The notes beneath the pieces are model-generated. The model saw nothing but the letters and a program-made list of their open reading frames with translations. It was not told the origin of the DNA and ran no database searches. Shown one piece after another: positions 1 through 64,000 of a stretch of DNA of 64,000 nt (position 1 is the first letter of the stretch; every line of letters begins with the position of its first letter). The position numbers were made by a program, and so were the translations under genes. Source of the DNA: Gemmatimonadota bacterium (GTDB lineage Bacteria > Gemmatimonadota > Gemmatimonadetes > Gemmatimonadales > Gemmatimonadaceae); contig JADKAQ010000046.1 of assembly GCA_016719105.1 (NCBI GenBank), forward strand, positions 518,272 through 582,271, in the 5' to 3' direction.

Positions 1-99
1 AGCCGTCTTTCCCCCGTGATTCTGGTGCGTGATGAAGCGCGCGTTGTACTGCTCGGCGTACGCCTCGTCGTAGAGCTGTTGGAGCGCTTCGGGCTTCAC
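1..99 (-). CDS. 5' end of a CDS running off the left edge (product unknown)
   Basis: Reverse strand reads GTG(97-99) then KPEALQQLYDEAYAEQYNARFITHQNHGGKT, open to position 1. Only 33 codons are visible, so no product call. Confidence 0.3.
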   Translation of the reverse strand, partial: MKPEALQQLYDEAYAEQYNARFITHQNHGGKTA

Positions 100-217
100 G
101 GCAATGGCTCTCTCGGTGCGGGTTCGCGTGAGCCGTCGAAGAGTGGCAAGAAGTAGACCGTCTCTCCGGATCTCCGGGTCCCCAGGTCCGCGGGTCTCCG
201 CAGACGCTCGACGCGTG

Positions 218-907
218 TCAGTCCCTTCGCACAGGTAGGGCGGTCGCCCTGAGGATCCGGTCGAGCCGAGGATACTCCTGATCCATGAAGGCGTTGCCGC
301 CGCGCTCCAGCGGCCCCTGTTTCCCCTGTCGCACCCCACCCCCCGACTCTTCGCCGTAGCCCGCGTAGAGCGAGTCGATCACCCCCATCCCCTCCACCAC
401 CGTCCCGAGGACGGTGAACGGCTCCGTGTCGTTCCGCGCGTTGTTCGCGAGGTTGATGTAGATCTGCGTGTTGCGCGTCGCCGGCCGGCCGGGCCCCTCG
501 TACGAGAAGGCGAAGGTCCCGCGCTCGTTCCGCGACCGCGGCGGATCGTCGGCCAGATAGCGTCCCTTCCAGACCGCGTTCACCGTCGGGTCGCCATGCA
601 GCCCGAACTGCGCGATGTAGCCGGCACGAACGCGATGGACGCGCGTGTCGTCGAAGTACCCGAGCCGGGTCAGATTGTAGAGTCGGTCGGCGCCGATGGG
701 GCCCCAGGCGCGATGGAGTTCGAGTACGAAGACGCCCTTGGTGGTCTCGAAACGCAGGTGCGAGCGCTCAGGAGCAGCGCGACGCCATTCCGCATGGGCC
801 GGATCGAGCACTATCGCCCGACGTTGAATCTGCGACAGTTCAGCGACACTACCACGGGAGATACAGGACAGCGCTGTCGCGGACACTGCAAGAACAGCGA
901 ATCGCAT
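218..907 (-). CDS. cyclophilin-type peptidyl-prolyl cis-trans isomerase, secreted
   Basis: Cyclophilin-like blocks VHRVRAGYIAQFG, GTFAFSYEGPGRPATRNTQIYINL and FTVLGTVVEGMGVIDSL. Start taken at ATG 905-907 (MRFAVLAVSATALSC signal); the ORF is open to 970. Confidence 0.85.
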   Translation of the reverse strand: MRFAVLAVSATALSCISRGSVAELSQIQRRAIVLDPAHAEWRRAAPERSHLRFETTKGVFVLELHRAWGPIGADRLYNLTRLGYFDDTRVHRVRAGYIAQFGLHGDPTVNAVWKGRYLADDPPRSRNERGTFAFSYEGPGRPATRNTQIYINLANNARNDTEPFTVLGTVVEGMGVIDSLYAGYGEESGGGVRQGKQGPLERGGNAFMDQEYPRLDRILRATALPVRRD

Positions 908-966
908 GCTGAGCGGTAGGCGACCGCGCCCGTGCCCATGGACCGAAGAGACGCAGGACATCGACA

Positions 967-1896
967 TCACGCGCGAATTCGCCCGAGCAGGTCGACCAGC
1001 GCTGCGACGACCGAGTCCTCTCGCTCGATGTGCATCCAGACATGCGTCGCGCCGTCGAGTTCCCGCTCCTCACCACGCGGGACCGACCCGGCCAGCAGTC
1101 GATTGACCGCCTGCTTCGCCCCGTTCACCCCGCGCTGCATTCCCTCGGGAAGCGAGGCGGTTGGCGAGGCGTCGATTCCCATCGCCGACAGCACGATGAG
1201 TGGGACATCCGGGAGCCCTCCCGCTCGTCGCAGCGGTTCGTATACCAGCGCCTCCGTCTTCTGTCCCTCGAAGAAGCCGGCGCGCCACCGCTCGACGTGC
1301 CGCGCGATCAGCGGCCCCCGAACCCCCTCCGGCCAGCGCTGCAGCTTCTCGGCGAAGACGCCGCGCCAGAGCTCGAGCATCTCCGGCGGGAAGTCGGGAA
1401 TTGGCGCATCGACGAACTGCGCGAACAGCTCCCGCACCTCTTGGGGATAGTGCGCATCCAGCTCCTCGTGCGCCGGATCCAGCAGGAGCAGCCCGGCGAC
1501 TTCCGCAGGGAATCGCTGGGCGAAATGCCGCGCGAAGGCCCCGCCCAGGGAGTGACCGACCAGCAGATATGGCGGCGCAGCGCCCAAGGCTTCGAGCAGG
1601 GCGCGTAGCTCGTCAACGACCTCCGGCGCCGAGCGCGGAAGGTCTGCCGCATCGCTCCACCCGGTCCCCCCACGGTCGTATAGCACAGTTGCGCTATGTT
1701 CGGCGATGCGTTCGAAGACGTTGAGATAGTCGAGCCCGATCGCCCCCGCTCCCGGGAGGATCACAACCACCGGGCCGCCGGACCCCTTCGTATGAACGAA
1801 GAGCCGACGTCCGGAGACGTCGACCAGGCGACCCACGGGCGGGGCGCCCCCCTCGGGAGCCGCGCTCCGACCTTCCATCAACTCGGGCGTCATCAC
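967..1896 (-). CDS. alpha/beta-fold hydrolase
   Basis: 309-aa ORF with nucleophile elbow GHSLGG and the oxyanion-region pattern VVILPGAG. Confidence 0.85.
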   Translation of the reverse strand: MMTPELMEGRSAAPEGGAPPVGRLVDVSGRRLFVHTKGSGGPVVVILPGAGAIGLDYLNVFERIAEHSATVLYDRGGTGWSDAADLPRSAPEVVDELRALLEALGAAPPYLLVGHSLGGAFARHFAQRFPAEVAGLLLLDPAHEELDAHYPQEVRELFAQFVDAPIPDFPPEMLELWRGVFAEKLQRWPEGVRGPLIARHVERWRAGFFEGQKTEALVYEPLRRAGGLPDVPLIVLSAMGIDASPTASLPEGMQRGVNGAKQAVNRLLAGSVPRGEERELDGATHVWMHIEREDSVVAALVDLLGRIRA

Positions 1897-1980
1897 GAAC
1901 TCCTTGAACGGGGGAGGTGACGTTCGGCAGGCGATCGCCTACATTCTCAATATTGAGAACATGAACGGAGAAATGCAAGA

Positions 1981-2529
1981 ATGTCCAAGTCGGCGGTCGA
2001 CCTGCTCATGCATCCTGTGCGGATCCGCATCGTCAACGCCCTGGCCGGGGGGCGGACCCTGACCACGGCCCAGCTCTGCGACCAGCTCCCGGACGCGTCG
2101 CAGGCCACCGTCTATCGGCACGTCGCCGCCCTCACCGAGGGGGGGATCCTCGAGGTGGACGGCGAGCAGCCGGTGCGCGGCACCCTCGAGCGCCGCTACC
2201 GCCTGCACCGCCAACAGGCCGCCATCGACGCCAGTGTCGGGCAGGTGATGTCGGCCGACGAGCACCGGCGACTCTTCACGGCGTCGATGGCGGCGCTCAT
2301 CGCCGAGTTCGATGGCTACCTGCAGCGCGACGGCGCCAACCCGTATGTCGATGCCGTGTCGTACCGGCAGACCGTCGTTTGGCTGAGCGACGCGGAGCTC
2401 GCCAGCATGATTCGTGAGTTCCAGCAGCTGCTGGCGATGCGCGGGTCCGAGGAGCCAGCGCCCGGGCGATCGCCCTATATGCTCAGCACGATCCTCTTCC
2501 CGGCCGCTGGCGGCGAGACGAGCGCCTGA
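1981..2529 (+). CDS. ArsR-like winged helix-turn-helix transcriptional regulator
   Basis: N-terminus HPVRIRIVNALAGGRTLTTAQLCDQLPDASQATVYRHVAALTEGGIL is a typical ArsR/SmtB-type wHTH. Divergent from the hydrolase gene. Confidence 0.75.
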   Translation: MSKSAVDLLMHPVRIRIVNALAGGRTLTTAQLCDQLPDASQATVYRHVAALTEGGILEVDGEQPVRGTLERRYRLHRQQAAIDASVGQVMSADEHRRLFTASMAALIAEFDGYLQRDGANPYVDAVSYRQTVVWLSDAELASMIREFQQLLAMRGSEEPAPGRSPYMLSTILFPAAGGETSA

Positions 2530-2596
2530 CGCGCGCGCGCACGACGACGTGTGCGCCCGTCGACCCGAGCACGCACAACCGTGGTGCGACCCGCGC

Positions 2597-4303
2597 TCAC
2601 TTGAACGCGGTCGAATCCCGCCAGACTTCGCGCCCCCCCAGGACGGTCAGCACGACGGGCGTCCGGGTGATCTGAAAGGGCGACACCCTGCGCAGGTCCG
2701 CGGAGAGCACGATCACGTCCGCGAGCTTCCCCACGGCGATCGTCCCCAGCTCCTGCTCGGCGTCGCTCGCCATCGCGCCACCCAGCGTGTAGGCCTTGAG
2801 CATCGTCTCGACGTCCACACGCTCCTCCGGAAAGAAGGGGGCGTCGGTCGAATCGTCCGGCGACTGGCGGGTCACCGCCACCCGGATCGCCTGCAGCGGA
2901 TCGAGCGACGACACGAACCAGTCGCTGCCGCCTGCCATGATCGCGCCCGTCCGGGCCATCGTCGCCAGCGGATACTGCCATCGCGCCCGCGTGGGACCGA
3001 TGCGCGGCTCGGTGAGCTCCTTCATGTACGTATCGCGAAACGCCCAGAGCGCCTGCCAGCTCGCCACCACGCCTAACGAAGCGAAGCGGCCGATATCCGT
3101 CGAATCGAAGAGCTGGATGTGCACGATCATGGGGCGCGGACCGCCCGACACGCGGCGCGACCCGTGGCGCTGCTCGATCGCGTCGAGGCTCGCCCGGATG
3201 GCGCGATCGCCGATGGCGTGCACGTGGATCTTGAAGCCCGCCGAATCGAGGGCGCGCGCGATCGCGTTGAAGCGCGCCGGCGGGAGGTTCAGGTCGCCGC
3301 GAAAGCCCGGACGATCCGTGTAGTCGGCGAGCAGCGCCGCCGTCCCCCCCTCGAGCACGCCGTCGGCGAAGATCTTGGCTGCCACCGGGCGCACCATCGG
3401 CCGCGCATACCGGTCGCGAAGGGCCGCCAGCCCTTGCACCTGCTCCGGGCCACTGTCCACGTTCACATGCAACGCGACGACCGTGCGCACCGTGAGGCGC
3501 CCGAGCGAATCGGCATCGGTGTAGGCGCGCAGGATCTCCTCCGTGGCGCTGGCCTCGTGCCAGCTCGTGATCCCCAGCTGGTTCGCGCGCCGCACCGCGC
3601 GCTCGAGCCCGACGCGCATTTCCTCGCGCGTGTGCGGCGGGATGTGCTGCTGGACCAGCTCCTGCGCCGACTCGCGCAGCGTTCCCACGGCGTTCCCCCG
3701 GGCGTCGCGCACGATCACCCCGTTCACGGGATCCCGCGTGTCGCGCGTGATTCCCGCGATGGCGAGCGCCCGCGAGTTCGCCCACCCGTTGTGCCCGTCC
3801 GCCGACGACAGGAAGGCCGGGCGACCGGGGACGAGGGAATCGAGCAAGGCCGCCGTCGGCGTCCCCCCCGCAAAGAGCGGGAGCGCGAAGCCGCCGCCAC
3901 GAATCCACGATGCGTTCGGGTCGCGCGCATTGCACTCGGCCACCACCTCACGCAGCCGTTCGATCGTGGCGATGTCGGCCAGGTTGCACTCACCGAGCTG
4001 CACGCCGGCGCTCACCGGGTGCACGTGCGTATCGACGAAGCCCGGCATCAGCAGCCGATTGCCCAGCGTGACGACGCGCGTGTTCGCCCCGATCAACGAA
4101 TCGACCCCGTTCTCGTCGCCAACGTAGACGATACGGTCCTTCCGGATGGCGACCGCGCGCGCTTCGGGCTGCAGTGAATCGCCCGTCCACACCGTCCCCC
4201 CGCGAAAGACAAGGTCGGCCGCGTGCTCGTTCGTCGACGAGCATGCCGCCGCAAGCAGCCCGATGACGACCAGGGCCGCCGACGAGGACGGGATTCTGTG
4301 CAT
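2597..4303 (-). CDS. amidohydrolase-family metal-dependent hydrolase (lipoprotein signal)
   Basis: 568 aa. Signal plus lipobox LLAAAC. Metal-ligand blocks FVDTHVHP, IHVHAIGD, HIQL and GSDW are typical of YtcJ-like TIM-barrel amidohydrolases. Confidence 0.85.
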   Translation of the reverse strand: MHRIPSSSAALVVIGLLAAACSSTNEHAADLVFRGGTVWTGDSLQPEARAVAIRKDRIVYVGDENGVDSLIGANTRVVTLGNRLLMPGFVDTHVHPVSAGVQLGECNLADIATIERLREVVAECNARDPNASWIRGGGFALPLFAGGTPTAALLDSLVPGRPAFLSSADGHNGWANSRALAIAGITRDTRDPVNGVIVRDARGNAVGTLRESAQELVQQHIPPHTREEMRVGLERAVRRANQLGITSWHEASATEEILRAYTDADSLGRLTVRTVVALHVNVDSGPEQVQGLAALRDRYARPMVRPVAAKIFADGVLEGGTAALLADYTDRPGFRGDLNLPPARFNAIARALDSAGFKIHVHAIGDRAIRASLDAIEQRHGSRRVSGGPRPMIVHIQLFDSTDIGRFASLGVVASWQALWAFRDTYMKELTEPRIGPTRARWQYPLATMARTGAIMAGGSDWFVSSLDPLQAIRVAVTRQSPDDSTDAPFFPEERVDVETMLKAYTLGGAMASDAEQELGTIAVGKLADVIVLSADLRRVSPFQITRTPVVLTVLGGREVWRDSTAFK

Positions 4304-4441
4304 GATGCGCCGCGCGTGTGAGGACGGGCGACGTTACCGGACACGCGGTGCACTGTCAAACGCGCCGCATGGGCGCCGTGGGCGCGACGTGGCGGCGGCC
4401 AGGGATGCCCTGCGCCGCCGCCCGGTGGCTTGGTGAATCGT

Positions 4442-5710
4442 CTACGGCGTCTTGACCGACAGGACCTGCAGCCCGGCACTCCCCTGCGCCACGAACATCG
4501 CGTTGTTGTCCGAGGCGATGTAGTTGGCCGAGCCGGGGAGGAGGAGCCGTCCGAGCGGCACCAGGGTCGGGCGCTGTCCCGAGCCGACGCCGCGGTGGTC
4601 GCTCCAAGTGACGGCAACGCCGGCTCCGCCGTCAGCCGCAAGAATGAAGTCCCCCGACAGGCTCACCGCGTTGGTGACAGCGTCGGCCGAGGAGACACCC
4701 GGGACGTTCGGGCGCGGGACGATGCCGCGCACGATGCCGCCGGAGAGGTCGACGACCTGCACGCCACCGTCGCCGGTGGCGACGAAGCCCCACGTGTCGG
4801 TGAGCGCCACCGACGACTTGGAGTCGGGGATCGTCCCCCCCTGCAGCGAGACGGTGCTGGTGAGCGCCCCTGTTGCCGCGTTGTAGAGACGCAGGCGCGC
4901 CGGCCCGCCCTGCGACACTGCGACGTACTTCCCCGACGCCCCGGTCACCGCGCGCGCGTCGGCGAAGACATCGCCCGAGACTCGCGCGAGCGTGTTGCGG
5001 TCGAGGATCGTGAGCCCTCCCACCCCCGGTCCCCCGTTCCCGGAGGTGACGTACACCCACTTGGACGAGACGTCGACCCCGGTCGCCACGTAGCTCGGGA
5101 GCTGCACGCGGGTGGTGGTCGTGCTGAGCCGCCCGCCCTGCAGGGCGATGCGCTCCAGCACCGCCCGTTCCTTGTACGTGGGGTCCTCGCTGGACGTGGC
5201 GAGGTAGATGTGCGAGTCGCTCACCGCGAGCGCGAGTACGTCGGACGTGCTGAGGATGGCCTGCGAGACCAGTCGCGGGCGGTCGGGGGTGGAGATGTCG
5301 AAGACCTCGACCGCCCCGCGCGCCACCTCGCCTAACGTCATGTAGGAGACGTAGGCGAACGAGCCGCGGACCACGACGTGCGAGGCGAGCAACGCGCTCC
5401 CGTTCACCCGCGGCGCACTCACCACCGCCGAGCGAAGGAAGGTCGTCGCGGAGGGCGGCCGTCCCACGCTGGCATTGAGGCTCGCGCGCACTCGCGCACT
5501 CGCGCCACTCGCGGAGGTGTCGGCCGTGAGTTGGACCGTGTCACCGGTGGTGTATTGCACGCGGTCGGCAAACTCGGGGGCGTCGTTCGAAACGGTCAGG
5601 CGCTCCTGGTCGGCATCGGGGGCGATCGGCATGTCGCTGGTGCTGCAGGCCGAGAGCGCGGCGAGCGACGCAAGGAGCAGGGTAGTCGGGACGAGTGCGC
5701 GAGCGGTCAT
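4442..5710 (-). CDS. secreted beta-propeller-like lipoprotein with LVIVD-like repeats
   Basis: Start at ATG 5708-5710 (MTARALVPTTLLLASLAALSAC lipobox). Recurrent A-Y-V-x-x-x-G-x-V-x-V-F/D-x-S-x-P-x-x-P-x-x-V-like repeats, e.g. FAYVSYMTLGEVARGAVEVFDISTPDRPRLV. Confidence 0.6.
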   Translation of the reverse strand: MTARALVPTTLLLASLAALSACSTSDMPIAPDADQERLTVSNDAPEFADRVQYTTGDTVQLTADTSASGASARVRASLNASVGRPPSATTFLRSAVVSAPRVNGSALLASHVVVRGSFAYVSYMTLGEVARGAVEVFDISTPDRPRLVSQAILSTSDVLALAVSDSHIYLATSSEDPTYKERAVLERIALQGGRLSTTTTRVQLPSYVATGVDVSSKWVYVTSGNGGPGVGGLTILDRNTLARVSGDVFADARAVTGASGKYVAVSQGGPARLRLYNAATGALTSTVSLQGGTIPDSKSSVALTDTWGFVATGDGGVQVVDLSGGIVRGIVPRPNVPGVSSADAVTNAVSLSGDFILAADGGAGVAVTWSDHRGVGSGQRPTLVPLGRLLLPGSANYIASDNNAMFVAQGSAGLQVLSVKTP

Positions 5711-6146
5711 CGGGGGACTCCGGGGACAACGGTCGGCGCGTCCGCCTCCATGCGGGCGACGCCGGCGCCGTGGGGAGCAACCCATGTGCCCCCCAGCGGG
5801 CGGATCCGCATCTGCCGCCCTGACAACGACTTGCCGCAATCGCTCGGCAACCTCTGCCGCCTCTCGTTCGCGCCGCCGCGGCGCAAAGTGCCGGGGGAGG
5901 CGCGCGCTGCGGCAGGAGCCGCGGCGCGCGGCCGGCGGGGACGGCCGCCTCGCGCCGGGAGCGCGGGCCGGTTCTCAGGCCCCATCGCGGGACGGCGCTC
6001 AGGCCCGTTCGCAGCTCCATCTGCGGGCCCGGTCGCAGGCCCGTGCGCGGGCGGTGGAGGACAGGGGCCCGACCGAACCGCGGGGGCGTGCTCGGCGCGT
6101 CGCGTTCGGAATTGTATACTAAATCCGAACCCCTACCCGATCTCCG

Positions 6147-7760
6147 ATGTCCCGCCTTGCACTCCCCCTCCGGCGCCTCACCGCCTCCCTCGCGGCCCCC
6201 GCACTCGGCTGCGCGGCACTCGCCTGTCTGGCGCTCGCGACGCCGCTCGCGTCGTCCGTCGCGCAGGGGACCAAGGGCCGAGCGGCCGCCGGTCCCGATT
6301 CGCGCGCCATCCTCCAGGAGCTCGACCGCTACATCCCCAAGGCGCTCGCGGAGTGGAACGGGGCGGGGGTGGCGGTGGGGATCGTGAAGGACGATTCGCT
6401 CATCTACGCCAAGGGGTTCGGCGTTCGGGCGGTGGGGAAGCCCGACGCCGTCGACGATCGCACCGTCTTCGCCATCGGTTCCAACTCGAAGTTCTTCACC
6501 GCCGTGGCCGCCGGAATGCTCGCCGATGACGGCAAGCTGTCGCTCGACGACAAGGTCACGAAGCACCTGCCGTGGTTCCAGCTGTACGATCCGTGGGTCA
6601 CGCGCGAGTTCACGCTGCGGGACGCGATGTCGCATCGCAGCGGGCTGGGGCGGCGCGGCGACGGGCTCTGGTACGGGACGCCGTATTCGCGCGACGAGAT
6701 CATCCGCCGCGTGCGCTACCTCGCCCCCAACACGTCGTTCCGCACGGAGTTCGGCTACCAGAACATCATGTTCCTCACGGCCGGGCAGGCGCTGGCCGCG
6801 GCGGCGGGCACGAGCTGGGACGACCTCATGCGCGACCGGATCTTCCAGCCGCTGGGAATGACGTCGTCCAACACCAGCGTGCGATCCCTGGCGGCCATGC
6901 CTAACGTCGCCACGCCGCACGACCTCACGGGGACGATGACGCGGCCGACCGCGATTCCCTACCTCGACATCGACAACGTCGCTCCGGCCGGCTCCATCAA
7001 CTCGAACGTGCAGGACATGGCGCGCTGGATGCGCTTCGTCCTTGCCGACGGGTCGTTCGGCGGCAAGCAGCTCCTCAAGCGGGAGACGCTGCTCGACATC
7101 ACGTCACCGCACACCATCGCCCAGCGCGTCGTCGCCGACACCGCGGTCCCCAGCACGCACTTCAACCTCTACGCCCTCGGCATCGGCGTGTCCGACCTCC
7201 ACGGGGTGAAGGTCCTGCGCCACACCGGCGGGATCGATGGTATGCTCTCCTACGTGGCGATGGTCCCGGAACGCAAGCTGGGCATCGTCGTGCTCACCAA
7301 CGTCACCGGGCGCAACGCCATGTATGCCGCGCTGGGGACGCGCATCCTCACGTCGTTCCTCGGCGGTCCCACCCGCGACAACAGCGCCCTGGCGCTGGCC
7401 GAGTTCACCAAGGCCGAGCAGGCGGCGGCCGAACGTTTTCGCACGCGCATGGCGCAGCGCCCGGCCAACACGAGTCCGTCGCGCGCGTTAGGCGACTATG
7501 CCGGCACGTTCCGCAGCGAGATGTACGGCGACCTGACGGTGACGCTGGAGAACGGGGTCCTGATGGTACGCTATCCGCGGGCGGTCGAGTTCAAGCTGTG
7601 GCACTTCGCGTACGACACCTTCCTCGGGACGAGCGCCACGGAGACGGCGCCGGGGCCCGACGCGGCGGCGGTGCGCTTCTCGCTCGACCCCATGGGGGTC
7701 GTGACCAAGGTCGACGTGCAGGAGATCGGGGAGTTCACGCGGGTGCGCGCCGCGCGCTGA
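6147..7760 (+). CDS. serine hydrolase of the beta-lactamase / penicillin-binding family
   Basis: 537 aa with signal peptide. S-x-x-K motif in IGSNSKFFTA and Y-x-N in FGYQNIMF. Confidence 0.85.
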   Translation: MSRLALPLRRLTASLAAPALGCAALACLALATPLASSVAQGTKGRAAAGPDSRAILQELDRYIPKALAEWNGAGVAVGIVKDDSLIYAKGFGVRAVGKPDAVDDRTVFAIGSNSKFFTAVAAGMLADDGKLSLDDKVTKHLPWFQLYDPWVTREFTLRDAMSHRSGLGRRGDGLWYGTPYSRDEIIRRVRYLAPNTSFRTEFGYQNIMFLTAGQALAAAAGTSWDDLMRDRIFQPLGMTSSNTSVRSLAAMPNVATPHDLTGTMTRPTAIPYLDIDNVAPAGSINSNVQDMARWMRFVLADGSFGGKQLLKRETLLDITSPHTIAQRVVADTAVPSTHFNLYALGIGVSDLHGVKVLRHTGGIDGMLSYVAMVPERKLGIVVLTNVTGRNAMYAALGTRILTSFLGGPTRDNSALALAEFTKAEQAAAERFRTRMAQRPANTSPSRALGDYAGTFRSEMYGDLTVTLENGVLMVRYPRAVEFKLWHFAYDTFLGTSATETAPGPDAAAVRFSLDPMGVVTKVDVQEIGEFTRVRAAR

Positions 7761-7812
7761 CCGGACCCCGGGGGGGCGCGCCGCGCGCGTCGCGTCCCTC
7801 AGCGGGGGGTGC

Positions 7813-9645
7813 CTACCCCTCCGCCGACAGCACCCGGCGCACGCCGCGCATGAGCGTCACCGGGTCGAAGGGCTTGTAGAGCACCTCGATCGCATCCGGG
7901 AGCTCGGGGGAGTCGCCATTCGAGTGCGGGGCGCTCCCCGTGATGCACAGGACCTTGAGGCGCGGGTGGGTGCGGCGCAGCGAGTCGATCAGCTCCTTGC
8001 CCCCCACCTTGGGCATCACCAGGTCGGTGAGGAGCAGGTCGACGACGCCGTCGTGGCCATCCATGACACGCTTGGCCTCATCGCCGTTGGTCGCCGCCAG
8101 GATCGAGTAGCCAAAGCGCCGCAGCGACCGGATCATCGAGCGCCGGAGCGCCTCGTCGTCCTCGACCACGAGGACGGTCTCGCGCCCTTCGAGGCGATCG
8201 GGGGCGGGGAGCGGCGCCTGGGCGGCCGCGGTCTCGTCGTCCGCGGCCTTCGGGATGAGGATCGTGAACGTCGTCCCCACGCCGACCGTGCTCTCCACGC
8301 TGATGGCGCCGTGCGCCTGACGGACGATGCCGTAGCAGGTGGCCAGGCCGAGCCCCGTCCCCTTGCCGGACTCCTTCGTGGTGAAGAAGGGCTGGAAGAT
8401 GCGCGGGAGGATGCTGGCGGGGATGCCGGCGCCACTGTCGGAGACGCGGATGCGAACCGCCGCCCCGCCGCGAAAGCCCTCGGCCGGCGCGGTGTTCTCC
8501 ACGTTGTCGATCTCGATGACGACCGTCCCGCCGCGCGGCATCGCGTCGCGCGCGTTGACGAGGAGGTTGAGGAGAACCTGCTCGATGTGCCCCGCGTCGG
8601 CCACCACCGGCCAGATCTCCGGCGCCGTGCGCACGTGGAGCACGGTGTTGTCGGGGAGGGCGCGCTGCATGAGCTGTTTGAGGCCGCCGGCGAGCGCATC
8701 CAGCTGCAACACCTGCACCTGCACCGGGTGGCGCCGGGCGACCGCGAGGAGCTGGCGTGTGAGCGAGGTGGCGCGATCGGCCGCAGCGAGCAGCTGCGTG
8801 AGGTCGTCCTGTCGCGGATCCACGCTGGGCATCGTCTCCTTGATCGAGACGCCGTAGGCGAGGATGACGGTGATCAGGTTGTTGAAGTCGTGGGCGATCC
8901 CGCCCGCGAGCAGGCCGACCGCCTCCATCTTCTGGGCCTGGAAGAGTTGCTCGGCCAGTCGCGTCGACTCGGTGGTGTCGCGAATGGTGATCATCGTCGC
9001 GGCGTGTCCCCCCCATTCCACCGGGACGGCGCGCATCTCGGTCCCGACGCGTTCACCGGCACGCACGATCTCCAACGACGTGATGTCGCCGTGCGGGATG
9101 GCGAAGTCGACGGGCTCGCCGATGAAGTCCTCGCGGCGCTTGCCGAAGAGCGCCACGGCCGCATCGTTGACGTAGCGCACGCGTCCCGACGGGTCGACCA
9201 CCATGACGCCGTCGGGAATCACGGCGAGCAGGCGCTCCATCTGCCGCTGCAACCCGAGGGCACGGCGCAGCTTGACGGCGAAGCGGACGGCGGCCGTCAG
9301 CGAGTCGTAGGTCCAGCTCGCCTTGGCGATGCACTCCGTCGCGCCGGTCGAGAGGAGCTGCTGCCGCAGGTTGGGGGGGAGGTCGCCGGTGATGACGATC
9401 GCCGGGACGTCGGGACAGAGGCGCATCAGCCGATGCAGCGTCTCGATCCCCTCCGAATCGGGGAGGTTGAGGTCGAGCAGGATGGCGTCCGGGAGCGGGC
9501 CACGCAGCGCCTCCAGCGCCTCGGCCATCGTCCCCACCTGCCGCAGCTCGAGCGGCGTGGACTTGAACTCGCTGAAGTACTCGCGGACCAACTCGGCGTC
9601 GCCGGGCGAGTCCTCCACCAGAAGGAGCCGAACGGGATCGATCAT
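7813..9645 (-). CDS. hybrid sensor histidine kinase (REC-PAS-HisKA-HATPase-REC)
   Basis: N-terminal REC ([13 protein letters not shown]...LLDLNLPD), PAS segment, H-box [15 protein letters not shown] boxes [19 protein letters not shown] and GTGLGLATC, then C-terminal REC ([10 protein letters not shown]...LLLTDLVMP). Confidence 0.9.
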
Positions 9646-9685
9646 CCGGCGGCGCCCTCGCCGCGCCGTGCGCTCACGCTGGATC

Positions 9686-10144
9686 TCACGTGTCAGCCGC
9701 CACGGGGAGGCGGACGATGGTGAACCAGAAGCTCTTCACGCTTTCCACCACCTGCTGCAGCGCCGTGAGGTTCACCGGCTTGGTGACATAGCAGTTGGCG
9801 CCGGAGGCGTAACTGCGCACGATGTCGAGCTCCGCCTCCGATGAGGTGAGGACCACGACCGGGATGAGGCGCAGCTGCGGATCGCCCTTGATCTCCTGCA
9901 ACATCTCCAACCCCGAGCGGCGCGGGAGGTTGAGGTCGAGCAGGATGAGGTCGGGGCGCTGGGCCGACTCGTAGGCGCCGCGCCGGTTCAGGAAGTCGGA
10001 GGCGTGCACGCCATCGACGACGACCGACAGGTCGAGCAGCACATGGCTCTGGTCGAGCGTGTCGCGGATCAGCTCGACGTCGCCCGCGTTGTCCTCGACC
10101 AGCAGGATGCGGATCGGCCGCAGCGCGTTAGGCACTGCGGTCAT
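9686..10144 (-). CDS. single-domain response regulator (CheY/Rcp1-like)
   Basis: Start ATG 10142-10144. ILLVEDNAGDVELI...[13 protein letters not shown]...K(P). The start overlaps the upstream gene stop (10128) by 17 nt. Confidence 0.85.
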   Translation of the reverse strand: MTAVPNALRPIRILLVEDNAGDVELIRDTLDQSHVLLDLSVVVDGVHASDFLNRRGAYESAQRPDLILLDLNLPRRSGLEMLQEIKGDPQLRLIPVVVLTSSEAELDIVRSYASGANCYVTKPVNLTALQQVVESVKSFWFTIVRLPVAADT

Positions 10145-12248
10145 CGACCAGGCTCCAGGTCGCGGGGAGCGACCAGTGCGGCATCGGGCGGCCAAAGAGG
10201 AATCCCTGTGCAGAATGGCATCCGGCGGCTTTCGCCGCATCGAGCTGTCCCATCGTCTCCACTCCGTCGGCAATGACGCGAATATCCAGCTGGTTGCCAA
10301 GCGCGACGATCGATCGCACGATCGCCGCGCTCTCCTCATCGTCAGGCGCTGCGGAGACAAAGGTCCGCGACACCTTCAGTGAATCGACGCCGAAGCGCGA
10401 GAGGTACTCCTTCGACGTGAAACCGGCACCAAACCCCTTGACCGTCAGGCGGCAACCACAGTGTTTCAGCTCCTGGAGCGCCAGGTGCAAGCGCACCGAA
10501 TCCCGCATGAGGATCTGTTCGGTGATCAGGAGTTCCAGCGCCTGCGGGGGAATGTCCAGCTCGCCCAGCATCGCCATCACGCTGTCGGCCAATCCGGGTT
10601 CCTCGACCTGGGCGCGCGAGAGATTGACCGCCAGCCGCAACTCGGGGTGGGCGGTGCCGCGCCACTCCGCGAGGCGGCGCGTGGCCTCGCGAATCGCCCA
10701 GTGCCCGACCGCCACCATCCCCCCCGCTTCCTCCAGCATCGGGACGAACACCGAGGGGGAGACGACCTCATCACCGCGATTCCACCGCAGGAGCAGCTCG
10801 AAGGCCTCCAACTGGTAGCCCTCCATCGAGACCTGCGGCTGGAACTGCAGCCCGAACTCGCCCCGCCGCAGCGCCACGTTGAGGTCGGCCGCGAGCGCCG
10901 AGCGGATGAGGGCCTGCTCCCCCGTCGTGACGTCGTAGAAGGCGTACCGATTGCGCCCGCGCCGCTTGGCCTGGTACAGCGCGCGGTCGGCGCACTTGAC
11001 CAACTCGGCAATCGACAGCGCGGCGTCGGGATAGAGCGCGACCCCGATGCTGCACGTCACCTGCACGGTGCGCCCCCCTAGGTCGATCGCCGGCTCCAGC
11101 GAGTGCATGATGCGGCGCGCCACATCCTCCGCCTCGGACGAGGAGGCGAGGTCGTCGGCGAGAACGGCGAACTCGTCGCCCCCCATGCGCGCGACCGTAT
11201 CGTAGTCGCGCACCGAGCGATGCAACCGGCGCCCGACCTGCTCCAGGAGGACATCTCCCACGTCGTGGCCGAAGGCGTCGTTGATGGTCTTGAACCGGTC
11301 GACGTCGATGTACATCACGGCGAAGTGGTTGCCGCGACGACGCGCGCGCGTGAGCGCCTGCGTCACCCGTTCCTGAAAGGTGCCGCGGTTGGCCAGCCCG
11401 GTGAGTTGATCGTAGTGTGCGAGCTGCATCAGGCGCCGCTCCGCGCGCTTGCGCTCGCGCGCATGCCGCACGGTGCGCTGGACCATCGCCGAGGTCAGCG
11501 TCCCCTTCACGAGGTAGTCCTGCGCGCCCAGTTCGACCACCTGCTGGGCGAGCGAGTCGTCCGACACCCCGCTCACCACCACGATCGCCGTGTTGGGTGC
11601 CGCCGCCTGCAACCGGGTGATGGCGTCGAAGCCGCGGGCGTCGGGGAGCGTGAGGTCGGTGAGGATGATCTCGTAGCTCGCCTCGTGCGCCCGCTCCATC
11701 GCCTCCTTGAGCCGAGTCACGCGCGTGAAGCTGCTCGCGGGGTACTCGGCGGCGAGCAGCGCCACCAGCAGGTCGGCGTCGGCGTCGTTGTCCTCGACCA
11801 TCAGGATGGCAGGGGCGGGGGCGCCGTTCCCGTTGCCGCTGGCGGTCGCCTCGTGCCCCTTGCGTTGCGCGTTGAGCTGGAAGGCGCGCGCCAGGGTCGA
11901 CCTGAGTTCATCGTCGTCCCACGGCTTGCCCATGACCGAGGCAATCGCCCCGTCGGCCTGCCGTGACGAACGCAGGTCGACGTTCGGGAGCCCGGTGACG
12001 ATCACGAATGCGGTCGACGGCGTGAGGGGGCTGAGCCGTTCGACCAGAGTGAGGCCATCGAGCCCTGGCATGCGGAGGTCGGTGACGATGACCGCGTAGT
12101 AGCGGGTGCGGGCGAGGCGGAAGGCCTCTTCCCCAGATCCGGCGACGTCGGCCTCGTAGCCGAGGCGTCCGACCGCGCGCGCGAACGCCACGCCGACATC
12201 GGGTTCGTCGTCGACGTAGAGAATGCGATTGGCTGGATCACTCATCAT
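10128..12248 (-). CDS. REC-REC-GGDEF-EAL c-di-GMP turnover protein
   Basis: Start ATGATG at 12243-12248. Two receiver domains (ILYVDDEPDV...VTDLRMPGLDG; ILMVEDNDADADL...ILTDLTLPDARG), GGDEF site RMGGDEFAVL, and EAL domain blocks (FELLLRW, DSLKVSRTF, ADGVETMGQ). Confidence 0.9.
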   Translation of the reverse strand: MMSDPANRILYVDDEPDVGVAFARAVGRLGYEADVAGSGEEAFRLARTRYYAVIVTDLRMPGLDGLTLVERLSPLTPSTAFVIVTGLPNVDLRSSRQADGAIASVMGKPWDDDELRSTLARAFQLNAQRKGHEATASGNGNGAPAPAILMVEDNDADADLLVALLAAEYPASSFTRVTRLKEAMERAHEASYEIILTDLTLPDARGFDAITRLQAAAPNTAIVVVSGVSDDSLAQQVVELGAQDYLVKGTLTSAMVQRTVRHARERKRAERRLMQLAHYDQLTGLANRGTFQERVTQALTRARRRGNHFAVMYIDVDRFKTINDAFGHDVGDVLLEQVGRRLHRSVRDYDTVARMGGDEFAVLADDLASSSEAEDVARRIMHSLEPAIDLGGRTVQVTCSIGVALYPDAALSIAELVKCADRALYQAKRRGRNRYAFYDVTTGEQALIRSALAADLNVALRRGEFGLQFQPQVSMEGYQLEAFELLLRWNRGDEVVSPSVFVPMLEEAGGMVAVGHWAIREATRRLAEWRGTAHPELRLAVNLSRAQVEEPGLADSVMAMLGELDIPPQALELLITEQILMRDSVRLHLALQELKHCGCRLTVKGFGAGFTSKEYLSRFGVDSLKVSRTFVSAAPDDEESAAIVRSIVALGNQLDIRVIADGVETMGQLDAAKAAGCHSAQGFLFGRPMPHWSLPATWSLVDDRSA

Positions 12249-12301
12249 CGTGCCACCATCCCCTTGCGGCTCTGCGCTGCGTGCGGTCTGCACCCGGCGG
12301 C

Positions 12302-14632
<2,331 letters not shown>

Positions 14633-15265
14633 CGACGAAGCCCTCCCCTCGGGGCCGGCGCGCGACGCCGGGCGCGCGCACGGCGCGCGACGCGCCCGTG
14701 CGGCGCATCGCTCAAGGCGTCGTTCGATGTCGGCGTGCCACGTGCGTGCATATCGCCAGACTCGCGACTTGTGAGGGAAACGAACTCGGAGGCGCCGTGC
14801 GACCCGGGTGCGTCCTGTCCGTCGGAGAAGCTGCGCACCGGTTGTCGGCGAATCCGAGCAACCTCGTGCGGAACACAAATAGTCGGAATTACGCGTTAGG
14901 TGTCAATGATGCACTCCGCCACCGGATTAACGGCCGCTCAGGAAGCGCTTTCACAGGGGGGGGCGCATCGCCGAGTTTGCATCTCGGTCCTACTCGAACG
15001 GGTGGGGACGTGTCGCGTGCACCTGACGCCCGTTAGGTGCAAGCGGGAGGGGACGATGGGGCACACGTCGTGGTAACACCTCAGCAACAGCTCCGCCTCG
15101 AACCAGTGGCCGCGCATGTTGCAGGTGACGGGGTGGCAGGTGCGGAAATCCCGTTATGCGATACACCGCTTTTGTAGTTTCCCGGCGTCTTCGCCCCGAC
15201 TCGTCAACTCGCCGAGCGCCGGGACGCCCCTGGGGGGGTCAGGGAGCGTCGCAGTGGTACGGCCA

Positions 15266-16690
15266 CTACCGAGGCGGCGGCACCGGCGTCCGAAAGCCGC
15301 GCGCCCCCCCTGCCCACTCCACCGCGAGTCCGCGCGCACGGAGTCGCGCGATCAGCGCGTCGTGCTCGACCTGATAGGGGAGTGCGCCGTACACCGGCGA
15401 ATACAGCCAGCGATGGGCGGGTGAGTAGACCGCGAGCGCCCCGGGGGTATCGGGGAGGTCGATGGGTTCGAGCCATAACGAGTCGCTCCCGATCCTCACC
15501 CAGCGACTCGTCGTCACCGGTGTGGCCCTGGACCAGCGCGCGGTGCCGACGATCTGCCGCAGCATGCGCGTGGCCCCGCGGGCGGTGTAGAGCGGGAGTC
15601 GCTCGTCGACAAACCAGCGGGCGCCGCCGTTCCCTGTCGAGGTGCGCGCCGCGATCCCCGCGGCCACCGGGGCCCCGGTTCTTCGGGCGAGCCACTCGGC
15701 GGCGTTCCGCGCGGCCCCCGCCGCCTGCCCCGTCTCGATGAGGACCCACTTCCCGCCCACCTTCAGCGCGCCGGCGGCCCCGATCCAGGGAGAGAACGAC
15801 GCGAAGGCATCGCTTTCGATCTTCGTCGAGTCGAGCGGCACCGCCCACATGGGGCGACGCTCGCTCAAGAGGAATCGCTGCACGACCGAATCGGCGATGG
15901 CGAACGAGTCGGCCGGCGCCGGTGCATTGATCGTGATGGCGAGCGATGTCATGCGCTTGTAGGGGCGCCCCACGCGTCGCACGTCGCGCTGCCGAGGGTA
16001 CAGGATCCCCGGCGCAACGCGCCCCCAGGCGGAGTACCAGATCTCCACTTCCTGCTCGCCCCAGGGGGCGAGGCCGAAGTCATTGGTTTCGTCGGCGACG
16101 AAACGGACCATGGCCGGCAGTCCATCGGTGGAGCGCATGAACCAGATGGCGGGGAAGCCGTCGACCGTGGTGGCGATGCGGGCGTGGATGACACCGTCGA
16201 TGGTCGTGTCGGCGAGGGTGCGCAGCCCGCCGGCGTCGCGCGCCAGGAGCAGCATGCGTTCGGGGGCGAAGGCGAAGAGCTCCCGGCGCTCGTCGACGTA
16301 GGCGATGTTGAGTGGCTGGATCTGCTGCTGGTTGTTGGGCCCGGTCGCGGTGCGCCCGCCGACGGTATCGCGCACGATGTCGACGCTGGAGCCGCTGCCG
16401 GGGAGGAAGGTGCGCGTGTTGCGCCACGCGTTGGTGGTGTAGTCGCGCAGGTCGACGTGGCGTTCGTACGACGGGGCGTCGGCATACGGGTGGTCCCCGA
16501 AGGCGGTGCGTTGCCAGCTCGTCATCACATCCTGACGCAGCGACGTGATGGCTCGGAGCGCCGGCTCGCCCCCCATGCGAGTGACGGCGCGTTCGATGAG
16601 GGCGACGGCGCGTGGGGCGTTGGGGCGGGGCTGCGCGGCGACGGAGGAGGCGATGGACGTCAGCGCGAGAAGCGGGGCGATGCAGCGCAT
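15266..16690 (-). CDS. secreted hypothetical protein
   Basis: Start ATG 16688-16690 gives the signal peptide MRCIAPLLALTSIASSVAAQ. 474 aa with normal composition and no motif I can name. Confidence 0.55.
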   Translation of the reverse strand: MRCIAPLLALTSIASSVAAQPRPNAPRAVALIERAVTRMGGEPALRAITSLRQDVMTSWQRTAFGDHPYADAPSYERHVDLRDYTTNAWRNTRTFLPGSGSSVDIVRDTVGGRTATGPNNQQQIQPLNIAYVDERRELFAFAPERMLLLARDAGGLRTLADTTIDGVIHARIATTVDGFPAIWFMRSTDGLPAMVRFVADETNDFGLAPWGEQEVEIWYSAWGRVAPGILYPRQRDVRRVGRPYKRMTSLAITINAPAPADSFAIADSVVQRFLLSERRPMWAVPLDSTKIESDAFASFSPWIGAAGALKVGGKWVLIETGQAAGAARNAAEWLARRTGAPVAAGIAARTSTGNGGARWFVDERLPLYTARGATRMLRQIVGTARWSRATPVTTSRWVRIGSDSLWLEPIDLPDTPGALAVYSPAHRWLYSPVYGALPYQVEHDALIARLRARGLAVEWAGGARGFRTPVPPPR

Positions 16691-16980
16691 GCGTGGCGGG
16701 TGAGAGGTGCACGCTGTACCGCGGCGGCGGCGATCGAGTTTCGCGGGGCGATGAGTGGTGTGAGGTCGGGGGTGCGTCGATGGGGGGAGGGGACGAAGCG
16801 ATGGGCGGGCGACCGGCGATGGGGGCGCGGTGACGGCGTTGCGCCTACGCTCTGTGCGCCCCCCGCGCTCTGTCAGCGGGCCATTGTAGACTTTCGTGCT
16901 TGAGGCACTCGCCATATGCTCGTAGAACGCGCTACGGGCGCTCGCGTGTCTTCGACACTGGGGAACGGAGGGGTGGAAGC

Positions 16981-17538
16981 ATGAGGCGTTTACTGAGCAG
17001 TGCACTCGCGACGATCGCGCTACTCGCGCTTCCGCTGGGTGCGAGCGAAGCGCAGCGGCAGTTTCCGTCTCAGAACCCATGGTTCGTCGACATGGTGGAA
17101 CCCAAGACGATCACGTGGTACCGCGGATGCGCGCGCGTGCATTCGAACACGCTCTTCTGCGACTTCGTCGCCACCGCGCAGGTTCTGGGCGGGACGCCCG
17201 GGTACCCCGCCCCCTATACGATCTTCTTTTCGGTCATGCCAACGGACCGGCTGACCTACTACGACATGTGGTCGTGGACGACCCCCAAGGTGCCGGACTG
17301 CAGCGGGGCAGACGACAGCTACTGGATTCCCGCGAGGTGCTCCAAATACATGAAGCGGATGACGATTGGCGGTTCCCTGGATTGGTGGGGCGAAGGGGGC
17401 GAGTACCACCGACGTCGCATTCTCTTCCACTCCATCTCGACACCGGAACCCGCCTCCATGGCCTTGCTCGCGACCGGGCTGCTCGCCATCGGCGGCGGTG
17501 CGCTCCGGCGCCGGCGGCGTATACGTGATGCGGCGTAA
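16981..17538 (+). CDS. PEP-CTERM sorting-domain protein
   Basis: ATG 16981 preceded by GGAGGGG. Signal peptide MRRLLSSALATIALLALPLGASEA. C-terminus [26 protein letters not shown] is a textbook PEP-CTERM anchor (PEP, TM helix, Arg cluster). Confidence 0.8.
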   Translation: MRRLLSSALATIALLALPLGASEAQRQFPSQNPWFVDMVEPKTITWYRGCARVHSNTLFCDFVATAQVLGGTPGYPAPYTIFFSVMPTDRLTYYDMWSWTTPKVPDCSGADDSYWIPARCSKYMKRMTIGGSLDWWGEGGEYHRRRILFHSISTPEPASMALLATGLLAIGGGALRRRRRIRDAA

Positions 17539-17556
17539 GGCAGGGGCGCGAAGTCC

Positions 17557-18075
17557 ATGAGGCGACTGACACCATCGCGCTGCGCATCAACGGCGTCACG
17601 GCTCGTGGTGACCTGCGTCATCGCGGCGAGCGCCTGCCGCGCCGGCGAGCCGAAGTCGGGGCGCAGCGCGGACAGAGCCGCACACGCCGACTCAACGCCT
17701 GACAGCGCACCTCCGTCAGTCGCAACGGCCGCCGACACATCCCTCGCCACCTTCTGGACGCACTTTCGTGCGGCAGTGTCCGCACGCGACACCGCCGCCA
17801 TCCTCGCCCTCACCGATCGCGCCTTCGCAACCCGCGGCGAGATGGACTCCGACCCGTGGATTCCCCGCGATTCGGCCGGCGTGGTGACCATTCTCGACTC
17901 GCTGCTGACCACAGACCCTGGAATCGGGAGAGAGTCGACGATGTTGGCCATGGTCGCGGCCAGGAGCGCGAGCGAGGTCACACGCGACGTCGTCGCGGGC
18001 GAACTCCGCGTCGGGAGTTTCGTTTTCGCCATGCGCGGAGAGCGCTGGCGTTTCGTGAGGGCCTACCTGCCGTGA
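17557..18075 (+). CDS. hypothetical lipoprotein
   Basis: 172-aa ORF with lipobox-like VIAASAC. No recognisable domain. Confidence 0.45.
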   Translation: MRRLTPSRCASTASRLVVTCVIAASACRAGEPKSGRSADRAAHADSTPDSAPPSVATAADTSLATFWTHFRAAVSARDTAAILALTDRAFATRGEMDSDPWIPRDSAGVVTILDSLLTTDPGIGRESTMLAMVAARSASEVTRDVVAGELRVGSFVFAMRGERWRFVRAYLP

Positions 18076-18399
18076 CCGTCGATTGGCGTTAGGCGTTCAT
18101 TCGTGGTTGCCCGGGCGCTTCTGACGGGGGCGCGGGGCACGGAGGGGACGGACGAGACCTGCGGGCGGCTCGGTCACTGGCGCGCCCGCGCCGCGCTCTC
18201 CTCCGTGCTCTCCGTGTTAAGGTCGATCTGGCGGGAGTCGCACGATTTAGTCATGGTGTGTTGTGGCGAGTCATGTACCGCCGCGTGGACCGTTGTCGAA
18301 GTCGCATCCGGTCATGGGTAGTCGCGGGGACCGAACGTAGTCTTGCCGAATGACAAGCGGCGAGCGAGGATAGCGGTTCCTCTCGATGGGACAGTGCTC

Positions 18400-18951
18400 A
18401 TGCGTCACCCCCTCCATATCCTCGCAGGCTCCGTCGCGCTTGCCGCCTCGATCGCGTGCGCAACCGCGCCGCTCTCGGCGCAAGGCGCGTCCAAACCGGC
18501 CGATCCCAGCCTCGCGGCCATTCACGGCAACTGGAAGCAGGTGATCGGCTTCGTCACCGCTTCGGCCGAGGAGTTGTCCGAGGCCGACTACGCGTATCGG
18601 CCGGTGCCGACCGTGCGCAGCTTCGGCGAGTTGATCGGCCACGTGGCCGGTTCGCAGAACATGATCTGCGCGGCCGCACTCGGCGACAAGCAGCCCGCCG
18701 AGGATGCCGTGGAGAAGGCGGCGAAGACCAAGGCGGCGCTGGTGAAGGCGCTCAGGGAATCGAACGCATATTGCGAGAAGGCGTACGCGATTCCGGCATC
18801 GCAGGCGGGTATGTCGGTGGAGCTGTTCGGCGCGCCGTCAACGCGGGCGGGGGCGCTGGCGCTCAACGCCGTGCATGACGGGGAGCACTACGGGAACATC
18901 ATCACCTACATGCGCATGAAGGGGATGGTGCCGCCGTCGAGCCGGCGGTAG
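18400..18951 (+). CDS. DinB-family (four-helix bundle, metal-binding) protein, secreted
   Basis: Start ATG 18400 (MRHPLHILAGSVALAASIAC). Conserved His pattern HVAGSQNM ... HDGEHYGNIITYMR is typical of the DinB/YfiT superfamily. Confidence 0.75.
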   Translation: MRHPLHILAGSVALAASIACATAPLSAQGASKPADPSLAAIHGNWKQVIGFVTASAEELSEADYAYRPVPTVRSFGELIGHVAGSQNMICAAALGDKQPAEDAVEKAAKTKAALVKALRESNAYCEKAYAIPASQAGMSVELFGAPSTRAGALALNAVHDGEHYGNIITYMRMKGMVPPSSRR

Positions 18952-18967
18952 GCGGACGTCTTCGCGA

Positions 18968-19006
18968 GGAGCGCAGGCGCGTCACCTACGCGAGCACCTG
19001 CGCTCC
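18968..19006. terminator. 10-bp-stem hairpin between convergent genes
   Basis: GGAGCGCAGG (18968-18977) pairs with CCTGCGCTCC (18997-19006). It lies between the dinB-like stop (18951) and the vapC stop (18986) and has no U-tract. Confidence 0.35.
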
Positions 19007-19384
19007 TTCGAGTTTTCCGAGAGCGCGATCGAACGTCACGACTCGCAACGTGTCGCGATCGTAGTCGGCGTGGATGAGCCGATCGATGAATCCCGGCTGC
19101 GACTTCGCGACGCTTCGCGTGGATGCATCGGCGAGAACCGCGCGTGCGACACCGGTCGTTCGAAAGTGTGAATCACTGACGAGCGCGAGCAAGGTGCGCA
19201 CCGCATCGGCGTGCGGCACCTCGTAGTGATGCCGAAGCGCGAAGTACGTCTCGGCGATCACCAGGTCGGAGATGACGACTGGCGAAGGAGACGCCGCCAC
19301 GAACTCTCGGGCGGCGGTCGCCTGCTCAGTGGACACACCCGTGAGTAATCGCAGGGTGACGGAGGTGTCGAGTCCAGCGCTCAC
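18986..19384 (-). CDS. vapC: PIN-domain ribonuclease toxin (VapC-like)
   Basis: GTG start at 19382-19384 overlaps the antitoxin stop as GTGA. N-terminal LDTSV acidic motif, internal ISDLVIAETYF and C-terminal DRLIHADY are consistent with a PIN fold. 132 aa. Confidence 0.8.
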   Translation of the reverse strand: MSAGLDTSVTLRLLTGVSTEQATAAREFVAASPSPVVISDLVIAETYFALRHHYEVPHADAVRTLLALVSDSHFRTTGVARAVLADASTRSVAKSQPGFIDRLIHADYDRDTLRVVTFDRALGKLEGAQVLA

Positions 19385-19662
19385 GTCTTTCGCTCGCGGG
19401 CACGACCGCGCGCGACGCTGGCGCGTACGGCCTCCATGGAATGGTCCTCGACGGTGTTGCCGTATTTGGCGAGCGCACCGAACCAGCCGGGCTTCCACTC
19501 CTGCTGGGTTCCGGCGGATGCGCGAGCGCTCACGCTTTCCGGCGCGTCGAGGATGTAGCGCACCCCCTCGGCGACCAGCTCGCGGACCGTTCGCCCGCGA
19601 CGGGCGGCTTCCACCTTGAGGCGGCGATAGAGCGCTTCGTCGAAATCGATGGTCGCTTTCAT
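19381..19662 (-). CDS. vapB: ribbon-helix-helix type II antitoxin (VapB-like)
   Basis: MKATIDFDEALYRRLKVEAARRGRTVRELVAEGVRYIL is a typical RHH/CopG N-terminus. 93 aa, immediately upstream of the PIN gene. Confidence 0.75.
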   Translation of the reverse strand: MKATIDFDEALYRRLKVEAARRGRTVRELVAEGVRYILDAPESVSARASAGTQQEWKPGWFGALAKYGNTVEDHSMEAVRASVARGRARERKT

Positions 19663-19685
19663 GCTAGCAAGCTAGCAAGCTTGCT
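19663..19685 (-). promoter_or_regulatory. candidate operator of the vapBC pair
   Basis: Directly abuts the vapB ATG. GCTAGCAA GCTAGCAA GCTTGCT: two direct half-sites plus one inverted, including the perfect 12-bp palindrome AGCAAGCTTGCT (19674-19685). Confidence 0.45.
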
Positions 19686-19762
19686 TGTCGACATCAAGCC
19701 GAGGCCGCGATCGGCGCGCCTACCGCCCACCGTGAATCGCGTCACCGCGCTACCTTCCCCGC

Positions 19763-20134
19763 ATGGACCGACTCTTCCTCATCATCGCGGCCTTGTCCGG
19801 GGCCGTCAGCGTTGGCGCCGGGGCCTTTGGCGCGCACGCGCTTCGTGCGCGCCTCGAACCGCGCCTGCTCGAGGTGTTCCAGACCGGGGCGCAGTACCAG
19901 ATGTATCACGCGCTCGCGATGGTGGGCGTGGCGTGGGTGGCCAGCCGCTGGCCTGGGGCGTTGAGCACCGCGAGCGGCTGGCTGTTCGTGGCGGGGACGG
20001 TGCTCTTCTCCGGGTCGCTCTACGCGATGGCGCTCACCGGCGTGCGCGCGCTCGGCGCCATCACGCCGCTGGGTGGTGTGTGCTTCATCGCCGGCTGGGT
20101 GACGCTGGCGGTGGCGGTGATGCGCGAGCGCTGA
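19763..20134 (+). CDS. DUF423-family small membrane protein
   Basis: 123 aa with four hydrophobic helices. GAGAFGAHAL ... QYQMYHALA are hallmark blocks of the YgdD/DUF423 family. Confidence 0.8.
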   Translation: MDRLFLIIAALSGAVSVGAGAFGAHALRARLEPRLLEVFQTGAQYQMYHALAMVGVAWVASRWPGALSTASGWLFVAGTVLFSGSLYAMALTGVRALGAITPLGGVCFIAGWVTLAVAVMRER

Positions 20135-20162
20135 CGATGAGCGGCGTTAGGCGGCGCGGTAC

Positions 20163-20930
20163 CTAACCACCGATGAGCCCCATCGTCGTCCCCGAAGGGT
20201 CGGTGAAGTAGCCGAAGGTCGCCCTCCCCGGCATCGCCATCGGGTCGCCCAGTCGCTTGCCGCCGGCGGCATCGATCGCGGCGAGCGCGGCCGAGACGTT
20301 GGAGGAGTAGACGTAGGCGACGCCGCGCAGGGCGGGTGTGTGCGACTGGAATACGCCGGCGACGCCGGCGCCAGGGTCGAAGGTGAGGAACTGCGGCATC
20401 ATTGCCTGCGTCCCCCAGCCGAACTGCTCGCCGAAGAAGCGAGCGGCGACGTCGAGGTCGCCGGCGTGCATCTCGAGCGAGCAGACGGTCCCGTCAGGCG
20501 GCTTGGGTGCATCGCCGAAGGGGATCGGGATGCGCGGAATTGCGCCTGGCGGAAGGGCGTCCGCGAGCCCGTAGATCGTCCCGGCCGGATCGGTGACGCG
20601 TGCGAGTGTTCCCATCATCGGGACCGACCACGGTGCGCGTTCGACGCCCCCTCCGGCGTGCACCACGGCGTCCATGGTTGCGGCGACATTTCGAGTGCCG
20701 ATGAAGGGGACCATCCCCTGAAAGCCTTCGGGGTTGTTGGCGCGGAGCGTGACGACCGGTCCCGAGGTGAGCGCCGCCGTCGCGAGTTCCGGCGACAGCT
20801 TGTGGAGTTGCCAGCCAAAGACCGTGCTGTAGAAGGCCGACGAGGCGGCCAAGTCGTTGGCGGAGAGGACGATCATGAGGACCGGGTGTTCGCCCGTGCC
20901 TGGTGGAACCGCTGGCATTCCCGTGCCCAT
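20163..20930 (-). CDS. two-domain VOC (glyoxalase/bleomycin-resistance fold) protein
   Basis: Start ATG 20928-20930. Duplicated modules beginning FYSTVFGWQL and FFGEQFGWGT, each ending in a G-x-x-x-G-L-I/A-D-like strand. Confidence 0.75.
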   Translation of the reverse strand: MGTGMPAVPPGTGEHPVLMIVLSANDLAASSAFYSTVFGWQLHKLSPELATAALTSGPVVTLRANNPEGFQGMVPFIGTRNVAATMDAVVHAGGGVERAPWSVPMMGTLARVTDPAGTIYGLADALPPGAIPRIPIPFGDAPKPPDGTVCSLEMHAGDLDVAARFFGEQFGWGTQAMMPQFLTFDPGAGVAGVFQSHTPALRGVAYVYSSNVSAALAAIDAAGGKRLGDPMAMPGRATFGYFTDPSGTTMGLIGG

Positions 20931-21287
20931 CGTCGTGTCTCCCTTTGGTGGTTCCGCCTGATGGCCGTCACGGCGCTCGGCCCTAACGCCGTCGTACCGG
21001 TGGGGGCGTCTCGGCGCGCGGCTGATCTTACCGTCGGGCCGCCGTTCGTCAACACGACTCGTCCCCGACTCTTGCGCGCCGCACCCTTGCATCCCAGAGT
21101 TGTGGGACGGGCGACCATCCACGCCCAACCTCCATGGTCCCGCCCCAGCCGGGATCCCTAGCGGGAGGCAAAGGGGGAGACCCTCGGAGGGAGTCCGGAG
21201 TCCATAGCATCGCCACCGCAGGCTCGCTGGGGGAGTTTGTGCATGGCGCTTTCTATGGGACACATCCGATGACTCGGCATCGCTGAT

Positions 21288-22058
21288 TTGAAGCGCGTCG
21301 TTCGCGCTCGCGCCGCCCGCACGGGCGAATCGTACACCGCGGCCCGGGCCGCGCTCCTCAAGACGTCGACACGCCCCGCCCCCGCAACCCGCTCGACGGC
21401 GCTCGTCGACGCGCCGCCAGCTGCATACACGTCCGCGCCGAACGCTCCATCGTCCGCCACTGATGTGCAGACGCCGAGGCCCTCGGAGTACGCACGCCTT
21501 GCCGGGATGAGTGACGAGGCCCTCAAGGTGAAGTCGGGGTGTGGCTGGGAGAAGTGGGTGCACTCGCTCGACCACGTGAACGCCCGCGCGTGGCCGCATC
21601 GCGTGATCGCGCGGTATGTGCACGAGACGTACAAGCAGCCGTCGTGGTGGGCACAGACCATCGCCGTCGGCTACGAGCGGGTGCGCGGATTACGGGAGAC
21701 CGGGCAACGGCGCGATGGTCGTTTCGTGGTGAACAGGTCGCGCACCGTGGAGGCCGGAGTGGGGATGTTGTATCGCCTGGTGCGCGAGCCACGAGAGCGC
21801 GCCAAGTGGCTCCCTGGCGTGAGGGTGGCGTTGCGGTCGGAGCCCGTGGGGAAGGTGGTGCGTTTCACGCTCACCAAGGATGGGACGTCGCTCGAGGTGC
21901 GTTTGGAGAGCAAGGGGCGCGGGCGCGGCGTCATTGCCGTGCAACACGAGGGGATCGCGACCCGGGAGAAGGCCGAGCTGCTGCGCACGTGGTGGGGCGA
22001 GGTGCTGGACGCGCTCGTCCTGATGCTCGGCGCTCGTCGGGGCGCGCGACGACGTTAG
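21288..22058 (+). CDS. hypothetical protein
   Basis: 256-aa ORF beginning at TTG 21288 (start uncertain). Normal composition with conserved-looking block GWEKWVHSLD...WWAQTIAVGYERVRGLR. No family call from memory. Confidence 0.45.
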   Translation: MKRVVRARAARTGESYTAARAALLKTSTRPAPATRSTALVDAPPAAYTSAPNAPSSATDVQTPRPSEYARLAGMSDEALKVKSGCGWEKWVHSLDHVNARAWPHRVIARYVHETYKQPSWWAQTIAVGYERVRGLRETGQRRDGRFVVNRSRTVEAGVGMLYRLVREPRERAKWLPGVRVALRSEPVGKVVRFTLTKDGTSLEVRLESKGRGRGVIAVQHEGIATREKAELLRTWWGEVLDALVLMLGARRGARRR

Positions 22059-22103
22059 GCGGGCATCAGCGTCTGCGGCCGTCGCTCACGAGCGCCGTGG
22101 GCG

Positions 22104-22484
22104 TCAGGTGCCGAAGCCCAGTTGCTGCGCGACCTTGCGCTGCTGCGCGTCGAGCGTGAGGAAGGTGATCTCGGTGGGGTCGTTGGCGAGGTAGAGTGCG
22201 CAGGCGAGGTGCCAGCAGTCGGCGCTGCGTGTATAGCCCGCGTCCAGCACGCGCTGGATCTCCTCGCTCAGCGGACGCGCTGGGAGGATCCACTGCAGGT
22301 CGGCCAGATCGACCTCCTCGTGTGAAATGCCTTCGCGCAGCAACGCGCTTCGCACTTCGGCCTCGAGGAGCGTCGACGCGTACAACCGATCGAACCCCGA
22401 GAGGCGCTTCAGCAGGGGCGTGGCCGCTCGTTCGCCCAGCGATATCGCGACGACGCACGAGCTGTCGACGATTGCCGCCTTCAC
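22104..22484 (-). CDS. vapC: PIN-domain toxin (VapC-like)
   Basis: GTG 22482-22484 overlaps the antitoxin stop (GTGA). IVDSSCVVAI acidic N-motif, EAEVRSAL, D-C-W-H-L-A and LTLD are consistent with PIN catalytic residues. Confidence 0.8.
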   Translation of the reverse strand: MKAAIVDSSCVVAISLGERAATPLLKRLSGFDRLYASTLLEAEVRSALLREGISHEEVDLADLQWILPARPLSEEIQRVLDAGYTRSADCWHLACALYLANDPTEITFLTLDAQQRKVAQQLGFGT

Positions 22485-22768
22485 TCGCGTTCCTTGATGA
22501 ATCGCTTCAGTGCCCCCGGGCGACGCGCCACCGCGCGAAGCCCGACTGCGGTCCCAGGCTTCCGGACCGCGGGCGTGACTTCGCCGCGCGCTTCCATCTC
22601 CGCGAGGCGCTGTTCGAGCGTCTGTTGTTGGGGGAGTGTCTCGATCGGGCGCAACTCCGCCGCGGGTTGACCATGCACCGTAATGACGATGGTGCGTCCC
22701 TCACGCACCTGCCGGATCAGCGCCGAGAGTTTCGCCTTGGCGTCGTACAGGGAGTATTCATCACGCAT
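22481..22768 (-). CDS. Phd/YefM-family type II antitoxin
   Basis: SLYDAKAKLSALIRQVREGRTIVITVHGQPAAELRPI is the canonical Phd/YefM N-terminal domain. Confidence 0.85.
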   Translation of the reverse strand: MRDEYSLYDAKAKLSALIRQVREGRTIVITVHGQPAAELRPIETLPQQQTLEQRLAEMEARGEVTPAVRKPGTAVGLRAVARRPGALKRFIKERE

Positions 22769-22773
22769 GCTGG

Positions 22774-22802
22774 AGTATATTCTGGTCAGACTAGTCAGTC
22801 AA
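22774..22802 (-). promoter_or_regulatory. sigma-70-like promoter of the Phd-PIN operon with embedded palindrome
   Basis: Reverse strand reads TTGACT (22797-22802), a 17-nt spacer, then TATACT (22774-22779). The ATG lies only 5 nt after the -10 box, so the transcript is leaderless or nearly so. The spacer contains the palindrome GACTAGTC (22789-22796). Confidence 0.55.
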
Positions 22803-22873
22803 TTGTCGGCGCGCGGCGCACGGAGCTCCGCGCAATCGTGACGCCTCCACTTCTCAAGCGGTGACACCCGGTG

Positions 22874-23914
22874 ATGCCCGTTCCGCTCAACGTCGCGCTG
22901 GTCGGCTACGGCTTCGCCGGCCGAGTGTTCCATGCCCCGCTCATCGCCTCGGTGGAAGGGTTACGGTTGCACACCATCGTGTCGAGCCAGGAGGCGCTCG
23001 TCCGGGAGCACTGGCCGAGCGTGAGAGTACACCGAGAGTTCGACGCCGCCCTGGCCGACCCCGAGACAGACCTCGTCGTGCTGGCCTCGCCTAACGCCGT
23101 GCACGCCGAGCAGGCGCATGCGGCGCTGGGTGCCGGCAAGCATGTCGTGGTGGACAAGCCGTTCACCGTGACTGTTGAGGAGGCCGAGAGCGTCGTGGCG
23201 CACGCCGAGCGTGCGGGGCGTGTGGTGTCGGTGTTCCACAATCGCCGGTGGGACAGCGACTTCCTGACGGTGCGCAAGCTGATCGCCGAGGGGGCGTTAG
23301 GCGAGGTGACGTACTTCGAGTCGCGGATCGATCGGTATCGCCCCGTGGTGCGTGACCGGTGGCGCGAGCGTGCGGGGGCGGGGGCCGGTCTCTGGTACGA
23401 TCTGGGGCCGCACCTGGTGGATCAGGCGCTGCAGCTCTTTGGTCCGCCGATTGATGTGATGGCCGACCTGGCGATCCAGCGCGAGGGGGCGCAGGTGGAC
23501 GACTATTTCCATGTGGTGCTGCGCTATCAGCGGCTCCGGGTGGTGTTGCATGCGTCGATGCTCGCGGCGGCGAACGATCTCAGGTTCGCGGTGCATGGGA
23601 CGCGGGGGAGCTACATCAAACTGGGGACCGATCCGCAGGAGGAGGTGTTGCGGGGCGGTGGCGCGGTAGGCGGGGAAGCGTGGGGCGTCGATCGGCGGCC
23701 GGGGGTGCTGACTGTGGCGGAGGGGGATGGGTTCGCTCGGCGAGAAGTAGATGTGGTCGCGGGGGACTATCGGCGGTTCTATGAGGGGGTGCGGGGGCGA
23801 TTCGTGGAAGCGGGGGAATCCGGTGCGTGGAGAGGAGGGGGTGGAGGTGATGCGGTGGGTGGAAGCCGCTCTTCGGAACTGAGGATCGGAAGCGAGCGGA
23901 AGCCGACCGTTTAG
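22874..23914 (+). CDS. Gfo/Idh/MocA-family NAD(P)-dependent oxidoreductase (3' end frame-ambiguous)
   Basis: Rossmann N-terminus VALVGYGFAGRVFHAPLI; family blocks LASPNAVHAEQA and VVVDKPF. After GDYRRFYEGVRG the family-like C-terminus AIRGSGG / NPVRGEEGVEVMRWVEAALRN* continues in the other two frames (stop 23880-23882). Confidence 0.85.
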   Translation: MPVPLNVALVGYGFAGRVFHAPLIASVEGLRLHTIVSSQEALVREHWPSVRVHREFDAALADPETDLVVLASPNAVHAEQAHAALGAGKHVVVDKPFTVTVEEAESVVAHAERAGRVVSVFHNRRWDSDFLTVRKLIAEGALGEVTYFESRIDRYRPVVRDRWRERAGAGAGLWYDLGPHLVDQALQLFGPPIDVMADLAIQREGAQVDDYFHVVLRYQRLRVVLHASMLAAANDLRFAVHGTRGSYIKLGTDPQEEVLRGGGAVGGEAWGVDRRPGVLTVAEGDGFARREVDVVAGDYRRFYEGVRGRFVEAGESGAWRGGGGGDAVGGSRSSELRIGSERKPTV

Positions 23915-23964
23915 TCCTGAACAGTGTGACGCTGGCGAAAACCGAGGTTAGTGGACCGAGTCTG

Positions 23965-23998
23965 CGAGGGCAGTTCGCCATGTGCGACGCTGCCCTCG
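23965..23998 (+). terminator. 9-bp-stem hairpin downstream of the oxidoreductase gene
   Basis: CGAGGGCAG (23965-23973) pairs with CTGCCCTCG (23990-23998). No U-tract. Lies at the left edge of the AT-richer island. Confidence 0.3.
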
Positions 23999-24187
23999 AA
24001 TCGCGGTTGTATCTGGTCTCTTCTCAAATGCCCTCAGTTCGTCCGACCAACCAGACCCTAGGGGTAACCCTGGTGTTCAGTGTCAGACCTTGGTCGTATG
24101 GTAGGGGTTGCCACGCTCTACCTGTCTGAGCAGCACCGGCCTTTGGTAACCGACGCCACCGTTTCCACCGAGTTGGGAGGCGATTCG

Positions 24188-26107
24188 ATGTGTGCGGCAG
24201 TCTGGCACTTTCGCCGAAAGCGACCGAGTGACACCGCCAGAGATCCCATTTCGTCCGAATTCTTCGCGGACGAGTCGGTTGAGGATGCAGCTCGAGCTCT
24301 CGTGCGCGAGTCGATTCAGAATTCGCTCGATGCTCGTTTGAAGAACCGAGACGATCCGGTTGCCATTCGTGTGTTTATCGGCGTCAACGGGGGCGCCGCC
24401 CTTCCGTCGACAGCGGCTCGATTCTTCGATGGGGTTTGGCCTCACTTGGGCTCGAAGCGAAGCGGACTTCAATCTCCGCCATCGCCAAGAGATCGATGCA
24501 GCTTCCTAACCATCGAGGACTTCTCCACGACGGGTCTGGAGGGCGACCCGGATGAATGGACGCCGAAGGCGGGCAAGCCAAATGCCTTCTATTCGTTCTT
24601 TCGCGCCGAAGCCTACTCCGAGAAGCAGGGGGATGATCGGGGCCGGTGGGGTGTTGGCAAACTGGTCTTTCCGAGATCCAGCAGGGGAAGCTGCTTCTTT
24701 GGGCTCACCGTTCCAATCACTACCGGCCAACCCCTGCTCATGGGGCGGATGATTCTTCGCCATCATGAGGTCGGCGCTCACGAGTACGTCCCTGACGCCA
24801 TGTTCGGCGTTAAGAAGCTCCTTCACAACGACCCCGACTTTGTCGCGCCGTGCACTGACACTCAAGTGCATAGGGACTTTCGGCAGGCTTTTGCAGTCAA
24901 GCGAACCACCCAACCCGGCTTGTCCGTCGTGGTCCCGTGGCTCGACGACGAAGACTCCTTCACGCTCGACGCGCTCACCAAGGCAATCGCCGCCGAGTAC
25001 ATGCTGCCTGTCCTTCGTGGGCGACTCGTCGTTACGGTCGAAGACGGCGCGAAGAGCCACAAGATTGATCGAGATACGCTTCTCAAGTCTTCCCAGAAAT
25101 GGATCGACGAATCCATCGCAGATCTTCTGAAGCTGGGCATCTTTGCTTCGCGGATCGACGCAAGAGACGTCGTACAGGTGACATCCCCAGATCAATCGAA
25201 CGCTCCCAAGTGGGCCGACAAGGCGCTCGCCGACGACGTGATCGCATCGTCCCGCGCGAAACTCGAAGGTGGTGATCCTGTCGCCTTCGAAGTTCCGATT
25301 ACGGTCCACCCGAAGCAGGGCGCCGCCGGCAGATCGCGCATGAGAGTGCACATGATCGAGGCCGGCCAAGAGGCTTCGAGTACGAGCCCGGTCTTCGTTC
25401 GTGAAGACATAACGGTAACGGGTGCGAGGGGCACACGAGTGCCTGGCTACGTGAGCCTCGTTACGATCGATGATGGTCCGCTTGCCACGCTCCTGGGAGA
25501 CGCTGAGAATCCCGCCCATACGGAATGGCGCCACCACACACGAGGCTTCCGGGAAAAGTATAAGTACCCTAAGGCATTCCTCACGTTTGTTCGTGAGGCC
25601 CCGCACAACCTGTTCAGCACAATCTTCAAGGATGCCTTGGAGGAAGATCACTTCGCGCTCGGCGCATTCTTTCCTGATGTGCGAGCCGACAGTGACGCTC
25701 GGGCAAAAGGCGGCGACAAGAAGAAGCGCCAGAAACCAGGAGTGGATACAGACGCGCCACCGCAACTCGAGAAGAAGCCACGACGACATGGCTTGCGTCA
25801 GGTGGACGGAGGATTCGAGGTAACGGCGGGCGACCCAGGTGCGCAGCGTCCCTCACTCATACGGATCAGAGCCGCATATGACGTCCGTCGCGGAGATCCG
25901 CTCAAACGCTACGAACCGTTTGATTTCGATTTCTCGTCTGGGACCATGGACCTGAGCTTCGAAGGTCTTAGGATCAAAGTTGCCAATGAGAACGAGGTGC
26001 TTGCCGAAGTCATATCGGACGACTTTCGATTGCGCATCACCGGGTTTGACAGCAATCGAGATGTGTTCGTGCGCGTGACGCTGCCGGAGGGTCGCGATGA
26101 GCGTTAG
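24188..26107 (+). CDS. GHKL (Bergerat-fold, Hsp90/MutL/MORC-like) ATPase-like protein, 639 aa - gene A of a three-gene operon
   Basis: ATG 24188 is preceded by GGGAGG 7 nt upstream; the ORF is also open from GTG 24080. N box RESIQNSLDA, G1-like TIEDFSTTGLEGD and G2-like GRWGVGKLVF occur in the canonical order. Lys-rich linker KGGDKKKRQKP. The C-terminal ~400 aa is unassigned. Confidence 0.7.
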   Translation: MCAAVWHFRRKRPSDTARDPISSEFFADESVEDAARALVRESIQNSLDARLKNRDDPVAIRVFIGVNGGAALPSTAARFFDGVWPHLGSKRSGLQSPPSPRDRCSFLTIEDFSTTGLEGDPDEWTPKAGKPNAFYSFFRAEAYSEKQGDDRGRWGVGKLVFPRSSRGSCFFGLTVPITTGQPLLMGRMILRHHEVGAHEYVPDAMFGVKKLLHNDPDFVAPCTDTQVHRDFRQAFAVKRTTQPGLSVVVPWLDDEDSFTLDALTKAIAAEYMLPVLRGRLVVTVEDGAKSHKIDRDTLLKSSQKWIDESIADLLKLGIFASRIDARDVVQVTSPDQSNAPKWADKALADDVIASSRAKLEGGDPVAFEVPITVHPKQGAAGRSRMRVHMIEAGQEASSTSPVFVREDITVTGARGTRVPGYVSLVTIDDGPLATLLGDAENPAHTEWRHHTRGFREKYKYPKAFLTFVREAPHNLFSTIFKDALEEDHFALGAFFPDVRADSDARAKGGDKKKRQKPGVDTDAPPQLEKKPRRHGLRQVDGGFEVTAGDPGAQRPSLIRIRAAYDVRRGDPLKRYEPFDFDFSSGTMDLSFEGLRIKVANENEVLAEVISDDFRLRITGFDSNRDVFVRVTLPEGRDER

Positions 26108-26852
26108 GCATTTCAACTATACGCAGCGCAAGCGTCTGCTTCACGCCGACACGAGCATTGCACTCTCTCGTCGCGCCGAAGAGGTCTCGTTCGACGTGCA
26201 ACTAAGGCTCGGCAACTACGAGTTTCCTGGCAACTCGGCCGTCGTTGTGGAGGCGTACCGGCAGACAAGCCTGCGACGCTACTCCTTTGGCACGGCGGCC
26301 AGCCCTAGTCCGCGAGACTCGACGCGTCTCGATGGTTTTCCTGATGTCGAGTCGCTGCTGTTTCGCGTCAAGATCATCGACCCTGCCAACGGAAAGCTGC
26401 TGGCGGAAGCGGATAAGATAAAGCCAGTAGACCCGGACGGCGGTGAACGACCCTCTCTGCTTCGTGTCAGGTCAGACAACCTCTCCGGCGAGGCCTGGAA
26501 ACTCGCATTCGAGGACGATCACCCCGTGCTTGTTATCGAAAAGAGCTACGGCCCCTACCAGTCCTTGCTCGCCTCACCTCATTTCCGCTGGCTAGTACTT
26601 CCGCAGCTCCTTCGATCACTCCTCAAGCGAGCCATGCTTGAAGATCTCGACGAGCTTCTCGACGAGACTTCTTCTTCGTGGCAAAATGCGGTAGTGCGCC
26701 AAGCACGAGTGTTAACTGGAATGAACCCACCTGACGGAGACGACGAGCAAGAAGTCGACGATTGGATTACATCTGCCGTGCGCGCCTTCTGCAGACGCCA
26801 CGGACTAGCACAACGGTACCACGCAGATGTGTTTGGGGGAGGCGAATCGTGA
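26097..26852 (+). CDS. hypothetical protein, 251 aa - gene B of the operon
   Basis: ATG 26097 is preceded by GGAGGG and overlaps the gene A stop by 11 nt. Acidic C-terminal half (LEDLDELLDETSS, DGDDEQEVDDW). No recognisable motif. Confidence 0.6.
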   Translation: MSVRHFNYTQRKRLLHADTSIALSRRAEEVSFDVQLRLGNYEFPGNSAVVVEAYRQTSLRRYSFGTAASPSPRDSTRLDGFPDVESLLFRVKIIDPANGKLLAEADKIKPVDPDGGERPSLLRVRSDNLSGEAWKLAFEDDHPVLVIEKSYGPYQSLLASPHFRWLVLPQLLRSLLKRAMLEDLDELLDETSSSWQNAVVRQARVLTGMNPPDGDDEQEVDDWITSAVRAFCRRHGLAQRYHADVFGGGES

Positions 26853-27571
26853 ATCTTCGCGAGTTCAATGCGGAGGGTATTCAGGAGGCGCACTCCTTTC
26901 TGGAGCTGTTGCGCACAGGGGAATCTCTACCGACACCCTACCAGCTTCTCGAAGACGACGAACTTTCGTCCGAGTTGCCCGTGTCGTTGAAAGGGCTCGC
27001 ACATTCGTTCGAATCGAGATTCGAAATGGCGCTACGCATGAACACCGTGCTAGCGCCGGTTCTCAACTCACCGCGAGCGGACAGTGTCGGTATGTGGACT
27101 TGGCTCGCGCTGCTATTCCTCGATACGCTTGCACCGCAAAAGGCCAACGGATCTCGAAAGATCGGAGACCAGGCGTTGTACATTCTAGAGCCGGACAACT
27201 GGCGTCGATATTATCGCCATCTCTTGGCGGGTCCTTGTCGCGTAATGCGCGCACACTGGGACGAACTTCACGTCACTCAGGCGATACTTGCAGGTAAGCC
27301 AAGCGTCCCGGGAGAGCTCTACGAGCAGATCGCTTCGCGGCAGGAGGTAATCACTAGCGCCGCGCTCCTTCGTTTGACACGCCGACTTTATTGGGACGCG
27401 TCCACGAAGGGGCTCAAGCGCGGCGCAGCCTCGAAAGGGGCCGGGAGCGCACGGCGACTTGCGGCGCTCTTGCTGCAACTGGATCTGACTTGGGACTTCA
27501 TCGAGATGACAGACGACGCGATGATTAAGCTGCTTCCGACACGCGAGTTTGCGCGATTCACTGGCGCATGA
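26849..27571 (+). CDS. hypothetical protein, 240 aa - gene C of the operon
   Basis: GTG 26849 overlaps the gene B stop as GTGA and is preceded by GGGGGAGG (an in-frame upstream ATG at 26762 is less likely). No recognisable motif. Confidence 0.55.
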   Translation: MNLREFNAEGIQEAHSFLELLRTGESLPTPYQLLEDDELSSELPVSLKGLAHSFESRFEMALRMNTVLAPVLNSPRADSVGMWTWLALLFLDTLAPQKANGSRKIGDQALYILEPDNWRRYYRHLLAGPCRVMRAHWDELHVTQAILAGKPSVPGELYEQIASRQEVITSAALLRLTRRLYWDASTKGLKRGAASKGAGSARRLAALLLQLDLTWDFIEMTDDAMIKLLPTREFARFTGA

Positions 27572-27657
27572 GAGGGTCGCGCCGCGGAAGCCCGGATCGC
27601 CAAGTTCACGTCACCGAGTGCAGGTACCAGGTGGCACTGGATGCCCTACGATCGTCA

Positions 27658-28891
27658 TCACGACTTGCATTGACGTCGCGTTTCCAGAATGAAACGTTCA
27701 AGCGAAAGCACGCGTTCGCGAACAGTCGTGGGATAGCTCTTGTGGAGTGACTTGGGAACGACCAGCACCACCCCCTCCTCCGTCATCTCGCGAAACTGCT
27801 CCTCCGACACCCCCTCCTGCAGCGTCAGCAGTGCTTCATCTCCACCCGTCGCGCCTCATTCAGAATCTGCCGCCAGCGGTCCTTCACCGTCGTCTTCGCG
27901 GCAAGCATGCGCAGCTGATCGTCCCGCCGATTCCCATCCCAGTAGCTCTCGATCGACGGAAAGATGAAATCCGGCTTCCGACTCCCCTCGGTGTGCGCGC
28001 CGTGAGAGAACGAGAGACCCTCCTCCCGGAAGATCCCCGCCAGTTGCAACTCGAGTGACCGTCCGGACCGGCTCTTTCGCCGATTCGTCACCGTGTGCGC
28101 ATACTCAGGAAGGCTTCGACTGAGTCGAAAGGGTGCTGCAATCGCGGAAGCACGTGGTGTGCCTCGACCGATCGGAACATCTCGTATTCGCACTGCCGTC
28201 GGCGCATCAGTCGATCGTCGGCCGCAAGCGCGCGCGAGCTTGGTAGGCTCTCGATGACGCGCGCGATAATTTCGTCCCCTGTGGGTATTCGTGCTTTCCA
28301 CGATTCCGGCATCGTCGCTGCCGTCAACGCACACGGGCGATCAGCTGCGATCAAGACGTCTGACAGCAGGACGCCCGTTGAGGTCAGCACCAGGCCTACG
28401 CCTGGCTCTATTGGCCCGACGCGATCGACGATACGATCATGTTCCTCGAGATTCCGCGATATCCAAACGCGCAGTCCATCGGCATCGCCCGCACCGATGC
28501 GGTGGTACGCGAAGACGACCAGCGAGCCTGTGGATTCGGAGGACACGACTGGAGCGTCTGTTGCTCCCCAGCGCGTCAGCCGCGCTTCATCGCGCCCGTT
28601 AGGTTGGCCCAGGCGCTTGGAGTTGTACCAGACGAGGCGAAGATTCGTCGTGTAGTCGCCGTGCGAATCGACGATCGCGTCGAAGAAGAGATCGGGGTTC
28701 TCTTCTCGCTCCGCACGATGGCAGAGGTGCGGGAAGACCACACGCAGCACCTCCTTGGCGACGTACGGACCGCCCTGGTGCACGTTGGCCTTCGCGTAGG
28801 TGTCGTTGGCCGACAGGTACTTCACGTACCAAAGCCAGTCCGACCCGGACACCTGTTCGAACCCCTCCGCGAGTTCGTTCTCCTCAGCCAC
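27658..28891 (-). pseudogene. EcoRII-family type IIE restriction endonuclease, interrupted by two frameshifts as sequenced
   Basis: Collinear with my recollection of EcoRII across three frames: WLWYVKYLSANDT, LTRWG, RRRQCEYEMF, FDSVEAFL // AHTVTNRRKSRSGRSLELQL, RKPDFIFPS, LRMLAAKTTVKDRWRQILNEA // LLTLQEGVSEEQFREM, VVLVVPKSLHKSYP. Shifts near 28104-28112 and 27828-27834. GTG start 28889-28891 overlaps the vsr stop. Confidence 0.85.
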
Positions 28892-29315
28892 CCTTCCCGC
28901 TCCCCGGTCGCGCTTGCTGAATTTTGCGCTTGAGCGCAGCGAGGCGGGAGGGGGAGAGACTGCATTCCCAGACAACTATCGGCGTCCAGCCGAGTCGGCG
29001 CAGCTCGCGCAGGTTGCGGCGATCCCTGGCGACGTTCTGGGCAAACTTCGCGTGCCAGAATTCGCGGTTGCTCGAGGGAGTCGTGGCATATCGACACGAC
29101 GAATGTCGATGCCAGAAGCAGCCATGCACGAGGACTGCGACTCGATAGCGAGCCAGTACGACGTCCGGACGCCCAGGCAGATCGCGTCGATGCAGCCGAA
29201 AACGAAACCCCTCTCGATGCAGGAAGCGCCGGACGGTGAGTTCCGGCGCCGTATCCTTGCCACCGATGCCGGCCATCATCCGGCTGCGCGTTGCGCGGTC
29301 GACGATATCGGCCAC
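28884..29315 (-). CDS. vsr: very-short-patch repair endonuclease
   Basis: From GTG 29313-29315: VADIVDRATRSRMMAGIGGKDTAPEL...GRPDVVL...VLVHGCFWHRH...REFWHAKF..NVARDR...GW.(I)VVWEC aligns motif-for-motif with E. coli Vsr. Starts 1 nt after the dcm stop. Confidence 0.9.
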   Translation of the reverse strand: MADIVDRATRSRMMAGIGGKDTAPELTVRRFLHREGFRFRLHRRDLPGRPDVVLARYRVAVLVHGCFWHRHSSCRYATTPSSNREFWHAKFAQNVARDRRNLRELRRLGWTPIVVWECSLSPSRLAALKRKIQQARPGSGKGG

Positions 29316-29316
29316 G

Positions 29317-30642
29317 TCAGTCCGCGGCTTCGAACTCCAGCGAGAGCTGCCGGCGACGTGGGCGATAGGCCTCACCCTCAAGATGCGGGCGCATCGCGGC
29401 CGCGATCGCCTCCACCAAGGGAACCACGACCGAGTTGCCGAACTGGCGATAGGCCTGCGTATCCGAGACGGGGATCTCCCAGCGTCGGTCGCCGCGGTCG
29501 AAGCCCATGAGTCGCGAGCACTCGCGCGGCGTTAGGCGACGCGGATTGCCGCTTCCCGCTTCACGAGGATCTCGGAACCGTCCTTGTAGTATCGTGCCGA
29601 CAGTGTTCGGGCGATGTCGTTCGGTCCCACGAGCCCGAAGCCGAAGCCGTTACCCTTCGCGCGATGCTTGTCCGCGTAGTCCTGCAAGTACTTCCACAGA
29701 TGATCGGTGAGGACGTACTTGGCGTGCGGGCGTCCCTTCGCGTCGATGAAACGGTCGTCCGCCACCCCTGCCTCATCCTTGGAGTGTAGGATGTCCCGAA
29801 GCACGGGCCAGTGCTCCTGCGCCGGGATGGCCACGTCCTCCCAACTGAAGTCAGTGTCCTCTCGGAATCCAACCAGGAAGATTCGTTCGCGGTGCTGCGG
29901 GACAAACGCGCGTGCGTTGATCACCTTGGGCCAGACGCGATAGCCGAGCTTTTCCTTCAGCGTCCGGACAATAACTGCGAACGTGCGACCACCGTCATGT
30001 CCCTGCAGGTTCTTCACGTTCTCGAGGAGAAACGCCTTCGGGCGATGATGCTCGAGGATTCGTTCGACCTCGAAGAAGAGCGTCCCCTGCGTCTCGCACT
30101 CGAAGCCGTGCTTGCGACCGAGTGAGTTCTTCTTCGAAACGCCGGCGATGCTGAACGGCTGACACGGAAAGCCGGCGAGAAGGACGTCGTGCTCCGGAAT
30201 GTCCTCCGGAGGCGACCTTCGTGATGTCGCCGGCGATGTGATGATCACCGAAGTTCGCGCGATATGTGCGCTGCGAGTGCTCATCCCACTCGGACGTGAA
30301 GACGCATTGTCCGCCGATCGACTCGAATCCGAGCCGAAGGCCGCCGATACCAGCGAAGAGATCAATGAACCGAAACGAGGGTGGCGATTCGCGCACCACA
30401 CTCACCTTCGGTTCGAGTCGGCGCCGCAGCTCCGCGAGTTCGAGCGCGCTGGGTTCGTGCTTGCCGCTCTCCCAGCGTTTCACGGTCGCGAGCGAACAGT
30501 CCGCGACCTTCGCCAGCTGTGACTGGGAAAGGCCGTTGCGGATGCGCAGGTCGTGCAGCTCGATGGCGACCGACGGCTTAGCGGGTTTTCTTCGGGCGGA
30601 AGGCACGGTGACAATCTGACACCGAGTTGTCCCGTGGGGCAA
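29317..30642 (-). pseudogene. dcm: HTH-fused DNA cytosine-5 methyltransferase (Dcm/M.EcoRII-like), interrupted by two frameshifts as sequenced
   Basis: Frame 1: XRE-type HTH (LRIRNGLSQSQLAKVADCSLATVKRWESG) then motif [11 protein letters not shown]. Frame 2: motif [13 protein letters not shown] (LLENVKNL), QHRERIF. Frame 3: [16 protein letters not shown] and motif [12 protein letters not shown]. Shifts near 30200-30216 and 29541-29565. Start TTG 30642 or GTG 30606. Confidence 0.85.
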
Positions 30643-30809
30643 GAGCCACCCGACGTCTGCTCATCTCTCCGCCGCGCAGTGCTCAAGCGATCAACAGGAC
30701 TCGACGCCTGGCACGCACGCCCAGTTGCGCCATCTAGCGATCCCGCGACTCTGACCCACGACGCGACGCCCGCGATGTCTCGCCAATGTCGCAGCCATCG
30801 CAACCCCAA

Positions 30810-31481
30810 ACCGACGCCCCATCACCGTGTTCCGATCCAACCTACGGCCCAACCGACAATCACTCGCCGAGTACTGATCTTCCTCCTCACCCAACCGACG
30901 CCAAAGCGCCGTGTCCCGATGAGCGACCGCACCTAACCGATGATCGCTCGCCTTGTTCTGATCATCCGAAACGCCGTATCGAGGCGCGCACCCCGTGCGC
31001 TGATCATCGGTCGCGCTCCACCGAAGAACGCGCGCCTCATATCGATGACCGGCCGCACCAGACCGACGATCGCTCGCCACGTTCTGATCGTCTGCAACGC
31101 CCAACCAACGTGAGCGCGCGGCGAACCGATCCTTTGTCACGACCTACAGGCTTTGGGTCACTTTGTACTGATCATCCGTCGCGCCCAATCGACGCGTGTT
31201 CGCGGCGTTCTGATGGCCCGTCACACGTGACCGACGAACGAGCGTCGCGTACCGGCCCTCTATCACCCCGAACTGAGGGTCTGCCACGCCACACCGGTGA
31301 ACGAGCGTCGCGCACCGCTCCTCTCTCACGTTCAACAGGCGACGGCGCGCCAACTGGTCATCATTCGTCGAGCCACATCGACGACAACGCAGCGCGAACA
31401 CATCCTCGCGCGAGCCCGACGCACGCGCACACGGCACATCTACATCCTCGCGCGAGACTCACCCGCGCTCACGCACGACAC
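30810..31481. repeat. degenerate 42-bp tandem repeat array, about 16 units
   Basis: Unit starts (ACCGAC-like) at 30810, 30852, 30894, 30936, 30978, 31020, 31062, 31104, 31146, 31188, 31230, 31272 and 31314, with CATCCTCGCGCGAG at 31401 and 31443. Best-matching units are 30936 and 31062 (ACCGAyGATCGCTCGCC...TTCTGATCrTC). There is a 21-bp sub-period and eight GATC sites. Confidence 0.85.
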
Positions 31482-31949
31482 TGACGTCAACCCGTCAGTT
31501 GACAGTCGATCGCGCGCGACACGCATTCGCGCCAACGTTCACAGAAGATCGACGCGGCACTTCGACCCGCGAATCGTCAGCGCGAACGAGCCCTCGCGAT
31601 TCGATCGACGACCGTCGCGCGATCGCTATCGCTCGCGCGTGTGCGATGGCACCGACCATCTCGCCCGATAACGCCTTCCGTACGGCACGCGGAAGTCGCG
31701 GCAAACGAACGCCGAGGCGCTATCCGCCGCCCACCATCCCCGGCCACAGTTCCTCCCCTGGCACGATCCCCCTGAGGAAGGCCGCCATCGGCAGCGCGGA
31801 AATCACCCCATCGCGCTCCGCCACCTCGGCGTCGGTGACGGCGATGAGGCGAGCCACCACGCGCTCTTCGTCGAGGACGGCTTTGGACGGCGTTTCCGTC
31901 CAAATCAAGCCGATGTGGACGGTACATCCGTCCAGATCCGGCTTCTTGG

Positions 31950-33029
31950 CTACTCGCCACCCCCCGCCACCTCCCACCGCGCCCCACGCCCCCGCCCAAG
32001 ACACCGCACCTTCCCCTCCCGCTCCAGCTCCTTCACCACCCGCCGCACCGCGACCATCGACGCCCCCGCGACTTCGGCGCCGATCTCGGTCAGCGCAAAC
32101 CGCTCCCGCCCCGGTCGCATGACAGCCACGCGCACCCGCTCGTCCACCGAACCGGCGTCGTCCAACGACAGCTCGCCCTGTGGCGTCTCACGCACGATGG
32201 ACGGTGGCGGTGCTGCGCGATGAGCCGCACACGCCACAAAGAAGCGGTGCGTCCACTGGTTGGCCAACTTGCGATTGCCGGCGAACACGATCGGCAGTCG
32301 AGGATGCATCACCGTGAGCTCGGCCAGCGCGCGAGCCACGAACGGGGCCGGCCAGCGCCCCTCCAGGCGCTTCTCGTCGATGAAGTCCGCGTACTGCGCC
32401 TCCACCACCAGCGCACTCCACGCGTACTGCCCCAGGTGCGCCAGCGCGTGGTGCAACGCCTGGATGGCGCCGAGGTCACCCAGCAGGTTGTCGAACGACT
32501 TGCGCTCGACCACGGCGGCAATGCGCTCTCCATCGAGCAGGGCGTAGTCGCCAGCGGGCAACTTGCGCGTGGTGACGGCCGCTCCCGGAAACTTCCACGC
32601 ATATCGCTCGCCGCTGTCGATCACCAGTTGCAGCTCGGCGTCGCCACCTCTCACCTCGAGGCGGGAGCGCGAGCGGTGGGAGCGGATCCCCGCCTCGGTG
32701 CGAAAGAAGACCTGTTCGTAGCTGCCGGGGCGATCGCGATACGGCTTGGCGATGAAGAGGAACTCGCAGCGCTTGCGCAGCGGGCGGTCGAGGACAATGG
32801 CCAGCTTGCGGCCGAGTTGCGTGCAACTGATGACGGGGACGCGTTCGACGAGCGTCATCGGCTCCTCCGGCTCGGAGCCGTCCTCACGCAGGCAGAAGAC
32901 CTGTTGTCCCGGTCCGGGCCACGCGGCGCTTGCGCGCACGGCGAGCAGGGTGCGCCCGTCTCGTTCGACCGCCACGCGGAAGGGGAAGCGGGGGTGGGTG
33001 GTGCGGTGCACGGTCCAGTGGGTGGTCAT
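31950..33029 (-). CDS. ERCC4 (XPF/Mus81-type) nuclease-domain protein with C-terminal winged-helix region
   Basis: 359 aa. LVIDSGERY ... LPAGDYALL ... AAVVERKSFDNLLGDL matches the ERCC4 signature (D-x-x-E / GDY / ERK-x3-D). C-terminus ASMVAVRRVVKELEREGKV looks wHTH-like. The N-terminal ~130 aa is unassigned. Confidence 0.75.
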   Translation of the reverse strand: MTTHWTVHRTTHPRFPFRVAVERDGRTLLAVRASAAWPGPGQQVFCLREDGSEPEEPMTLVERVPVISCTQLGRKLAIVLDRPLRKRCEFLFIAKPYRDRPGSYEQVFFRTEAGIRSHRSRSRLEVRGGDAELQLVIDSGERYAWKFPGAAVTTRKLPAGDYALLDGERIAAVVERKSFDNLLGDLGAIQALHHALAHLGQYAWSALVVEAQYADFIDEKRLEGRWPAPFVARALAELTVMHPRLPIVFAGNRKLANQWTHRFFVACAAHRAAPPPSIVRETPQGELSLDDAGSVDERVRVAVMRPGRERFALTEIGAEVAGASMVAVRRVVKELEREGKVRCLGRGRGARWEVAGGGE

Positions 33030-34249
33030 GCGTCGTGGTCCGAATGCCGTCGACGTGTTGCCCGGCGTGCACGTCCACTCTCGCCGACGGGCGGCAGGAC
33101 CTCGAGGACACGGGTCAGTGGAACGGCCTCGACCCGATCAGCGAGCGGGAAGACCTCCGTGCCTCCGTGCACGACATACAACCGATCGAGCCGCAGGTCG
33201 GCGAGGGCCGAGCGCATGGACGGCGTGAGCTTGGGCGACGAGGTCCGCTTGAACTCGACCCCCACTCGCGTCTCCCCGCGCACGACGAGCAGGTCGAGCT
33301 CTGCGCCGGCTTGTGTCCCCCAGAAGTAGGCCTCGCCTGGGCGCGCCTGCAACTGATCGAGCACGACGTCGAGCGCGAACCCTTCCCACGAGGCACCGAC
33401 CTTCGGGTGTGAGTCGAGCTGCGCGATCGACGTCACGCCCAGCAGGGAGTGGAGCACGCCGGCATCCCGGAGGTAGACCTTGGGCGCGCGCACCTGACGC
33501 TTGGCCAGGTTCTCGTGCCATGGCGGCAGCTGGCGCACCATGAAGGTCTCGGTGAGGACATCGAGATAGCGTTGCACCGTGGTGTGCGCGACGCCGAACG
33601 CCCGGGCGAGTTCGGACGCGTTCCATGTCTGCGCATGATAGTGCGCGATCATCGACCAGAAGCGACGAAGCGCGGGGGCCGGGACGCGCAGGCCGAACTG
33701 GGGAATGTCGCGTTCCAGGAACGTGCGGATGAATGCCTCGCGCCATTCAGCACTCGCGGCGTCAGTGCGGGCCAGGAATGCGCGCGGGAACCCTCCCCGC
33801 AGCCAGCGGCGCCCGAGCCGCGCGACCCCAACGTCCTGCAGCCGAAGCCCCGTCAGTTCGTGATATGCGATGCGGCCGGCCAGCGACTCGGCGCCCTGGC
33901 GCAGCAATTCGGGCGACGCACTCCCCAGCAGCAGGAACCGACGCTTGACCGCGGTGTCATCCGCGAGGACGCGGACGGTGTTGAACAGGTTGGGCGCGTG
34001 GTGGACTTCATCGATGACGACCAGTCCCCTGAGCTCCCGCAGGGCGAGCAGCGGATCGGCGAGCCGTGCGGCGTCGGCCGCACTCTCCAGATCGAACCAG
34101 GTGGATGGCCCTTTCCACGTAGCGACAAGCTGCCGCGCGAGGGTCGACTTCCCCACCTGCCTGGCACCCAGCACTCCGACGACCGGGAACTCGCGCAGGA
34201 GGGTCTTCACGCGGACGACGTCGGCCGGTCGATCCAGCAGTTTCGCCAT
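33026..34249 (-). CDS. AAA+ ATPase (COG1373 / DUF4143-type)
   Basis: Start ATG 34247-34249 (the ORF is open to TTG 34276). Walker A GARQVGKST, Walker B LVVIDEV. C-terminal architecture is typical of AAA_14+DUF4143 proteins. The stop overlaps the ERCC4 gene ATG (ATGA at 33026-33029). Confidence 0.8.
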   Translation of the reverse strand: MAKLLDRPADVVRVKTLLREFPVVGVLGARQVGKSTLARQLVATWKGPSTWFDLESAADAARLADPLLALRELRGLVVIDEVHHAPNLFNTVRVLADDTAVKRRFLLLGSASPELLRQGAESLAGRIAYHELTGLRLQDVGVARLGRRWLRGGFPRAFLARTDAASAEWREAFIRTFLERDIPQFGLRVPAPALRRFWSMIAHYHAQTWNASELARAFGVAHTTVQRYLDVLTETFMVRQLPPWHENLAKRQVRAPKVYLRDAGVLHSLLGVTSIAQLDSHPKVGASWEGFALDVVLDQLQARPGEAYFWGTQAGAELDLLVVRGETRVGVEFKRTSSPKLTPSMRSALADLRLDRLYVVHGGTEVFPLADRVEAVPLTRVLEVLPPVGESGRARRATRRRHSDHDA

Positions 34250-34447
34250 ATCGCAAATTGAGCGTGTGTCGCTCAATTTGCAAGGTACTGGCTTCTACTG
34301 CAACGGAGGATCCCTGCGGGTGCACCGACCCCGTCGGCGCCGCGGCCACGGCGATGCCAGACCCTTCTGAACCAGCAAGCGACCGTGCAGCGCCCGCTGC
34401 GTTTCTCTCGGGAACCGATACCTCCCTCGGCGCACCAACACGGCCTG

Positions 34448-35266
34448 CTACGACGCTCCCCCAAACATCCCCCACACCTCCCCCGCATCCCGCACCGTCA
34501 CCGCCTCCCACCCCTCCGCCGCAAAGCGCTCCCACTCCTCGCGCGTCGGATACGTGTAGTACGCGCCCCCCGGCTGCTCCGACACCGGCAGCGTCTCCCC
34601 GCGCAACACGCGCTGCGCCGCATCTCCCAATGCCGCGACCCCCGGCCCGTACACCTGCGCCACGTGCCAGAAGAGCGATCGTGATCGATCGACCGGCGTG
34701 CGCGTGGTCGTCACGATGGGCCCGGTATCGATGCTCCCGTCGGCGATGTAGTGCACGGTGCATCCGATCGTCTCATCGCCGTTGGCCAGCGCCCTGAAGG
34801 TCGCCAGCACCCCGCGATACGCCGGGAGTATCCCCGAGTGCAGATTCAGCACGCCGAGCGGCGGCATGGCGAGAAAGGCGGACTTGAAGATGGCGCCGTA
34901 GCGGATCGACACGCCAAGGTCCGGAGCCAGCGCGCGCACCCAGGCGAGCCCCTCGTCGTTGTTGGGAGTGGGGAGCGCGGTGACGGGAATACCGCGTCGG
35001 GTGGTCAGCTCGCGGAAGGTCAGGAGGCGCTTGCCGTCGTCCGGGAGGTTGGCGCGCTCGACGAGCGGAAAGATCTGCTCGAGCGGAATGCCCTGCTCGG
35101 CCTGGCGCAGCTCGCGGCGCTGGCGTGGTTCGTCGGCGTCGGCGCCGGGATTTCCGACGCGTTGGGTGAGGGCGATGGAGACGTCGTGCCCCGCCAGCGC
35201 CGGGAGGAGGCGGTTGATGGCGAGGCAGGAGAAGAGGTCGGCGTTGAGGCAGGCGAGGACGCGCAT
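34448..35266 (-). CDS. formyltransferase-family protein
   Basis: 272 aa. LNLHSGILPAYRG corresponds to the N-x-H-x-S-L-L-P-x-x-R-G formyl-transferase active-site block. Confidence 0.75.
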   Translation of the reverse strand: MRVLACLNADLFSCLAINRLLPALAGHDVSIALTQRVGNPGADADEPRQRRELRQAEQGIPLEQIFPLVERANLPDDGKRLLTFRELTTRRGIPVTALPTPNNDEGLAWVRALAPDLGVSIRYGAIFKSAFLAMPPLGVLNLHSGILPAYRGVLATFRALANGDETIGCTVHYIADGSIDTGPIVTTTRTPVDRSRSLFWHVAQVYGPGVAALGDAAQRVLRGETLPVSEQPGGAYYTYPTREEWERFAAEGWEAVTVRDAGEVWGMFGGAS

Positions 35267-35289
35267 GGCTGCAACGTAGCGACTACCGG

Positions 35290-36627
35290 GGGCGTGTCCG
35301 TTTTTCTGTGTATGAGCCGGTGACTCAGAGCTCGTTCGGCACGCGGTCGCCGAAGAGGAGCTTCAAGTGGGGCAGCGCGGCGCGCCACTGCTGGGCGGGT
35401 TTGGCGCGCCAGGTCTTCTGAATGTTCCGCAGCGCGAGGTACAGGAGCTTCGCCGCCGCGTCGTCGTTCGGGAAGTGCCCCCGCGCCTTGAGCGGCTTGC
35501 GCAACTGACTGTTCAAGCTCTCGATGGCGTTCGTCGTGTAGAGCACGCGGCGCACCGCGAGCGGATACGCGAGCGCCGGCGCGATGCGCGCCCAGTGCCG
35601 CTCCCAGATCGGCGCGATCTGCGGATAGCGCTGTCCGAGCGGCGTGCTCGCCAGGTGGGTGAGCGCCGCCCGCGCGCTCGTCTCGCTGGGCGCCTGATAG
35701 ATCGCCCGCAGCAGCGGGCACGAGCGCCTTCCGATCCTGGTAACTCACGTACTGCAGGCTCTGGCGCACGAGATGGACGACGCACTGGTGGATCACCGTC
35801 TGCGGAAAGACGGCGTGCAGGGCCTCTGGCAGCCCGGTGAGCCCGTCGATCAGCGCGATGAGGATGTCGCCCACGCCCCGGCTCTGCAGCTCGCTGAAGA
35901 CGCGGTGCCAGAAGGCCGCCCCTTCGGTCTGGGCGATCCAGAAGCCGAGGATCTCCTTCGTCCCGTCGGGCTGGACGCCTAACGCGAGGTAGACCGCCTT
36001 GTTCTGGACCAATCCCTCATCGCGGATCTTCACGCGCAACGCATCGAACGCCACCGCGATGTAGCGGGGCTCCAGCGGGCGCCCCTGCCACGTCTGCACC
36101 TCCTCGAGGACCTCGGCGGTCACGGTGCTGATCAGGTCCGGCGAGACCGGCACCTGATAGCGCTCCTCGAGGTACGCTTGCAGCTCGCGCACCGTGAGCC
36201 CGCGCGCATACAGCGCGAGCACCGTCTCGTCGAAGCCCGGCAGGCGCCGCACCCCCTTGGGGACAAACTGCGGCTGGAAGCTGCTCTGCCGGTCGCGCGG
36301 GATCGCCAGCTCGAGCGTCCCCGTGTCGGTCGTGATCGTCTTGGGCGTCGTCCCGTTGCGCGCGTTGCCATCGGGCGCGCGCCCGGCGCCCTCCGGGTAG
36401 CCGAGGTGCTGCGTGAGCTCGGCCTGTAGCACGCGCTCGGTCAACGCCTTCTGGAACTGCCGATAGATCGCCTGAAAGTCGGCCGGCGTCTGCACCGCCT
36501 GCGCCAACTGGTCGATCAGGCCCTCGGGGAGCACCGGGCCGTCGTCCGCTGCCTGCTTCGTCCGTCGTGCCATAACCACCTCCGGCTTCCTAGGTTATGG
36601 CTCATACACAGAAATTCTGACAGGCCC
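35290..36627 (-). mobile_element. IS256-family insertion sequence (1338 bp) with 29-bp imperfect IRs and 8-bp target-site duplication
   Basis: Left end GGGCGTGTCCGTTTTTCTGTGTATGAGCC (35290-35318) versus the reverse complement of the right end GGGCCTGTCAGAATTTCTGTGTATGAGCC (36599-36627): 25/29 identical. Flanked by ACTACCGG at 35282-35289 and 36628-36635. Confidence 0.9.
35325..36573 (-). pseudogene. IS256-family (Mutator-like) transposase, one frameshift as sequenced
   Basis: MARRTKQ...TPKTITTDTGTLELAIPRDRQSSFQPQFVPK...YLALGVQPDGTKEILGFW...IDGLTGLPEA...HQCVVHLVRQS, then after DRKALVP the frame switches (near 35708-35722) to LLRAIYQAPS...RRVLYTTNAIESLNSQLRK...FPNDDAA.KLLYLAL. Confidence 0.85.
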
Positions 36628-36677
36628 ACTACCGGCGAGCCGGCGGTCCGCCGCTCACACCCGTTAGACGCCCGGCC

Positions 36678-37916
36678 TCAGTTCCAGTTCACGATCGGCA
36701 ACCACCGCCGCCCCTTGGGATTGTTCCGCACGATGTTCACCACCCCAACCTGCACCCCGTGCAGGCTCCGCGCGTAGTTCACGATCCCGATCGTGAGCCC
36801 GCGCTGCGTCCCCTGGATGTAGTTGAACGACGAGACGCCAACCCCCCGCAACGTCCCCCCCTCGATCACCCGCACGGTCCCACCCGCGACCATCAGGCCG
36901 TGCAGCTGCTCCCCCCCGACCCCAAGCCCGCCAATCGAGACCCCCTCGATGCGCGACGCCCCCACCCCTAACCCACCGATGCTCAAGTACTTGAGCGTCC
37001 CGCCGCTGCCGACGCCGGCGCCACCGATGAAGATCCCGGTCAGGTCGCCACCGCCGCCTACCCCCACCCCACCAATCCCGATCCCCGAGAAGTTGCCGCC
37101 AAGCCCCGCGCCGATCCCGCCGATCAGGACCCCCTTTCCGCCGCCGCCAGCCGCTACCCCCAGCCCGCCGACCATGAGCCCGGCGACCTCGCCGCCGCTC
37201 CCGACGCCCAGGCCGCCGACCGCGATGCCGCGCACGTTGCCGGCGGCACCGATCCCCAGGCCACCGATGCCGATCCCACGGATGTCGCCGCCCGCCCCGG
37301 CACCGAGCCCGCCGATGACGGCACCGCGAATGTCGCCCGCCACTCCGGCCCCAGCGCCACCGATGATGATGCCGCGCCCCTCCCCACCAGCCCCGGCGCC
37401 GAGCCCGCCGATGATGATCCCCCGCAGGTCACCACCGGTCCCGGCGCCAAGCCCCCCAACCATGATGCCGCCGATCCGGTCGCCGGCGCCAAGCCCGAGG
37501 AGGCCGACGCCGATCCCGACGAGTTCACCGGTGGCCGAGATGCCGCCGCCCACCTGGATACCGTGCACATCCCGCCCGCCGGTGAGCGGGAGGCCGATGG
37601 CGAGGCCGGTAACGTCCCCCGCCCCACCCTGCTTGGGATCCCAAATAGTCGCGTTGATCCCGGTCGCTCGGCGGAGTCGGGTGTCGCGGAAGTTGAGCCG
37701 GATCCCGGTCCACTCCCGCGAATCGCCAATGCTGATCCCGGTCTTGTTGGCGCCGATGTTGAGGGCGCGGTCCCCGGTCTCGCGCGGGCGGCCACCGCTG
37801 GAGGAGTCGGCCTCCTGACTCAGGACGATGCGGGGCGAGAGGGCCAGGATGGTCGCGGCGGCCGCGATGGCGGCGGCGGCGATCAGGAGGGCGGGGAGCG
37901 AGCGGAGGCTCTTCAT
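36678..37916 (-). CDS. secreted glycine-rich tandem-repeat protein
   Basis: Signal peptide MKSLRSLPALLIAAAAIAAAATILA. About 20 copies of a ~16-aa unit such as GGLGAGAGGDIRGIGI / GGLGVGSGGEVAGLMV. Conserved non-repeat C-terminus GVQVGVVNIVRNNPKGRRWLPIVNWN. Confidence 0.75.
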   Translation of the reverse strand: MKSLRSLPALLIAAAAIAAAATILALSPRIVLSQEADSSSGGRPRETGDRALNIGANKTGISIGDSREWTGIRLNFRDTRLRRATGINATIWDPKQGGAGDVTGLAIGLPLTGGRDVHGIQVGGGISATGELVGIGVGLLGLGAGDRIGGIMVGGLGAGTGGDLRGIIIGGLGAGAGGEGRGIIIGGAGAGVAGDIRGAVIGGLGAGAGGDIRGIGIGGLGIGAAGNVRGIAVGGLGVGSGGEVAGLMVGGLGVAAGGGGKGVLIGGIGAGLGGNFSGIGIGGVGVGGGGDLTGIFIGGAGVGSGGTLKYLSIGGLGVGASRIEGVSIGGLGVGGEQLHGLMVAGGTVRVIEGGTLRGVGVSSFNYIQGTQRGLTIGIVNYARSLHGVQVGVVNIVRNNPKGRRWLPIVNWN

Positions 37917-38232
37917 ATAGACGCGAGGCTGGGGCGGAGCGGTGTATGCGGGCCTACGACGCCGAGGCTGTCGTTGGTTTCAGGGCCCGATTTCATCGAG
38001 AATCCCTCGCATCAACGGCTTTTCATGCATCTATTTGCATCGGGGGAAATGCTCGAAACCGGATCGGACCGGCTGCTGTTCACCCTCTGTGGTCCTGAAG
38101 ACCCCGCATGCGCCCGCGGCGGGTTCGAACGTGTCGTGGGCAAGGTTGGAGGCAAGACAGCATGGCGGCAGGCGATGTAGCACCCCCGCTCCCCTCCGGG
38201 GCGTGCATGAAGTCCCGCAGTCACAACCGGCG

Positions 38233-39204
38233 ATGGTGACGACCCGAGTCCCCCAGTGGCTTCGGCAGGCGCTGGTATTCTCCGGGGCCTGGCACGTGAT
38301 CCTCGGCGTCGCCATGGTCATCGCGCCGGGGGCCTTCTTTGCCCTGGCCCGCATCGCCCCGCTGAACTACCTCCCGGTCTGGCAGGGGGTCGGCGTGATG
38401 ACGGCGGTGATGGGGGTGGCCTACGCGATCGCCGCCCGCAACCCGCTGCGCTACTGGCCGGTGATCATGATCGGCTTCATCCCCAAGGTCCTGGGGCCGA
38501 TCGGCTACGCGGTGAGCCTGGTGCGCGGCACCCTCCCGCGCGCCTTCGGGACGCTGGTGATCATCCACGACCTGGTGTGGCTGGCCCCGTTCGCGATGCT
38601 GCTCTGGCTGGCAGTGCGTGACAATGCGGCGGGGGAGTACCCGCGCTCGACGTTCCGCGGGACGACGCGCGACGCGATGGCGAACGCGATCACGGACCTC
38701 GGCGAATCGCTCTTGCAACTGTCGGAGAGCGCACCGCGCCTGGTGATTTTCCTGCGCCACACGGGGTGTATCTTCTGTCGGGAGACGCTGGGCGACCTGC
38801 GGAAGCTGCAATCGGGGATCGAGGCGAAGGGGGTCAAGCTGGTCCTGGTACACATGGGGATGCCTGACGAGGGCGAGGAGCTGGCCGAGCGATATGGGCT
38901 GCGCGGGGTGGACATGATCGGCGATCCGTTGCGCGAGCTGTATCAGGCATTCCAGCTCCCGCAGGGGACGTTCGTGCAGCTCTTTGGCCCGAAGGTGGCG
39001 CTGCGCGGCTTCGTGGCCACGCTCAAGGGGCACATGCAGGGCTTCTTCCACGGCGACGCGTTGCAGCTCCCGGGAGCCTTCGTGGTCTCGCGCGGGGCCA
39101 TCCTGCGGGCGCACCGGCACGAGCACGTGGGCGACCATCCGGACTACATCGCCCTCGCCACCGGCGAGTGCGACCTGCCCACGCGCGGCAGTTCCGCGGC
39201 CTGA
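38233..39204 (+). CDS. membrane-anchored thioredoxin-fold (AhpC/TSA-like) protein
   Basis: Start ATG 38233. About 120 aa with four hydrophobic helices, then LVIFLRHTGCIFCRETL (CxxC) and a peroxiredoxin-like fold pattern. Confidence 0.65.
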   Translation: MVTTRVPQWLRQALVFSGAWHVILGVAMVIAPGAFFALARIAPLNYLPVWQGVGVMTAVMGVAYAIAARNPLRYWPVIMIGFIPKVLGPIGYAVSLVRGTLPRAFGTLVIIHDLVWLAPFAMLLWLAVRDNAAGEYPRSTFRGTTRDAMANAITDLGESLLQLSESAPRLVIFLRHTGCIFCRETLGDLRKLQSGIEAKGVKLVLVHMGMPDEGEELAERYGLRGVDMIGDPLRELYQAFQLPQGTFVQLFGPKVALRGFVATLKGHMQGFFHGDALQLPGAFVVSRGAILRAHRHEHVGDHPDYIALATGECDLPTRGSSAA

Positions 39205-39209
39205 GCGAC

Positions 39210-40756
39210 ATGCCACCAACGGAGACGCTCTGGTTCGTGCTGGGCGACCAGCTCGACCCGCGCTTCTCCGTCTTTCGTCGCCACTTCGACAAGCAGCGCG
39301 ACGTGGTGCTGATGGCCGAGGTGTCGGACGAATCGCGCCACGTACCGAGCCACAAGCAGCGGACGGCGCTCTTCCTGAGCGCCATGCGTCACTACGCCGA
39401 GCGGCTGCGCGAGCGGCAGGTGACGGTGCGCTACACGCGGCTCGACGACGCCGGCAACGCGGGGACGCTGGCGGGCGAGCTGCGCAAGGCAATCGACGCC
39501 GTGGGGCCGGCGCGCCTGGCGATCACGCGCCCGGGGGAGTGGCGCGTGCTGCGCATGATCGAGCGCATCGCCGCGCAGCGCGGGCTCCCGCTGGTGGTGC
39601 ACGAGGACCCGCACTTCCTGCTCACGCCGGCCGAGTTCAGCGCCTGGGCCAACGGGCGTTCGGAGCTGGTGATGGAGCACTTCTACCGAATGATGCGGCG
39701 GAAGTACAACGTCCTCGTGGCAGCTGACGGCAAGCCGGAGGGCGGGAGTGGAACTTCGACGCCGAGAACCGCAAGAAGTTCAAGGGCAACCGCGCGACGC
39801 TCCCGCCGCGGCTCACGCACGCCCCCGACGCCATCACGACGGCGGTGCTGCGCACGGTCGACGCGACGCTGCGCGACCTCCCCGGCGACACCGCGACCTT
39901 CAACTGGCCGGTGACGCGCGAGCAGGCGGTGGCCGAGCTGCACGACTTCATCAGGCACCGCCTGCGCCACTTCGGTGACTACCAGGACGCGATGGTCACG
40001 GGCGAACCGTGGCTGTACCACTCGCTCCTCTCGGCGCCGATGAACCTCAAGCTGCTCAACCCACGCGAGATCGTGCCGCTGGCGGTGGAGGCGTATCGGC
40101 GTGGCGCGGCGCCGCTGAATGCAGTGGAGGGGTTCGTGCGCCAGGTGATGGGGTGGCGCGAGTTCATCCGCGGCGTCTACTGGCGCGAGGGGCCCGACTA
40201 CGCCGACCGCAATGCGCTCAACCAGCGCCGAGCGCTCCCTGCGTTCTACTGGACGGGGGAGACGGAGATGCACTGCCTGCGCGAGAGCATCGGCGAGGTG
40301 CTGCGCCACGGCTTTGGCCACCACATCCAGCGGCTGATGGTGACTGGCAACTTCGCGATGATGGCCGGTGCGGACCCGCGAGCGGTGAGCGACTGGTACC
40401 TGGGGATGTACGTGGACGCGGTGGACTGGGTAACGCTGCCCAACACGTTAGGCATGTCGCAGCACGCGGACGGCGGGGTAGTCGGGACCAAGCCGTACGC
40501 GGCGAGTGGGCGCTACATCGAGAAGATGGGCGACTACTGCACCGGGTGCCGATTTGAGCCGGGGACGCGCGTGGGAGAGCACGCGTGCCCGTTCACGACG
40601 TTCTACTGGGACTTCCTCATTCGCCACGAGGCGAGGTTCGCGTCCAACCGGCGCATGGCGCTGCCGCTCAAGCACGTGAGCGCCATGGCCGACGAGGAGA
40701 AGCGGGGGATCGCGCAGTGGGCGGAGGTGGTGCGGGGGCGGTTGGGGATGCGGTAA
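39210..40756 (+). pseudogene. FeS-cluster cryptochrome/photolyase (PhrB/CryB-like), one frameshift as sequenced
   Basis: N-terminus LWFVLGDQL...SHKQRTALFLSAMRHYA. After KPEGG the frame shifts (GGGAGTGG at 39744-39749, expected GGGAAGTGG) to WNFDAENRKKF... C-terminal Cys pattern YCTGCRF...HACPFTTFYWDF is typical of the 4Fe-4S clade. Confidence 0.8.
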
Positions 40757-40912
40757 CCCCGTCCCAGCGAACGCTGGGACGAGTGGTGGCCGCGCCACAC
40801 CCCAAGCGTCACGCAAACGCGACGCGGAGAAGACACAGCACACGCTGAATCGTGACACGCGATGATGGTATTGGGGGTGAACGCTTTCCCTCGAACCCAC
40901 GTGAGGCACGAG

Positions 40913-42460
40913 ATGCTGCGCAGGACCTCCTCTCTTCTGTTCGCCAGTTCACTCCTGGTCGCCGCCGGGTGCAACGCCGACCGCGGCACCGCGCTCCCGA
41001 TCGATGACGTGACCCCGTTGGCGGGGCAGCTCGCGGCCTCCGGCGCGGGCTTCATCACGTCGCAGCCGGCCCAGGCCGAGGTGCTCGTCCCCGGCGCCGA
41101 GATGTGGCCGATCATCAGCGTGGGCGACCCGATTCCCGGGACCAACGACACCTGGGCGCCGCTCCCCGATGGACTCGGGGCGTACTTTGAGAAGGGCGTG
41201 TTGAACCTGTACACGGCGCACGAGATCTCCAACTCGGGGGTGCGCTCCACCAACGGCGGCCCGACGATCGCCTACGCACGCGTCTCGAAGCTGGCGATCG
41301 ACCCGCGCACGCGTTCGGTACTCGGCGGCTCGTATGTGGAGGATGGCAGCTCGCAGCTGCAGCGCCTCTGCTCGGCCACGTGGGTCGATGGCGCGGAAGG
41401 GATGCCGACCGGCTACTTCATGGCCGGCGAGGAGACGCTCGGGACGCCTAACGGCTCGGTCGTGACCGCCTGGGACAAGCAGGGGAACAAGACGCCGCTC
41501 CCGCACCTCGGCGCCTTTGCCCACGAAAACCAGATCATCGTCCCCGGCTTCAAGAACAAGGTGGTGGGGGTCGGGCTCGACGACGCCGGCGGCCAGTCCG
41601 AGCTGTACCTGTACGTGGCCGACAGCGAGCAGGGCTTCATCCAGGGGACGGGGAAGCTCTACGTCTTCAAGACGGACGTGAAGTCGACGGCCGGGACGCC
41701 GCTGCACAGCGGCAACATGGTGGACGGGCAGCGGATTCCTGGGTACTTCGTCGAGGTGACCGACCCGGCCGACCTGTCGACGCCGCCCGCGCAGCGCGCG
41801 GCCAACTTGCAGAAGAAGGTCGACGCGTTAGGCGCGATGCCGTTCGTGCGCATCGAGGACGGCGACTACGACAAGAACTCGCCCAACACCCCGGCGATCT
41901 ACTTCGTGGATACGGGGAACTCGTCGGTTCGCGGCCGCACACAGGTTGGCGCCGACTGCTTCGGCGTGTGCGACCTGGCCGGCTCGCTGTACCGCCTGCA
42001 GTTCGAGCGCAACGACCCCACGCGCGCCGCACTGATCCTGATGGAGCGCTCGAAGGGAGCCGCCAGCGGGTGGGCTTCGCCGGACAACATCGCCACGACG
42101 CAGCGCAGCATCATGATCCAGGAAGACCCGGCATACGCGGGCTTCGACGGGTCGCGTCCGCCGGCCATCTGGAACCTGAAGCTCGTCAACGACGGGAAGC
42201 AGGCGATCAATCCGCGCAAGGTGGTGCAGGCGACGCAGGAGACGCTGATCCCGGGCCCCGGCGGCAAGTGCGTCGATGCGCAGGGGTTGTGCTGGGAGGT
42301 GACCGGCATCATCAGCACGGAGAAGTGGATGGGACAGGGCTCCTGGCTCTTCGCGGTGCAGGCGCACACGCTCCCGTTCTCGGTGACGACGAACGGGGTG
42401 ACGAGCCAGTACCCGGGCGAGAACGGGCAGCTGCTCTTCCTGCGCGTGCCGGGGAGCTGA
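40913..42460 (+). CDS. secreted lipoprotein, possibly PhoX/DUF839-like beta-propeller
   Basis: Start ATG 40913 (MLRRTSSLLFASSLLVAAGC lipobox). FAHENQI and FVRIEDGDYD blocks recall DUF839-type proteins. The product call is tentative. Confidence 0.45.
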   Translation: MLRRTSSLLFASSLLVAAGCNADRGTALPIDDVTPLAGQLAASGAGFITSQPAQAEVLVPGAEMWPIISVGDPIPGTNDTWAPLPDGLGAYFEKGVLNLYTAHEISNSGVRSTNGGPTIAYARVSKLAIDPRTRSVLGGSYVEDGSSQLQRLCSATWVDGAEGMPTGYFMAGEETLGTPNGSVVTAWDKQGNKTPLPHLGAFAHENQIIVPGFKNKVVGVGLDDAGGQSELYLYVADSEQGFIQGTGKLYVFKTDVKSTAGTPLHSGNMVDGQRIPGYFVEVTDPADLSTPPAQRAANLQKKVDALGAMPFVRIEDGDYDKNSPNTPAIYFVDTGNSSVRGRTQVGADCFGVCDLAGSLYRLQFERNDPTRAALILMERSKGAASGWASPDNIATTQRSIMIQEDPAYAGFDGSRPPAIWNLKLVNDGKQAINPRKVVQATQETLIPGPGGKCVDAQGLCWEVTGIISTEKWMGQGSWLFAVQAHTLPFSVTTNGVTSQYPGENGQLLFLRVPGS

Positions 42461-42500
42461 TGACGAACGCTGCGCGGTAGGCGCGCAGGGTAAGGGCAAC

Positions 42501-42530
42501 ACGACGGCCCACCGAAAGGTGGGCCGTCGT
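42501..42530 (+). terminator. strong stem-loop (13-bp perfect stem, GAAA loop)
   Basis: ACGACGGCCCACC GAAA GGTGGGCCGTCGT, 40 nt after the stop at 42460. No U-tract. Confidence 0.55.
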
Positions 42531-42621
42531 GCGTCGTCAGGGTGCGCGACGGGTCGTTCCGTTGCGCCCACACCCGCGCCCGCAGTACGCTTGAAGGGGT
42601 CCTCCCCTCGCGCGCGCCAAC

Positions 42622-43323
42622 ATGACCGGCACACCACGCTTTCTCGTCGTCGACGACGAGCGCCAGATCAGGCGCGCGGTGGCGCACGTGCTGGAGCCGC
42701 TCAACGGCACGGTGAGCGAAGCGGCGACCGGGCGCGAGGCGCTGACGCTTGCTGCGGCCGAGTCACCCGCGCTGGTCGTGCTCGACCTCGGGCTTCCCGA
42801 CATGGACGGGATCGACGTGTGTCGCGAACTGCGCACGTGGAGCGACACGCCGATCCTGATCCTCACGGCGCGGCACGACGACCAGGCGACGATCGCGGCG
42901 CTCGATGCGGGGGCGGATGACTATGTCACCAAGCCCTTTTCGCCCCCGGCGCTGCAGGCGCGCGTGCGGGCGCTGCTGCGGCGCGCGTTACGCTCCAACG
43001 GGTCGGAACAGGGGCGCACGGTGATCGAGGCCGGCGCCCTGCGCATCGACCTCGCGGCGCGCACCGTGGATCGGGGCGGCGAGCGCGTGCACCTCACGCC
43101 GACGGAATTCGACCTCCTGGCCACGCTCGCCTCGAACGCCGGTCGCGTCCTGACGCACGGATTCCTGTTCACGACGGTGTGGAAGGGACGGGTCTTTGGC
43201 GACGCACAGGCGCACCTGCGCGTGCACGTGGCGCACCTGCGCCGCAAGCTGGAGGACGACCCGGTGCGGCCGCGGCACCTGCAGACGGAGCTCGGGGTGG
43301 GATATCGCTTCGTGACCGACTGA
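42622..43323 (+). CDS. kdpE: OmpR-family response regulator, KdpE-like
   Basis: REC (FLVVDDERQI...VVLDLGLPDMDG) plus winged-helix output (HLTPTEFDLL...GVGYRFV). Directly upstream of the kdpD-like kinase and kdpFABC. Confidence 0.85.
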   Translation: MTGTPRFLVVDDERQIRRAVAHVLEPLNGTVSEAATGREALTLAAAESPALVVLDLGLPDMDGIDVCRELRTWSDTPILILTARHDDQATIAALDAGADDYVTKPFSPPALQARVRALLRRALRSNGSEQGRTVIEAGALRIDLAARTVDRGGERVHLTPTEFDLLATLASNAGRVLTHGFLFTTVWKGRVFGDAQAHLRVHVAHLRRKLEDDPVRPRHLQTELGVGYRFVTD

Positions 43324-43336
43324 GGAGCGTCAACGC

Positions 43337-45001
43337 GTGCCGGAGCCATCCCCTCAGCGCAGCGCGCAACGTACGCGACCGCGGGCCATCGCACTCCCCG
43401 CGGTCACGAGGCGGGTGCGACGCGTTCGTCCGTACGTGTGGCCGTTGCTGCTCGCGGTGGTCATCGCCGCGCTGATCCCCTTCCGCGAGCGGCTCGAGGA
43501 TTCGCACATCACGCTCGCGCTCCTGCTGGTGGTCCTGGTCGCCGCCGCCGATGGTGGGCGCGGCGTGGGGCTGTTCTCGGCGGCACTCGCCTTCCTCGGC
43601 TTCAACTGGTTCTTCCTCCCGCCGTACGGGACGCTGGTCATCGCGGACCCGCTCGACTGGTTCGTCCTGCTCGCCTTCCTCGGGACGAGCGTGGTGGCGT
43701 CGCACCTCTTCCATCAGGTACAACGGGAGGCCGACGAGGCGCGCGAGCGAACCGCGGAGATGACGACGTTGGCCACGCTCGGCGCCGAGGCGATGACGGC
43801 GCCGCGCGCCGAGGGGGCGCTGCGCATGGTGGCGCACACGACGCGTGAGGCGCTGGGAGTGCAGGCGTGCCGGGTGCATGTGCTGCGCGATGGCGATGGC
43901 CGCGCGACCGGTACGCTGGAGTCGGCGACGGCGACCGCGGAGCTACCGTCATCCGCGACGTTCCCCGCGGGGGAGGGTGCCACGGATGTCGAGCCAGTGT
44001 GGCTCGCGCTCGACCGCGGCGCGCGCGTGGCGGTGCTGGACGGCGGGGTGGTGCGCGTGATCGCCAGTGAGGCGTCGTCGCTGCGCGAGGCGCTGCAGGG
44101 AGAACGGGCGCTGCGACTCCTCATCCCGCTGCGCGCCGGGGCGCGCTCGATGGGGGTGCTCGACGTGGAGGATGCTGGCGGACTCGCGCTGACCGATCCG
44201 CGGGAGCGTTTGCTGGCCGCGCTGGCGTACTACGCGGCGTTAGGCGTGGAGCGCGCGCGGAACGAACGGACGACCGAGCGGCTGGAAGCCATGCACGAGG
44301 CAGAGCGCATGCGCACGGCGGTGCTGGCGTCGGTGTCGCACGACCTGCGCACCCCGCTCACGACGATCAAGGCGCTGGCGCACGAACTGGGATCGCTGGG
44401 CGACGAGCGCTCCGAGGTGATCGAGCAGGAGGCGGATCGGCTCAACGCTTTCGTGGCCGACATGCTCGACATGTCGCGACTGGCGAGCGGACGCTTTCCG
44501 ATGGAGCCGACGATTGTCCCGGTCGATGAGCTGGTGAGCGCCGTGTTGCAGCAGGTGGAAGGGAGCTTTGGCGCCCGGCCGATCCGCGTGCAGCTGCCGA
44601 GCGACGACGCCTTTCCGCTGGCGCGCTTCGACCTGACGCACTCGGCGCGCATCCTGGTGAACCTGCTGGAAAACGCCCGCAAGTATGCGCCGGGTGAGAC
44701 ACCGGTCGACCTGACGGTGCAGCGCGACGGGGCGATGATGCGCATCTCCGTTGCCGATCGCGGCCCGGGCGTCCCGCCTGACGAGCGCGAGCGGATCTTC
44801 GACGCTCTGTATCGCCCTGCGGCGGCACGACCGGATGTGGGGAGCGCGGGGCTCGGTCTGGCGATTGCCCGTGGACTGGCCGAGTCGCAGGGCGGGACGC
44901 TCACGTACGCGGAACGCGACGGCGGAGGCAGCGTCTTTACGCTCTCGCTCCCGGCCGCGGAGTTGAGTGACATCGACGCGGGGCACGGCGGCGGGGCGTA
45001 A
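43337..45001 (+). CDS. kdpD: KdpD-type sensor kinase core (DUF4118 membrane domain-GAF-like-HisKA-HATPase), lacking the KdpD N-terminal/Usp module
   Basis: GTG 43337. Four-helix membrane block [17 protein letters not shown]...[13 protein letters not shown]-box [15 protein letters not shown] boxes [16 protein letters not shown] and [10 protein letters not shown]. Confidence 0.8.
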
Positions 45002-45044
45002 CCGACCGGGAACGGCCCCGCGTGGCCGCGCGCGCACCGCCGTG

Positions 45045-45066
45045 CATACGACCTTCATGCGACCTT
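45045..45066 (+). promoter_or_regulatory. candidate KdpE (OmpR-type) binding site: 11-bp direct repeat
   Basis: CATACGACCTT CATGCGACCTT, two tandem copies (10/11 identical) one helical turn apart, about 150 nt upstream of the first small ORF of the kdp structural genes. Confidence 0.35.
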
Positions 45067-45197
45067 AACGCCTCTCCTCGGGGCGTTTGTGCGTTCTTCA
45101 CCCCCCAACGCGCATCGTCACTCCGTACGGCGCCTCCCCGTCTCGGCCCTGCAGCGTCACGAGACTGTGCGAGCGCCCCCTGCCCCTCGGAGGGACT

Positions 45198-45320
45198 GTG
45201 CTCGACCTGGTGTACGTGCTGCTCACCATCGCCTTCTTCGCGCTCATGCTGTGGTACATCACCGGCTGCGCGCTCTTGGGGCATTCCAGCAACGCACGCG
45301 ACGAGGAGCGGAACTCATGA
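45198..45320 (+). CDS. small single-TM peptide (40 aa) translationally coupled to kdpF
   Basis: GTG 45198 is preceded by [46 protein letters not shown]. Its TGA overlaps the kdpF ATG (ATGA at 45317-45320). Confidence 0.45.
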
Positions 45321-45406
45321 GGCCGGACTCGGTGCTCGGGCTGCTCGTGTCGGTCGCGCTCCTGGTGTACCTGCTGTACACGCTCCTGCGGCCGGAGAAG
45401 TTCTGA
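45317..45406 (+). CDS. kdpF: K+-transporting ATPase subunit F
   Basis: 29-aa hydrophobic peptide [29 protein letters not shown], ending 2 nt before the kdpA start. Confidence 0.8.
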
Positions 45407-45408
45407 CC

Positions 45409-47124
45409 ATGACCACCAACGGTTGGCTGCAGATCGCCTTCTTCTCGGCGTGCGTCATGCTCGTCGCCAAGCCGCTGGGGATCTACCTCGTACGCGTGTA
45501 CGACGGATCCCTGCGTTGGCTGGCGCCAGTGGAGCGCGCCATCTATCGCATCGCGGGCATCGACCCCAATGAGGACCAGCACTGGACGCGCTACGCCGCG
45601 GGGGTGCTGCTGTTCAGTGCCGCATCGATGCTGCTCACGTACATCGCACTGCGTCTGCAGGCGTTGCTCCCGCTCAACCCGCAGGGGATGGCGGCGCTGC
45701 CGCCGCGTCAGGCGTTCGAGACGGCGGCCTCGTTCACCACCAACACCAACTGGCAGTCGTACAGCGGCGAGTCGACGATGTCGTACCTGTCGCAGATGAT
45801 GCAGTTGGCCTTCCACAACTTCGTCTCTTCGGCGGTCGGGATGGGCGTCGCGGTCGCGCTGGTGCGCGGCATCTCCCGACGCAGCGCCGGGAAGCTCGGC
45901 AATTTCTGGGTCGATACGGTGCGCGGGACGCTTTACGTCCTGCTCCCGTTCTCGCTGGTGTTCGCCCTCATGCTCGTGCAGCAGGGGGCGATCCAGAACT
46001 TCCGCCCGTACGTCGAACTCACGACGCTCGAGGGGGCCAAGCAGGTCCTCGCGATGGGGCCGGTGGCCAGCCAGGAGGCGATCAAGCAGATCGGCACGAA
46101 CGGCGGCGGCTTCTTCAACGCCAACTCGGCGCATCCGTTCGAGAACCCGACGCCGTGGACCAACTTCTGGCAGATGCTGACGATCTTCCTGATCCCCTCG
46201 GCGATGACGTACATGCTGGGGCGGATGGTGAAGAACCAGCGCCATGGGTGGGCGGTGTGGTCGGCGATGTTCGTCCTCTTCTTCGGCGGCGTGACGACGG
46301 CGTACTGGGCCGAGGCGCGCGGCAACCCGATCCACGCCGAGCGTGGGCTCGACCTGGCGACGACGGCGACCAATCCCGGCGGCAACATGGAGGGGAAGGA
46401 GGTCCGATTCGGGATCGCCAACTCCGCCTTGTTTGCCACGGTCACCACCGACGCCTCGTGTGGTGCGGTGAACGCGATGCACGACTCGTTCACCCCGTTA
46501 GGCGGGTTGGTCCCGCTGGTGAACATGCAGCTGGGCGAGGTCGTCTTCGGCGGCGTGGGGGCGGGGCTGTACGGGATCCTGATGATGGTCGTGCTGACGG
46601 TGTTCATCGCCGGGCTGATGGTGGGGCGCACCCCCGAGTACCTGGGGAAGAAGATCCAGGCGCGCGAGGTGCAGATGGCGATGCTCTACGTCCTGGTGTT
46701 CCCGGCCGCGATCCTGGTGACCACCGCGATCTCGGTCGTGAGCCCGATGGGGCTGGCCGGGCTCAACAACCAGGGGCCGCACGGCTTGTCGGAGATCCTG
46801 TACGCCTTCTCCAGCACCGCGGCCAACAACGGGAGTGCCTTCGCCGGCCTCACGGGGGGCACGACCTACTACAACACGATGCTTGGCGTCACGATGCTGA
46901 TCGGGCGATTCGCGATGATGGTGCCGATGCTCGCCCTGGCCGGCTTCCTGGCCGAGAAGAAGATCGCGCCGGAGTCGGCCGGGACGTTCCCCGTCACCTC
47001 GCCGCTCTTCGTCGTGCTGCTGGTCGGCGTGATCGTGATCGTTTCTGCCCTCACCTTCTTCCCGGCCCTGGCGTTAGGTCCGATCGTCGAGCACCTGCTG
47101 ATGGGTGCCGGGAGGCTCTTCTAA
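45409..47124 (+). CDS. kdpA: K+-transporting ATPase subunit A
   Basis: Start ATG 45409 ([12 protein letters not shown]). 571-aa polytopic protein with KdpA blocks [29 protein letters not shown] and NNGSAFAGL. Confidence 0.95.
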
Positions 47125-47125
47125 C

Positions 47126-49234
47126 ATGTCGGTCTCGAAACGTCCCCTCTTTGACCCGCCGATCGTGAAGCGGGCCGTGCGCGATGCGTTCGGCAAGCTG
47201 CACCCCCGTACGATGGTGCGGAACCCGGTGATGTTCGTGGTGTTCGTCGGGTGCATTCTCACGTCGCTCGTGCTGGTGCAGGACGTGGTACGCGGCGAAG
47301 GCAACCTCGGCTTCACTGTGCAGCTGGCGATCTGGCTCTGGTTCACGGTGCTCTTCGCCAACTTCGCCGAGGCGATGGCTGAGGGGCGGGGCAAGGCACA
47401 GGCCGACACGCTGCGCGCCTCGCGCGCGCAGACCAAGGCCAAGAAGCTCGACGACCCGCGCAACCGGCACACGTTCTACTTCGTGGCGTCGAACGAACTG
47501 GACAAGGACGACCATGTGGTGTGCGAGCCGGGCGACGTGATTCCCAGCGATGGTGAAGTCGTCGAAGGGGTGGCCTCGGTGGATGAGTCGGCGATCACCG
47601 GCGAATCGGCCCCCGTCATTCGTGAGTCGGGGGGCGATCGGTCGGCGGTCACCGGGGGAACCAAGGTGCTCTCGGATTACCTGGTCATTCGCATCACGGC
47701 GGGCCCGGGCGAGACGTTCCTGGATCGAATGATCTCCCTGGTCGAGGGGGCTTCGCGGCAGAAGACGCCGAACGAGATCGCCCTGACGATCCTGCTCTCG
47801 GGGCTGACCATCGTCTTCCTGTTCGCGGTCGTGACGTTGCAGCCGTTCGCCCTGTATTCGGGAACGTCGGTCTCGACGCCGGTGATGGTGGCGCTGCTGG
47901 TCTGCCTCATCCCGACGACCATCGGCGGACTGCTGTCGGCGATCGGCATCGCGGGGATGGACCGGATGATCCAGCAGAACGTGATTGCCATGAGCGGGCG
48001 CGCGGTCGAGGCGGCCGGCGACGTCAACACGCTGCTGCTCGACAAGACCGGGACGATCACGTTAGGCAACCGGCAGGCGGTGTCGTTTCACCCGATGCCC
48101 GGCGTGGACGAGTCATACCTCGCCGACCGGGCGCAGCTGGCCTCGCTGGCCGACGAGACGCCCGAGGGGCGGAGCATCGTCGTGCTGGCCAAGACGAAGT
48201 ACGGGATCAACGCGCGCACGCTGGAGGACGAAGCGCACACGCGTTCGGTCTTCGTCCCCTTCTCCGCCAGCACCCGCATGAGCGGCGTGGACACGGCCGT
48301 GCTGGAGCTGCGCAAAGGCGCGGGCGACACGGTGAGCCGTTGGGTGCAGGAGCACGGTGGCAATGGCTCCGCGGAGCTGCGACCACTGGTGGAGAGGATT
48401 GCTCGCGAGGGGGGAACGCCGCTCGTGGTGGCCGAACGGTTGATGCCGTCAGCTGCTACGTCGGGCGCGGGCGCGGGGCCGATGACCGGCACCGCGCGCG
48501 TCCTTGGCGTGATCTACCTCAAGGATGTCGTGAAGGGTGGGATGCGCGAACGCTTCGAGCGCTTGCGCGCCATGGGCATTCGCACGGTGATGATCACCGG
48601 CGACAACCCGCTCACCGCGGCGGCAATCGCGCAGGAGGCGGGGGTCGACGACTTCCTGGCCGAAGCGAAGCCGGAGGACAAGATGGCGCTCATCAAGCGC
48701 GAGCAGGCCGGCGGGAAGCTGGTCGCGATGACGGGCGACGGGACGAACGACGCACCGGCGCTGGCGCAGGCCGACGTGGGCGTGGCGATGAGCAGCGGGA
48801 CGCAGGCGGCCAAGGAGGCGGGGAACATGATCGACCTCGACTCCAACCCGACGAAGCTCATCGAGGTGGTGGAGATCGGGAAGCAGCTGTTGATGACGCG
48901 CGGCGCACTCACGACCTTTTCCATTGCCAACGACGTCGCGAAGTACTTCGCGATCATCCCGGCGATGTTCCTGACGGCGTATCCGGCGCTGGCCTCGCTC
49001 AACGTGATGCGGCTGCACTCGAGCGAGTCGGCCATTCTCGCGAGTGTGATCTTCAACGCCCTGGTGATCATCGCGCTCATCCCGCTGGCGCTGCGCGGGG
49101 TGCGCTATCGTCCAGCCGCAGCCTCGACCATCCTGCGCAACAACTTGATCGTGTACGGTTTCGGCGGGCTCCTGGTCCCCTTCGTCGGGATCAAGCTCAT
49201 CGACATGGCACTCGTCGTCCTCCGCCTGGTATAG
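47126..49234 (+). CDS. kdpB: K+-transporting P-type ATPase subunit B
   Basis: P-type motifs [23 protein letters not shown] and [18 protein letters not shown]. Confidence 0.95.
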
Positions 49235-49238
49235 CCTC

Positions 49239-49847
49239 ATGTCCATGCTCCGCAAGCAACTTCGCCCCGCGATCGTCCTCACCCTGGTCCTGTGCGCCAT
49301 CACCGGCGTGGTGTATCCCGGGATCGTCACCGGACTCGCGCAACTGCTCTTCCCGCGCCAGGCCAACGGGTCGCTGGTGCGCGTGAACGGGCGCGTGGTG
49401 GGCAGTGCGCTCATCGGGCAGCCGTTCACGCAGGAGTGGTACTTCCACTCGCGCCCGTCAGCCGCAGGGAGCGGCTACGACGGCACGGCGTCGAGCGGGA
49501 CCAACAAGGGGCCGACCGATACCAAGCTCGCTGACACGCTCATCGCGGACGCGGTGAACGAAGCGGTGGCCACGAACGGCGCAGTGAAGGGGCAGGTCCC
49601 GACCGACATGGCCACCCGCTCGGCGTCGGGGCTCGACCCGCACATTTCGCCGGCCAATGCCATGTTGCAGGTGGCTCGTGTCGCCAGGGCGCGTGCCGCA
49701 GACAGTGCCGCGGTGCGAGCGCTGGTGGACCGACACATCGAGGGGCGACAATTCGGCTTCTTTGGCGAGCCGAGGGTAAACGTGCTCCTCCTCAATATTG
49801 CGCTCGACTCGGCCTTCGCGCGCCCGGTCGGAGGAAAGCAGTCATGA
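49239..49847 (+). CDS. kdpC: K+-transporting ATPase subunit C
   Basis: 202 aa. N-terminal TM helix, then GSGYD..ASSGTNKGP and SASGLDPHISP blocks. Confidence 0.9.
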   Translation: MSMLRKQLRPAIVLTLVLCAITGVVYPGIVTGLAQLLFPRQANGSLVRVNGRVVGSALIGQPFTQEWYFHSRPSAAGSGYDGTASSGTNKGPTDTKLADTLIADAVNEAVATNGAVKGQVPTDMATRSASGLDPHISPANAMLQVARVARARAADSAAVRALVDRHIEGRQFGFFGEPRVNVLLLNIALDSAFARPVGGKQS

Positions 49848-50938
49848 CACGCATGTTCGTTCCGGCGGTCGCGCTGGCGATCGCCTCCGTCAGCGGCTCG
49901 TCGGCGATGGCACAAGCGACCGCCGACACGGCCGTGACGGTCAAGTTCGGCGGGTTCGTCGACGGTTACTACGCGTACGATTTCAACCGGCCGCGCACAC
50001 TCGACCGCGCCTTCAGCACGCAGCCGGCGCGGCATAACGAGTTCAATATCAACCTCGCCCACGTCGAGGCGGTGTTGAGCGGCGCGAGAGTGCGCGGGCG
50101 ACTCGCAGTGCAGTTCGGCACGTCGGTGCAGTCCAACTACGCCGCTGAGCCGCGCGTGGGTTCGTACAGTGGAGGCGACGTCTCGCGCTACATCCAGGAA
50201 GCGGTGGTCGGGGTCAAGCTGACCCCCTCGCTCTGGCTCGACGGCGGGATCTACTTGTCCCACATCGGGAGCGAATCGTGGATCTCGCGCGACAACCTCA
50301 CCTACACACGCTCGCTCATCGCCGACTACTCGCCGTACTATCAATCGGGGGTGAAGCTCACCTGGCAGGCGACGCCGTCGCTCACCGCGCAGCTCAACGT
50401 GGTCAACGGGTGGCAGAACATCTCGGAGACCAACGGCAACAAGGCGGTCGGCGGACGGCTCGACTGGGCTGCCACACCCAAGGTGACGCTCTCGGCATAC
50501 AATCTCATCGGCAACGAGACGCCCGACAGCGTCGACGCTCAGCTTCGCATCTTCCAGGGGGGGAGCGTGAAGCTCGTGGCCAACGACAAGCTGACGCTGA
50601 TGGGGACGTTCGATTTCGGCATGCAGGACCTGGTGGCCGAGACGGGGCGCTGGTACGGCACGTCGCTCATCGCTCGCGTGCAGGCTACCTCCACGACGGC
50701 GCTGGTGGCTCGCGTCGAGCGCTACGCCGATCCGAAGCAGGTCATCATCGTGACGGGAGGGGCCGACGCCTTCAAGGCGAACGGTGGGTCGTTCGGGGTC
50801 GACGTGACGCCGGCGCCCAAGGTGCTCTGGCGCACCGAGCTTCGCGCGCTCGCCGGGAGCAACGCGGTCTTCCCCAGGCGGGATGGCACGGCGAAGAGCA
50901 ACGCCTTCATCGTTTCCTCGCTGGCGCTCACCTTCTAG
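49844..50938 (+). CDS. outer-membrane beta-barrel porin encoded inside the kdp operon
   Basis: The ATG overlaps the kdpC stop (ATGA). Signal peptide ...SSAMAQA, alternating beta-strand pattern, C-terminal ...SSLALTF (terminal Phe). Confidence 0.75.
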   Translation: MTRMFVPAVALAIASVSGSSAMAQATADTAVTVKFGGFVDGYYAYDFNRPRTLDRAFSTQPARHNEFNINLAHVEAVLSGARVRGRLAVQFGTSVQSNYAAEPRVGSYSGGDVSRYIQEAVVGVKLTPSLWLDGGIYLSHIGSESWISRDNLTYTRSLIADYSPYYQSGVKLTWQATPSLTAQLNVVNGWQNISETNGNKAVGGRLDWAATPKVTLSAYNLIGNETPDSVDAQLRIFQGGSVKLVANDKLTLMGTFDFGMQDLVAETGRWYGTSLIARVQATSTTALVARVERYADPKQVIIVTGGADAFKANGGSFGVDVTPAPKVLWRTELRALAGSNAVFPRRDGTAKSNAFIVSSLALTF

Positions 50939-50951
50939 CGCACGGCCTCGC

Positions 50952-52142
50952 GTGACCGACCCGCTCACCCACGATACCACCGGCTTCTTCGAGATCGTCC
51001 GCCGCCGCGAGCGGGGGAAGCTCAAGGTGTATGTGGGGTCGGCGGCAGGGACGGGAAAGACGTTTCGCATGCTGCAGGAAGCGCACGACCTGCGGCGGCG
51101 CGGGGTGGACGTGGTGGTGGGTTTCGTGGAAACGCACCGTCGGGTGGAGACCGAAGCGCAGATCGGCGACCTGGAGGTCGTGCCGCGGAAGTCGATCGCC
51201 TACCGCAACGTCTCGCTGGACGAGATGGATCTCGACGCGATCATCGCGCGTCGCCCACAGGTGGCGATCGTCGACGAGCTGGCGCACACCAACGTCCCGG
51301 GGGCACGGCACCGCAAGCGTTGGGAAGACGTCCTCGAACTGCTCGACGAGGGGATCAACGTCATTTCCGCGGTCAACGTGCAGCACCTGGAGTCGCTCAA
51401 CGACGTCATCCAGCGCACGTTAGGCGTGACGGTGCGCGAGACGGTCCCCGACTGGGTCCTCTCCTCGGCCGACCAGGTCGTCAACCTCGACATCTCGGCC
51501 GAGGACCTGCGCCAGCGCCTGCGCGAGGGGAAGATCTACGCCCCGGAGAAGGTCCCCGCCGCGCTCTCCAACTTCTTCACCGACGAGAACCTCACCACGC
51601 TGCGCGAGCTGGCGCTGCGCGAGGTGGCGAGCTCGGTGGACCGCGTGCGCGAGGAGATCGTGCGGCGCGAGGAGGGCGGTCCGGTCGAGCGCCCGACGGT
51701 CGATCGCATTCTCGTCGCGATGTCGAGCAGCCCCACGTACACCGCACGCCTGCTGCGCCGCGCCAGTCGCATCGCCGGGCGCCTCAACACCGACTGGTAC
51801 TGCGTGTGGGTACAGACGCCTGACGAGCGCGCCGATCGCATCGACAGCGCCGTGCAACGCAAGCTGGTGGACAACATCCAGATGGCGCAGACGCTCGGCG
51901 CCGAAGTGGTCAAGCTGCAAGGCGACGACGTGGCCGCTGCGATCCTTCGCTTTGCCCGCGAGCGCGGCGTGACGCTGGCGCTGGTGGGGCAGAGCCGGCG
52001 CTCGTGGTGGCATCGGCTGCGCAACGGGTCGGTGGTCACGCAGCTCATCGACAACACGGAGGGACTCGACGTACTGGTCGTGTCGCTCGACGAACCCACG
52101 GGAGGCGAGCGCCTGACGAGCGCCGACGAGTCATGCGCGTAG
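50952..52142 (+). CDS. stand-alone KdpD N-terminal sensor domain plus Usp domain protein
   Basis: GTG 50952. GKLKVYVGSAAGTGKTFRML (Walker-A-like), VVGFVETH, IVDELAHTN, INVISAVNVQHLESLND and EGKIY are the KdpD N-terminal blocks. A Usp-like segment follows. No membrane or kinase part. Confidence 0.85.
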   Translation: MTDPLTHDTTGFFEIVRRRERGKLKVYVGSAAGTGKTFRMLQEAHDLRRRGVDVVVGFVETHRRVETEAQIGDLEVVPRKSIAYRNVSLDEMDLDAIIARRPQVAIVDELAHTNVPGARHRKRWEDVLELLDEGINVISAVNVQHLESLNDVIQRTLGVTVRETVPDWVLSSADQVVNLDISAEDLRQRLREGKIYAPEKVPAALSNFFTDENLTTLRELALREVASSVDRVREEIVRREEGGPVERPTVDRILVAMSSSPTYTARLLRRASRIAGRLNTDWYCVWVQTPDERADRIDSAVQRKLVDNIQMAQTLGAEVVKLQGDDVAAAILRFARERGVTLALVGQSRRSWWHRLRNGSVVTQLIDNTEGLDVLVVSLDEPTGGERLTSADESCA

Positions 52143-53176
52143 GCCAACGGCTCTTCCTGGCGGTACTTCCGGCGATCGTGGGGCTCCTGACCGTGACCGC
52201 ACTCGTCTATTGGGGCGAGTACTCTCGGCAGGCACCGGAGTGGCTCGTGATCGCGGCGGTTGTGGCGGCCCTTGGCTCCGCCGTGCTGGCGTGGCGCAAT
52301 ACGCGGTATGTCGCACAACGCGTGGAGCAGCTGGCGGCACGTCGCGGCGAGCGCGATGATGCGAGCGTCTCCTTCCGGCGCGCCTCGGAACTGCTGGGGA
52401 TGGCGCTCCACCCGCAGGGATCGCGCGATCAAGGGATCGATGAGCTGGACCGCATCGAGCTCCTCGTCGATCGCCTGAGTGACGCGCTCGCGCAATCGCG
52501 CACCGCCCAGGCCGCGCAGGGTGAGTTGATCGCGCAACGGCAACGCGAGTACGAGACGCTGGTGGCGCAGGCGGTGGAAGGGGCGATGCACCAGCTCGAG
52601 GAAGTGCGCCTGCCGCTGCACATCCTGCTGGAGAATCGCTTCGGGGAGCTGAACGAGAATCAGGAGGAGATGATCGGCGCGGCGCGCAACGCCGCCGAGA
52701 CGGTCGACGCCGCGCTGTTGCGGCTGCGCGAGATCGTGCGACTCGACCTCGGGACCGTCACGTTGCGCAAGGAGCGGGTGCGGCTGCAGGACGTCGTGCA
52801 TGCCATCCTCCCGCCATTCACCACGGCAGCGAGCGATCAGGAGGTCACGGTGCAGGCGGATCTTCCGCCGACGCTCCCGGCCTTCGTTGCCGATCGCGGG
52901 CGCTTGCAGGAGGCCCTGTCGGTGATCCTGCACGAGATCCTGCGACAGTCGCCATCCGGCGCGACGCTCTCGCTCGAAGGGGAGGACGATCGGCGTGAAC
53001 TCCGCCTGGTGATTCGCGGCGGCGGCGTCCCGGAGCACGGAGAGCCGCTCGCGTACGCCGAACGACTCATCAGGGCGCACGCCGGGAGCGTCGAGACACT
53101 CGCGGGTCGTACCGTGGTGCACCTCCCGCGCAGCACGCGGGAGGATGTCCCTCTGTCGATCTCGCGTTCCCCGTAG
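52133..53176 (+). CDS. membrane histidine-kinase-like protein with degenerate ATP-binding domain
   Basis: ATG 52133 overlaps the upstream stop by 10 nt. Two TM helices and a DHp-like helix (MHQLEEVRLPLHILLENRFGELNENQ). No clear N box or DxGxG in the C-terminal domain (LHEILRQSPSG, IRGGGVPEHG). Confidence 0.6.
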   Translation: MRVGQRLFLAVLPAIVGLLTVTALVYWGEYSRQAPEWLVIAAVVAALGSAVLAWRNTRYVAQRVEQLAARRGERDDASVSFRRASELLGMALHPQGSRDQGIDELDRIELLVDRLSDALAQSRTAQAAQGELIAQRQREYETLVAQAVEGAMHQLEEVRLPLHILLENRFGELNENQEEMIGAARNAAETVDAALLRLREIVRLDLGTVTLRKERVRLQDVVHAILPPFTTAASDQEVTVQADLPPTLPAFVADRGRLQEALSVILHEILRQSPSGATLSLEGEDDRRELRLVIRGGGVPEHGEPLAYAERLIRAHAGSVETLAGRTVVHLPRSTREDVPLSISRSP

Positions 53177-53180
53177 TTCG

Positions 53181-54626
53181 TCAGGCGGTGGCGCGATTCG
53201 TCGTCCGCGACTCGCTCGCGAGTCGCGCGTAGATGCGGGTCGCGGTCTCGGCCACTCGTGGATCGCGATCGCGCCGGAACTGCGCAATGACGCTGAGCGC
53301 CGCGCCACCGCGCGCGTCGGCCACCGCCTCGATCGACGCACACCGGAACTCGCTGCTCATGTCGGCGGACCCACGACCGCCCTGCGGCGACAGCAGCGTC
53401 TTGATCAGCTTCTGCACCGCATCGGGGGTCCCCAGGCGGCCGAGCGCCGAGATGATCTGCAGCTTCATGTCCGGATCGCCATCCGCGTCGAGGGCCACAC
53501 CGAGCTGGCGGGCCGAGGAGCCTTCGATGCGCGCGATCGTGGCGGAGCTGGCGAAGTAGCGCACCTGCGCCGACGGATCGTTCACCGCCTCGTGCAATGC
53601 GGCCAGGGCGTCGGGGGTGCGCAGGCGAGCGAGCGCCGATGCGGCGGCGATGCGGCGCGGTTCCTCGGGCGACTTGAGCATGAGCGCGAGCGACCCTTCC
53701 ACGCCGTCGACGCGCATCTCCCCCAACAGCTCGGCGGCGTTGCGCGCCACGTACCACTGCTCGTCGTCCAGCGCCTGCATCAGCATCGAGATGCCGCTGC
53801 CCAGCGCCACCATGGCATCGAAGTAGGCGCGCCGCTCGTGCATGTCCTGCGATGCGACCAAGTGTGCGAAGAGCGCCTCGGCCCCATCCTCGCCCGCCTG
53901 CGACAGGACCGCGATGAGCGACTCGCGGCGACGGGCCGACGGGATGAGTTGTGCCGTCAGGCGCAACGCCATCGGGGAGATCAGGCGCTTCATCGCCAGC
54001 TCGGCGGTGTGGCGCAGGTTGTCGTGGTGGCTCTCCTGCTCGAACGTCGACATCGCGACCAGGACCGCCGCCACCGTGCGCGCGTCGCCTTCCGCGAGCG
54101 CTTCTTCGCCGCGCGTGGCCAGCTTGGCCAGCGCCGCTTCGGCATGGGCGTAGTCGGCGCCGTCGCGCAGCGAGAGCAGCATCTCGGCGGGGAGCACGGC
54201 CGTCACCGGCTTGGCGTCGAGCGAGGCGAGGCCGATGAACTCGACGTTCCACAGGCGCGCGTCGGACACCTCGCGCTCGATGGCATGCCCGCCTTGCGGG
54301 TCGCTGGGACGGACGCTGAGCAGGCGCGCCATCTCCAGGAAGTCGCGCGCGGGCGTGAGCTGGCGAATGCTCATGCGCCCGATGGCGTGGGCAAGGAACG
54401 CCGAGACGAGCGCCTCGGTCCCCGGCGCATCGAAGGGGACGGCGTCATCTCCACCGATGCGCAGCAGGTCACCGTCGAGTTCGAGGGCGAGCGGGCGTCG
54501 CCGCGACCGATTCTCCACGTCCCGGGCCGCCGCATCGCGCGCGGCGGAGCCCGGGTACGTGGAGGCACAAGTCTCGATCAGGCGCGACAGTGCCTGGACG
54601 TACTCCCTTCCGTCATCACTCGACAT
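53181..54626 (-). CDS. HEAT/PBS-lyase-repeat protein
   Basis: 481 aa. Repeated helical hairpins with the A-x-x-L-G-x-x-x-x-x-x-A-V-x-x-L pattern, e.g. ASALARLRTPDALAALHEAVNDPSAQVR and ISALGRLGTPDAVQKLIKTL. Confidence 0.7.
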   Translation of the reverse strand: MSSDDGREYVQALSRLIETCASTYPGSAARDAAARDVENRSRRRPLALELDGDLLRIGGDDAVPFDAPGTEALVSAFLAHAIGRMSIRQLTPARDFLEMARLLSVRPSDPQGGHAIEREVSDARLWNVEFIGLASLDAKPVTAVLPAEMLLSLRDGADYAHAEAALAKLATRGEEALAEGDARTVAAVLVAMSTFEQESHHDNLRHTAELAMKRLISPMALRLTAQLIPSARRRESLIAVLSQAGEDGAEALFAHLVASQDMHERRAYFDAMVALGSGISMLMQALDDEQWYVARNAAELLGEMRVDGVEGSLALMLKSPEEPRRIAAASALARLRTPDALAALHEAVNDPSAQVRYFASSATIARIEGSSARQLGVALDADGDPDMKLQIISALGRLGTPDAVQKLIKTLLSPQGGRGSADMSSEFRCASIEAVADARGGAALSVIAQFRRDRDPRVAETATRIYARLASESRTTNRATA

Positions 54627-54731
54627 GAACTCGACCCCGCCGGCTCGGTGTGGGTCTGAGTATCGACCGAAGGCAGGCCGCGGATTAACCGCTGCAAATC
54701 ATTCCTTGCAGCGGCGGTTGCGTGACCGCGA

Positions 54732-57233
54732 TCACATTCCGGGAGCCAGCCGCCGGAAGAACGAGTCGGGATGCCAGCGCGGCCTGCGATCGCGATCGGC
54801 GACCCGCTTCACCACGTCCAGGTAGTAGCGCGTGAATCCCTCGGCGGTCGCCTGGTCGACATGCTGCGTGACGTCGTCCTGCGGGAAGTGATAGCGCGTG
54901 GCACGGAACGCCTTCACTGCCTCGTGCTCCGGGGTATCGAGGGCGAAGCCCACCTTGAACGAGAGCGACGGGATTCCGCGCAGGATGAACGAGTACTGGT
55001 CGCTGCGGATGAAGCGATTCTCCTCGGGCTCGGGGTCGCTCACCACCGCAAGGCCCAACGCCTCGCCAGCTGCACGGGCGTCGGCCGCCAGGTCCGACTC
55101 CTCCAGCCCGTTCACCATGATCCTGGTGAGCGGGACGATGGGCATGAACATGTCGGTGTTGAGGTTGGCGACGATGCGCTCCGCCTTCACCGTGGGGTGA
55201 TTGGCCAGGTAGCGCGAGCCGAGCAGCCCCTTCTCCTCGGCGGTGACCGCCGCGAAGAGGACGGAGCGGCGGAGCTTGCTCCCGCCCTCTTTCAACCGAC
55301 GGGCCATTTCCATGAGGAGGGCGGTGCCGGAGGCGTTGTCCATCGCCCCGTTGTAGATCGAATCGCCGTTGACGGCGCGCCCAATCCCGACGTGGTCGAG
55401 GTGGGCCGTCAGCACGACGACTTCGTCCTTGAGCTGCGGGTCGGAGCCGGGGAAGAGTCCGAGCACGTTGTCGGAGGTGACGCGCCCGGTGACGAGCGCC
55501 ACGCGCGAGCGGATGCGCACCGGCAGGTTGAAGCGCGGGAGCTTCAGCCCGCTGTCGGCGCGCGCGGCGATGGCAGCGTACGGCTCGGCGGCGCCGTCGA
55601 AGAGCTTGGCGGCGCGGGCAGCGTTCCAGCCGAGGGCGAGGGAGTTGCCACGCTGAGCGTCGAGCGATGCGTCGTCGAGCGTCAGCTGCGGCGCAAGGCG
55701 ATTGGCGCTCGCGCGCGTGAAGGCCGCGTCGTTGGTGCGCGACCCGCCGAAGGTGATGACGCCAACCGCGCCGAGCTTCCGGAACGTCTCCCACGACTGG
55801 GCGCGCGAGTGCGAGATGACCGGGCCGGGGACCCCCTTGGGCATCTGCGTCATGTACACCACGACCTTCCCTTTCACGTCGAGCCCCGTGAGGTCGTCGA
55901 CACCGTACTCCGGGAGCTGCAACCCGTAGCCGGCAAAGACGAGCGGCGCCTCGACCGACGCGGCGAGCGGGGCGCGCAAGACGAAGGCAGCGTCCTGCCC
56001 CAGCGTGAGCGACTCTTCCTTCCCGTCGCGCAGCAGGGTGAGCGCGGAGCGCGACTCGTCGATCGTGCGCGAGAGGAATCGCACCGGCTGGAAGTAGCCG
56101 TTGGTTCCCGCCGGCCGGAGCCCCGCCCGGGCGAAGGCGTTGGCGACGTACTCGGCTGTCTGGCGATGCTCCTTCGACCCGGTCTGACGACCGGCCATGG
56201 AGTCGTGGCTCAGGCGCTCGACGTCGCGCCACCATCGTTCGCTGGTCTGGGCGCTGCCGGGCCGAGCGTTCGAGAGTCGGAGGACGGCGTCCCGGATGGC
56301 GGGCCAGGTGACCGATTGGGGCGACATGACCTCATGATGCCCGGCCTTGGGGACCACGATGATCTCCACGCTGTCGCCCTTGGCGCGCGCGGCGGCGCCC
56401 CAGAGGTCGAGGTTCTTGCGCGGCATGATCCGGTCGGCCTCGCCCGCGATCATGACCTGCGGGACGCCTAACGGGAGCCAGTTCGATGGGGAGGCGTCGC
56501 GCCAGCGGTCGGGCACCTCGGTAGGGGAGCCGCCGAGGAGCTTGGGGATGGTCCCCTCGCCGCACATGCCATCGCCATAGGTGTTGAAGTCGTACAGGTC
56601 ACCAGGGCCGGCCAGGGCGACGACGCCAGCGATGGGGAGCGGGTTGGCAACGCGCAGCGGGGAGCCGGCGCCGAGCTTCGGACGGGCCGCCAGCCACAAT
56701 GCCATCTGGCCGCCGGCAGAGTGGCCGATGGCGATCACGCGCGTGAGGTCGAGCGGGTAGCGCGCGGCAAGGCCGCGCAGCGCATCGGCGGCGCTGGCGA
56801 CGTCGAGGAAGGTCCCGGGCCATCCGCCGCCGGGGTTGTCGCGGCGTCGGTACTCGACGTTCCATGTCGCGACGCCGGCATCGCGAAGCGCGTCGGCGAT
56901 GGGGGCGGCGTTGTTGGCGGCGGCGTAGCCGTGCACCCAGCAGCCGCCATGGATGACGATGGCCACGGCGAAGGGACCCTTGCCGCTCGGCAGGCGCAGC
57001 TCGCCGAACTGCAGCGAGTCGGCGCCGTAGGCAACGCGGGCGTCAGCCGGCTTGCTGGGGAGGGCGTTGATGTCGCTCGGCCTCAGGTAGTTCTGTGCCC
57101 GCGCGGTAGCGGAAGGCACGATCGACAGGGCGATCGAGAGCGCCAGCAGACGGGACGACGCGAGGGCCGCGATCACCCCAGCGAAAGCCGGGGCCCGGTG
57201 GCTCTTGGTGAAGTCGGAAGGACGAGATGGCAT
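54732..57233 (-). CDS. fusion protein: N-terminal alpha/beta-hydrolase (esterase) plus C-terminal PA-domain M28 aminopeptidase
   Basis: Start ATG 57231-57233. Signal peptide; VIHGGCWV and IGHSAGG (esterase); then LTAHLDHVG, GAMDNASGTA and FAAVTAEEKGLLGS (M28 zinc ligands) in one 833-aa frame. Confidence 0.8.
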   Translation of the reverse strand: MPSRPSDFTKSHRAPAFAGVIAALASSRLLALSIALSIVPSATARAQNYLRPSDINALPSKPADARVAYGADSLQFGELRLPSGKGPFAVAIVIHGGCWVHGYAAANNAAPIADALRDAGVATWNVEYRRRDNPGGGWPGTFLDVASAADALRGLAARYPLDLTRVIAIGHSAGGQMALWLAARPKLGAGSPLRVANPLPIAGVVALAGPGDLYDFNTYGDGMCGEGTIPKLLGGSPTEVPDRWRDASPSNWLPLGVPQVMIAGEADRIMPRKNLDLWGAAARAKGDSVEIIVVPKAGHHEVMSPQSVTWPAIRDAVLRLSNARPGSAQTSERWWRDVERLSHDSMAGRQTGSKEHRQTAEYVANAFARAGLRPAGTNGYFQPVRFLSRTIDESRSALTLLRDGKEESLTLGQDAAFVLRAPLAASVEAPLVFAGYGLQLPEYGVDDLTGLDVKGKVVVYMTQMPKGVPGPVISHSRAQSWETFRKLGAVGVITFGGSRTNDAAFTRASANRLAPQLTLDDASLDAQRGNSLALGWNAARAAKLFDGAAEPYAAIAARADSGLKLPRFNLPVRIRSRVALVTGRVTSDNVLGLFPGSDPQLKDEVVVLTAHLDHVGIGRAVNGDSIYNGAMDNASGTALLMEMARRLKEGGSKLRRSVLFAAVTAEEKGLLGSRYLANHPTVKAERIVANLNTDMFMPIVPLTRIMVNGLEESDLAADARAAGEALGLAVVSDPEPEENRFIRSDQYSFILRGIPSLSFKVGFALDTPEHEAVKAFRATRYHFPQDDVTQHVDQATAEGFTRYYLDVVKRVADRDRRPRWHPDSFFRRLAPGM

Positions 57234-57481
57234 CGGCGCCCAAGGGAGGGGTGGCGTGCGCGGGAAGCGTTCGTGCGTACAGGACGCTATCGCGATTCGC
57301 TCGGCGCAGGAAGCCAAGGCGATGGTGGAATGGGCGGCCCCGGCCCGGTCTCGCGTCGTGCCGCGGTCTTCTCCGCTCCGCCAGGGTACCCGGGGTGCAC
57401 GCCGACCCACGACGTGCGAACGCCGCCGAAGTGCGCTATCGTCTGCGCAGCGTCCTTCATCCCACGCCCAGCCGCCAGCCC

Positions 57482-58939
57482 ATGCACCCGATTGCCCGGA
57501 CCACGATTGGCTCGCTCGCCGCCGCCGCGGCGCTCCTCTCCTCAACGGTTGCGGCGCAGCAGAAGGCGCCGATCTACACCCCGGGACAGCTCAATCCCAA
57601 CCAGCAGCTCGCGCGCGAGATCTACAAGGAACTGGTGGAGATCAACACCGGAGTGGAGACGGGAGACATAACGGCGGCGGCGCAGGCGATGGCGAAGCGC
57701 TTCCGAGCGGCCGGGATCCCCGAGGGCGACATCTTCGTGGGGGGGCCGCAGCCCAAGAAGCACAACCTGGTCGTGCGACTGCGCGGCAAGGGGGGGCCGA
57801 ATGCGGGGAAGCCGCTGCTCCTGCTGGCGCACATCGACGTGGTCGAGGCGCTCAAGGCCGACTGGTCGCCGGATCTCGATCCGTTCGTCTTCACCGAGCG
57901 CGACGGCTACTACTACGGACGCGGGACCGCCGACGACAAGGCGATGGCGTCGATCTTCGTGGCCAACGTCTTCCGGATGAAGCAGGAAGGCTACGTCCCG
58001 GACCGCGACATCATCATCGCCCTCACCGCCGATGAGGAGAGCGGGCCGTTCAACGGCGTGGATTGGCTGACGAAGAACCACCGCGAGCTGGTTGATGCCG
58101 CCGTGGTCATCAACGAAGGGGGAGGCGGGACGCTGCGCGAGGGCAAGCACCTCTTCAACACGGTGCAGGCGGCGGAGAAGATCACGACCAACTTCACGCT
58201 GCGGGCCACCAACCGCGGCGGGCATTCGTCGGTCCCGCGCGACGACAATGCCATCACGCAGCTCGCCGACGCCCTCGCCAAGGTGGGGCGCCATCGTTTT
58301 CCGGTGCAGCTGAGCGAGGTGACGCGCGCCTTCTTCTCGCAGACCGCCAACCTCGAGACGCCGGAGGTGGGGAAGGCGATGAAGGCGCTCGTGGCCAACC
58401 CGCAGGATGCCGCCGCCCTTGGCGTGCTGCAGAAGGACCCGCGCTACAACTCGATGCTGCGCACGAGCTGCGTGGCCACGCAGCTCAACGGCGGCCACGC
58501 GACCAATGCGCTCCCGCAGCTGGCGGAGGCCAACGTCAACTGCCGCATCTACCCCACCAGCAGCGCCGCCGAGGTGCGCGCGGAGCTGGAGCGCGTGATC
58601 GGCGACACCAACGTGAAGGTGATCATCAAGTCGCAGCGCCCCTCGACGCCGTCGACCGCGCTGGCGCGCGACGTGATGGGGCCCATCGAACGCATCACGA
58701 AGGAGATGTGGGGGAACATCCCCGTCATCCCGACCATGAGCACCGGGGCGACGGACTCGCGATTCTTCCGCGCGTTAGGCGTGCCGGCGTACGGCGTGTC
58801 GGGCTTGTTCAGCGACCCCACGGTCGACGCGCGGGCGCACGGGCGCGACGAGCGGATGGGGGTGCGGAGCTATTTCGAGGGACAGGAGTTCCTGTATCGG
58901 CTGACAAAGGCGCTGGCGTCGACGACATCGATTCAATAG
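57482..58939 (+). CDS. M20-family metallopeptidase, secreted
   Basis: Start ATG 57482. LLAHIDVVEA, GRGTADDKAM, ALTADEESG and HGRDERM are M20/M25/M40 metal-ligand blocks. Confidence 0.85.
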   Translation: MHPIARTTIGSLAAAAALLSSTVAAQQKAPIYTPGQLNPNQQLAREIYKELVEINTGVETGDITAAAQAMAKRFRAAGIPEGDIFVGGPQPKKHNLVVRLRGKGGPNAGKPLLLLAHIDVVEALKADWSPDLDPFVFTERDGYYYGRGTADDKAMASIFVANVFRMKQEGYVPDRDIIIALTADEESGPFNGVDWLTKNHRELVDAAVVINEGGGGTLREGKHLFNTVQAAEKITTNFTLRATNRGGHSSVPRDDNAITQLADALAKVGRHRFPVQLSEVTRAFFSQTANLETPEVGKAMKALVANPQDAAALGVLQKDPRYNSMLRTSCVATQLNGGHATNALPQLAEANVNCRIYPTSSAAEVRAELERVIGDTNVKVIIKSQRPSTPSTALARDVMGPIERITKEMWGNIPVIPTMSTGATDSRFFRALGVPAYGVSGLFSDPTVDARAHGRDERMGVRSYFEGQEFLYRLTKALASTTSIQ

Positions 58940-58963
58940 CGCATCCTCGCTCGAAAAGCTCGA

Positions 58964-59085
58964 CACAGAGGTTCACGGAGGTTACACGGAGGATCACAGA
59001 GGAGTTCATGGGCGCGTGCGACTCTCGTGCGACCAGCGTGCGTTTTCCTCTGTAAACCTCCGTGAATCCTCCGTGAACCTCTGTG
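58964..59085. repeat. 122-bp composite inverted repeat (39-nt arms built from four tandem CACRGAGG decamers)
   Basis: Left arm CACAGAGGTTCACGGAGGTTACACGGAGGATCACAGAGG (58964-59002). Right arm CCTCTGTAAACCTCCGTGAATCCTCCGTGAACCTCTGTG (59047-59085). Lies between convergent peptidase genes and is AT-richer than its surroundings. Confidence 0.85.
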
Positions 59086-59110
59086 TCATGCTCTCCACGA
59101 CGAATACTCA

Positions 59111-60289
59111 TCACTTCATCCGCCCAGCCTCGACCCAGGTCGTCGTTCCAACCCGGACCGTCGCATCGGTGAAGAAGTTCCACCGCACATACCCGCCGGT
59201 GACCTTGCCTCCAAGCTCGGAGTTGTCGCCTAACGACAATCGCACCACCCCGGCCCCGTAGCCGTAGTACGGGATCCACCGCTCGCCCGACGCCGGGATC
59301 GCGAGGAGCGGGTTGAACCCGAGGGCGAACTCGCGGAACGACCGCCCTGCCTCGCCCGCGGTGCGTAGTTCGCGCTCGACGCCCTCGCGCCCGCTGGTGG
59401 CCGTATACCCGGTCAGCTTGCCCCTGGCAAAGACCATCACCAGCCCCTTCACCGGCGTGTTGCCCCAGACGCCGTCGGGGAAGGCGATCTTCCCGTTCAC
59501 GCTCTCTTCGATCGGGGCCACACGAATCGCGCCGGCCGGCAGCTCGACCTCGCGATCGATGAGCGTCTTCCCGCGCGTGGCGCGCGCCGCCGAGGCGTCG
59601 CCGTCCTGCCGGGTGACGACGCGGTCGCCGATCCGGAAGGTGATGTCGGTCCCGGCCGGGGTTGTCACGCGCACGGGCGACGCGCGCATCGCCGACTCGA
59701 AGTCGCGCTGCGCCTTGGCCAGGGCCGCGTAGTCGGTGCGCTCGAGGACGCGCTGGTAGAGCGCGGCGTGCGCGCTCGACGTCGTCATCAGGTCGCCCGC
59801 CAGCGAGTAGGCTCCGGCCCAGTGAAAGTGCACGGTCCGCACGCCACGCGTCGTCGGCGCGCGGAGGATGCGTTGCAGCGCGTCATACGGCGGGTCGGTG
59901 GGAGTGGCACCTGGGAGCATGATCCCCAGGTCGATGTCCCCGAGGTAGCGCACCAGCTGCTCGGCGCTCTTGCCCGCGGCCCCGCGCGTGAAGTCGGTGG
60001 CCCACGACGCCGGAGGGGTGCCACGCACGGCGATGACGCCGAGGTCGATCGCGCCGGCAGCCGCAATCGCGGCGCGCAGCGGGGCGACCACACCATCGGC
60101 CTGTCCGGCTTCGCCGACCAGCAGGACGCGCTCTCCCTTGGTGAGTTGCATCTGCTTCGCGACGGCGCGCGCGACGACGCCCCAGTCGGAGGGAGAGGCA
60201 GGCCTGGCCGGGGGAGTCACCGACTGGGCGAACGCCGCCACGGGGAGGACGAGCGCGAGGGCAAGCGGGAGGGTGCCGGCGATGGGCAT
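59111..60289 (-). CDS. secreted aminopeptidase-like protein (M29/AmpS-like, tentative)
   Basis: 392 aa with signal peptide MPIAGTLPLALALVLPVAAFA. Blocks VHFHW, IDREVELPAG and EFALGFNP recall thermophilic-metalloprotease-type aminopeptidases. The family call is tentative. Confidence 0.5.
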   Translation of the reverse strand: MPIAGTLPLALALVLPVAAFAQSVTPPARPASPSDWGVVARAVAKQMQLTKGERVLLVGEAGQADGVVAPLRAAIAAAGAIDLGVIAVRGTPPASWATDFTRGAAGKSAEQLVRYLGDIDLGIMLPGATPTDPPYDALQRILRAPTTRGVRTVHFHWAGAYSLAGDLMTTSSAHAALYQRVLERTDYAALAKAQRDFESAMRASPVRVTTPAGTDITFRIGDRVVTRQDGDASAARATRGKTLIDREVELPAGAIRVAPIEESVNGKIAFPDGVWGNTPVKGLVMVFARGKLTGYTATSGREGVERELRTAGEAGRSFREFALGFNPLLAIPASGERWIPYYGYGAGVVRLSLGDNSELGGKVTGGYVRWNFFTDATVRVGTTTWVEAGRMK

Positions 60290-60586
60290 TGAGCCTCGAC
60301 AGGATGGGATGACGAGCGCGGGTTGAGGCGTCGGGGGCGATGGTCGGAGATGCCGCGCCGGCGTTGCGGGCTGAACATACGTCCCTGGGAAAGCGGTCGG
60401 CGATATCGCACCGGTGTGCCGTGCGCGCCCCTATCGCTTCGCGCGTTCGCCCCGAGATTGCGGGCGATTCCCACGGTGCGCTACCCTCTCGAGGTGCAAG
60501 CCGGGCCGCGCGTGGTCAGTCGTCGTTCCGCCGTTCCGTCGTTCCATCGCCGCAGCGTCGCTGCGTCCCGTCCCCTCCGCCAGGCC

Positions 60587-62071
60587 ATGCGCGACTCCCT
60601 CGGGCTCGCCCACCTCATTCGCACCCGCCAGCTCTCGGTCGAGGAAGCGGTCGACGCGGCCATCGCTCGCATCGAGCAGCTGAACCCGCAGCTCAACGCG
60701 GTCATTCACCCGATGTTCGAGCAGGCGCGCCAGATGGCTCGCCGGCCGCTCGCCGATCCCGACGCGCCATTTGCCGGCGTCCCGTTCCTCATCAAGGACC
60801 TGCTCACCGCCTATGCCGACGAGCCGATGGCCAGCGGCTCGACGCTCTATGCGGGATGGCGCGCGGAGGCGGACTCGGAGCTGATGGCGCGCTACCGGAA
60901 GTCCGGAGTGATCGTGCTGGGCAAGACCAACACACCGGAGTTCGGGCTCACCCCCTTCACTGAGCCCAAGGCCAAGGGGATCAGCCGCAACCCGTGGAAC
61001 GTCGAGCGCACGACCGGTGGCTCGAGCGGCGGGTCGGCCGCGGCGGTTGCCAGCGGGATGGTGACGATGGCCGGTGGTGGCGACGGGGGTGGGTCGATTC
61101 GCATTCCCGCGAGCTGCTGCGGAGTCTTCGGCTTCAAGGCCACGCGCGGGCGCGTCCCGACCGGCCCCGGCGATGGCGAGATCTGGGCGGGGGCCGTGAC
61201 CGAAGGGGTGGTCACGCGCTCCGTCCGCGACTCGGCGGCGATGCTCGATGCCATCGACGGCGAGGACGTGGGAGCGCCGTACGCGGCTCCGCCCAAGGCG
61301 CGAGCGTTCCTGGACGAGGTGTCGACCGAGCCGGGTCGCCTGCGCATCGCCTTCACCGACGCCCCGATGCTCGGCCACGCCATCCACGCCGACTGCAAGG
61401 GGGCGGTGCGCGATGCGGCCGCGCTGCTCGAGTCGTTAGGCCATCACGTGGAGGAGGCCGCGCCGGTCATCGACCGCGAGCGGTTCAACGAGGCCTTCAT
61501 CACCATCGTCTGTGGCGAGGTGGTCGCCGATCTCCGCGACGCCGCGGCCCGGCTCCGCCGCGAGGCGCGGCGCGACGACGTCGAGGTCGCGACGTGGGGG
61601 CTGGCCATGCTGGGAGGCTCGATCACCGCCGGCGACTACGCCAGCGCGCAGCGCTACCTGCAGCGCGTGGGGCGCACGATGGGGGCGTTCTTCCAGCGCC
61701 ACGATCTCCTCCTCACGCCGACGCTGGGGATGCCACCGGTCCCGCACGGCACGTTGCAGCCCAAGCCGGGGGAGGAGATGATGCTCAAGGTGTTCGGCGC
61801 GCTGCACGCGGGGGGACTGATGAAGAAGCTGGGCGCGGTCACGCAGGTGGCGGCGACCGTCTTCGACTTCATCCCGTATCCGCCGCTGTTCAACGTCACC
61901 GGGCAGCCGGCGATGTCGGTGCCGCTCTGGTGGAACCGCGAGGGGCTCCCCATCGGGGTGCAGCTGGCGGGGCGCTTCGGCGACGACGCGACGCTCTTTC
62001 GCGTCGCGGGGCAGCTGGAGCGGGCGCGCCCCTGGCACGAGCGCTGGCCCGCCACGTCGGCGCGCCCCTGA
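60587..62071 (+). CDS. amidase (amidase-signature family)
   Basis: Start ATG 60587. [15 protein letters not shown] and the signature [14 protein letters not shown] with the catalytic Ser-cisSer-Lys context. Confidence 0.9.
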
Positions 62072-62742
62072 GTTCCAGCCGGGAGCGATCGCCCCACGAC
62101 ACGGGCGATCCCCTGCCGCCTAACAGGTTCGGCAAGGGACCGTCCGTGGTCTCGCGATGCGTGTGGTGCGTGCGTGGTGCGTGCGTGGTGCGTCCCGTCG
62201 GCCTCGCCTCATCGTCGCACCGGTCACCGCGGCCCCCACGGCTGATGATGCCCGTGGCACGGTGGAAGGGTACGCCGTCGGCCCAGAAGCTGAGGTGCAA
62301 CGGGGGGTGCAGCGTCAACATTGCAGCAGGCGAGTCGCACGCGTGGCGTGTCCTCACATCGAACGCGACCTGCCGCAACAGGCGCCCGGTCCCGCCCGGC
62401 ACGCCACCTGGCCGTGCCCCTCGGTCGGCAGGGAGCTCAGCGCCACGAGGCTTGCCGCCGCGAGACACCCTCGCCGAAAACGTCGGTGGTTCATGGTCCC
62501 TCCCGCGGTGTATGGCCGGGGTCGCCTAACGCGGTCGACGCACGGCCGGGAACGGAGGGATGTTAGGGGCGCGGCGCGGCCGCGTCGGTGCAACGCCGCA
62601 CGCAGAATGTGCGTGCTACGTCGACGCGCATCTGTGAGCTGCCGTGCATAACGCGCCGCACGTGCGTCGGTACGGCTGACGTCGCATCGAGATCGTGCGC
62701 GTCGTACTCCCCCTTGGGGGGCACGTCACCCCATGCCGTCAG

Positions 62743-62781
62743 CCGCCCACCGCCCGCCGCCCGCCGCCCGCCCGCCGCCCG
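62743..62781 (-). repeat. CCGCCCG heptamer microsatellite (G-tract run on the reverse strand)
   Basis: CCGCCCA CCGCCCG CCGCCCG CCGCCCG CCCG CCGCCCG, ending at the stop codon (62782-62784) of the reverse-strand gene. On the sense strand this gives six GGG tracts with 1-4 nt loops. Confidence 0.8.
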
Positions 62782-64000
62782 CTACGGGTTCAGCCAATAC
62801 GCCAGCTTCAGCAGCAAGGTGTTGTCGGGGTGCGCCCGGAAGAGGTCGCGATAGTCACGCGCGAATTCGAAGCCGGGGCGGTTCACCCGGTCGTTGACGC
62901 GCCCCTGCTGCCAGACGAGGAAGAGCGTCGACCCAGGGCGATACTCCCAGCGCACGACCGCATTCGAGTTGAACTGCTTGTAGCTGAAGCCGTCGGGCGA
63001 GCGACGCCCGCCGTACGGACGATAGCGGTCCACGTAGCGCGCGGCGCGCGGGTCGGCGAGCTCGCGCCAGTCGTCGAAGTCGCCGCTGCTCACGAACGGC
63101 TGGGCATACAGCTGCAACGACAGGGTCGGCGACGCGGTCCAGTTCACGCGTCCCGTCACGGAGAGCGTCGTCTGCTCGAGGTGCGCAAAGGTGAAGTGCG
63201 TCGTGTCGCTCACGCTCGAGCCGAAATTCCCGATCCACTGCTGGTCGTCGTTGCGGTGGATGTACTGCCCGTCGACCCCCATGGAAAAGCGCGAGGCGAT
63301 GCGCAGGTCGGCGCCGCCAATGAGCGCGTACCCGTACGACCGCCGGTCGTCACCGAAGCCGGCGGCCAGCGTGACCCGTGGGACGAGCACGAGGCGCGGG
63401 TCGCCACTCACCACAAAGGCAAAGTCGTGCTTGGGACCCTGCCGTACCGCGGGCCCGCCACGTGCACAGGCCACGCAGTGCGTCTGGAACAGGTCATTGC
63501 CGGTGTAGCTGAACGTCGTGAGCCAGCTGTTCGGCAACTCCCACGTGGCCTGCCCCACGACGCGCCCCCCACTCGGCAAGCCACCCGTGGTCCAGTGGTT
63601 CTCGGCGCCGAAGTTGGCGAACATGCGGCGATAGAAGCGTCCCGGACGCAGCGCCTGCCACACGAGATCGTTGCGGATGGAGGCGTCGTTCACCGTGGGG
63701 ACGAACCCCAGGTCGTTCAACTCCAGCCCCGCTGAGGCACGGCGCACGTAGGTGTTCCACCGCACGGCACCGCCGATCTTGCTCAGCGACACCGCGGCGA
63801 CGTTGCCGCCTAACGTGGTCCGTGTGCTGTCGAACGATTCCTCATGGTCCGGGCGCTGGTAGAAGTGCACGCTGTTGAGCTGCGTGCGGGCGATGGCCTC
63901 GCGCGATCCCGACACCTGGTTGATCCCGGTGTAGGCCATGACCTCCCACCGGTCCCGGGCGAAGCGATGGAAGCCCTGCAGCACGCCGGTGTACGCCGCG
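62782..64000 (-). CDS. C-terminal part of a large outer-membrane beta-barrel-like protein (DUF5916-like, tentative), runs off the right edge
   Basis: The frame is open to position 64000. Alternating strand pattern, aromatic-rich C-terminus ...LLLKLAYWLNP. The family call is from memory only. Confidence 0.6.
   Translation of the reverse strand, partial: AAYTGVLQGFHRFARDRWEVMAYTGINQVSGSREAIARTQLNSVHFYQRPDHEESFDSTRTTLGGNVAAVSLSKIGGAVRWNTYVRRASAGLELNDLGFVPTVNDASIRNDLVWQALRPGRFYRRMFANFGAENHWTTGGLPSGGRVVGQATWELPNSWLTTFSYTGNDLFQTHCVACARGGPAVRQGPKHDFAFVVSGDPRLVLVPRVTLAAGFGDDRRSYGYALIGGADLRIASRFSMGVDGQYIHRNDDQQWIGNFGSSVSDTTHFTFAHLEQTTLSVTGRVNWTASPTLSLQLYAQPFVSSGDFDDWRELADPRAARYVDRYRPYGGRRSPDGFSYKQFNSNAVVRWEYRPGSTLFLVWQQGRVNDRVNRPGFEFARDYRDLFRAHPDNTLLLKLAYWLNP

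Follow-up and report, generated by a model that had tools for sequence, protein, structure and literature searches.

Why does one octamer, CGTTAGGC, recur so often in a 64,000-nt stretch of DNA (the window, i.e. the whole stretch that was analysed) from an activated-sludge Gemmatimonadota MAG? An earlier note had counted 27 exact copies, 16 on the forward and 11 on the reverse strand. This count was reproduced, as were all coordinates except that of the last reverse copy, which starts at 63808 and had been mistyped as 63818; the five one-off variants were also found where the note had placed them. The copies and one of the variants are listed below.

3071..3078 (-): sense TCG-TTA-GGC (Ser-Leu-Gly), amidohydrolase gene 2597-4303(-)
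5330..5337 (-): sense ACG-TTA-GGC (Thr-Leu-Gly), ORF 4442-5839(-)
6899..6906 (-): antisense, CCT-AAC (Pro-Asn), beta-lactamase-family gene 6147-7760(+)
7486..7493 (+): sense Ala-Leu-Gly, same beta-lactamase-family gene 6147-7760(+)
10126..10133 (+): antisense; supplies the TAA stop, at 10128-10130 (-), of the GGDEF/EAL gene 10128-12686(-)
12300..12307 (-): sense; supplies the TAG stop of the PAS histidine-kinase gene 12302-14878(-)
18087..18094 (+): intergenic, 12 nt past the stop of ORF 17557-18075(+)
20145..20152 (+): intergenic, flanked by convergent genes; CCTAACC at 20163-20169 forms an imperfect inverted partner
22053..22060 (+): sense; supplies the TAG stop of ORF 21288-22058(+)
23089..23096 (-): antisense Pro-Asn, GFO/IDH/MocA oxidoreductase gene 22871-23914(+); perfect in relative L090
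23295..23302 (+): sense Ala-Leu-Gly, same oxidoreductase gene 22871-23914(+); perfect in L090
26102..26109 (+): sense; supplies the TAG stop of ORF 24080-26107(+), within the low-GC island
29530..29537 (+): antisense; supplies the TAA stop of the C5 DNA-methylase gene 29532-30401(-), within the low-GC island
35977..35984 (-): sense Ala-Leu-Gly, Transposase_mut (IS256-family) ORF 35020-36579(-)
40446..40453 (+): sense Thr-Leu-Gly, ORF 39845-40756(+); perfect in L090
41446..41453 (-): antisense Pro-Asn, PhoX-like gene 40862-42460(+); within-species polymorphism, GCCGAACG in L002
41826..41833 (+): sense Ala-Leu-Gly, same PhoX-like gene 40862-42460(+); retained in L001/L002 despite differing flanking synonymous sites
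44238..44245 (+): sense Ala-Leu-Gly, histidine-kinase gene 43337-45001(+)
46496..46503 (+): sense Pro-Leu-Gly, kdpA; synonymous one-off CGTTGGGC in L004
48060..48067 (+): sense Thr-Leu-Gly, invariant KdpB phosphorylation motif
51418..51425 (+): sense Thr-Leu-Gly, KdpD-sensor gene 50883-52142(+); perfect in L089
56466..56473 (-): sense Pro-Leu-Gly, hydrolase/M28 peptidase gene 54732-57233(-); perfect in L089, L090 and L093 (local nucleotide identity 68-87%)
58773..58780 (+): sense Ala-Leu-Gly, M20 peptidase gene 57227-58939(+); perfect in L093, one-off CGTTAGGG in L090
59228..59235 (-): sense Ser-Leu-Gly, ORF 59111-60289(-); perfect in L093, one-off CGTTAGGT in L090
61434..61441 (+): sense Ser-Leu-Gly, amidase gene 60323-62071(+); perfect in L093
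62524..62531 (-): probably intergenic, the sole overlapping ORF lacking the GC3 signal of coding DNA; GTTAGGG at 62562-62568 forms an imperfect inverted partner
63808..63815 (-): sense Thr-Leu-Gly, ORF 62782-63984(-)
47072..47079 (+): one-off variant CGTTAGGT; perfect CGTTAGGC in conspecific Illumina contig L003, hence a within-species gain or loss

Enrichment over null models

Markov models of orders 0, 1, 2 and 3 predicted 2.4, 0.96, 0.57 and 1.22 copies, respectively. The excess over base composition alone was ca. 11-fold, in line with the ten-fold estimated earlier, and reached 22- to 47-fold with better nulls; at orders 2 and 3, CGTTAGGC ranked first among all octamers of the window. Dinucleotide shuffles (n = 100) gave a mean expectation of 0.86 copies and four at the most. 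At Markov orders 4, 5 and 6, the observed/expected ratio was 2.2, 1.3 and 1.1. These low values do not refute the finding, since they arise from sub-words that are nearly exclusive to CGTTAGGC (38 GTTAGG, 32 CGTTAGG and 27 full words in the window). When synonymous codons were shuffled with each protein sequence and the global codon usage preserved, 0.5 ± 0.7 coding copies were expected, against 19 observed. The density in the window was 0.42 per kb; across the window and plasmid 1 of Gemmatirosa the enrichment ranged from 22- to 53-fold, with ca. 30-fold as the headline figure for the bacterium and its relatives.

The Illumina-only conspecific assemblies L003 and L004 carry the word at the same positions as the window, which rules out a nanopore basecalling artefact. 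Repeated elements hold <5% of the copies, in agreement with the earlier view that this is not a dispersed repeat. An assembly artefact, a dispersed repeat and a codon effect were rejected as origins of the excess.

In the window, the ninth base was G in 20 and R in 25 of the 27 copies, and the tenth was W in 20; the earlier note had seen the same trend with counts of 19 for G and W. Flank information is confined to the first base 3' of the octamer, where 80% of copies have R and 3% have T, giving the extended form CGTTAGGCR.

Coding frames and selection on the DNA

The 27 copies comprise 16 in a Leu-Gly frame (xCG TTA GGC), three antisense Pro-Asn copies, five that supply a stop codon and three that are intergenic. 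The use of TTA for Leu-Gly had been noticed earlier, with a count of 17 that is here reduced by one. The Pro-Asn frame (CCT AAC), the intergenic copies, the stop codons within the motif (TAG at 12302, 22056 and 26105; TAA at 10128 and 29532) and the copies in the AT-rich island (26102, 29530) and the IS256 transposase gene (35977) were all recovered, while no copy in any credible gene used the proposed Val-Arg or Leu-Thr frames. Two inverted pairs had also been described; their partners exist but are imperfect (CGTTAGGC...CCTAACC, 20145-20169; GCCTAACG...GTTAGGG, 62524-62568). Inverted partners accompanied 2 of the 27 copies in the window and 6 of 719 in Gemmatirosa outside its integron, and in neither did a canonical intrinsic terminator coincide with a copy.

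Motif orientation in the window tracks gene strand, the sense:antisense ratio being 19:5 there and 265:163 in Gemmatirosa, and this apparent sense bias reflects which frames tolerate the word. Permissive sites are occupied at one-quarter to one-half: the motif writes 26-31% of [SPTA]-L-G and 33-44% of P-N-[VADEG] tripeptides. It also contains 75-77% of all TTA codons, as well as 51% of TAA and 19% of TAG stops in Gemmatirosa. This occupancy matches the coding-frame bias reported for DUES (bioRxiv 10.1101/2025.10.24.684340). Density in non-coding DNA was about twice that in coding DNA and peaked sharply between the stop codon and +50 nt.

Orthologous motif sites were conserved in 13 of 31 cases, against a local 8-mer baseline of 15.7% (P = 4e-4), and lineage-specific sites are CTG/CTC-GGN Leu-Gly in other genomes. 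Among the taxa compared, the invariant KdpB peptide is written ACG TTA GGC only in the window species (0 of 82 KdpB genes from other taxa). Together with the conservation of orthologous sites far above baseline, the survival of the enrichment in the codon shuffle, its presence in both orientations and in non-coding DNA, and the share of the rare TTA codons that lie within the motif, this supports the earlier proposal that selection acts on the DNA itself. A Leu-Gly codon-pair preference, named in the earlier note as a possible full explanation, does not account for the enrichment.

Distribution, orientation and spacing

Confinement to the window, which the earlier note had named as grounds for refutation, was not seen. 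In no fewer than seven related lineages CGTTAGGC occurs at 0.2-0.7 copies per kb, it outranks all other octamers in every positive genome, and it is common to a whole sub-clade of Gemmatimonadaceae: the window species, L089, L090, L093, L095, L203, L204 and both Gemmatirosa megaplasmids were positive. Plasmid 1 (1.1 Mb) of the cultured soil species Gemmatirosa kalamazoonensis carries 772 copies (0.70 per kb). Other Gemmatimonadales essentially lack the motif; negative were L009 and L198-L201 (five Gemmatimonadota loci) as well as L096, which is untyped. The same holds for unrelated control DNA (2.2 Mb), with 19 copies in all and none in 488 kb of GC >62%.

On plasmid 1, a complete replicon, the strands carried 400 and 372 copies, orientation showed no association with replichore (P = 0.15), and the sense fraction was identical in leading- and lagging-strand genes. 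KOPS, already disfavoured in the earlier note, was thus excluded. Spacing was more even than random, with a CV of 0.68 in the window (P = 0.02) and of 0.85 in Gemmatirosa (P < 5e-4). Gaps of 30-500 bp were reduced by ca. one-third to one-half, depending on the bin, and very long gaps were few; mutation alone would not be expected to produce such under-dispersion. Integron cassettes held 6 copies against 24 expected (P = 1e-5), a ca. four-fold lower density. Motif density increases with local GC, though the word itself is AT-rich.

Candidate readers of the word

Our best explanation, offered tentatively and as somewhat short of probable, is that CGTTAGGC(R) is a self-DNA recognition tag of the kind used by a few bacteria, like the DUS of Neisseriaceae and the USS of Pasteurellaceae, maintained by drive or selection on the sequence itself and not on proteins or RNA. 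Its reader, we infer, belongs to the machinery of uptake or recombination, and the bacteria would be capable of natural transformation. Some part of that machinery that binds DNA sequence-specifically would read the lineage-specific tag on double-stranded DNA and favour fragments bearing it, so that their alleles would be re-imported and recombined more often. The word, which saturates the genomes of the sub-clade, would have accumulated where coding allows (Leu-Gly, antisense Pro-Asn, the stop codon itself) and most densely in the first ~50 nt past genes. Existing copies would be guarded from decay; a second copy nearby would bring little benefit, which may explain the even spacing, and newly arrived DNA would still lack the word. 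We know of no uptake-type tag in the phylum Gemmatimonadota. In favour of the tag stand the enrichment and density of the word, its clade specificity and sharpness, the equal use of both strands, the occupancy of permissive coding sites, the conserved orthologous sites, the high non-coding density, the depletion in recent DNA and the under-dispersed spacing. A dprA homologue is encoded in the motif-positive L204, which is weak evidence because dprA is widespread. Against the tag, the word has 8-9 bp, whereas DUS (10-12 bp) and USS (a 9 bp core with AT tracts) are longer. Weak selection for any sequence-specific binding protein would account just as well for the conserved sites, their even spacing and their scarcity in new DNA.

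One such protein would be a chromosome-structuring or nucleoid-associated protein, whose regular sites, or HIP1-like elements, organise, compact or segregate DNA without uptake. We regard this as unlikely, although the under-dispersed spacing with few very long gaps, the conserved orthologous positions and the equivalence of the strands suit it. The 20- to 50-fold enrichment also lies within the 15- to 300-fold of HIP1, whose sites are conserved within and between ORFs and for which a role in nucleoid structure has been argued (PMC5861425). HIP1, however, is a palindrome tied to methyltransferases, and CGTTAGGC is non-palindromic. The filling of one-quarter to one-half of each permissive coding context, with a pile-up at stop codons, resembles 'as many as tolerated' and not 'one per domain'. 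We know of no nucleoid protein with exact, non-palindromic 8-bp sites in the thousands.

Less probable still is a Chi-like signal at which a RecBCD/AddAB-type helicase-nuclease would stop degrading the cell's own DNA. Like the Chi of E. coli, the word is a non-palindromic 8-mer; a high density of sites in the two orientations would safeguard the genome when a break leaves two ends, even spacing would put a site near any break, and recently acquired DNA is depleted of the motif. Chi sequences are, moreover, clade-specific (PMC8022716), as is this word. Its 20- to 50-fold excess over codon usage far exceeds Chi enrichment, however, and its use of the rarest Leu codon and its pile-up at stop codons have no Chi precedent. 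All characterised Chi sites that we know of are skewed to the leading strand (ca. 75% in E. coli), unlike the balanced copies on plasmid 1 and those of the window, which follow gene strand.

The motif unexpectedly proved to be the R-box (core site GTTRRRY / RYYYAAC) in the attC sites of a Gemmatirosa integron with 63 cassettes, an identity that an uptake tag does not predict. Like the frame tolerance behind the sense bias and the sharing within a sub-clade, it was absent from the earlier note. Plasmid 1 carries intI (TIGR02249, 423 bits vs a cut-off of 265) and at least 63 attC sites with ends GCCTAACG...CGTTAGGC, the R' of each site being complementary to the R'' that follows, as is the case for true cassettes; the exact R' box occurs in 25 of the 65 attC-like elements found, the remainder being one-off. 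IntI binds and cleaves the R-box in attC and attI. The genomic copies might then be half-sites of IntI or a paralogue (tyrosine recombinases of the integron-integrase family), such as cassette landing or capture sites. By our own estimate the chance of an exact 7-mer match is ~1e-4, and GCCTAAC, the orientation after a cassette ORF, prevails at or after gene ends (72 vs 49), its TAA often being the stop. This reading is nevertheless very unlikely. The genomic copies lack the L boxes and hairpin partner that IntI requires, and no attC-like element was found in the window. Most copies lie at orthologous positions in conserved housekeeping genes, where cassette insertion would be lethal, so that avoidance and not enrichment would be expected. 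Further, attC R' boxes admit many variants, GTTAGAC and GTTAGCC among them, in contrast to the sharply defined genomic word, and we know of no recombinase mechanism that spreads a half-site by point substitution.

It is equally hard to credit that the word is a functionless by-product of a methyltransferase, nicking enzyme or very-short-patch (VSP)-like repair that converts near-cognates. VSP repair shifts oligonucleotide frequencies in E. coli, the window encodes a C5 methylase and an EcoRII-N-like endonuclease, and the enriched one-off variants (counts: TGTTAGGC 76, CGTTAGAC 35, CGTTGGGC 151) are mostly transitions; but known effects are <2-fold, against 20- to 50-fold here, and a repair bias bears on one position, not all eight. 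Acting independently at each site, it should give Poisson or clustered spacing and not the under-dispersion seen. The methylase lies in the low-GC island and looks like recent cargo, and TGTTAGGC, the variant that should disappear with a methylated C at position 1, shows the strongest enrichment of the one-offs (28-fold).

Abundance and definition of the word

The octamer CGTTAGGC (hereafter the motif) and its reverse complement GCCTAACG were recounted in the window, and the 27 copies reported in the earlier note (16 on the plus strand and 11 on the minus strand) were recovered; only the last copy had been misplaced, as it starts at 63808 and not at 63818. Dinucleotide-preserving shuffles of the window gave an expectation of 0.86 copies with a maximum of 4, and the copies expected at Markov orders 0, 1, 2 and 3 were 2.4, 0.96, 0.57 and 1.22, respectively. 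Relative to the order 1-3 expectations, the motif was enriched 20- to 53-fold in the window and on plasmid 1 (NZ_CP007129) of the cultured strain Gemmatirosa kalamazoonensis KBS708 (hereafter Gemmatirosa), and it ranked first in over-representation among the window octamers at orders 2 and 3. At orders 4-6, the ratio of observed to expected copies in the window fell towards 1, because the sub-words of the motif scarcely exist apart from it (38 GTTAGG, 32 CGTTAGG and 27 full copies). A ratio of ca. 1 at high orders was thus dismissed as a refutation, being a sub-word artefact of models that at maximal order are blind to such words. One-mismatch variants were at background in the window except for CGTTAGGT (4 copies); the word is therefore sharply defined.

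Codons were shuffled synonymously under preservation of all protein sequences and overall codon usage. The shuffled windows held 0.5 ± 0.7 coding copies vs. 19 observed. TTA is the second-rarest leucine codon of the window after CTA (20 of 1,296), and 15 of these 20 TTA codons fall in the motif. The shuffle and the TTA usage rule out a codon or dipeptide preference as the cause.

The window is 99% identical to the metagenome-assembled genomes (MAGs) GCA_016714295.1 and GCA_016715665.1 (conspecific contigs L001 and L002), whose JADJ-series accessions we take to denote long-read activated-sludge assemblies. Since the window also encodes an EcoRII-N/C5-methylase pair, a basecalling artefact was suspected, namely the miscalling by nanopore of a methylated Dcm-like site, CGCCAGGC, as CGTTAGGC. 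This was rejected, as two Illumina-only MEGAHIT contigs of the same species (L003 and L004) carry the word at the same positions and a finished isolate genome shares it. The pair lies in a low-GC island (window 24,000-34,300; GC 58-64% vs. 68-71%), which is probably a restriction or defence island; its large ORFs 24080-26107 and 26097-26852 had no Pfam match, and the motif closes two genes of the island. Its annotated genes are as follows.

Genes of the low-GC island
28088-28975, minus strand, EcoRII-N-domain protein
29532-30401, minus strand, C5 cytosine methylase
31950-33029, minus strand, ERCC4-domain nuclease
33026-34276, minus strand, AAA_14/DUF4143 ATPase

A dispersed repeat of the REP or MITE kind was also rejected: the flanks are unique, with an information content of ca. 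0 save at the base directly 3' of the octamer. Less than 5% of the Gemmatirosa copies lie in repeated elements (shared 10-mer flank), and a comparison of Gemmatirosa with itself turned up nothing but a 52.6 kb duplication and duplicated cassettes, with no IS element of ≥700 bp present in multiple copies. Within the species, three polymorphisms of motif gain or loss were found: at 41446, L002 reads GCCGAACG; at 46496, L004 carries the synonymous CGTTGGGC; and at 47072, L003 shows the word intact against CGTTAGGT in the window.

Placement, strand and spacing

Reading frames of the window were assigned by GC3. Sixteen of the 27 copies read in the sense direction as xCG-TTA-GGC (X-Leu-Gly) and three in the antisense direction as CCT-AAC (Pro-Asn), while five supply the stop codon (as TAG in three sense copies and as TAA in two antisense copies) and three are intergenic. 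The motif writes 31% of the [S/P/T/A]-Leu-Gly tripeptides of the window and one third of its Pro-Asn-[VADEG] tripeptides. On Gemmatirosa plasmid 1, 226 copies were in the Leu-Gly frame, 124 in the Pro-Asn frame and 20 in each of the other two, and the motif contained 33 of the 65 TAA stops and 27 of the 142 TAG stops. The non-coding density in Gemmatirosa was ca. 2-fold that of coding DNA (1.10 vs. 0.57 copies per kb), with a sharp peak in both orientations between the stop codon and +50 nt.

Along the window, the orientation of the motif switches with that of the genes, and the 16:11 split is therefore attributed to coding tolerance, not to replication-related polarity. The strands were balanced on the 1.1 Mb of Gemmatirosa plasmid 1 (400 plus and 372 minus). 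Orientation in the two GC-skew halves was 150:121 and 250:251 (P = 0.15; a weak GC skew served to define the replichores), the sense fraction was equal in leading- and lagging-strand genes (P = 0.49), and the largest imbalance in any 50-kb bin was 21:11. Chi (GCTGGTGG in E. coli), which RecBCD/AddAB recognise with an attenuation of their nuclease activity, and KOPS (GGGNAGGG) are also asymmetric 8-mers that are lineage-specific and over-represented genome-wide. However, both are oriented with replication, Chi by a leading-strand orientation bias and KOPS by a polarity of >80-90% from origin to dif, unlike the motif. KOPS is thus excluded, in line with the earlier note, which had disfavoured a KOPS-type orientation. 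Chi is disfavoured because polarity is absent and because the enrichment is an order of magnitude above that of Chi and KOPS; moreover, the motif opposes codon usage, whereas Chi and KOPS follow it.

The base directly after the octamer in Gemmatirosa was G in 358 copies, A in 261, C in 129 and T in 24, with the other flank positions uninformative. The rule of R and never T was common to the window and all relatives, and the motif is therefore CGTTAGGCR. Of the two extra bases (GW) in the consensus proposed previously, the first holds across genomes as R, while Gemmatirosa lacks the W of the window and some relatives. The one-off variants enriched in Gemmatirosa were transitions at positions 1, 5, 7 and 8; positions 2, 3, 4 and 6 of the octamer were strict.

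Spacing was more even than Poisson, both in Gemmatirosa (CV 0.85; P < 5e-4; KS P = 3e-6) and in the window (CV 0.68; P = 0.02). Depending on the bin, gaps of 30-500 bp were less frequent by roughly one third to one half, and gaps of >3 kb were rarer than expected. The evenness points to a benefit per fragment and speaks against a bias that is purely mutational or due to repair.

Gemmatirosa plasmid 1 also carries arrays built of the motif: a tandem array (GCGGCGTTAGGC)n with a 12-bp period and 6-7 units (1,005,342-1,005,430) and a 15-bp unit repeated three times (735,994-736,030). The 52.6 kb direct duplication (1-52,567 and 53,060-105,626; ≥90% identity; loci L094, L097 and L098) reflects a genuine tandem duplication or else a misassembly, and adds ca. 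30 to the motif count of the plasmid.

Distribution, conservation and the integron link

The motif was the top octamer in nearly all motif-positive lineages. The enrichment is not confined to the window, since related lineages (listed below) and the Gemmatirosa plasmids are positive. The first 1.1 Mb of plasmid 1 contained 772 copies (0.70 per kb; 14-38 expected at orders 1-3), and the first 50 kb of plasmid 2 contained 20.

Motif copies in loci of motif-positive relatives
L089, peptidase orthologue 85% identical: 7 copies in 12.5 kb
L090, peptidase orthologue 76% identical, GC 72%: 4 copies in 21 kb
L093, peptidase orthologue 70% identical, GC 62.5%: 9 copies in 19 kb
L095, Gemmatimonadaceae MAG: 13 copies in 22 kb
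L203, KdpB 88% identical: 6 copies in 22 kb
L204, KdpB 83% identical: 7 copies in 22 kb

Five other Gemmatimonadota loci whose KdpB is 74-78% identical (L009 and L198-L201, from a Gemmatimonas sp. MAG, two Gemmatimonadales MAGs, a Gemmatimonadota MAG and the untyped contig L201) had 0-2 copies per 17-22 kb, and the untyped locus L096 had none. Controls, mostly from distant taxa, were taken from a KdpB scan of genome contigs and an M28 peptidase profile scan of metagenomes; among the matches listed, 2.2 Mb of unrelated KdpB and M28-peptidase loci held 19 copies in total, and the 488 kb of these with GC above 62% held none. This pattern of positive and negative loci therefore marks the word as that of one sub-clade of Gemmatimonadaceae. 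In NCBI, the window proteins carry the names Gemmatimonadetes or Gemmatimonadaceae. The invariant motif of the KdpB P-type ATPase contains ACG TTA GGC in the window species and in none of 82 KdpB genes of other taxa; L203 and L204 also have a copy within kdpB, roughly at the corresponding position. A dprA homologue was found in the motif-positive L204.

No sequence "dialects" were detected in the short motif-negative loci. The candidates GAGTACGT (L096) and GATGTAGTC (L201) read as the common codon triplets E-Y-V and D-Y-I, respectively, and those of L009 were local tandem repeats. Likewise, the candidate word TAGCGCAC of the window reads as the common codon triplet V-R-Y.

Conservation was assessed in aligned loci of 68-92% nucleotide identity. 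Ten of 12 window sites were perfect in the aligned relative, and the remaining two were one-off. Over all pairs, 13 of 31 motif sites were perfect in both genomes vs. 15.7% of all 8-mer windows (P = 4e-4). Opposite lineage-specific copies, the other genomes carry CTG/CTC-GGN for Leu-Gly; the gains therefore represent several synonymous changes made against GC and codon bias.

On the Gemmatirosa plasmid, copies were in excess at 800-850 kb, which pointed to an integron array of at least 63 attC elements of ca. 97 nt each, all in a single orientation and 0.35-1.5 kb apart, with the ends GCCTAACG...CGTTAGGC. From one element to the next, the closing 7-mer and the opening 7-mer are reverse complements, which is the signature of integron cassettes. 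No intI was found upstream of the first attC; the gene sits at the opposite end of the array.

Integron features of Gemmatirosa plasmid 1 (NZ_CP007129)
ca. 813,500-857,800, complete, sedentary integron (L112 and L113)
856,827-857,786, minus strand, integron integrase gene (TIGR02249, 423 bits vs. a cut-off of 265)

A few further attC-like ends were observed at ca. 789-798 kb and 881-882 kb. Other words were over-represented on this plasmid as well, namely ATTCGTTA/TAACGAAT (68 copies vs. 1-2 expected), AATCGTTG, GAATCGTT and GGACTGAA, the last with 120 copies as GGACTGAA/TTCAGTCC; the first group arises from the conserved attC interior CAACGATTCGTTAGGC.

The core site (R-box) of integron attC and attI has the consensus GTTRRRY, with the inverse core RYYYAAC. 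GTTAGGC/GCCTAAC fits this pair perfectly and is the R-box found most often in the Gemmatirosa array, so that the word spread through the genome is also the R-box of the integron belonging to this clade. GCCTAAC often provides a stop codon with its TAA, as happens in gene cassettes. An attC site is an imperfect palindrome of 60-140 nt, R''-L''...L'-R', which folds into a hairpin and is arrayed next to intI. At least 63 elements of Gemmatirosa plasmid 1 are of this kind, whereas the window copies stand alone as half-sites within ordinary genes. L boxes, a hairpin partner, a cassette structure and a nearby intI are all lacking, and as attC sites all 27 were rejected, having neither a partner arm nor the conserved attC interior. 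In addition, attC boxes accept variants that the genome-wide word does not. Identity of sequence alone hints at an integrase-related role of the word. No paper on integrons in Gemmatimonadetes was found in the literature searched.

In recently acquired DNA, the motif was scarce. The 35 kb of integron cassettes of Gemmatirosa had 6 copies vs. 24 expected (P = 1e-5), a density of 0.17 per kb vs. 0.68 per kb elsewhere. The low-GC island of the window had 2 copies in 8 kb, which was not significant. Motif density climbs with local GC though the word is AT-rich.

Comparison with known words and possible role

DNA uptake enhancing sequences (DUES) had been described only in Neisseriaceae and Pasteurellaceae as of late 2025 (10.1101/2025.10.24.684340), and no paper on CGTTAGGC in such a role was found in the literature searched. 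DUS (Neisseriaceae, ATGCCGTCTGAA family) and USS (Pasteurellaceae, AAGTGCGGT core) are likewise short exact words with ca. 1 copy per 1-2 kb. Like them, the motif uses the strands equally, is common to a family-level clade and missing outside it, sits in the least costly reading frames, fills between a quarter and a half of the contexts that tolerate it, is denser in non-coding DNA just past genes, is kept at orthologous positions and is scarce in recently acquired DNA. This combination matches the statistical signature described for DUS and USS (PMC2817400, PMC3630211, 10.1101/2025.10.24.684340) and would support an uptake role.

Unlike DUS and USS, the motif belongs to the phylum Gemmatimonadota and not to Proteobacteria, has another sequence with just 8-9 informative bases, is identical to the integron attC R-box, and hardly ever occurs in inverted pairs or in intrinsic terminators. 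About half of DUES copies, and >90% of those in inverted repeats, lie in transcriptional terminators; in contrast, only 2 of 27 window copies and 6 of 719 Gemmatirosa copies had an inverted partner within 60 nt, and no canonical terminator overlapped a motif copy in window 10-30 kb. DUS and USS act via competence, preferential uptake and a ComP-type minor pilin receptor, whereas the motif was likened to them from sequence statistics. Since the likeness is of this kind and the terminator and inverted-repeat habit is absent, the motif was not filed as a DUES.

The main rival is a role like that of HIP1 (GCGATCGC) of cyanobacteria, which would mean selection for a structural DNA-binding protein (PMC5861425). 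HIP1 is also an octamer that is phylum- or clade-wide and non-randomly spaced. It is 15-300x over-represented, its conservation within and between ORFs indicates maintenance by selection, and its function is still unknown (PMC5861425). Such a role fits most of the facts that fit an uptake role. The motif shares the conservation of sites between genomes (13/31 vs. 15.7%, P = 4e-4), and its likeness in spacing concerns short-range under-dispersion, the scale analysed here. Orphan methyltransferases recognise the palindrome HIP1 (PMC4390886), whereas CGTTAGGC is asymmetric and not its own reverse complement; neither a methyltransferase link nor a cognate methyltransferase was found for it.

With regard to uptake, we consider it conceivable, though rather unlikely, that CGTTAGGC(R) is the tag of a third independently evolved uptake-sequence system, the first outside Proteobacteria, operating in a sub-clade of Gemmatimonadaceae. 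Because tag and attC core site are one and the same word, such a system would couple the specificity of uptake to the exchange of gene cassettes: as each attC bears two tags, cassettes from the common pool would be imported preferentially, as single strands on which IntI could act. The identity also makes one ask whether uptake or self-recognition is linked to cassette traffic.

Sequence-specific tags of self-DNA are known in only two proteobacterial families (DUS and USS), and the only comparable hyper-abundant word elsewhere is the cyanobacterial HIP1, whose function is unknown after three decades. The tag described here is new and sharply defined, and comes from a poorly studied phylum of soil and wastewater. 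It is directly testable, for instance with labelled fragments bearing CGTTAGGCG, because the cultured strain KBS708, whose genome is closed, carries it. Close relatives without the tag provide a clean comparative system that should help to find the reader protein through phylogenetic profiling. Adding the tag to donor DNA could offer a practical route to genetic transformation of Gemmatimonadetes, and the tag is at hand as a taxonomic and binning marker for the clade in metagenomes.

Other features of the window
35,020-36,579, minus strand, IS256-family (Transposase_mut) ORF, profile positions 15-274 of 379
42,622-52,142, kdp locus, in the order response regulator, histidine kinase, kdpF/A/B/C, BBP2 (OmpL-like) porin and a separate KdpD-sensor/Usp gene

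The IS256-family ORF is overlapped by other high-GC3 frames, contains one motif copy in the Leu-Gly frame, and is probably a truncated or frameshifted IS remnant. Compared with window 39,300-59,800, L001 and L002 show small indels and split or uncalled genes (kdpA/kdpB uncalled in L001 and the histidine kinase split in L002), which are typical of residual long-read indel errors. The BBP2 porin gene within the kdp operon was conserved in all Gemmatimonadota loci compared.

Follow-up and report, generated by a model that had tools for sequence, protein, structure and literature searches.

The array of 42-bp units between a methyltransferase gene and an ERCC4-domain gene in the window, by which we mean the whole stretch of 64,000 nucleotides from a Gemmatimonadota genome that was analysed here, is very likely a non-coding member of a class of 21/42-bp arrays that occurs in the Gemmatimonadales. 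Our best explanation for it as a whole, which we regard as reasonably probable, is that it represents an orphan copy of this length-locked class, whose arrays normally precede a lineage-specific gene that we call gene X. The evidence for this comes from the periodicity and preservation of the array itself, from a scan of the whole genome for periodic loci, and from the association of the arrays with gene X in other genomes, which persists while the array sequence changes. The result for the window removes four readings, namely those of a replication origin, a methyltransferase platform, an RNA, and a repeat protein.

An old, very probably non-coding array of 42-bp units

The initial annotation had placed the unit starts exactly every 42 bp from position 30810 onward and had described each unit as two related halves of about 21 bp, and both statements were confirmed. 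The array comprises 16–17 units of exactly 42 bp (window positions 30768/30810–31481), each consisting of two related 21-bp halves. Base identity within the array is 0.54 at lag 42, 0.52 at both lag 84 and lag 126, and 0.39 at lag 21, compared with 0.28 ± 0.018 in shuffled sequences and a maximum of 0.36 over all lags and shuffles. As lag 42 is the top local lag in all 126-bp segments between 30770 and 31400, there is no register shift, and throughout the well-preserved part (30810–31271) the local lag-42 identity is 0.55–0.58. The eleven units of this part are 64–79% identical to the consensus, ACCGACGCTCGCTCGCCGCGT ACCGATCATCCGTCGCGCCCA, and units 12–16 just 33–48%. In total, 256 of the 672 positions differ from the consensus, with not a single register-shifting indel, and what is conserved per half-unit are short motifs of 5–7 bp only. 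A repeat search recovered seven in-register copies, including a weaker unit at 30768. Tandem Repeats Finder, which had been suggested as a source of consensus and copy number, did not report the array because its units are too diverged. Identity hardly falls from lag 42 to lags 84 and 126, so that any two units are about as far apart in sequence as any other two, which is the pattern of an old array that erodes by point substitution.

A clustering of GATC sites had been emphasized in the initial annotation. Eight such sites do lie within 30876–31170, and the array contains nine, but the density of 6.9 per kb across the whole window leads to an expectation of about 2.3 sites in that interval rather than about one. 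Furthermore, the sites are not independent events, as they are part of the repeat consensus (cTGATC, GAyGATC).

The array is real and not an assembly artefact. Starting from the identical ERCC4 protein, we reached assemblies of sister strains: two further MAGs from NCBI, a MEGAHIT contig from ENA, and a Logan contig all contain the array with the same 16 units and at 97–99% identity. Four independent sister-strain assemblies thus carry it, and the earlier concern about a collapsed or expanded assembly can be put aside. Among the five strain assemblies compared, the SNP density in the array is 1.6%, similar to the rate at synonymous sites of the ERCC4 gene next to it, and therefore no sequence constraint on the array is visible. 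The array DNA is single-copy: the search for the 42-mer that had been recommended found no match elsewhere in the genome or in 40 relatives. A MIRU-like VNTR could be rejected, as the copy number is constant (16 units) in the five assemblies, the unit is not dispersed, and other arrays carry other units. A CRISPR array was also rejected, since a conserved repeat of at least 23 bp with unique spacers is lacking; the real CRISPR array of this genome is located on contig C19.

The array is very probably non-coding, and the 232-codon frame that is open across it is judged not to be a gene. That this frame encodes a disordered protein of 14-residue repeats had been listed as one possibility, and we now consider it very improbable. 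The frame itself exists as described, with an ATG at 30786 and without a Shine–Dalgarno sequence. Some observations would suit a repeat protein: the period is divisible by three, one gene caller annotated the frame in the ENA contig, and in a null model that permutes columns and thereby keeps the composition, the frame stays open in 3.6% of the arrays. In addition, the conservation between units is 0.83, 0.80, and 0.48 bits at codon positions 1, 2, and 3 of the forward frame; it is thus lower at third positions, contrary to the earlier statement that substitutions are not concentrated there, yet this difference is not significant (permutation p = 0.086). Other observations argue against a protein. 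The GC3 value is 0.55 in comparison to 0.82–0.88 in host genes, there is no Pfam match, and no homologue was found among 5.8 billion proteins. Moreover, the 11 polymorphic sites in the frame among the five strain assemblies are distributed 4/6/1 over codon positions 1/2/3, which is the reverse of what purifying selection on a protein would leave; in the ERCC4 gene next door, the same strains differ by three changes in 1080 bp, all of them silent. Finally, in some other members of the class every frame is interrupted by stops.

A class of 21/42-bp arrays and its partner gene

A lag-spectrum scan over the whole 6.65-Mb genome detected 44 periodic loci, and those with a period of 21 or 42 bp were the largest class (10 loci), nine of them in gaps without gene-like ORFs. 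Eight of the 11 intergenic loci with a period of at least 15 bp have a period of exactly 21 or 42 bp, and the remaining three are two loci that belong to the CRISPR array on C19 and one other locus. Genic repeats, in contrast, have periods spread over 18–132 bp, with a single case of 21 bp among 16 (Fisher p = 6e-4 for the comparison with intergenic loci). Each array consists of alternating 21-bp halves but has its own unit sequence; a codon phase was found in none of the 13 arrays tested, and three arrays have stops in all six frames. There is no 21-bp periodicity in the rest of the genome outside the arrays, whose density is low (about 1.5 per Mb), and their contexts are heterogeneous, with some arrays being located between convergent genes. 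The array in the window shares the features of the class: a 21/42-bp unit made of 21-bp halves, the lack of indels, an intergenic position, a non-coding nature, and a sequence specific to its locus. As a side observation, arrays of this kind create long spurious ORFs that are annotated by gene callers at several loci.

How these arrays change over time can be seen at the C4 site, a single orthologous gap flanked by the genes for an integron integrase and an oxidoreductase. Genome G000 contains an array of 18 × 42 bp in this gap, G009 an array of about 19 × 42 bp with a diverged unit, the sister species G003 two 21-bp arrays of another sequence, and G012 no array. The arrays therefore undergo fast turnover and homogenisation, always on the 21/42 grid. 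When the array in the window was compared by position weight matrices with the C4 array, the fmt-side array of G003, and the array of G003 at the syntenic position, the similarity was not significant (z = 2.0–2.8; 1.97 for the syntenic array), and common descent of the arrays can therefore not be claimed. A general link to integron integrases was considered and discarded: the arrays at C4 and L089 lie on the attI side of a true IntI (TIGR02249), and nine other loci with IntI homologues are array-free.

The genes next to the arrays on C13 and C35 turned out to be paralogues, and this is the family that we term gene X; a third paralogue is present in G003. About half of the arrays of the genome are located directly 5′ of gene X, and five of about 11 arrays are without it. 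Seen from the gene, the genome contains eight copies or fragments of gene X; six of them are directly preceded by a sequence with 21-bp periodicity, and the other two are C-terminal fragments. The family carries only 'hypothetical protein' names, all of them from Gemmatimonadota, and of 201 genomes sampled from the phylum, 24 contain gene X, all within two families of the order Gemmatimonadales. Six homologues from other assemblies (42–67% identical) all have a 21/42-bp array, confined to the 0.5–1.5 kb upstream of the gene. We then scored the periodicity on both sides of gene X at 26 loci with enough flanking sequence, which came from 22 further genomes, using a threshold of 0.12. The upstream score reached at least 0.12 at 18 of the 26 loci and was above the highest downstream value at 24, whereas none of the downstream scores reached 0.12; the medians were 0.165 upstream and 0.025 downstream. 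The link between array and gene X thus holds across two families of the Gemmatimonadales while the array sequence changes.

The arrays of these modules are about 0.2–1 kb long and mostly end some 10–150 bp, at most about 540 bp, before the start codon of gene X. In a subfamily that resembles the C35 copy, the junction between array and gene is strongly conserved as GAAGGACGCGCGCGCGC-N13-CGCGTCCAC-ACCATAG-N6-GGAGGA-N6-ATG, with an inverted pair, a −10-like element, and a Shine–Dalgarno sequence among its parts. An ECF sigma factor or FecR gene is present beyond the array at 3 of about 24 loci, too few for an association with ECF sigma factors to be retained. Small FN3 genes are absent from this genome, and gene X belongs to a family other than FN3. 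What lies on the far side of the array varies from locus to locus, so that only the array and gene X form the conserved unit. The gene X protein has about 210 residues and a uniformly very basic core (median pI 10.9), and it has no match in Pfam, NCBIfam, PHROG, or PDB. Its AlphaFold model (pLDDT 85) predicts a bundle in which two helices reach about 56 residues each, along with a disordered tail, and a fold search with this model returned only non-significant, coiled-coil-like matches (best E = 0.14).

Neighbouring genes and the origin of an orphan array

Table 1. Features in and around the array (positions refer to the window)
Feature	Position	Strand	Description
HTH-fused C5 cytosine methyltransferase gene (Dcm)	29532..30642	-	Pfam HTH_3 and DNA_methylase; EcoRII-like dcm-vsr-REase operon
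Array-Dcm spacer	30643..30809	.	sister strain L012 differs wholly left of ~30734-30800
232-codon open frame	30786..31484	+	judged not a gene
Well-preserved array part	30810..31271	.	11 units x 42 bp; halves ACCGAYGNTCGCTCGCC.. / ..CTGATCATC.GTCGCGCC..
Degenerate array tail	31272..31481	.	5 units in 42-bp register; best local lag 42 (0.37-0.54)
Array-remnant spacer	31482..31717	.	no match in relatives
Remnant of a second DUF4143-type AAA ATPase gene	31718..31945	-	both gene ends, middle deleted
ERCC4-domain protein gene	31950..33029	-	Pfam ERCC4

The 1.3-kb gap between the two flanking genes had been described as lacking any convincing gene (Table 1). This is correct for the array, but the right end of the gap is the remnant of an ATPase gene: its 3′ end (31718–31855) and its 5′ end (31884–31945) are kept, about 1 kb in between is lost, and the remaining parts are 89–91% identical to the ends of intact genes for proteins of 395–397 residues (G000:C11:5713-6900, and L011:4212-5405 in G003). 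Another DUF4143 AAA ATPase gene follows beyond the ERCC4 gene on the right. The strains differ most in the spacer between array and remnant, where 14 of the 236 positions are variable, one of them through a 1-nt indel. On the left, the Dcm gene of the window contains two 1-nt indels (at 30209 and 29558) relative to an intact sister-strain copy.

Both flanking genes had been proposed as sources of a protein that uses the array as a binding platform. In its most specific form, this would make the array an upstream regulatory region of the dcm-vsr-ecoRII operon that is bound by the N-terminal HTH domain of the methyltransferase. HTH-fused methyltransferases are known autoregulators, and seen from the start of Dcm, which is read from the other strand, the better-preserved end of the array is 126–168 bp upstream, a distance that resembles those in gene X modules. 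However, the Dcm orthologue of G003, which is 94% identical, has an HNH-nuclease gene directly upstream, so that no array abuts its start, and sister strain L012 retains the array next to an unrelated left flank. Furthermore, an autoregulatory operator requires one or two sites and not 32. We therefore regard a Dcm operator as very unlikely. For the ERCC4 protein, six loci with homologues in other taxa (L043–L048) are without any 21/42-bp array, and an association with this gene was likewise rejected. Judged from these comparisons of gene order, Dcm and ERCC4 are neighbours and not partners of the array.

Neither a profile of gene X nor a profile of the junction found a match in the window or in the sister-strain loci (the junction was searched by profile, as a looser pattern search is uninformative in this GC-rich genome), and the array in the window is therefore an orphan. 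Four other orphan arrays are present in the genome (C1, C4, C20, and C46:659k). Comparison with G003 suggests how the orphan in the window may have arisen. In the orientation of the window, the syntenic interval of G003 contains Dcm, the HNH gene, a degenerate 21-bp array, gene X, and an intact DUF4143 gene, and the order in the window is Dcm, the array, the 236-bp spacer, and the two ends of the same DUF4143 gene. Because G003 has an array with gene X at the syntenic spot and in the same orientation, loss of gene X in the lineage of the window is most likely. In the simplest history, a common ancestor would have had a module of array and gene X at this position; gene X would then have been lost during the rearrangements that gutted the DUF4143 gene and brought in the pair of ERCC4 and ATPase genes, and the leftover array would now decay through point substitution. 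Since the z value of 1.97 for the two syntenic arrays does not demonstrate homology, an independent origin is also possible. Going by the sequences compared, the array in the window is most likely an orphan, decaying copy, and it is probably a relic with little or no present function.

Possible roles of the arrays and known systems

An iteron-like array or the relic origin of an integrated element had been the first interpretation offered. One part of it stands: the array consists of non-coding direct repeats in helical phase, with 21-bp halves and a 42-bp unit that do not drift, as in iterons with their direct repeats of about 17–22 bp. In favour of an origin, or of a partition centromere belonging to an integrated element, one can also cite the surroundings, an accessory island with genes for restriction-modification and of defence type. 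The other components of such a system are missing. There are no rep, parA, or parB genes among the neighbours (Dcm, Vsr, EcoRII-N, ERCC4, and DUF4143 ATPase), and neither par genes nor a parM/parR operon within about 4 kb of the array; an AT-rich unwinding element is lacking, with an AT content of no more than 55% in any 40-bp stretch, and no DnaA box (TTATCCACA with at most one mismatch) occurs in 29800–32800. Moreover, the units are far more diverged (about 54% alike) than those of functional iterons, and some ten such arrays are distributed over the chromosome in unrelated contexts. An origin or centromere is thus extremely unlikely.

An RNA had been suggested as well. The folding energy is no better than that of shuffled sequences on either strand (z = 0.12 and 0.07), and in Rfam the top hit has an E-value of 0.5 and stays under the gathering score, so that a structured RNA was rejected. 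A repetitive non-coding RNA, for example a long leader or a sponge that offers many sites to an RNA-binding protein, would fit the observation that arrays of the modules end very near the start of gene X and could be transcribed as its 5′ leader, and also the basic nature of the gene X protein. The folding and Rfam results speak against this reading too, as do the lack of promoter-like and terminator-like signals, including the lack of a sigma-70-like promoter in the 30643–30809 spacer, and the fact that the downstream gene is gone in the window. We give it very little credence.

The question then is what the class of arrays as a whole represents. The unit lengths of 21 and 42 bp equal two and four helical turns. 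On a strict two-turn grid of direct repeats, each unit exposes the same side of the helix, and this is the geometry of cooperative, one-sided protein binding and also of additive intrinsic curvature. On this basis, we read the arrays as phased landing platforms for a protein in front of gene X, and the basic, rod-like gene X protein is possibly the reader of the adjacent array. We hold this interpretation as a helically phased protein-binding platform only tentatively. The orphan arrays at the C4 site stay homogenised and length-locked in three species, and gene X is therefore not needed in cis. Furthermore, both lengths can be divided by 3 and by 7 as well, so that helical phasing is not the sole possible reading of them, and the 21/42 lock could stem from the mode by which the arrays expand.

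The main alternative is that the arrays are purely neutral minisatellites, which would arise by a 21-bp duplication and then gain whole units by unequal recombination or slippage. The register would in this case result from the mode of growth and not from selection, and the array and its class would be functionless. The strain SNP density near the neutral rate, the fast sequence turnover between species with an empty site in one relative, the persistence of orphan arrays without gene X, and the heterogeneous contexts, which include gaps between convergent genes, all agree with neutrality. However, slippage predicts many unit lengths, yet the intergenic arrays of this genome have almost only 21 or 42 bp, and in two families the arrays keep their place directly before gene X despite the change in sequence. 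In addition, the register was kept with no shifting indel against 256 substitutions, and among the strains the same gap has one indel per about 25 substitutions. We therefore consider a purely neutral origin of the class unlikely.

A further and more speculative idea, to which we assign a low probability, is that the length-locked arrays are an undescribed type of cis-element on which gene X or another 'ruler' protein polymerises in a two-turn register. The helix rod of gene X would be about 85 Å long, as estimated from the model helices of about 56 residues, which is near two turns of DNA. In that case selection would maintain the length of the unit together with a short motif co-evolving with the respective paralogue, but not the remaining sequence, and lost modules would have left orphan arrays such as the present one behind as their footprints.

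Comparison with known systems shows where the arrays belong and where they do not. The iterons of pSC101, R6K, P1, F, and RK2 are direct repeats of about 19–22 bp that are spaced by about two helical turns and occur in 3–9 units. The arrays resemble them in their two-turn direct repeats and, in the modules, in adjoining a gene for a possible binding protein, and array and adjacent gene would have to co-evolve in both cases. Unlike iterons, they consist of 16–50 poorly conserved units, have no Rep-family gene, AT-rich element, or DnaA box, and occur as many arrays per chromosome, and the copy in the window has no partner gene. Tandem-repeat centromeres are exemplified by sopC of F (12 × 43 bp) and parC of R1 (10 × 11 bp). 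The similarity here lies in a long tandem array with a unit near 42–43 bp, or a multiple of the helical turn, beside the genes that use it, whereas genes of the ParA, ParB, or ParR type are lacking, the units have no inverted repeat for dimer binding, and the arrays are chromosomal, multi-copy, and different in sequence at each locus. Intergenic minisatellites or VNTRs such as mycobacterial MIRUs, and prokaryote satellites (PMC6749651), finally, resemble the arrays in consisting of intergenic head-to-tail repeats of tens of bp that close relatives gain, lose, and homogenise, but in a MIRU-type family all loci have a common sequence and differ in the number of copies, whereas here each locus has its own sequence and the length is fixed to 21/42 bp. 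The survey of prokaryote satellites did not report such a length lock (Subirana and Messeguer, 2019; PMC6749651), and no description of 21/42-bp length-locked arrays was found in the literature that we searched. The arrays thus have the geometry of iterons and centromeres and the dynamics of minisatellites, yet the defining features of each of them are missing.

What is new here is a well-supported partner gene family, gene X, together with the genome-wide spectrum of periods. Bacterial tandem arrays are usually defined by their sequence, whereas in this case it is the unit length that is conserved, together with the position before one lineage-specific gene. That length and position are the conserved properties suggests that DNA length or helical phase is being measured, by a protein or by some process, and the small basic protein with its cognate array provides a concrete and cheap test system for it.

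The surroundings of the window's array

The array itself is common to the window and the sister strain GCA_016715665.1, but the sequence to its left is unrelated (about 30734-30800 in the window, L012:5297-7080 in the sister-strain locus), and the window's array thus sits at a strain-variable junction. The orientation of vsr is also opposite in this sister strain. Compared with the 432-aa copy in the sister assembly GCA_016713015.1, which is intact, the adjacent HTH-Dcm gene carries two 1-nt indels that split it: one C too many at 30209, and one G too few in the G-run at 29558. Both changes have the appearance of homopolymer errors from long reads, or else of an inactivation that took place very recently.

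On the other side lies the remnant of a DUF4143-type AAA ATPase gene, intact counterparts of which are found in the window's own genome, G000 (C11:5713-6900), and in the sister species G003 (L011:4212-5405). Compared with G003 and C11, the ERCC4 and DUF4143 gene pair (31950-34276) represents an insertion between the remnant and the formyltransferase-like gene. G003 carries a 42-bp array next to the latter gene; in the window, the corresponding place is instead occupied by an IS256 insertion together with a glycine-repeat gene. The core motif of this G003 array, CARGYGAC, is also present in several arrays of gene X, a Gemmatimonadales-specific family of about 240-280 aa that lacks annotation.

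Coordinates of arrays, associated genes and other repetitive stretches
Feature	Location	Strand	Remarks
HTH-Dcm gene	window 29532-30642	-	split by two indels
DUF4143-type AAA ATPase gene remnant	window 31718-31945	-	both gene ends kept, ~1 kb between them deleted
42-bp array, 20 units	L011:2396-3236 (G003:C83)		directly upstream of formyltransferase-like gene
Integron integrase with array	G000:C4:16603-18550		comparison loci L024, L025, L026, L089
Gene X copies	G000:C35:6335-7111, C24:3701-4435, C8:294546-295199, C13:341982-342827; L049-L054		
Array-gene X junction	L049-L054 around 2440-2500; G000:C35:6261-6339, C24:3627-3703		~65 bp, conserved
ECF sigma/FecR genes beyond gene X arrays	L049:402-1112, L050:1-1187, L103:2852-3499		
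Stretches almost wholly of G/C	G000:C3:26301-27101, C8:180801-181401, C8:290601-291301, C14:191701-193001, C14:250101-250701, C46:423901-424501, C30:33401-34001		
CRISPR array	G000:C19:300-1800		37-bp repeat GTCTCAATCCCTCAGTGCTCTCAGGGATGACCGCGAC, period about 73-75 bp

Integron integrases and other repetitive stretches

The integrase at G000:C4 is a true IntI (TIGR02249, 389 bits), and its attI side holds an array of 18 x 42 bp. The orthologous gap contains different 21/42-bp arrays in G003 and in the relative G009, and no array in the relative G012. In another genome (L089), IntI, an array and gene X follow each other consecutively; 9 other IntI loci had no array.

Separately, G000 contains several intergenic stretches of 0.5-1.3 kb in which nearly all bases are G or C and long runs of poly-G and poly-C occur. 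Either a genuine low-complexity feature or noise in the assembly of this long-read MAG may lie behind them.

Gene X and its upstream junction

In almost all cases, a 21/42-bp array lies just upstream of gene X. The encoded protein combines a strongly basic core (pI about 10.9) with a confidently modelled helical bundle, whose helices are very long, and with a disordered tail rich in Pro and Thr. Beyond the array, a divergently transcribed gene for an ECF sigma factor or a FecR anti-sigma factor was found in 3 of ~24 gene X loci. Within the conserved junction between array and gene, the inverted pair GGACGCG...CGCGTCC is invariant; a -10-like CATAG/TATAG and the Shine-Dalgarno sequence GGAGGA are also present. 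The junction probably serves as both promoter and operator for gene X.
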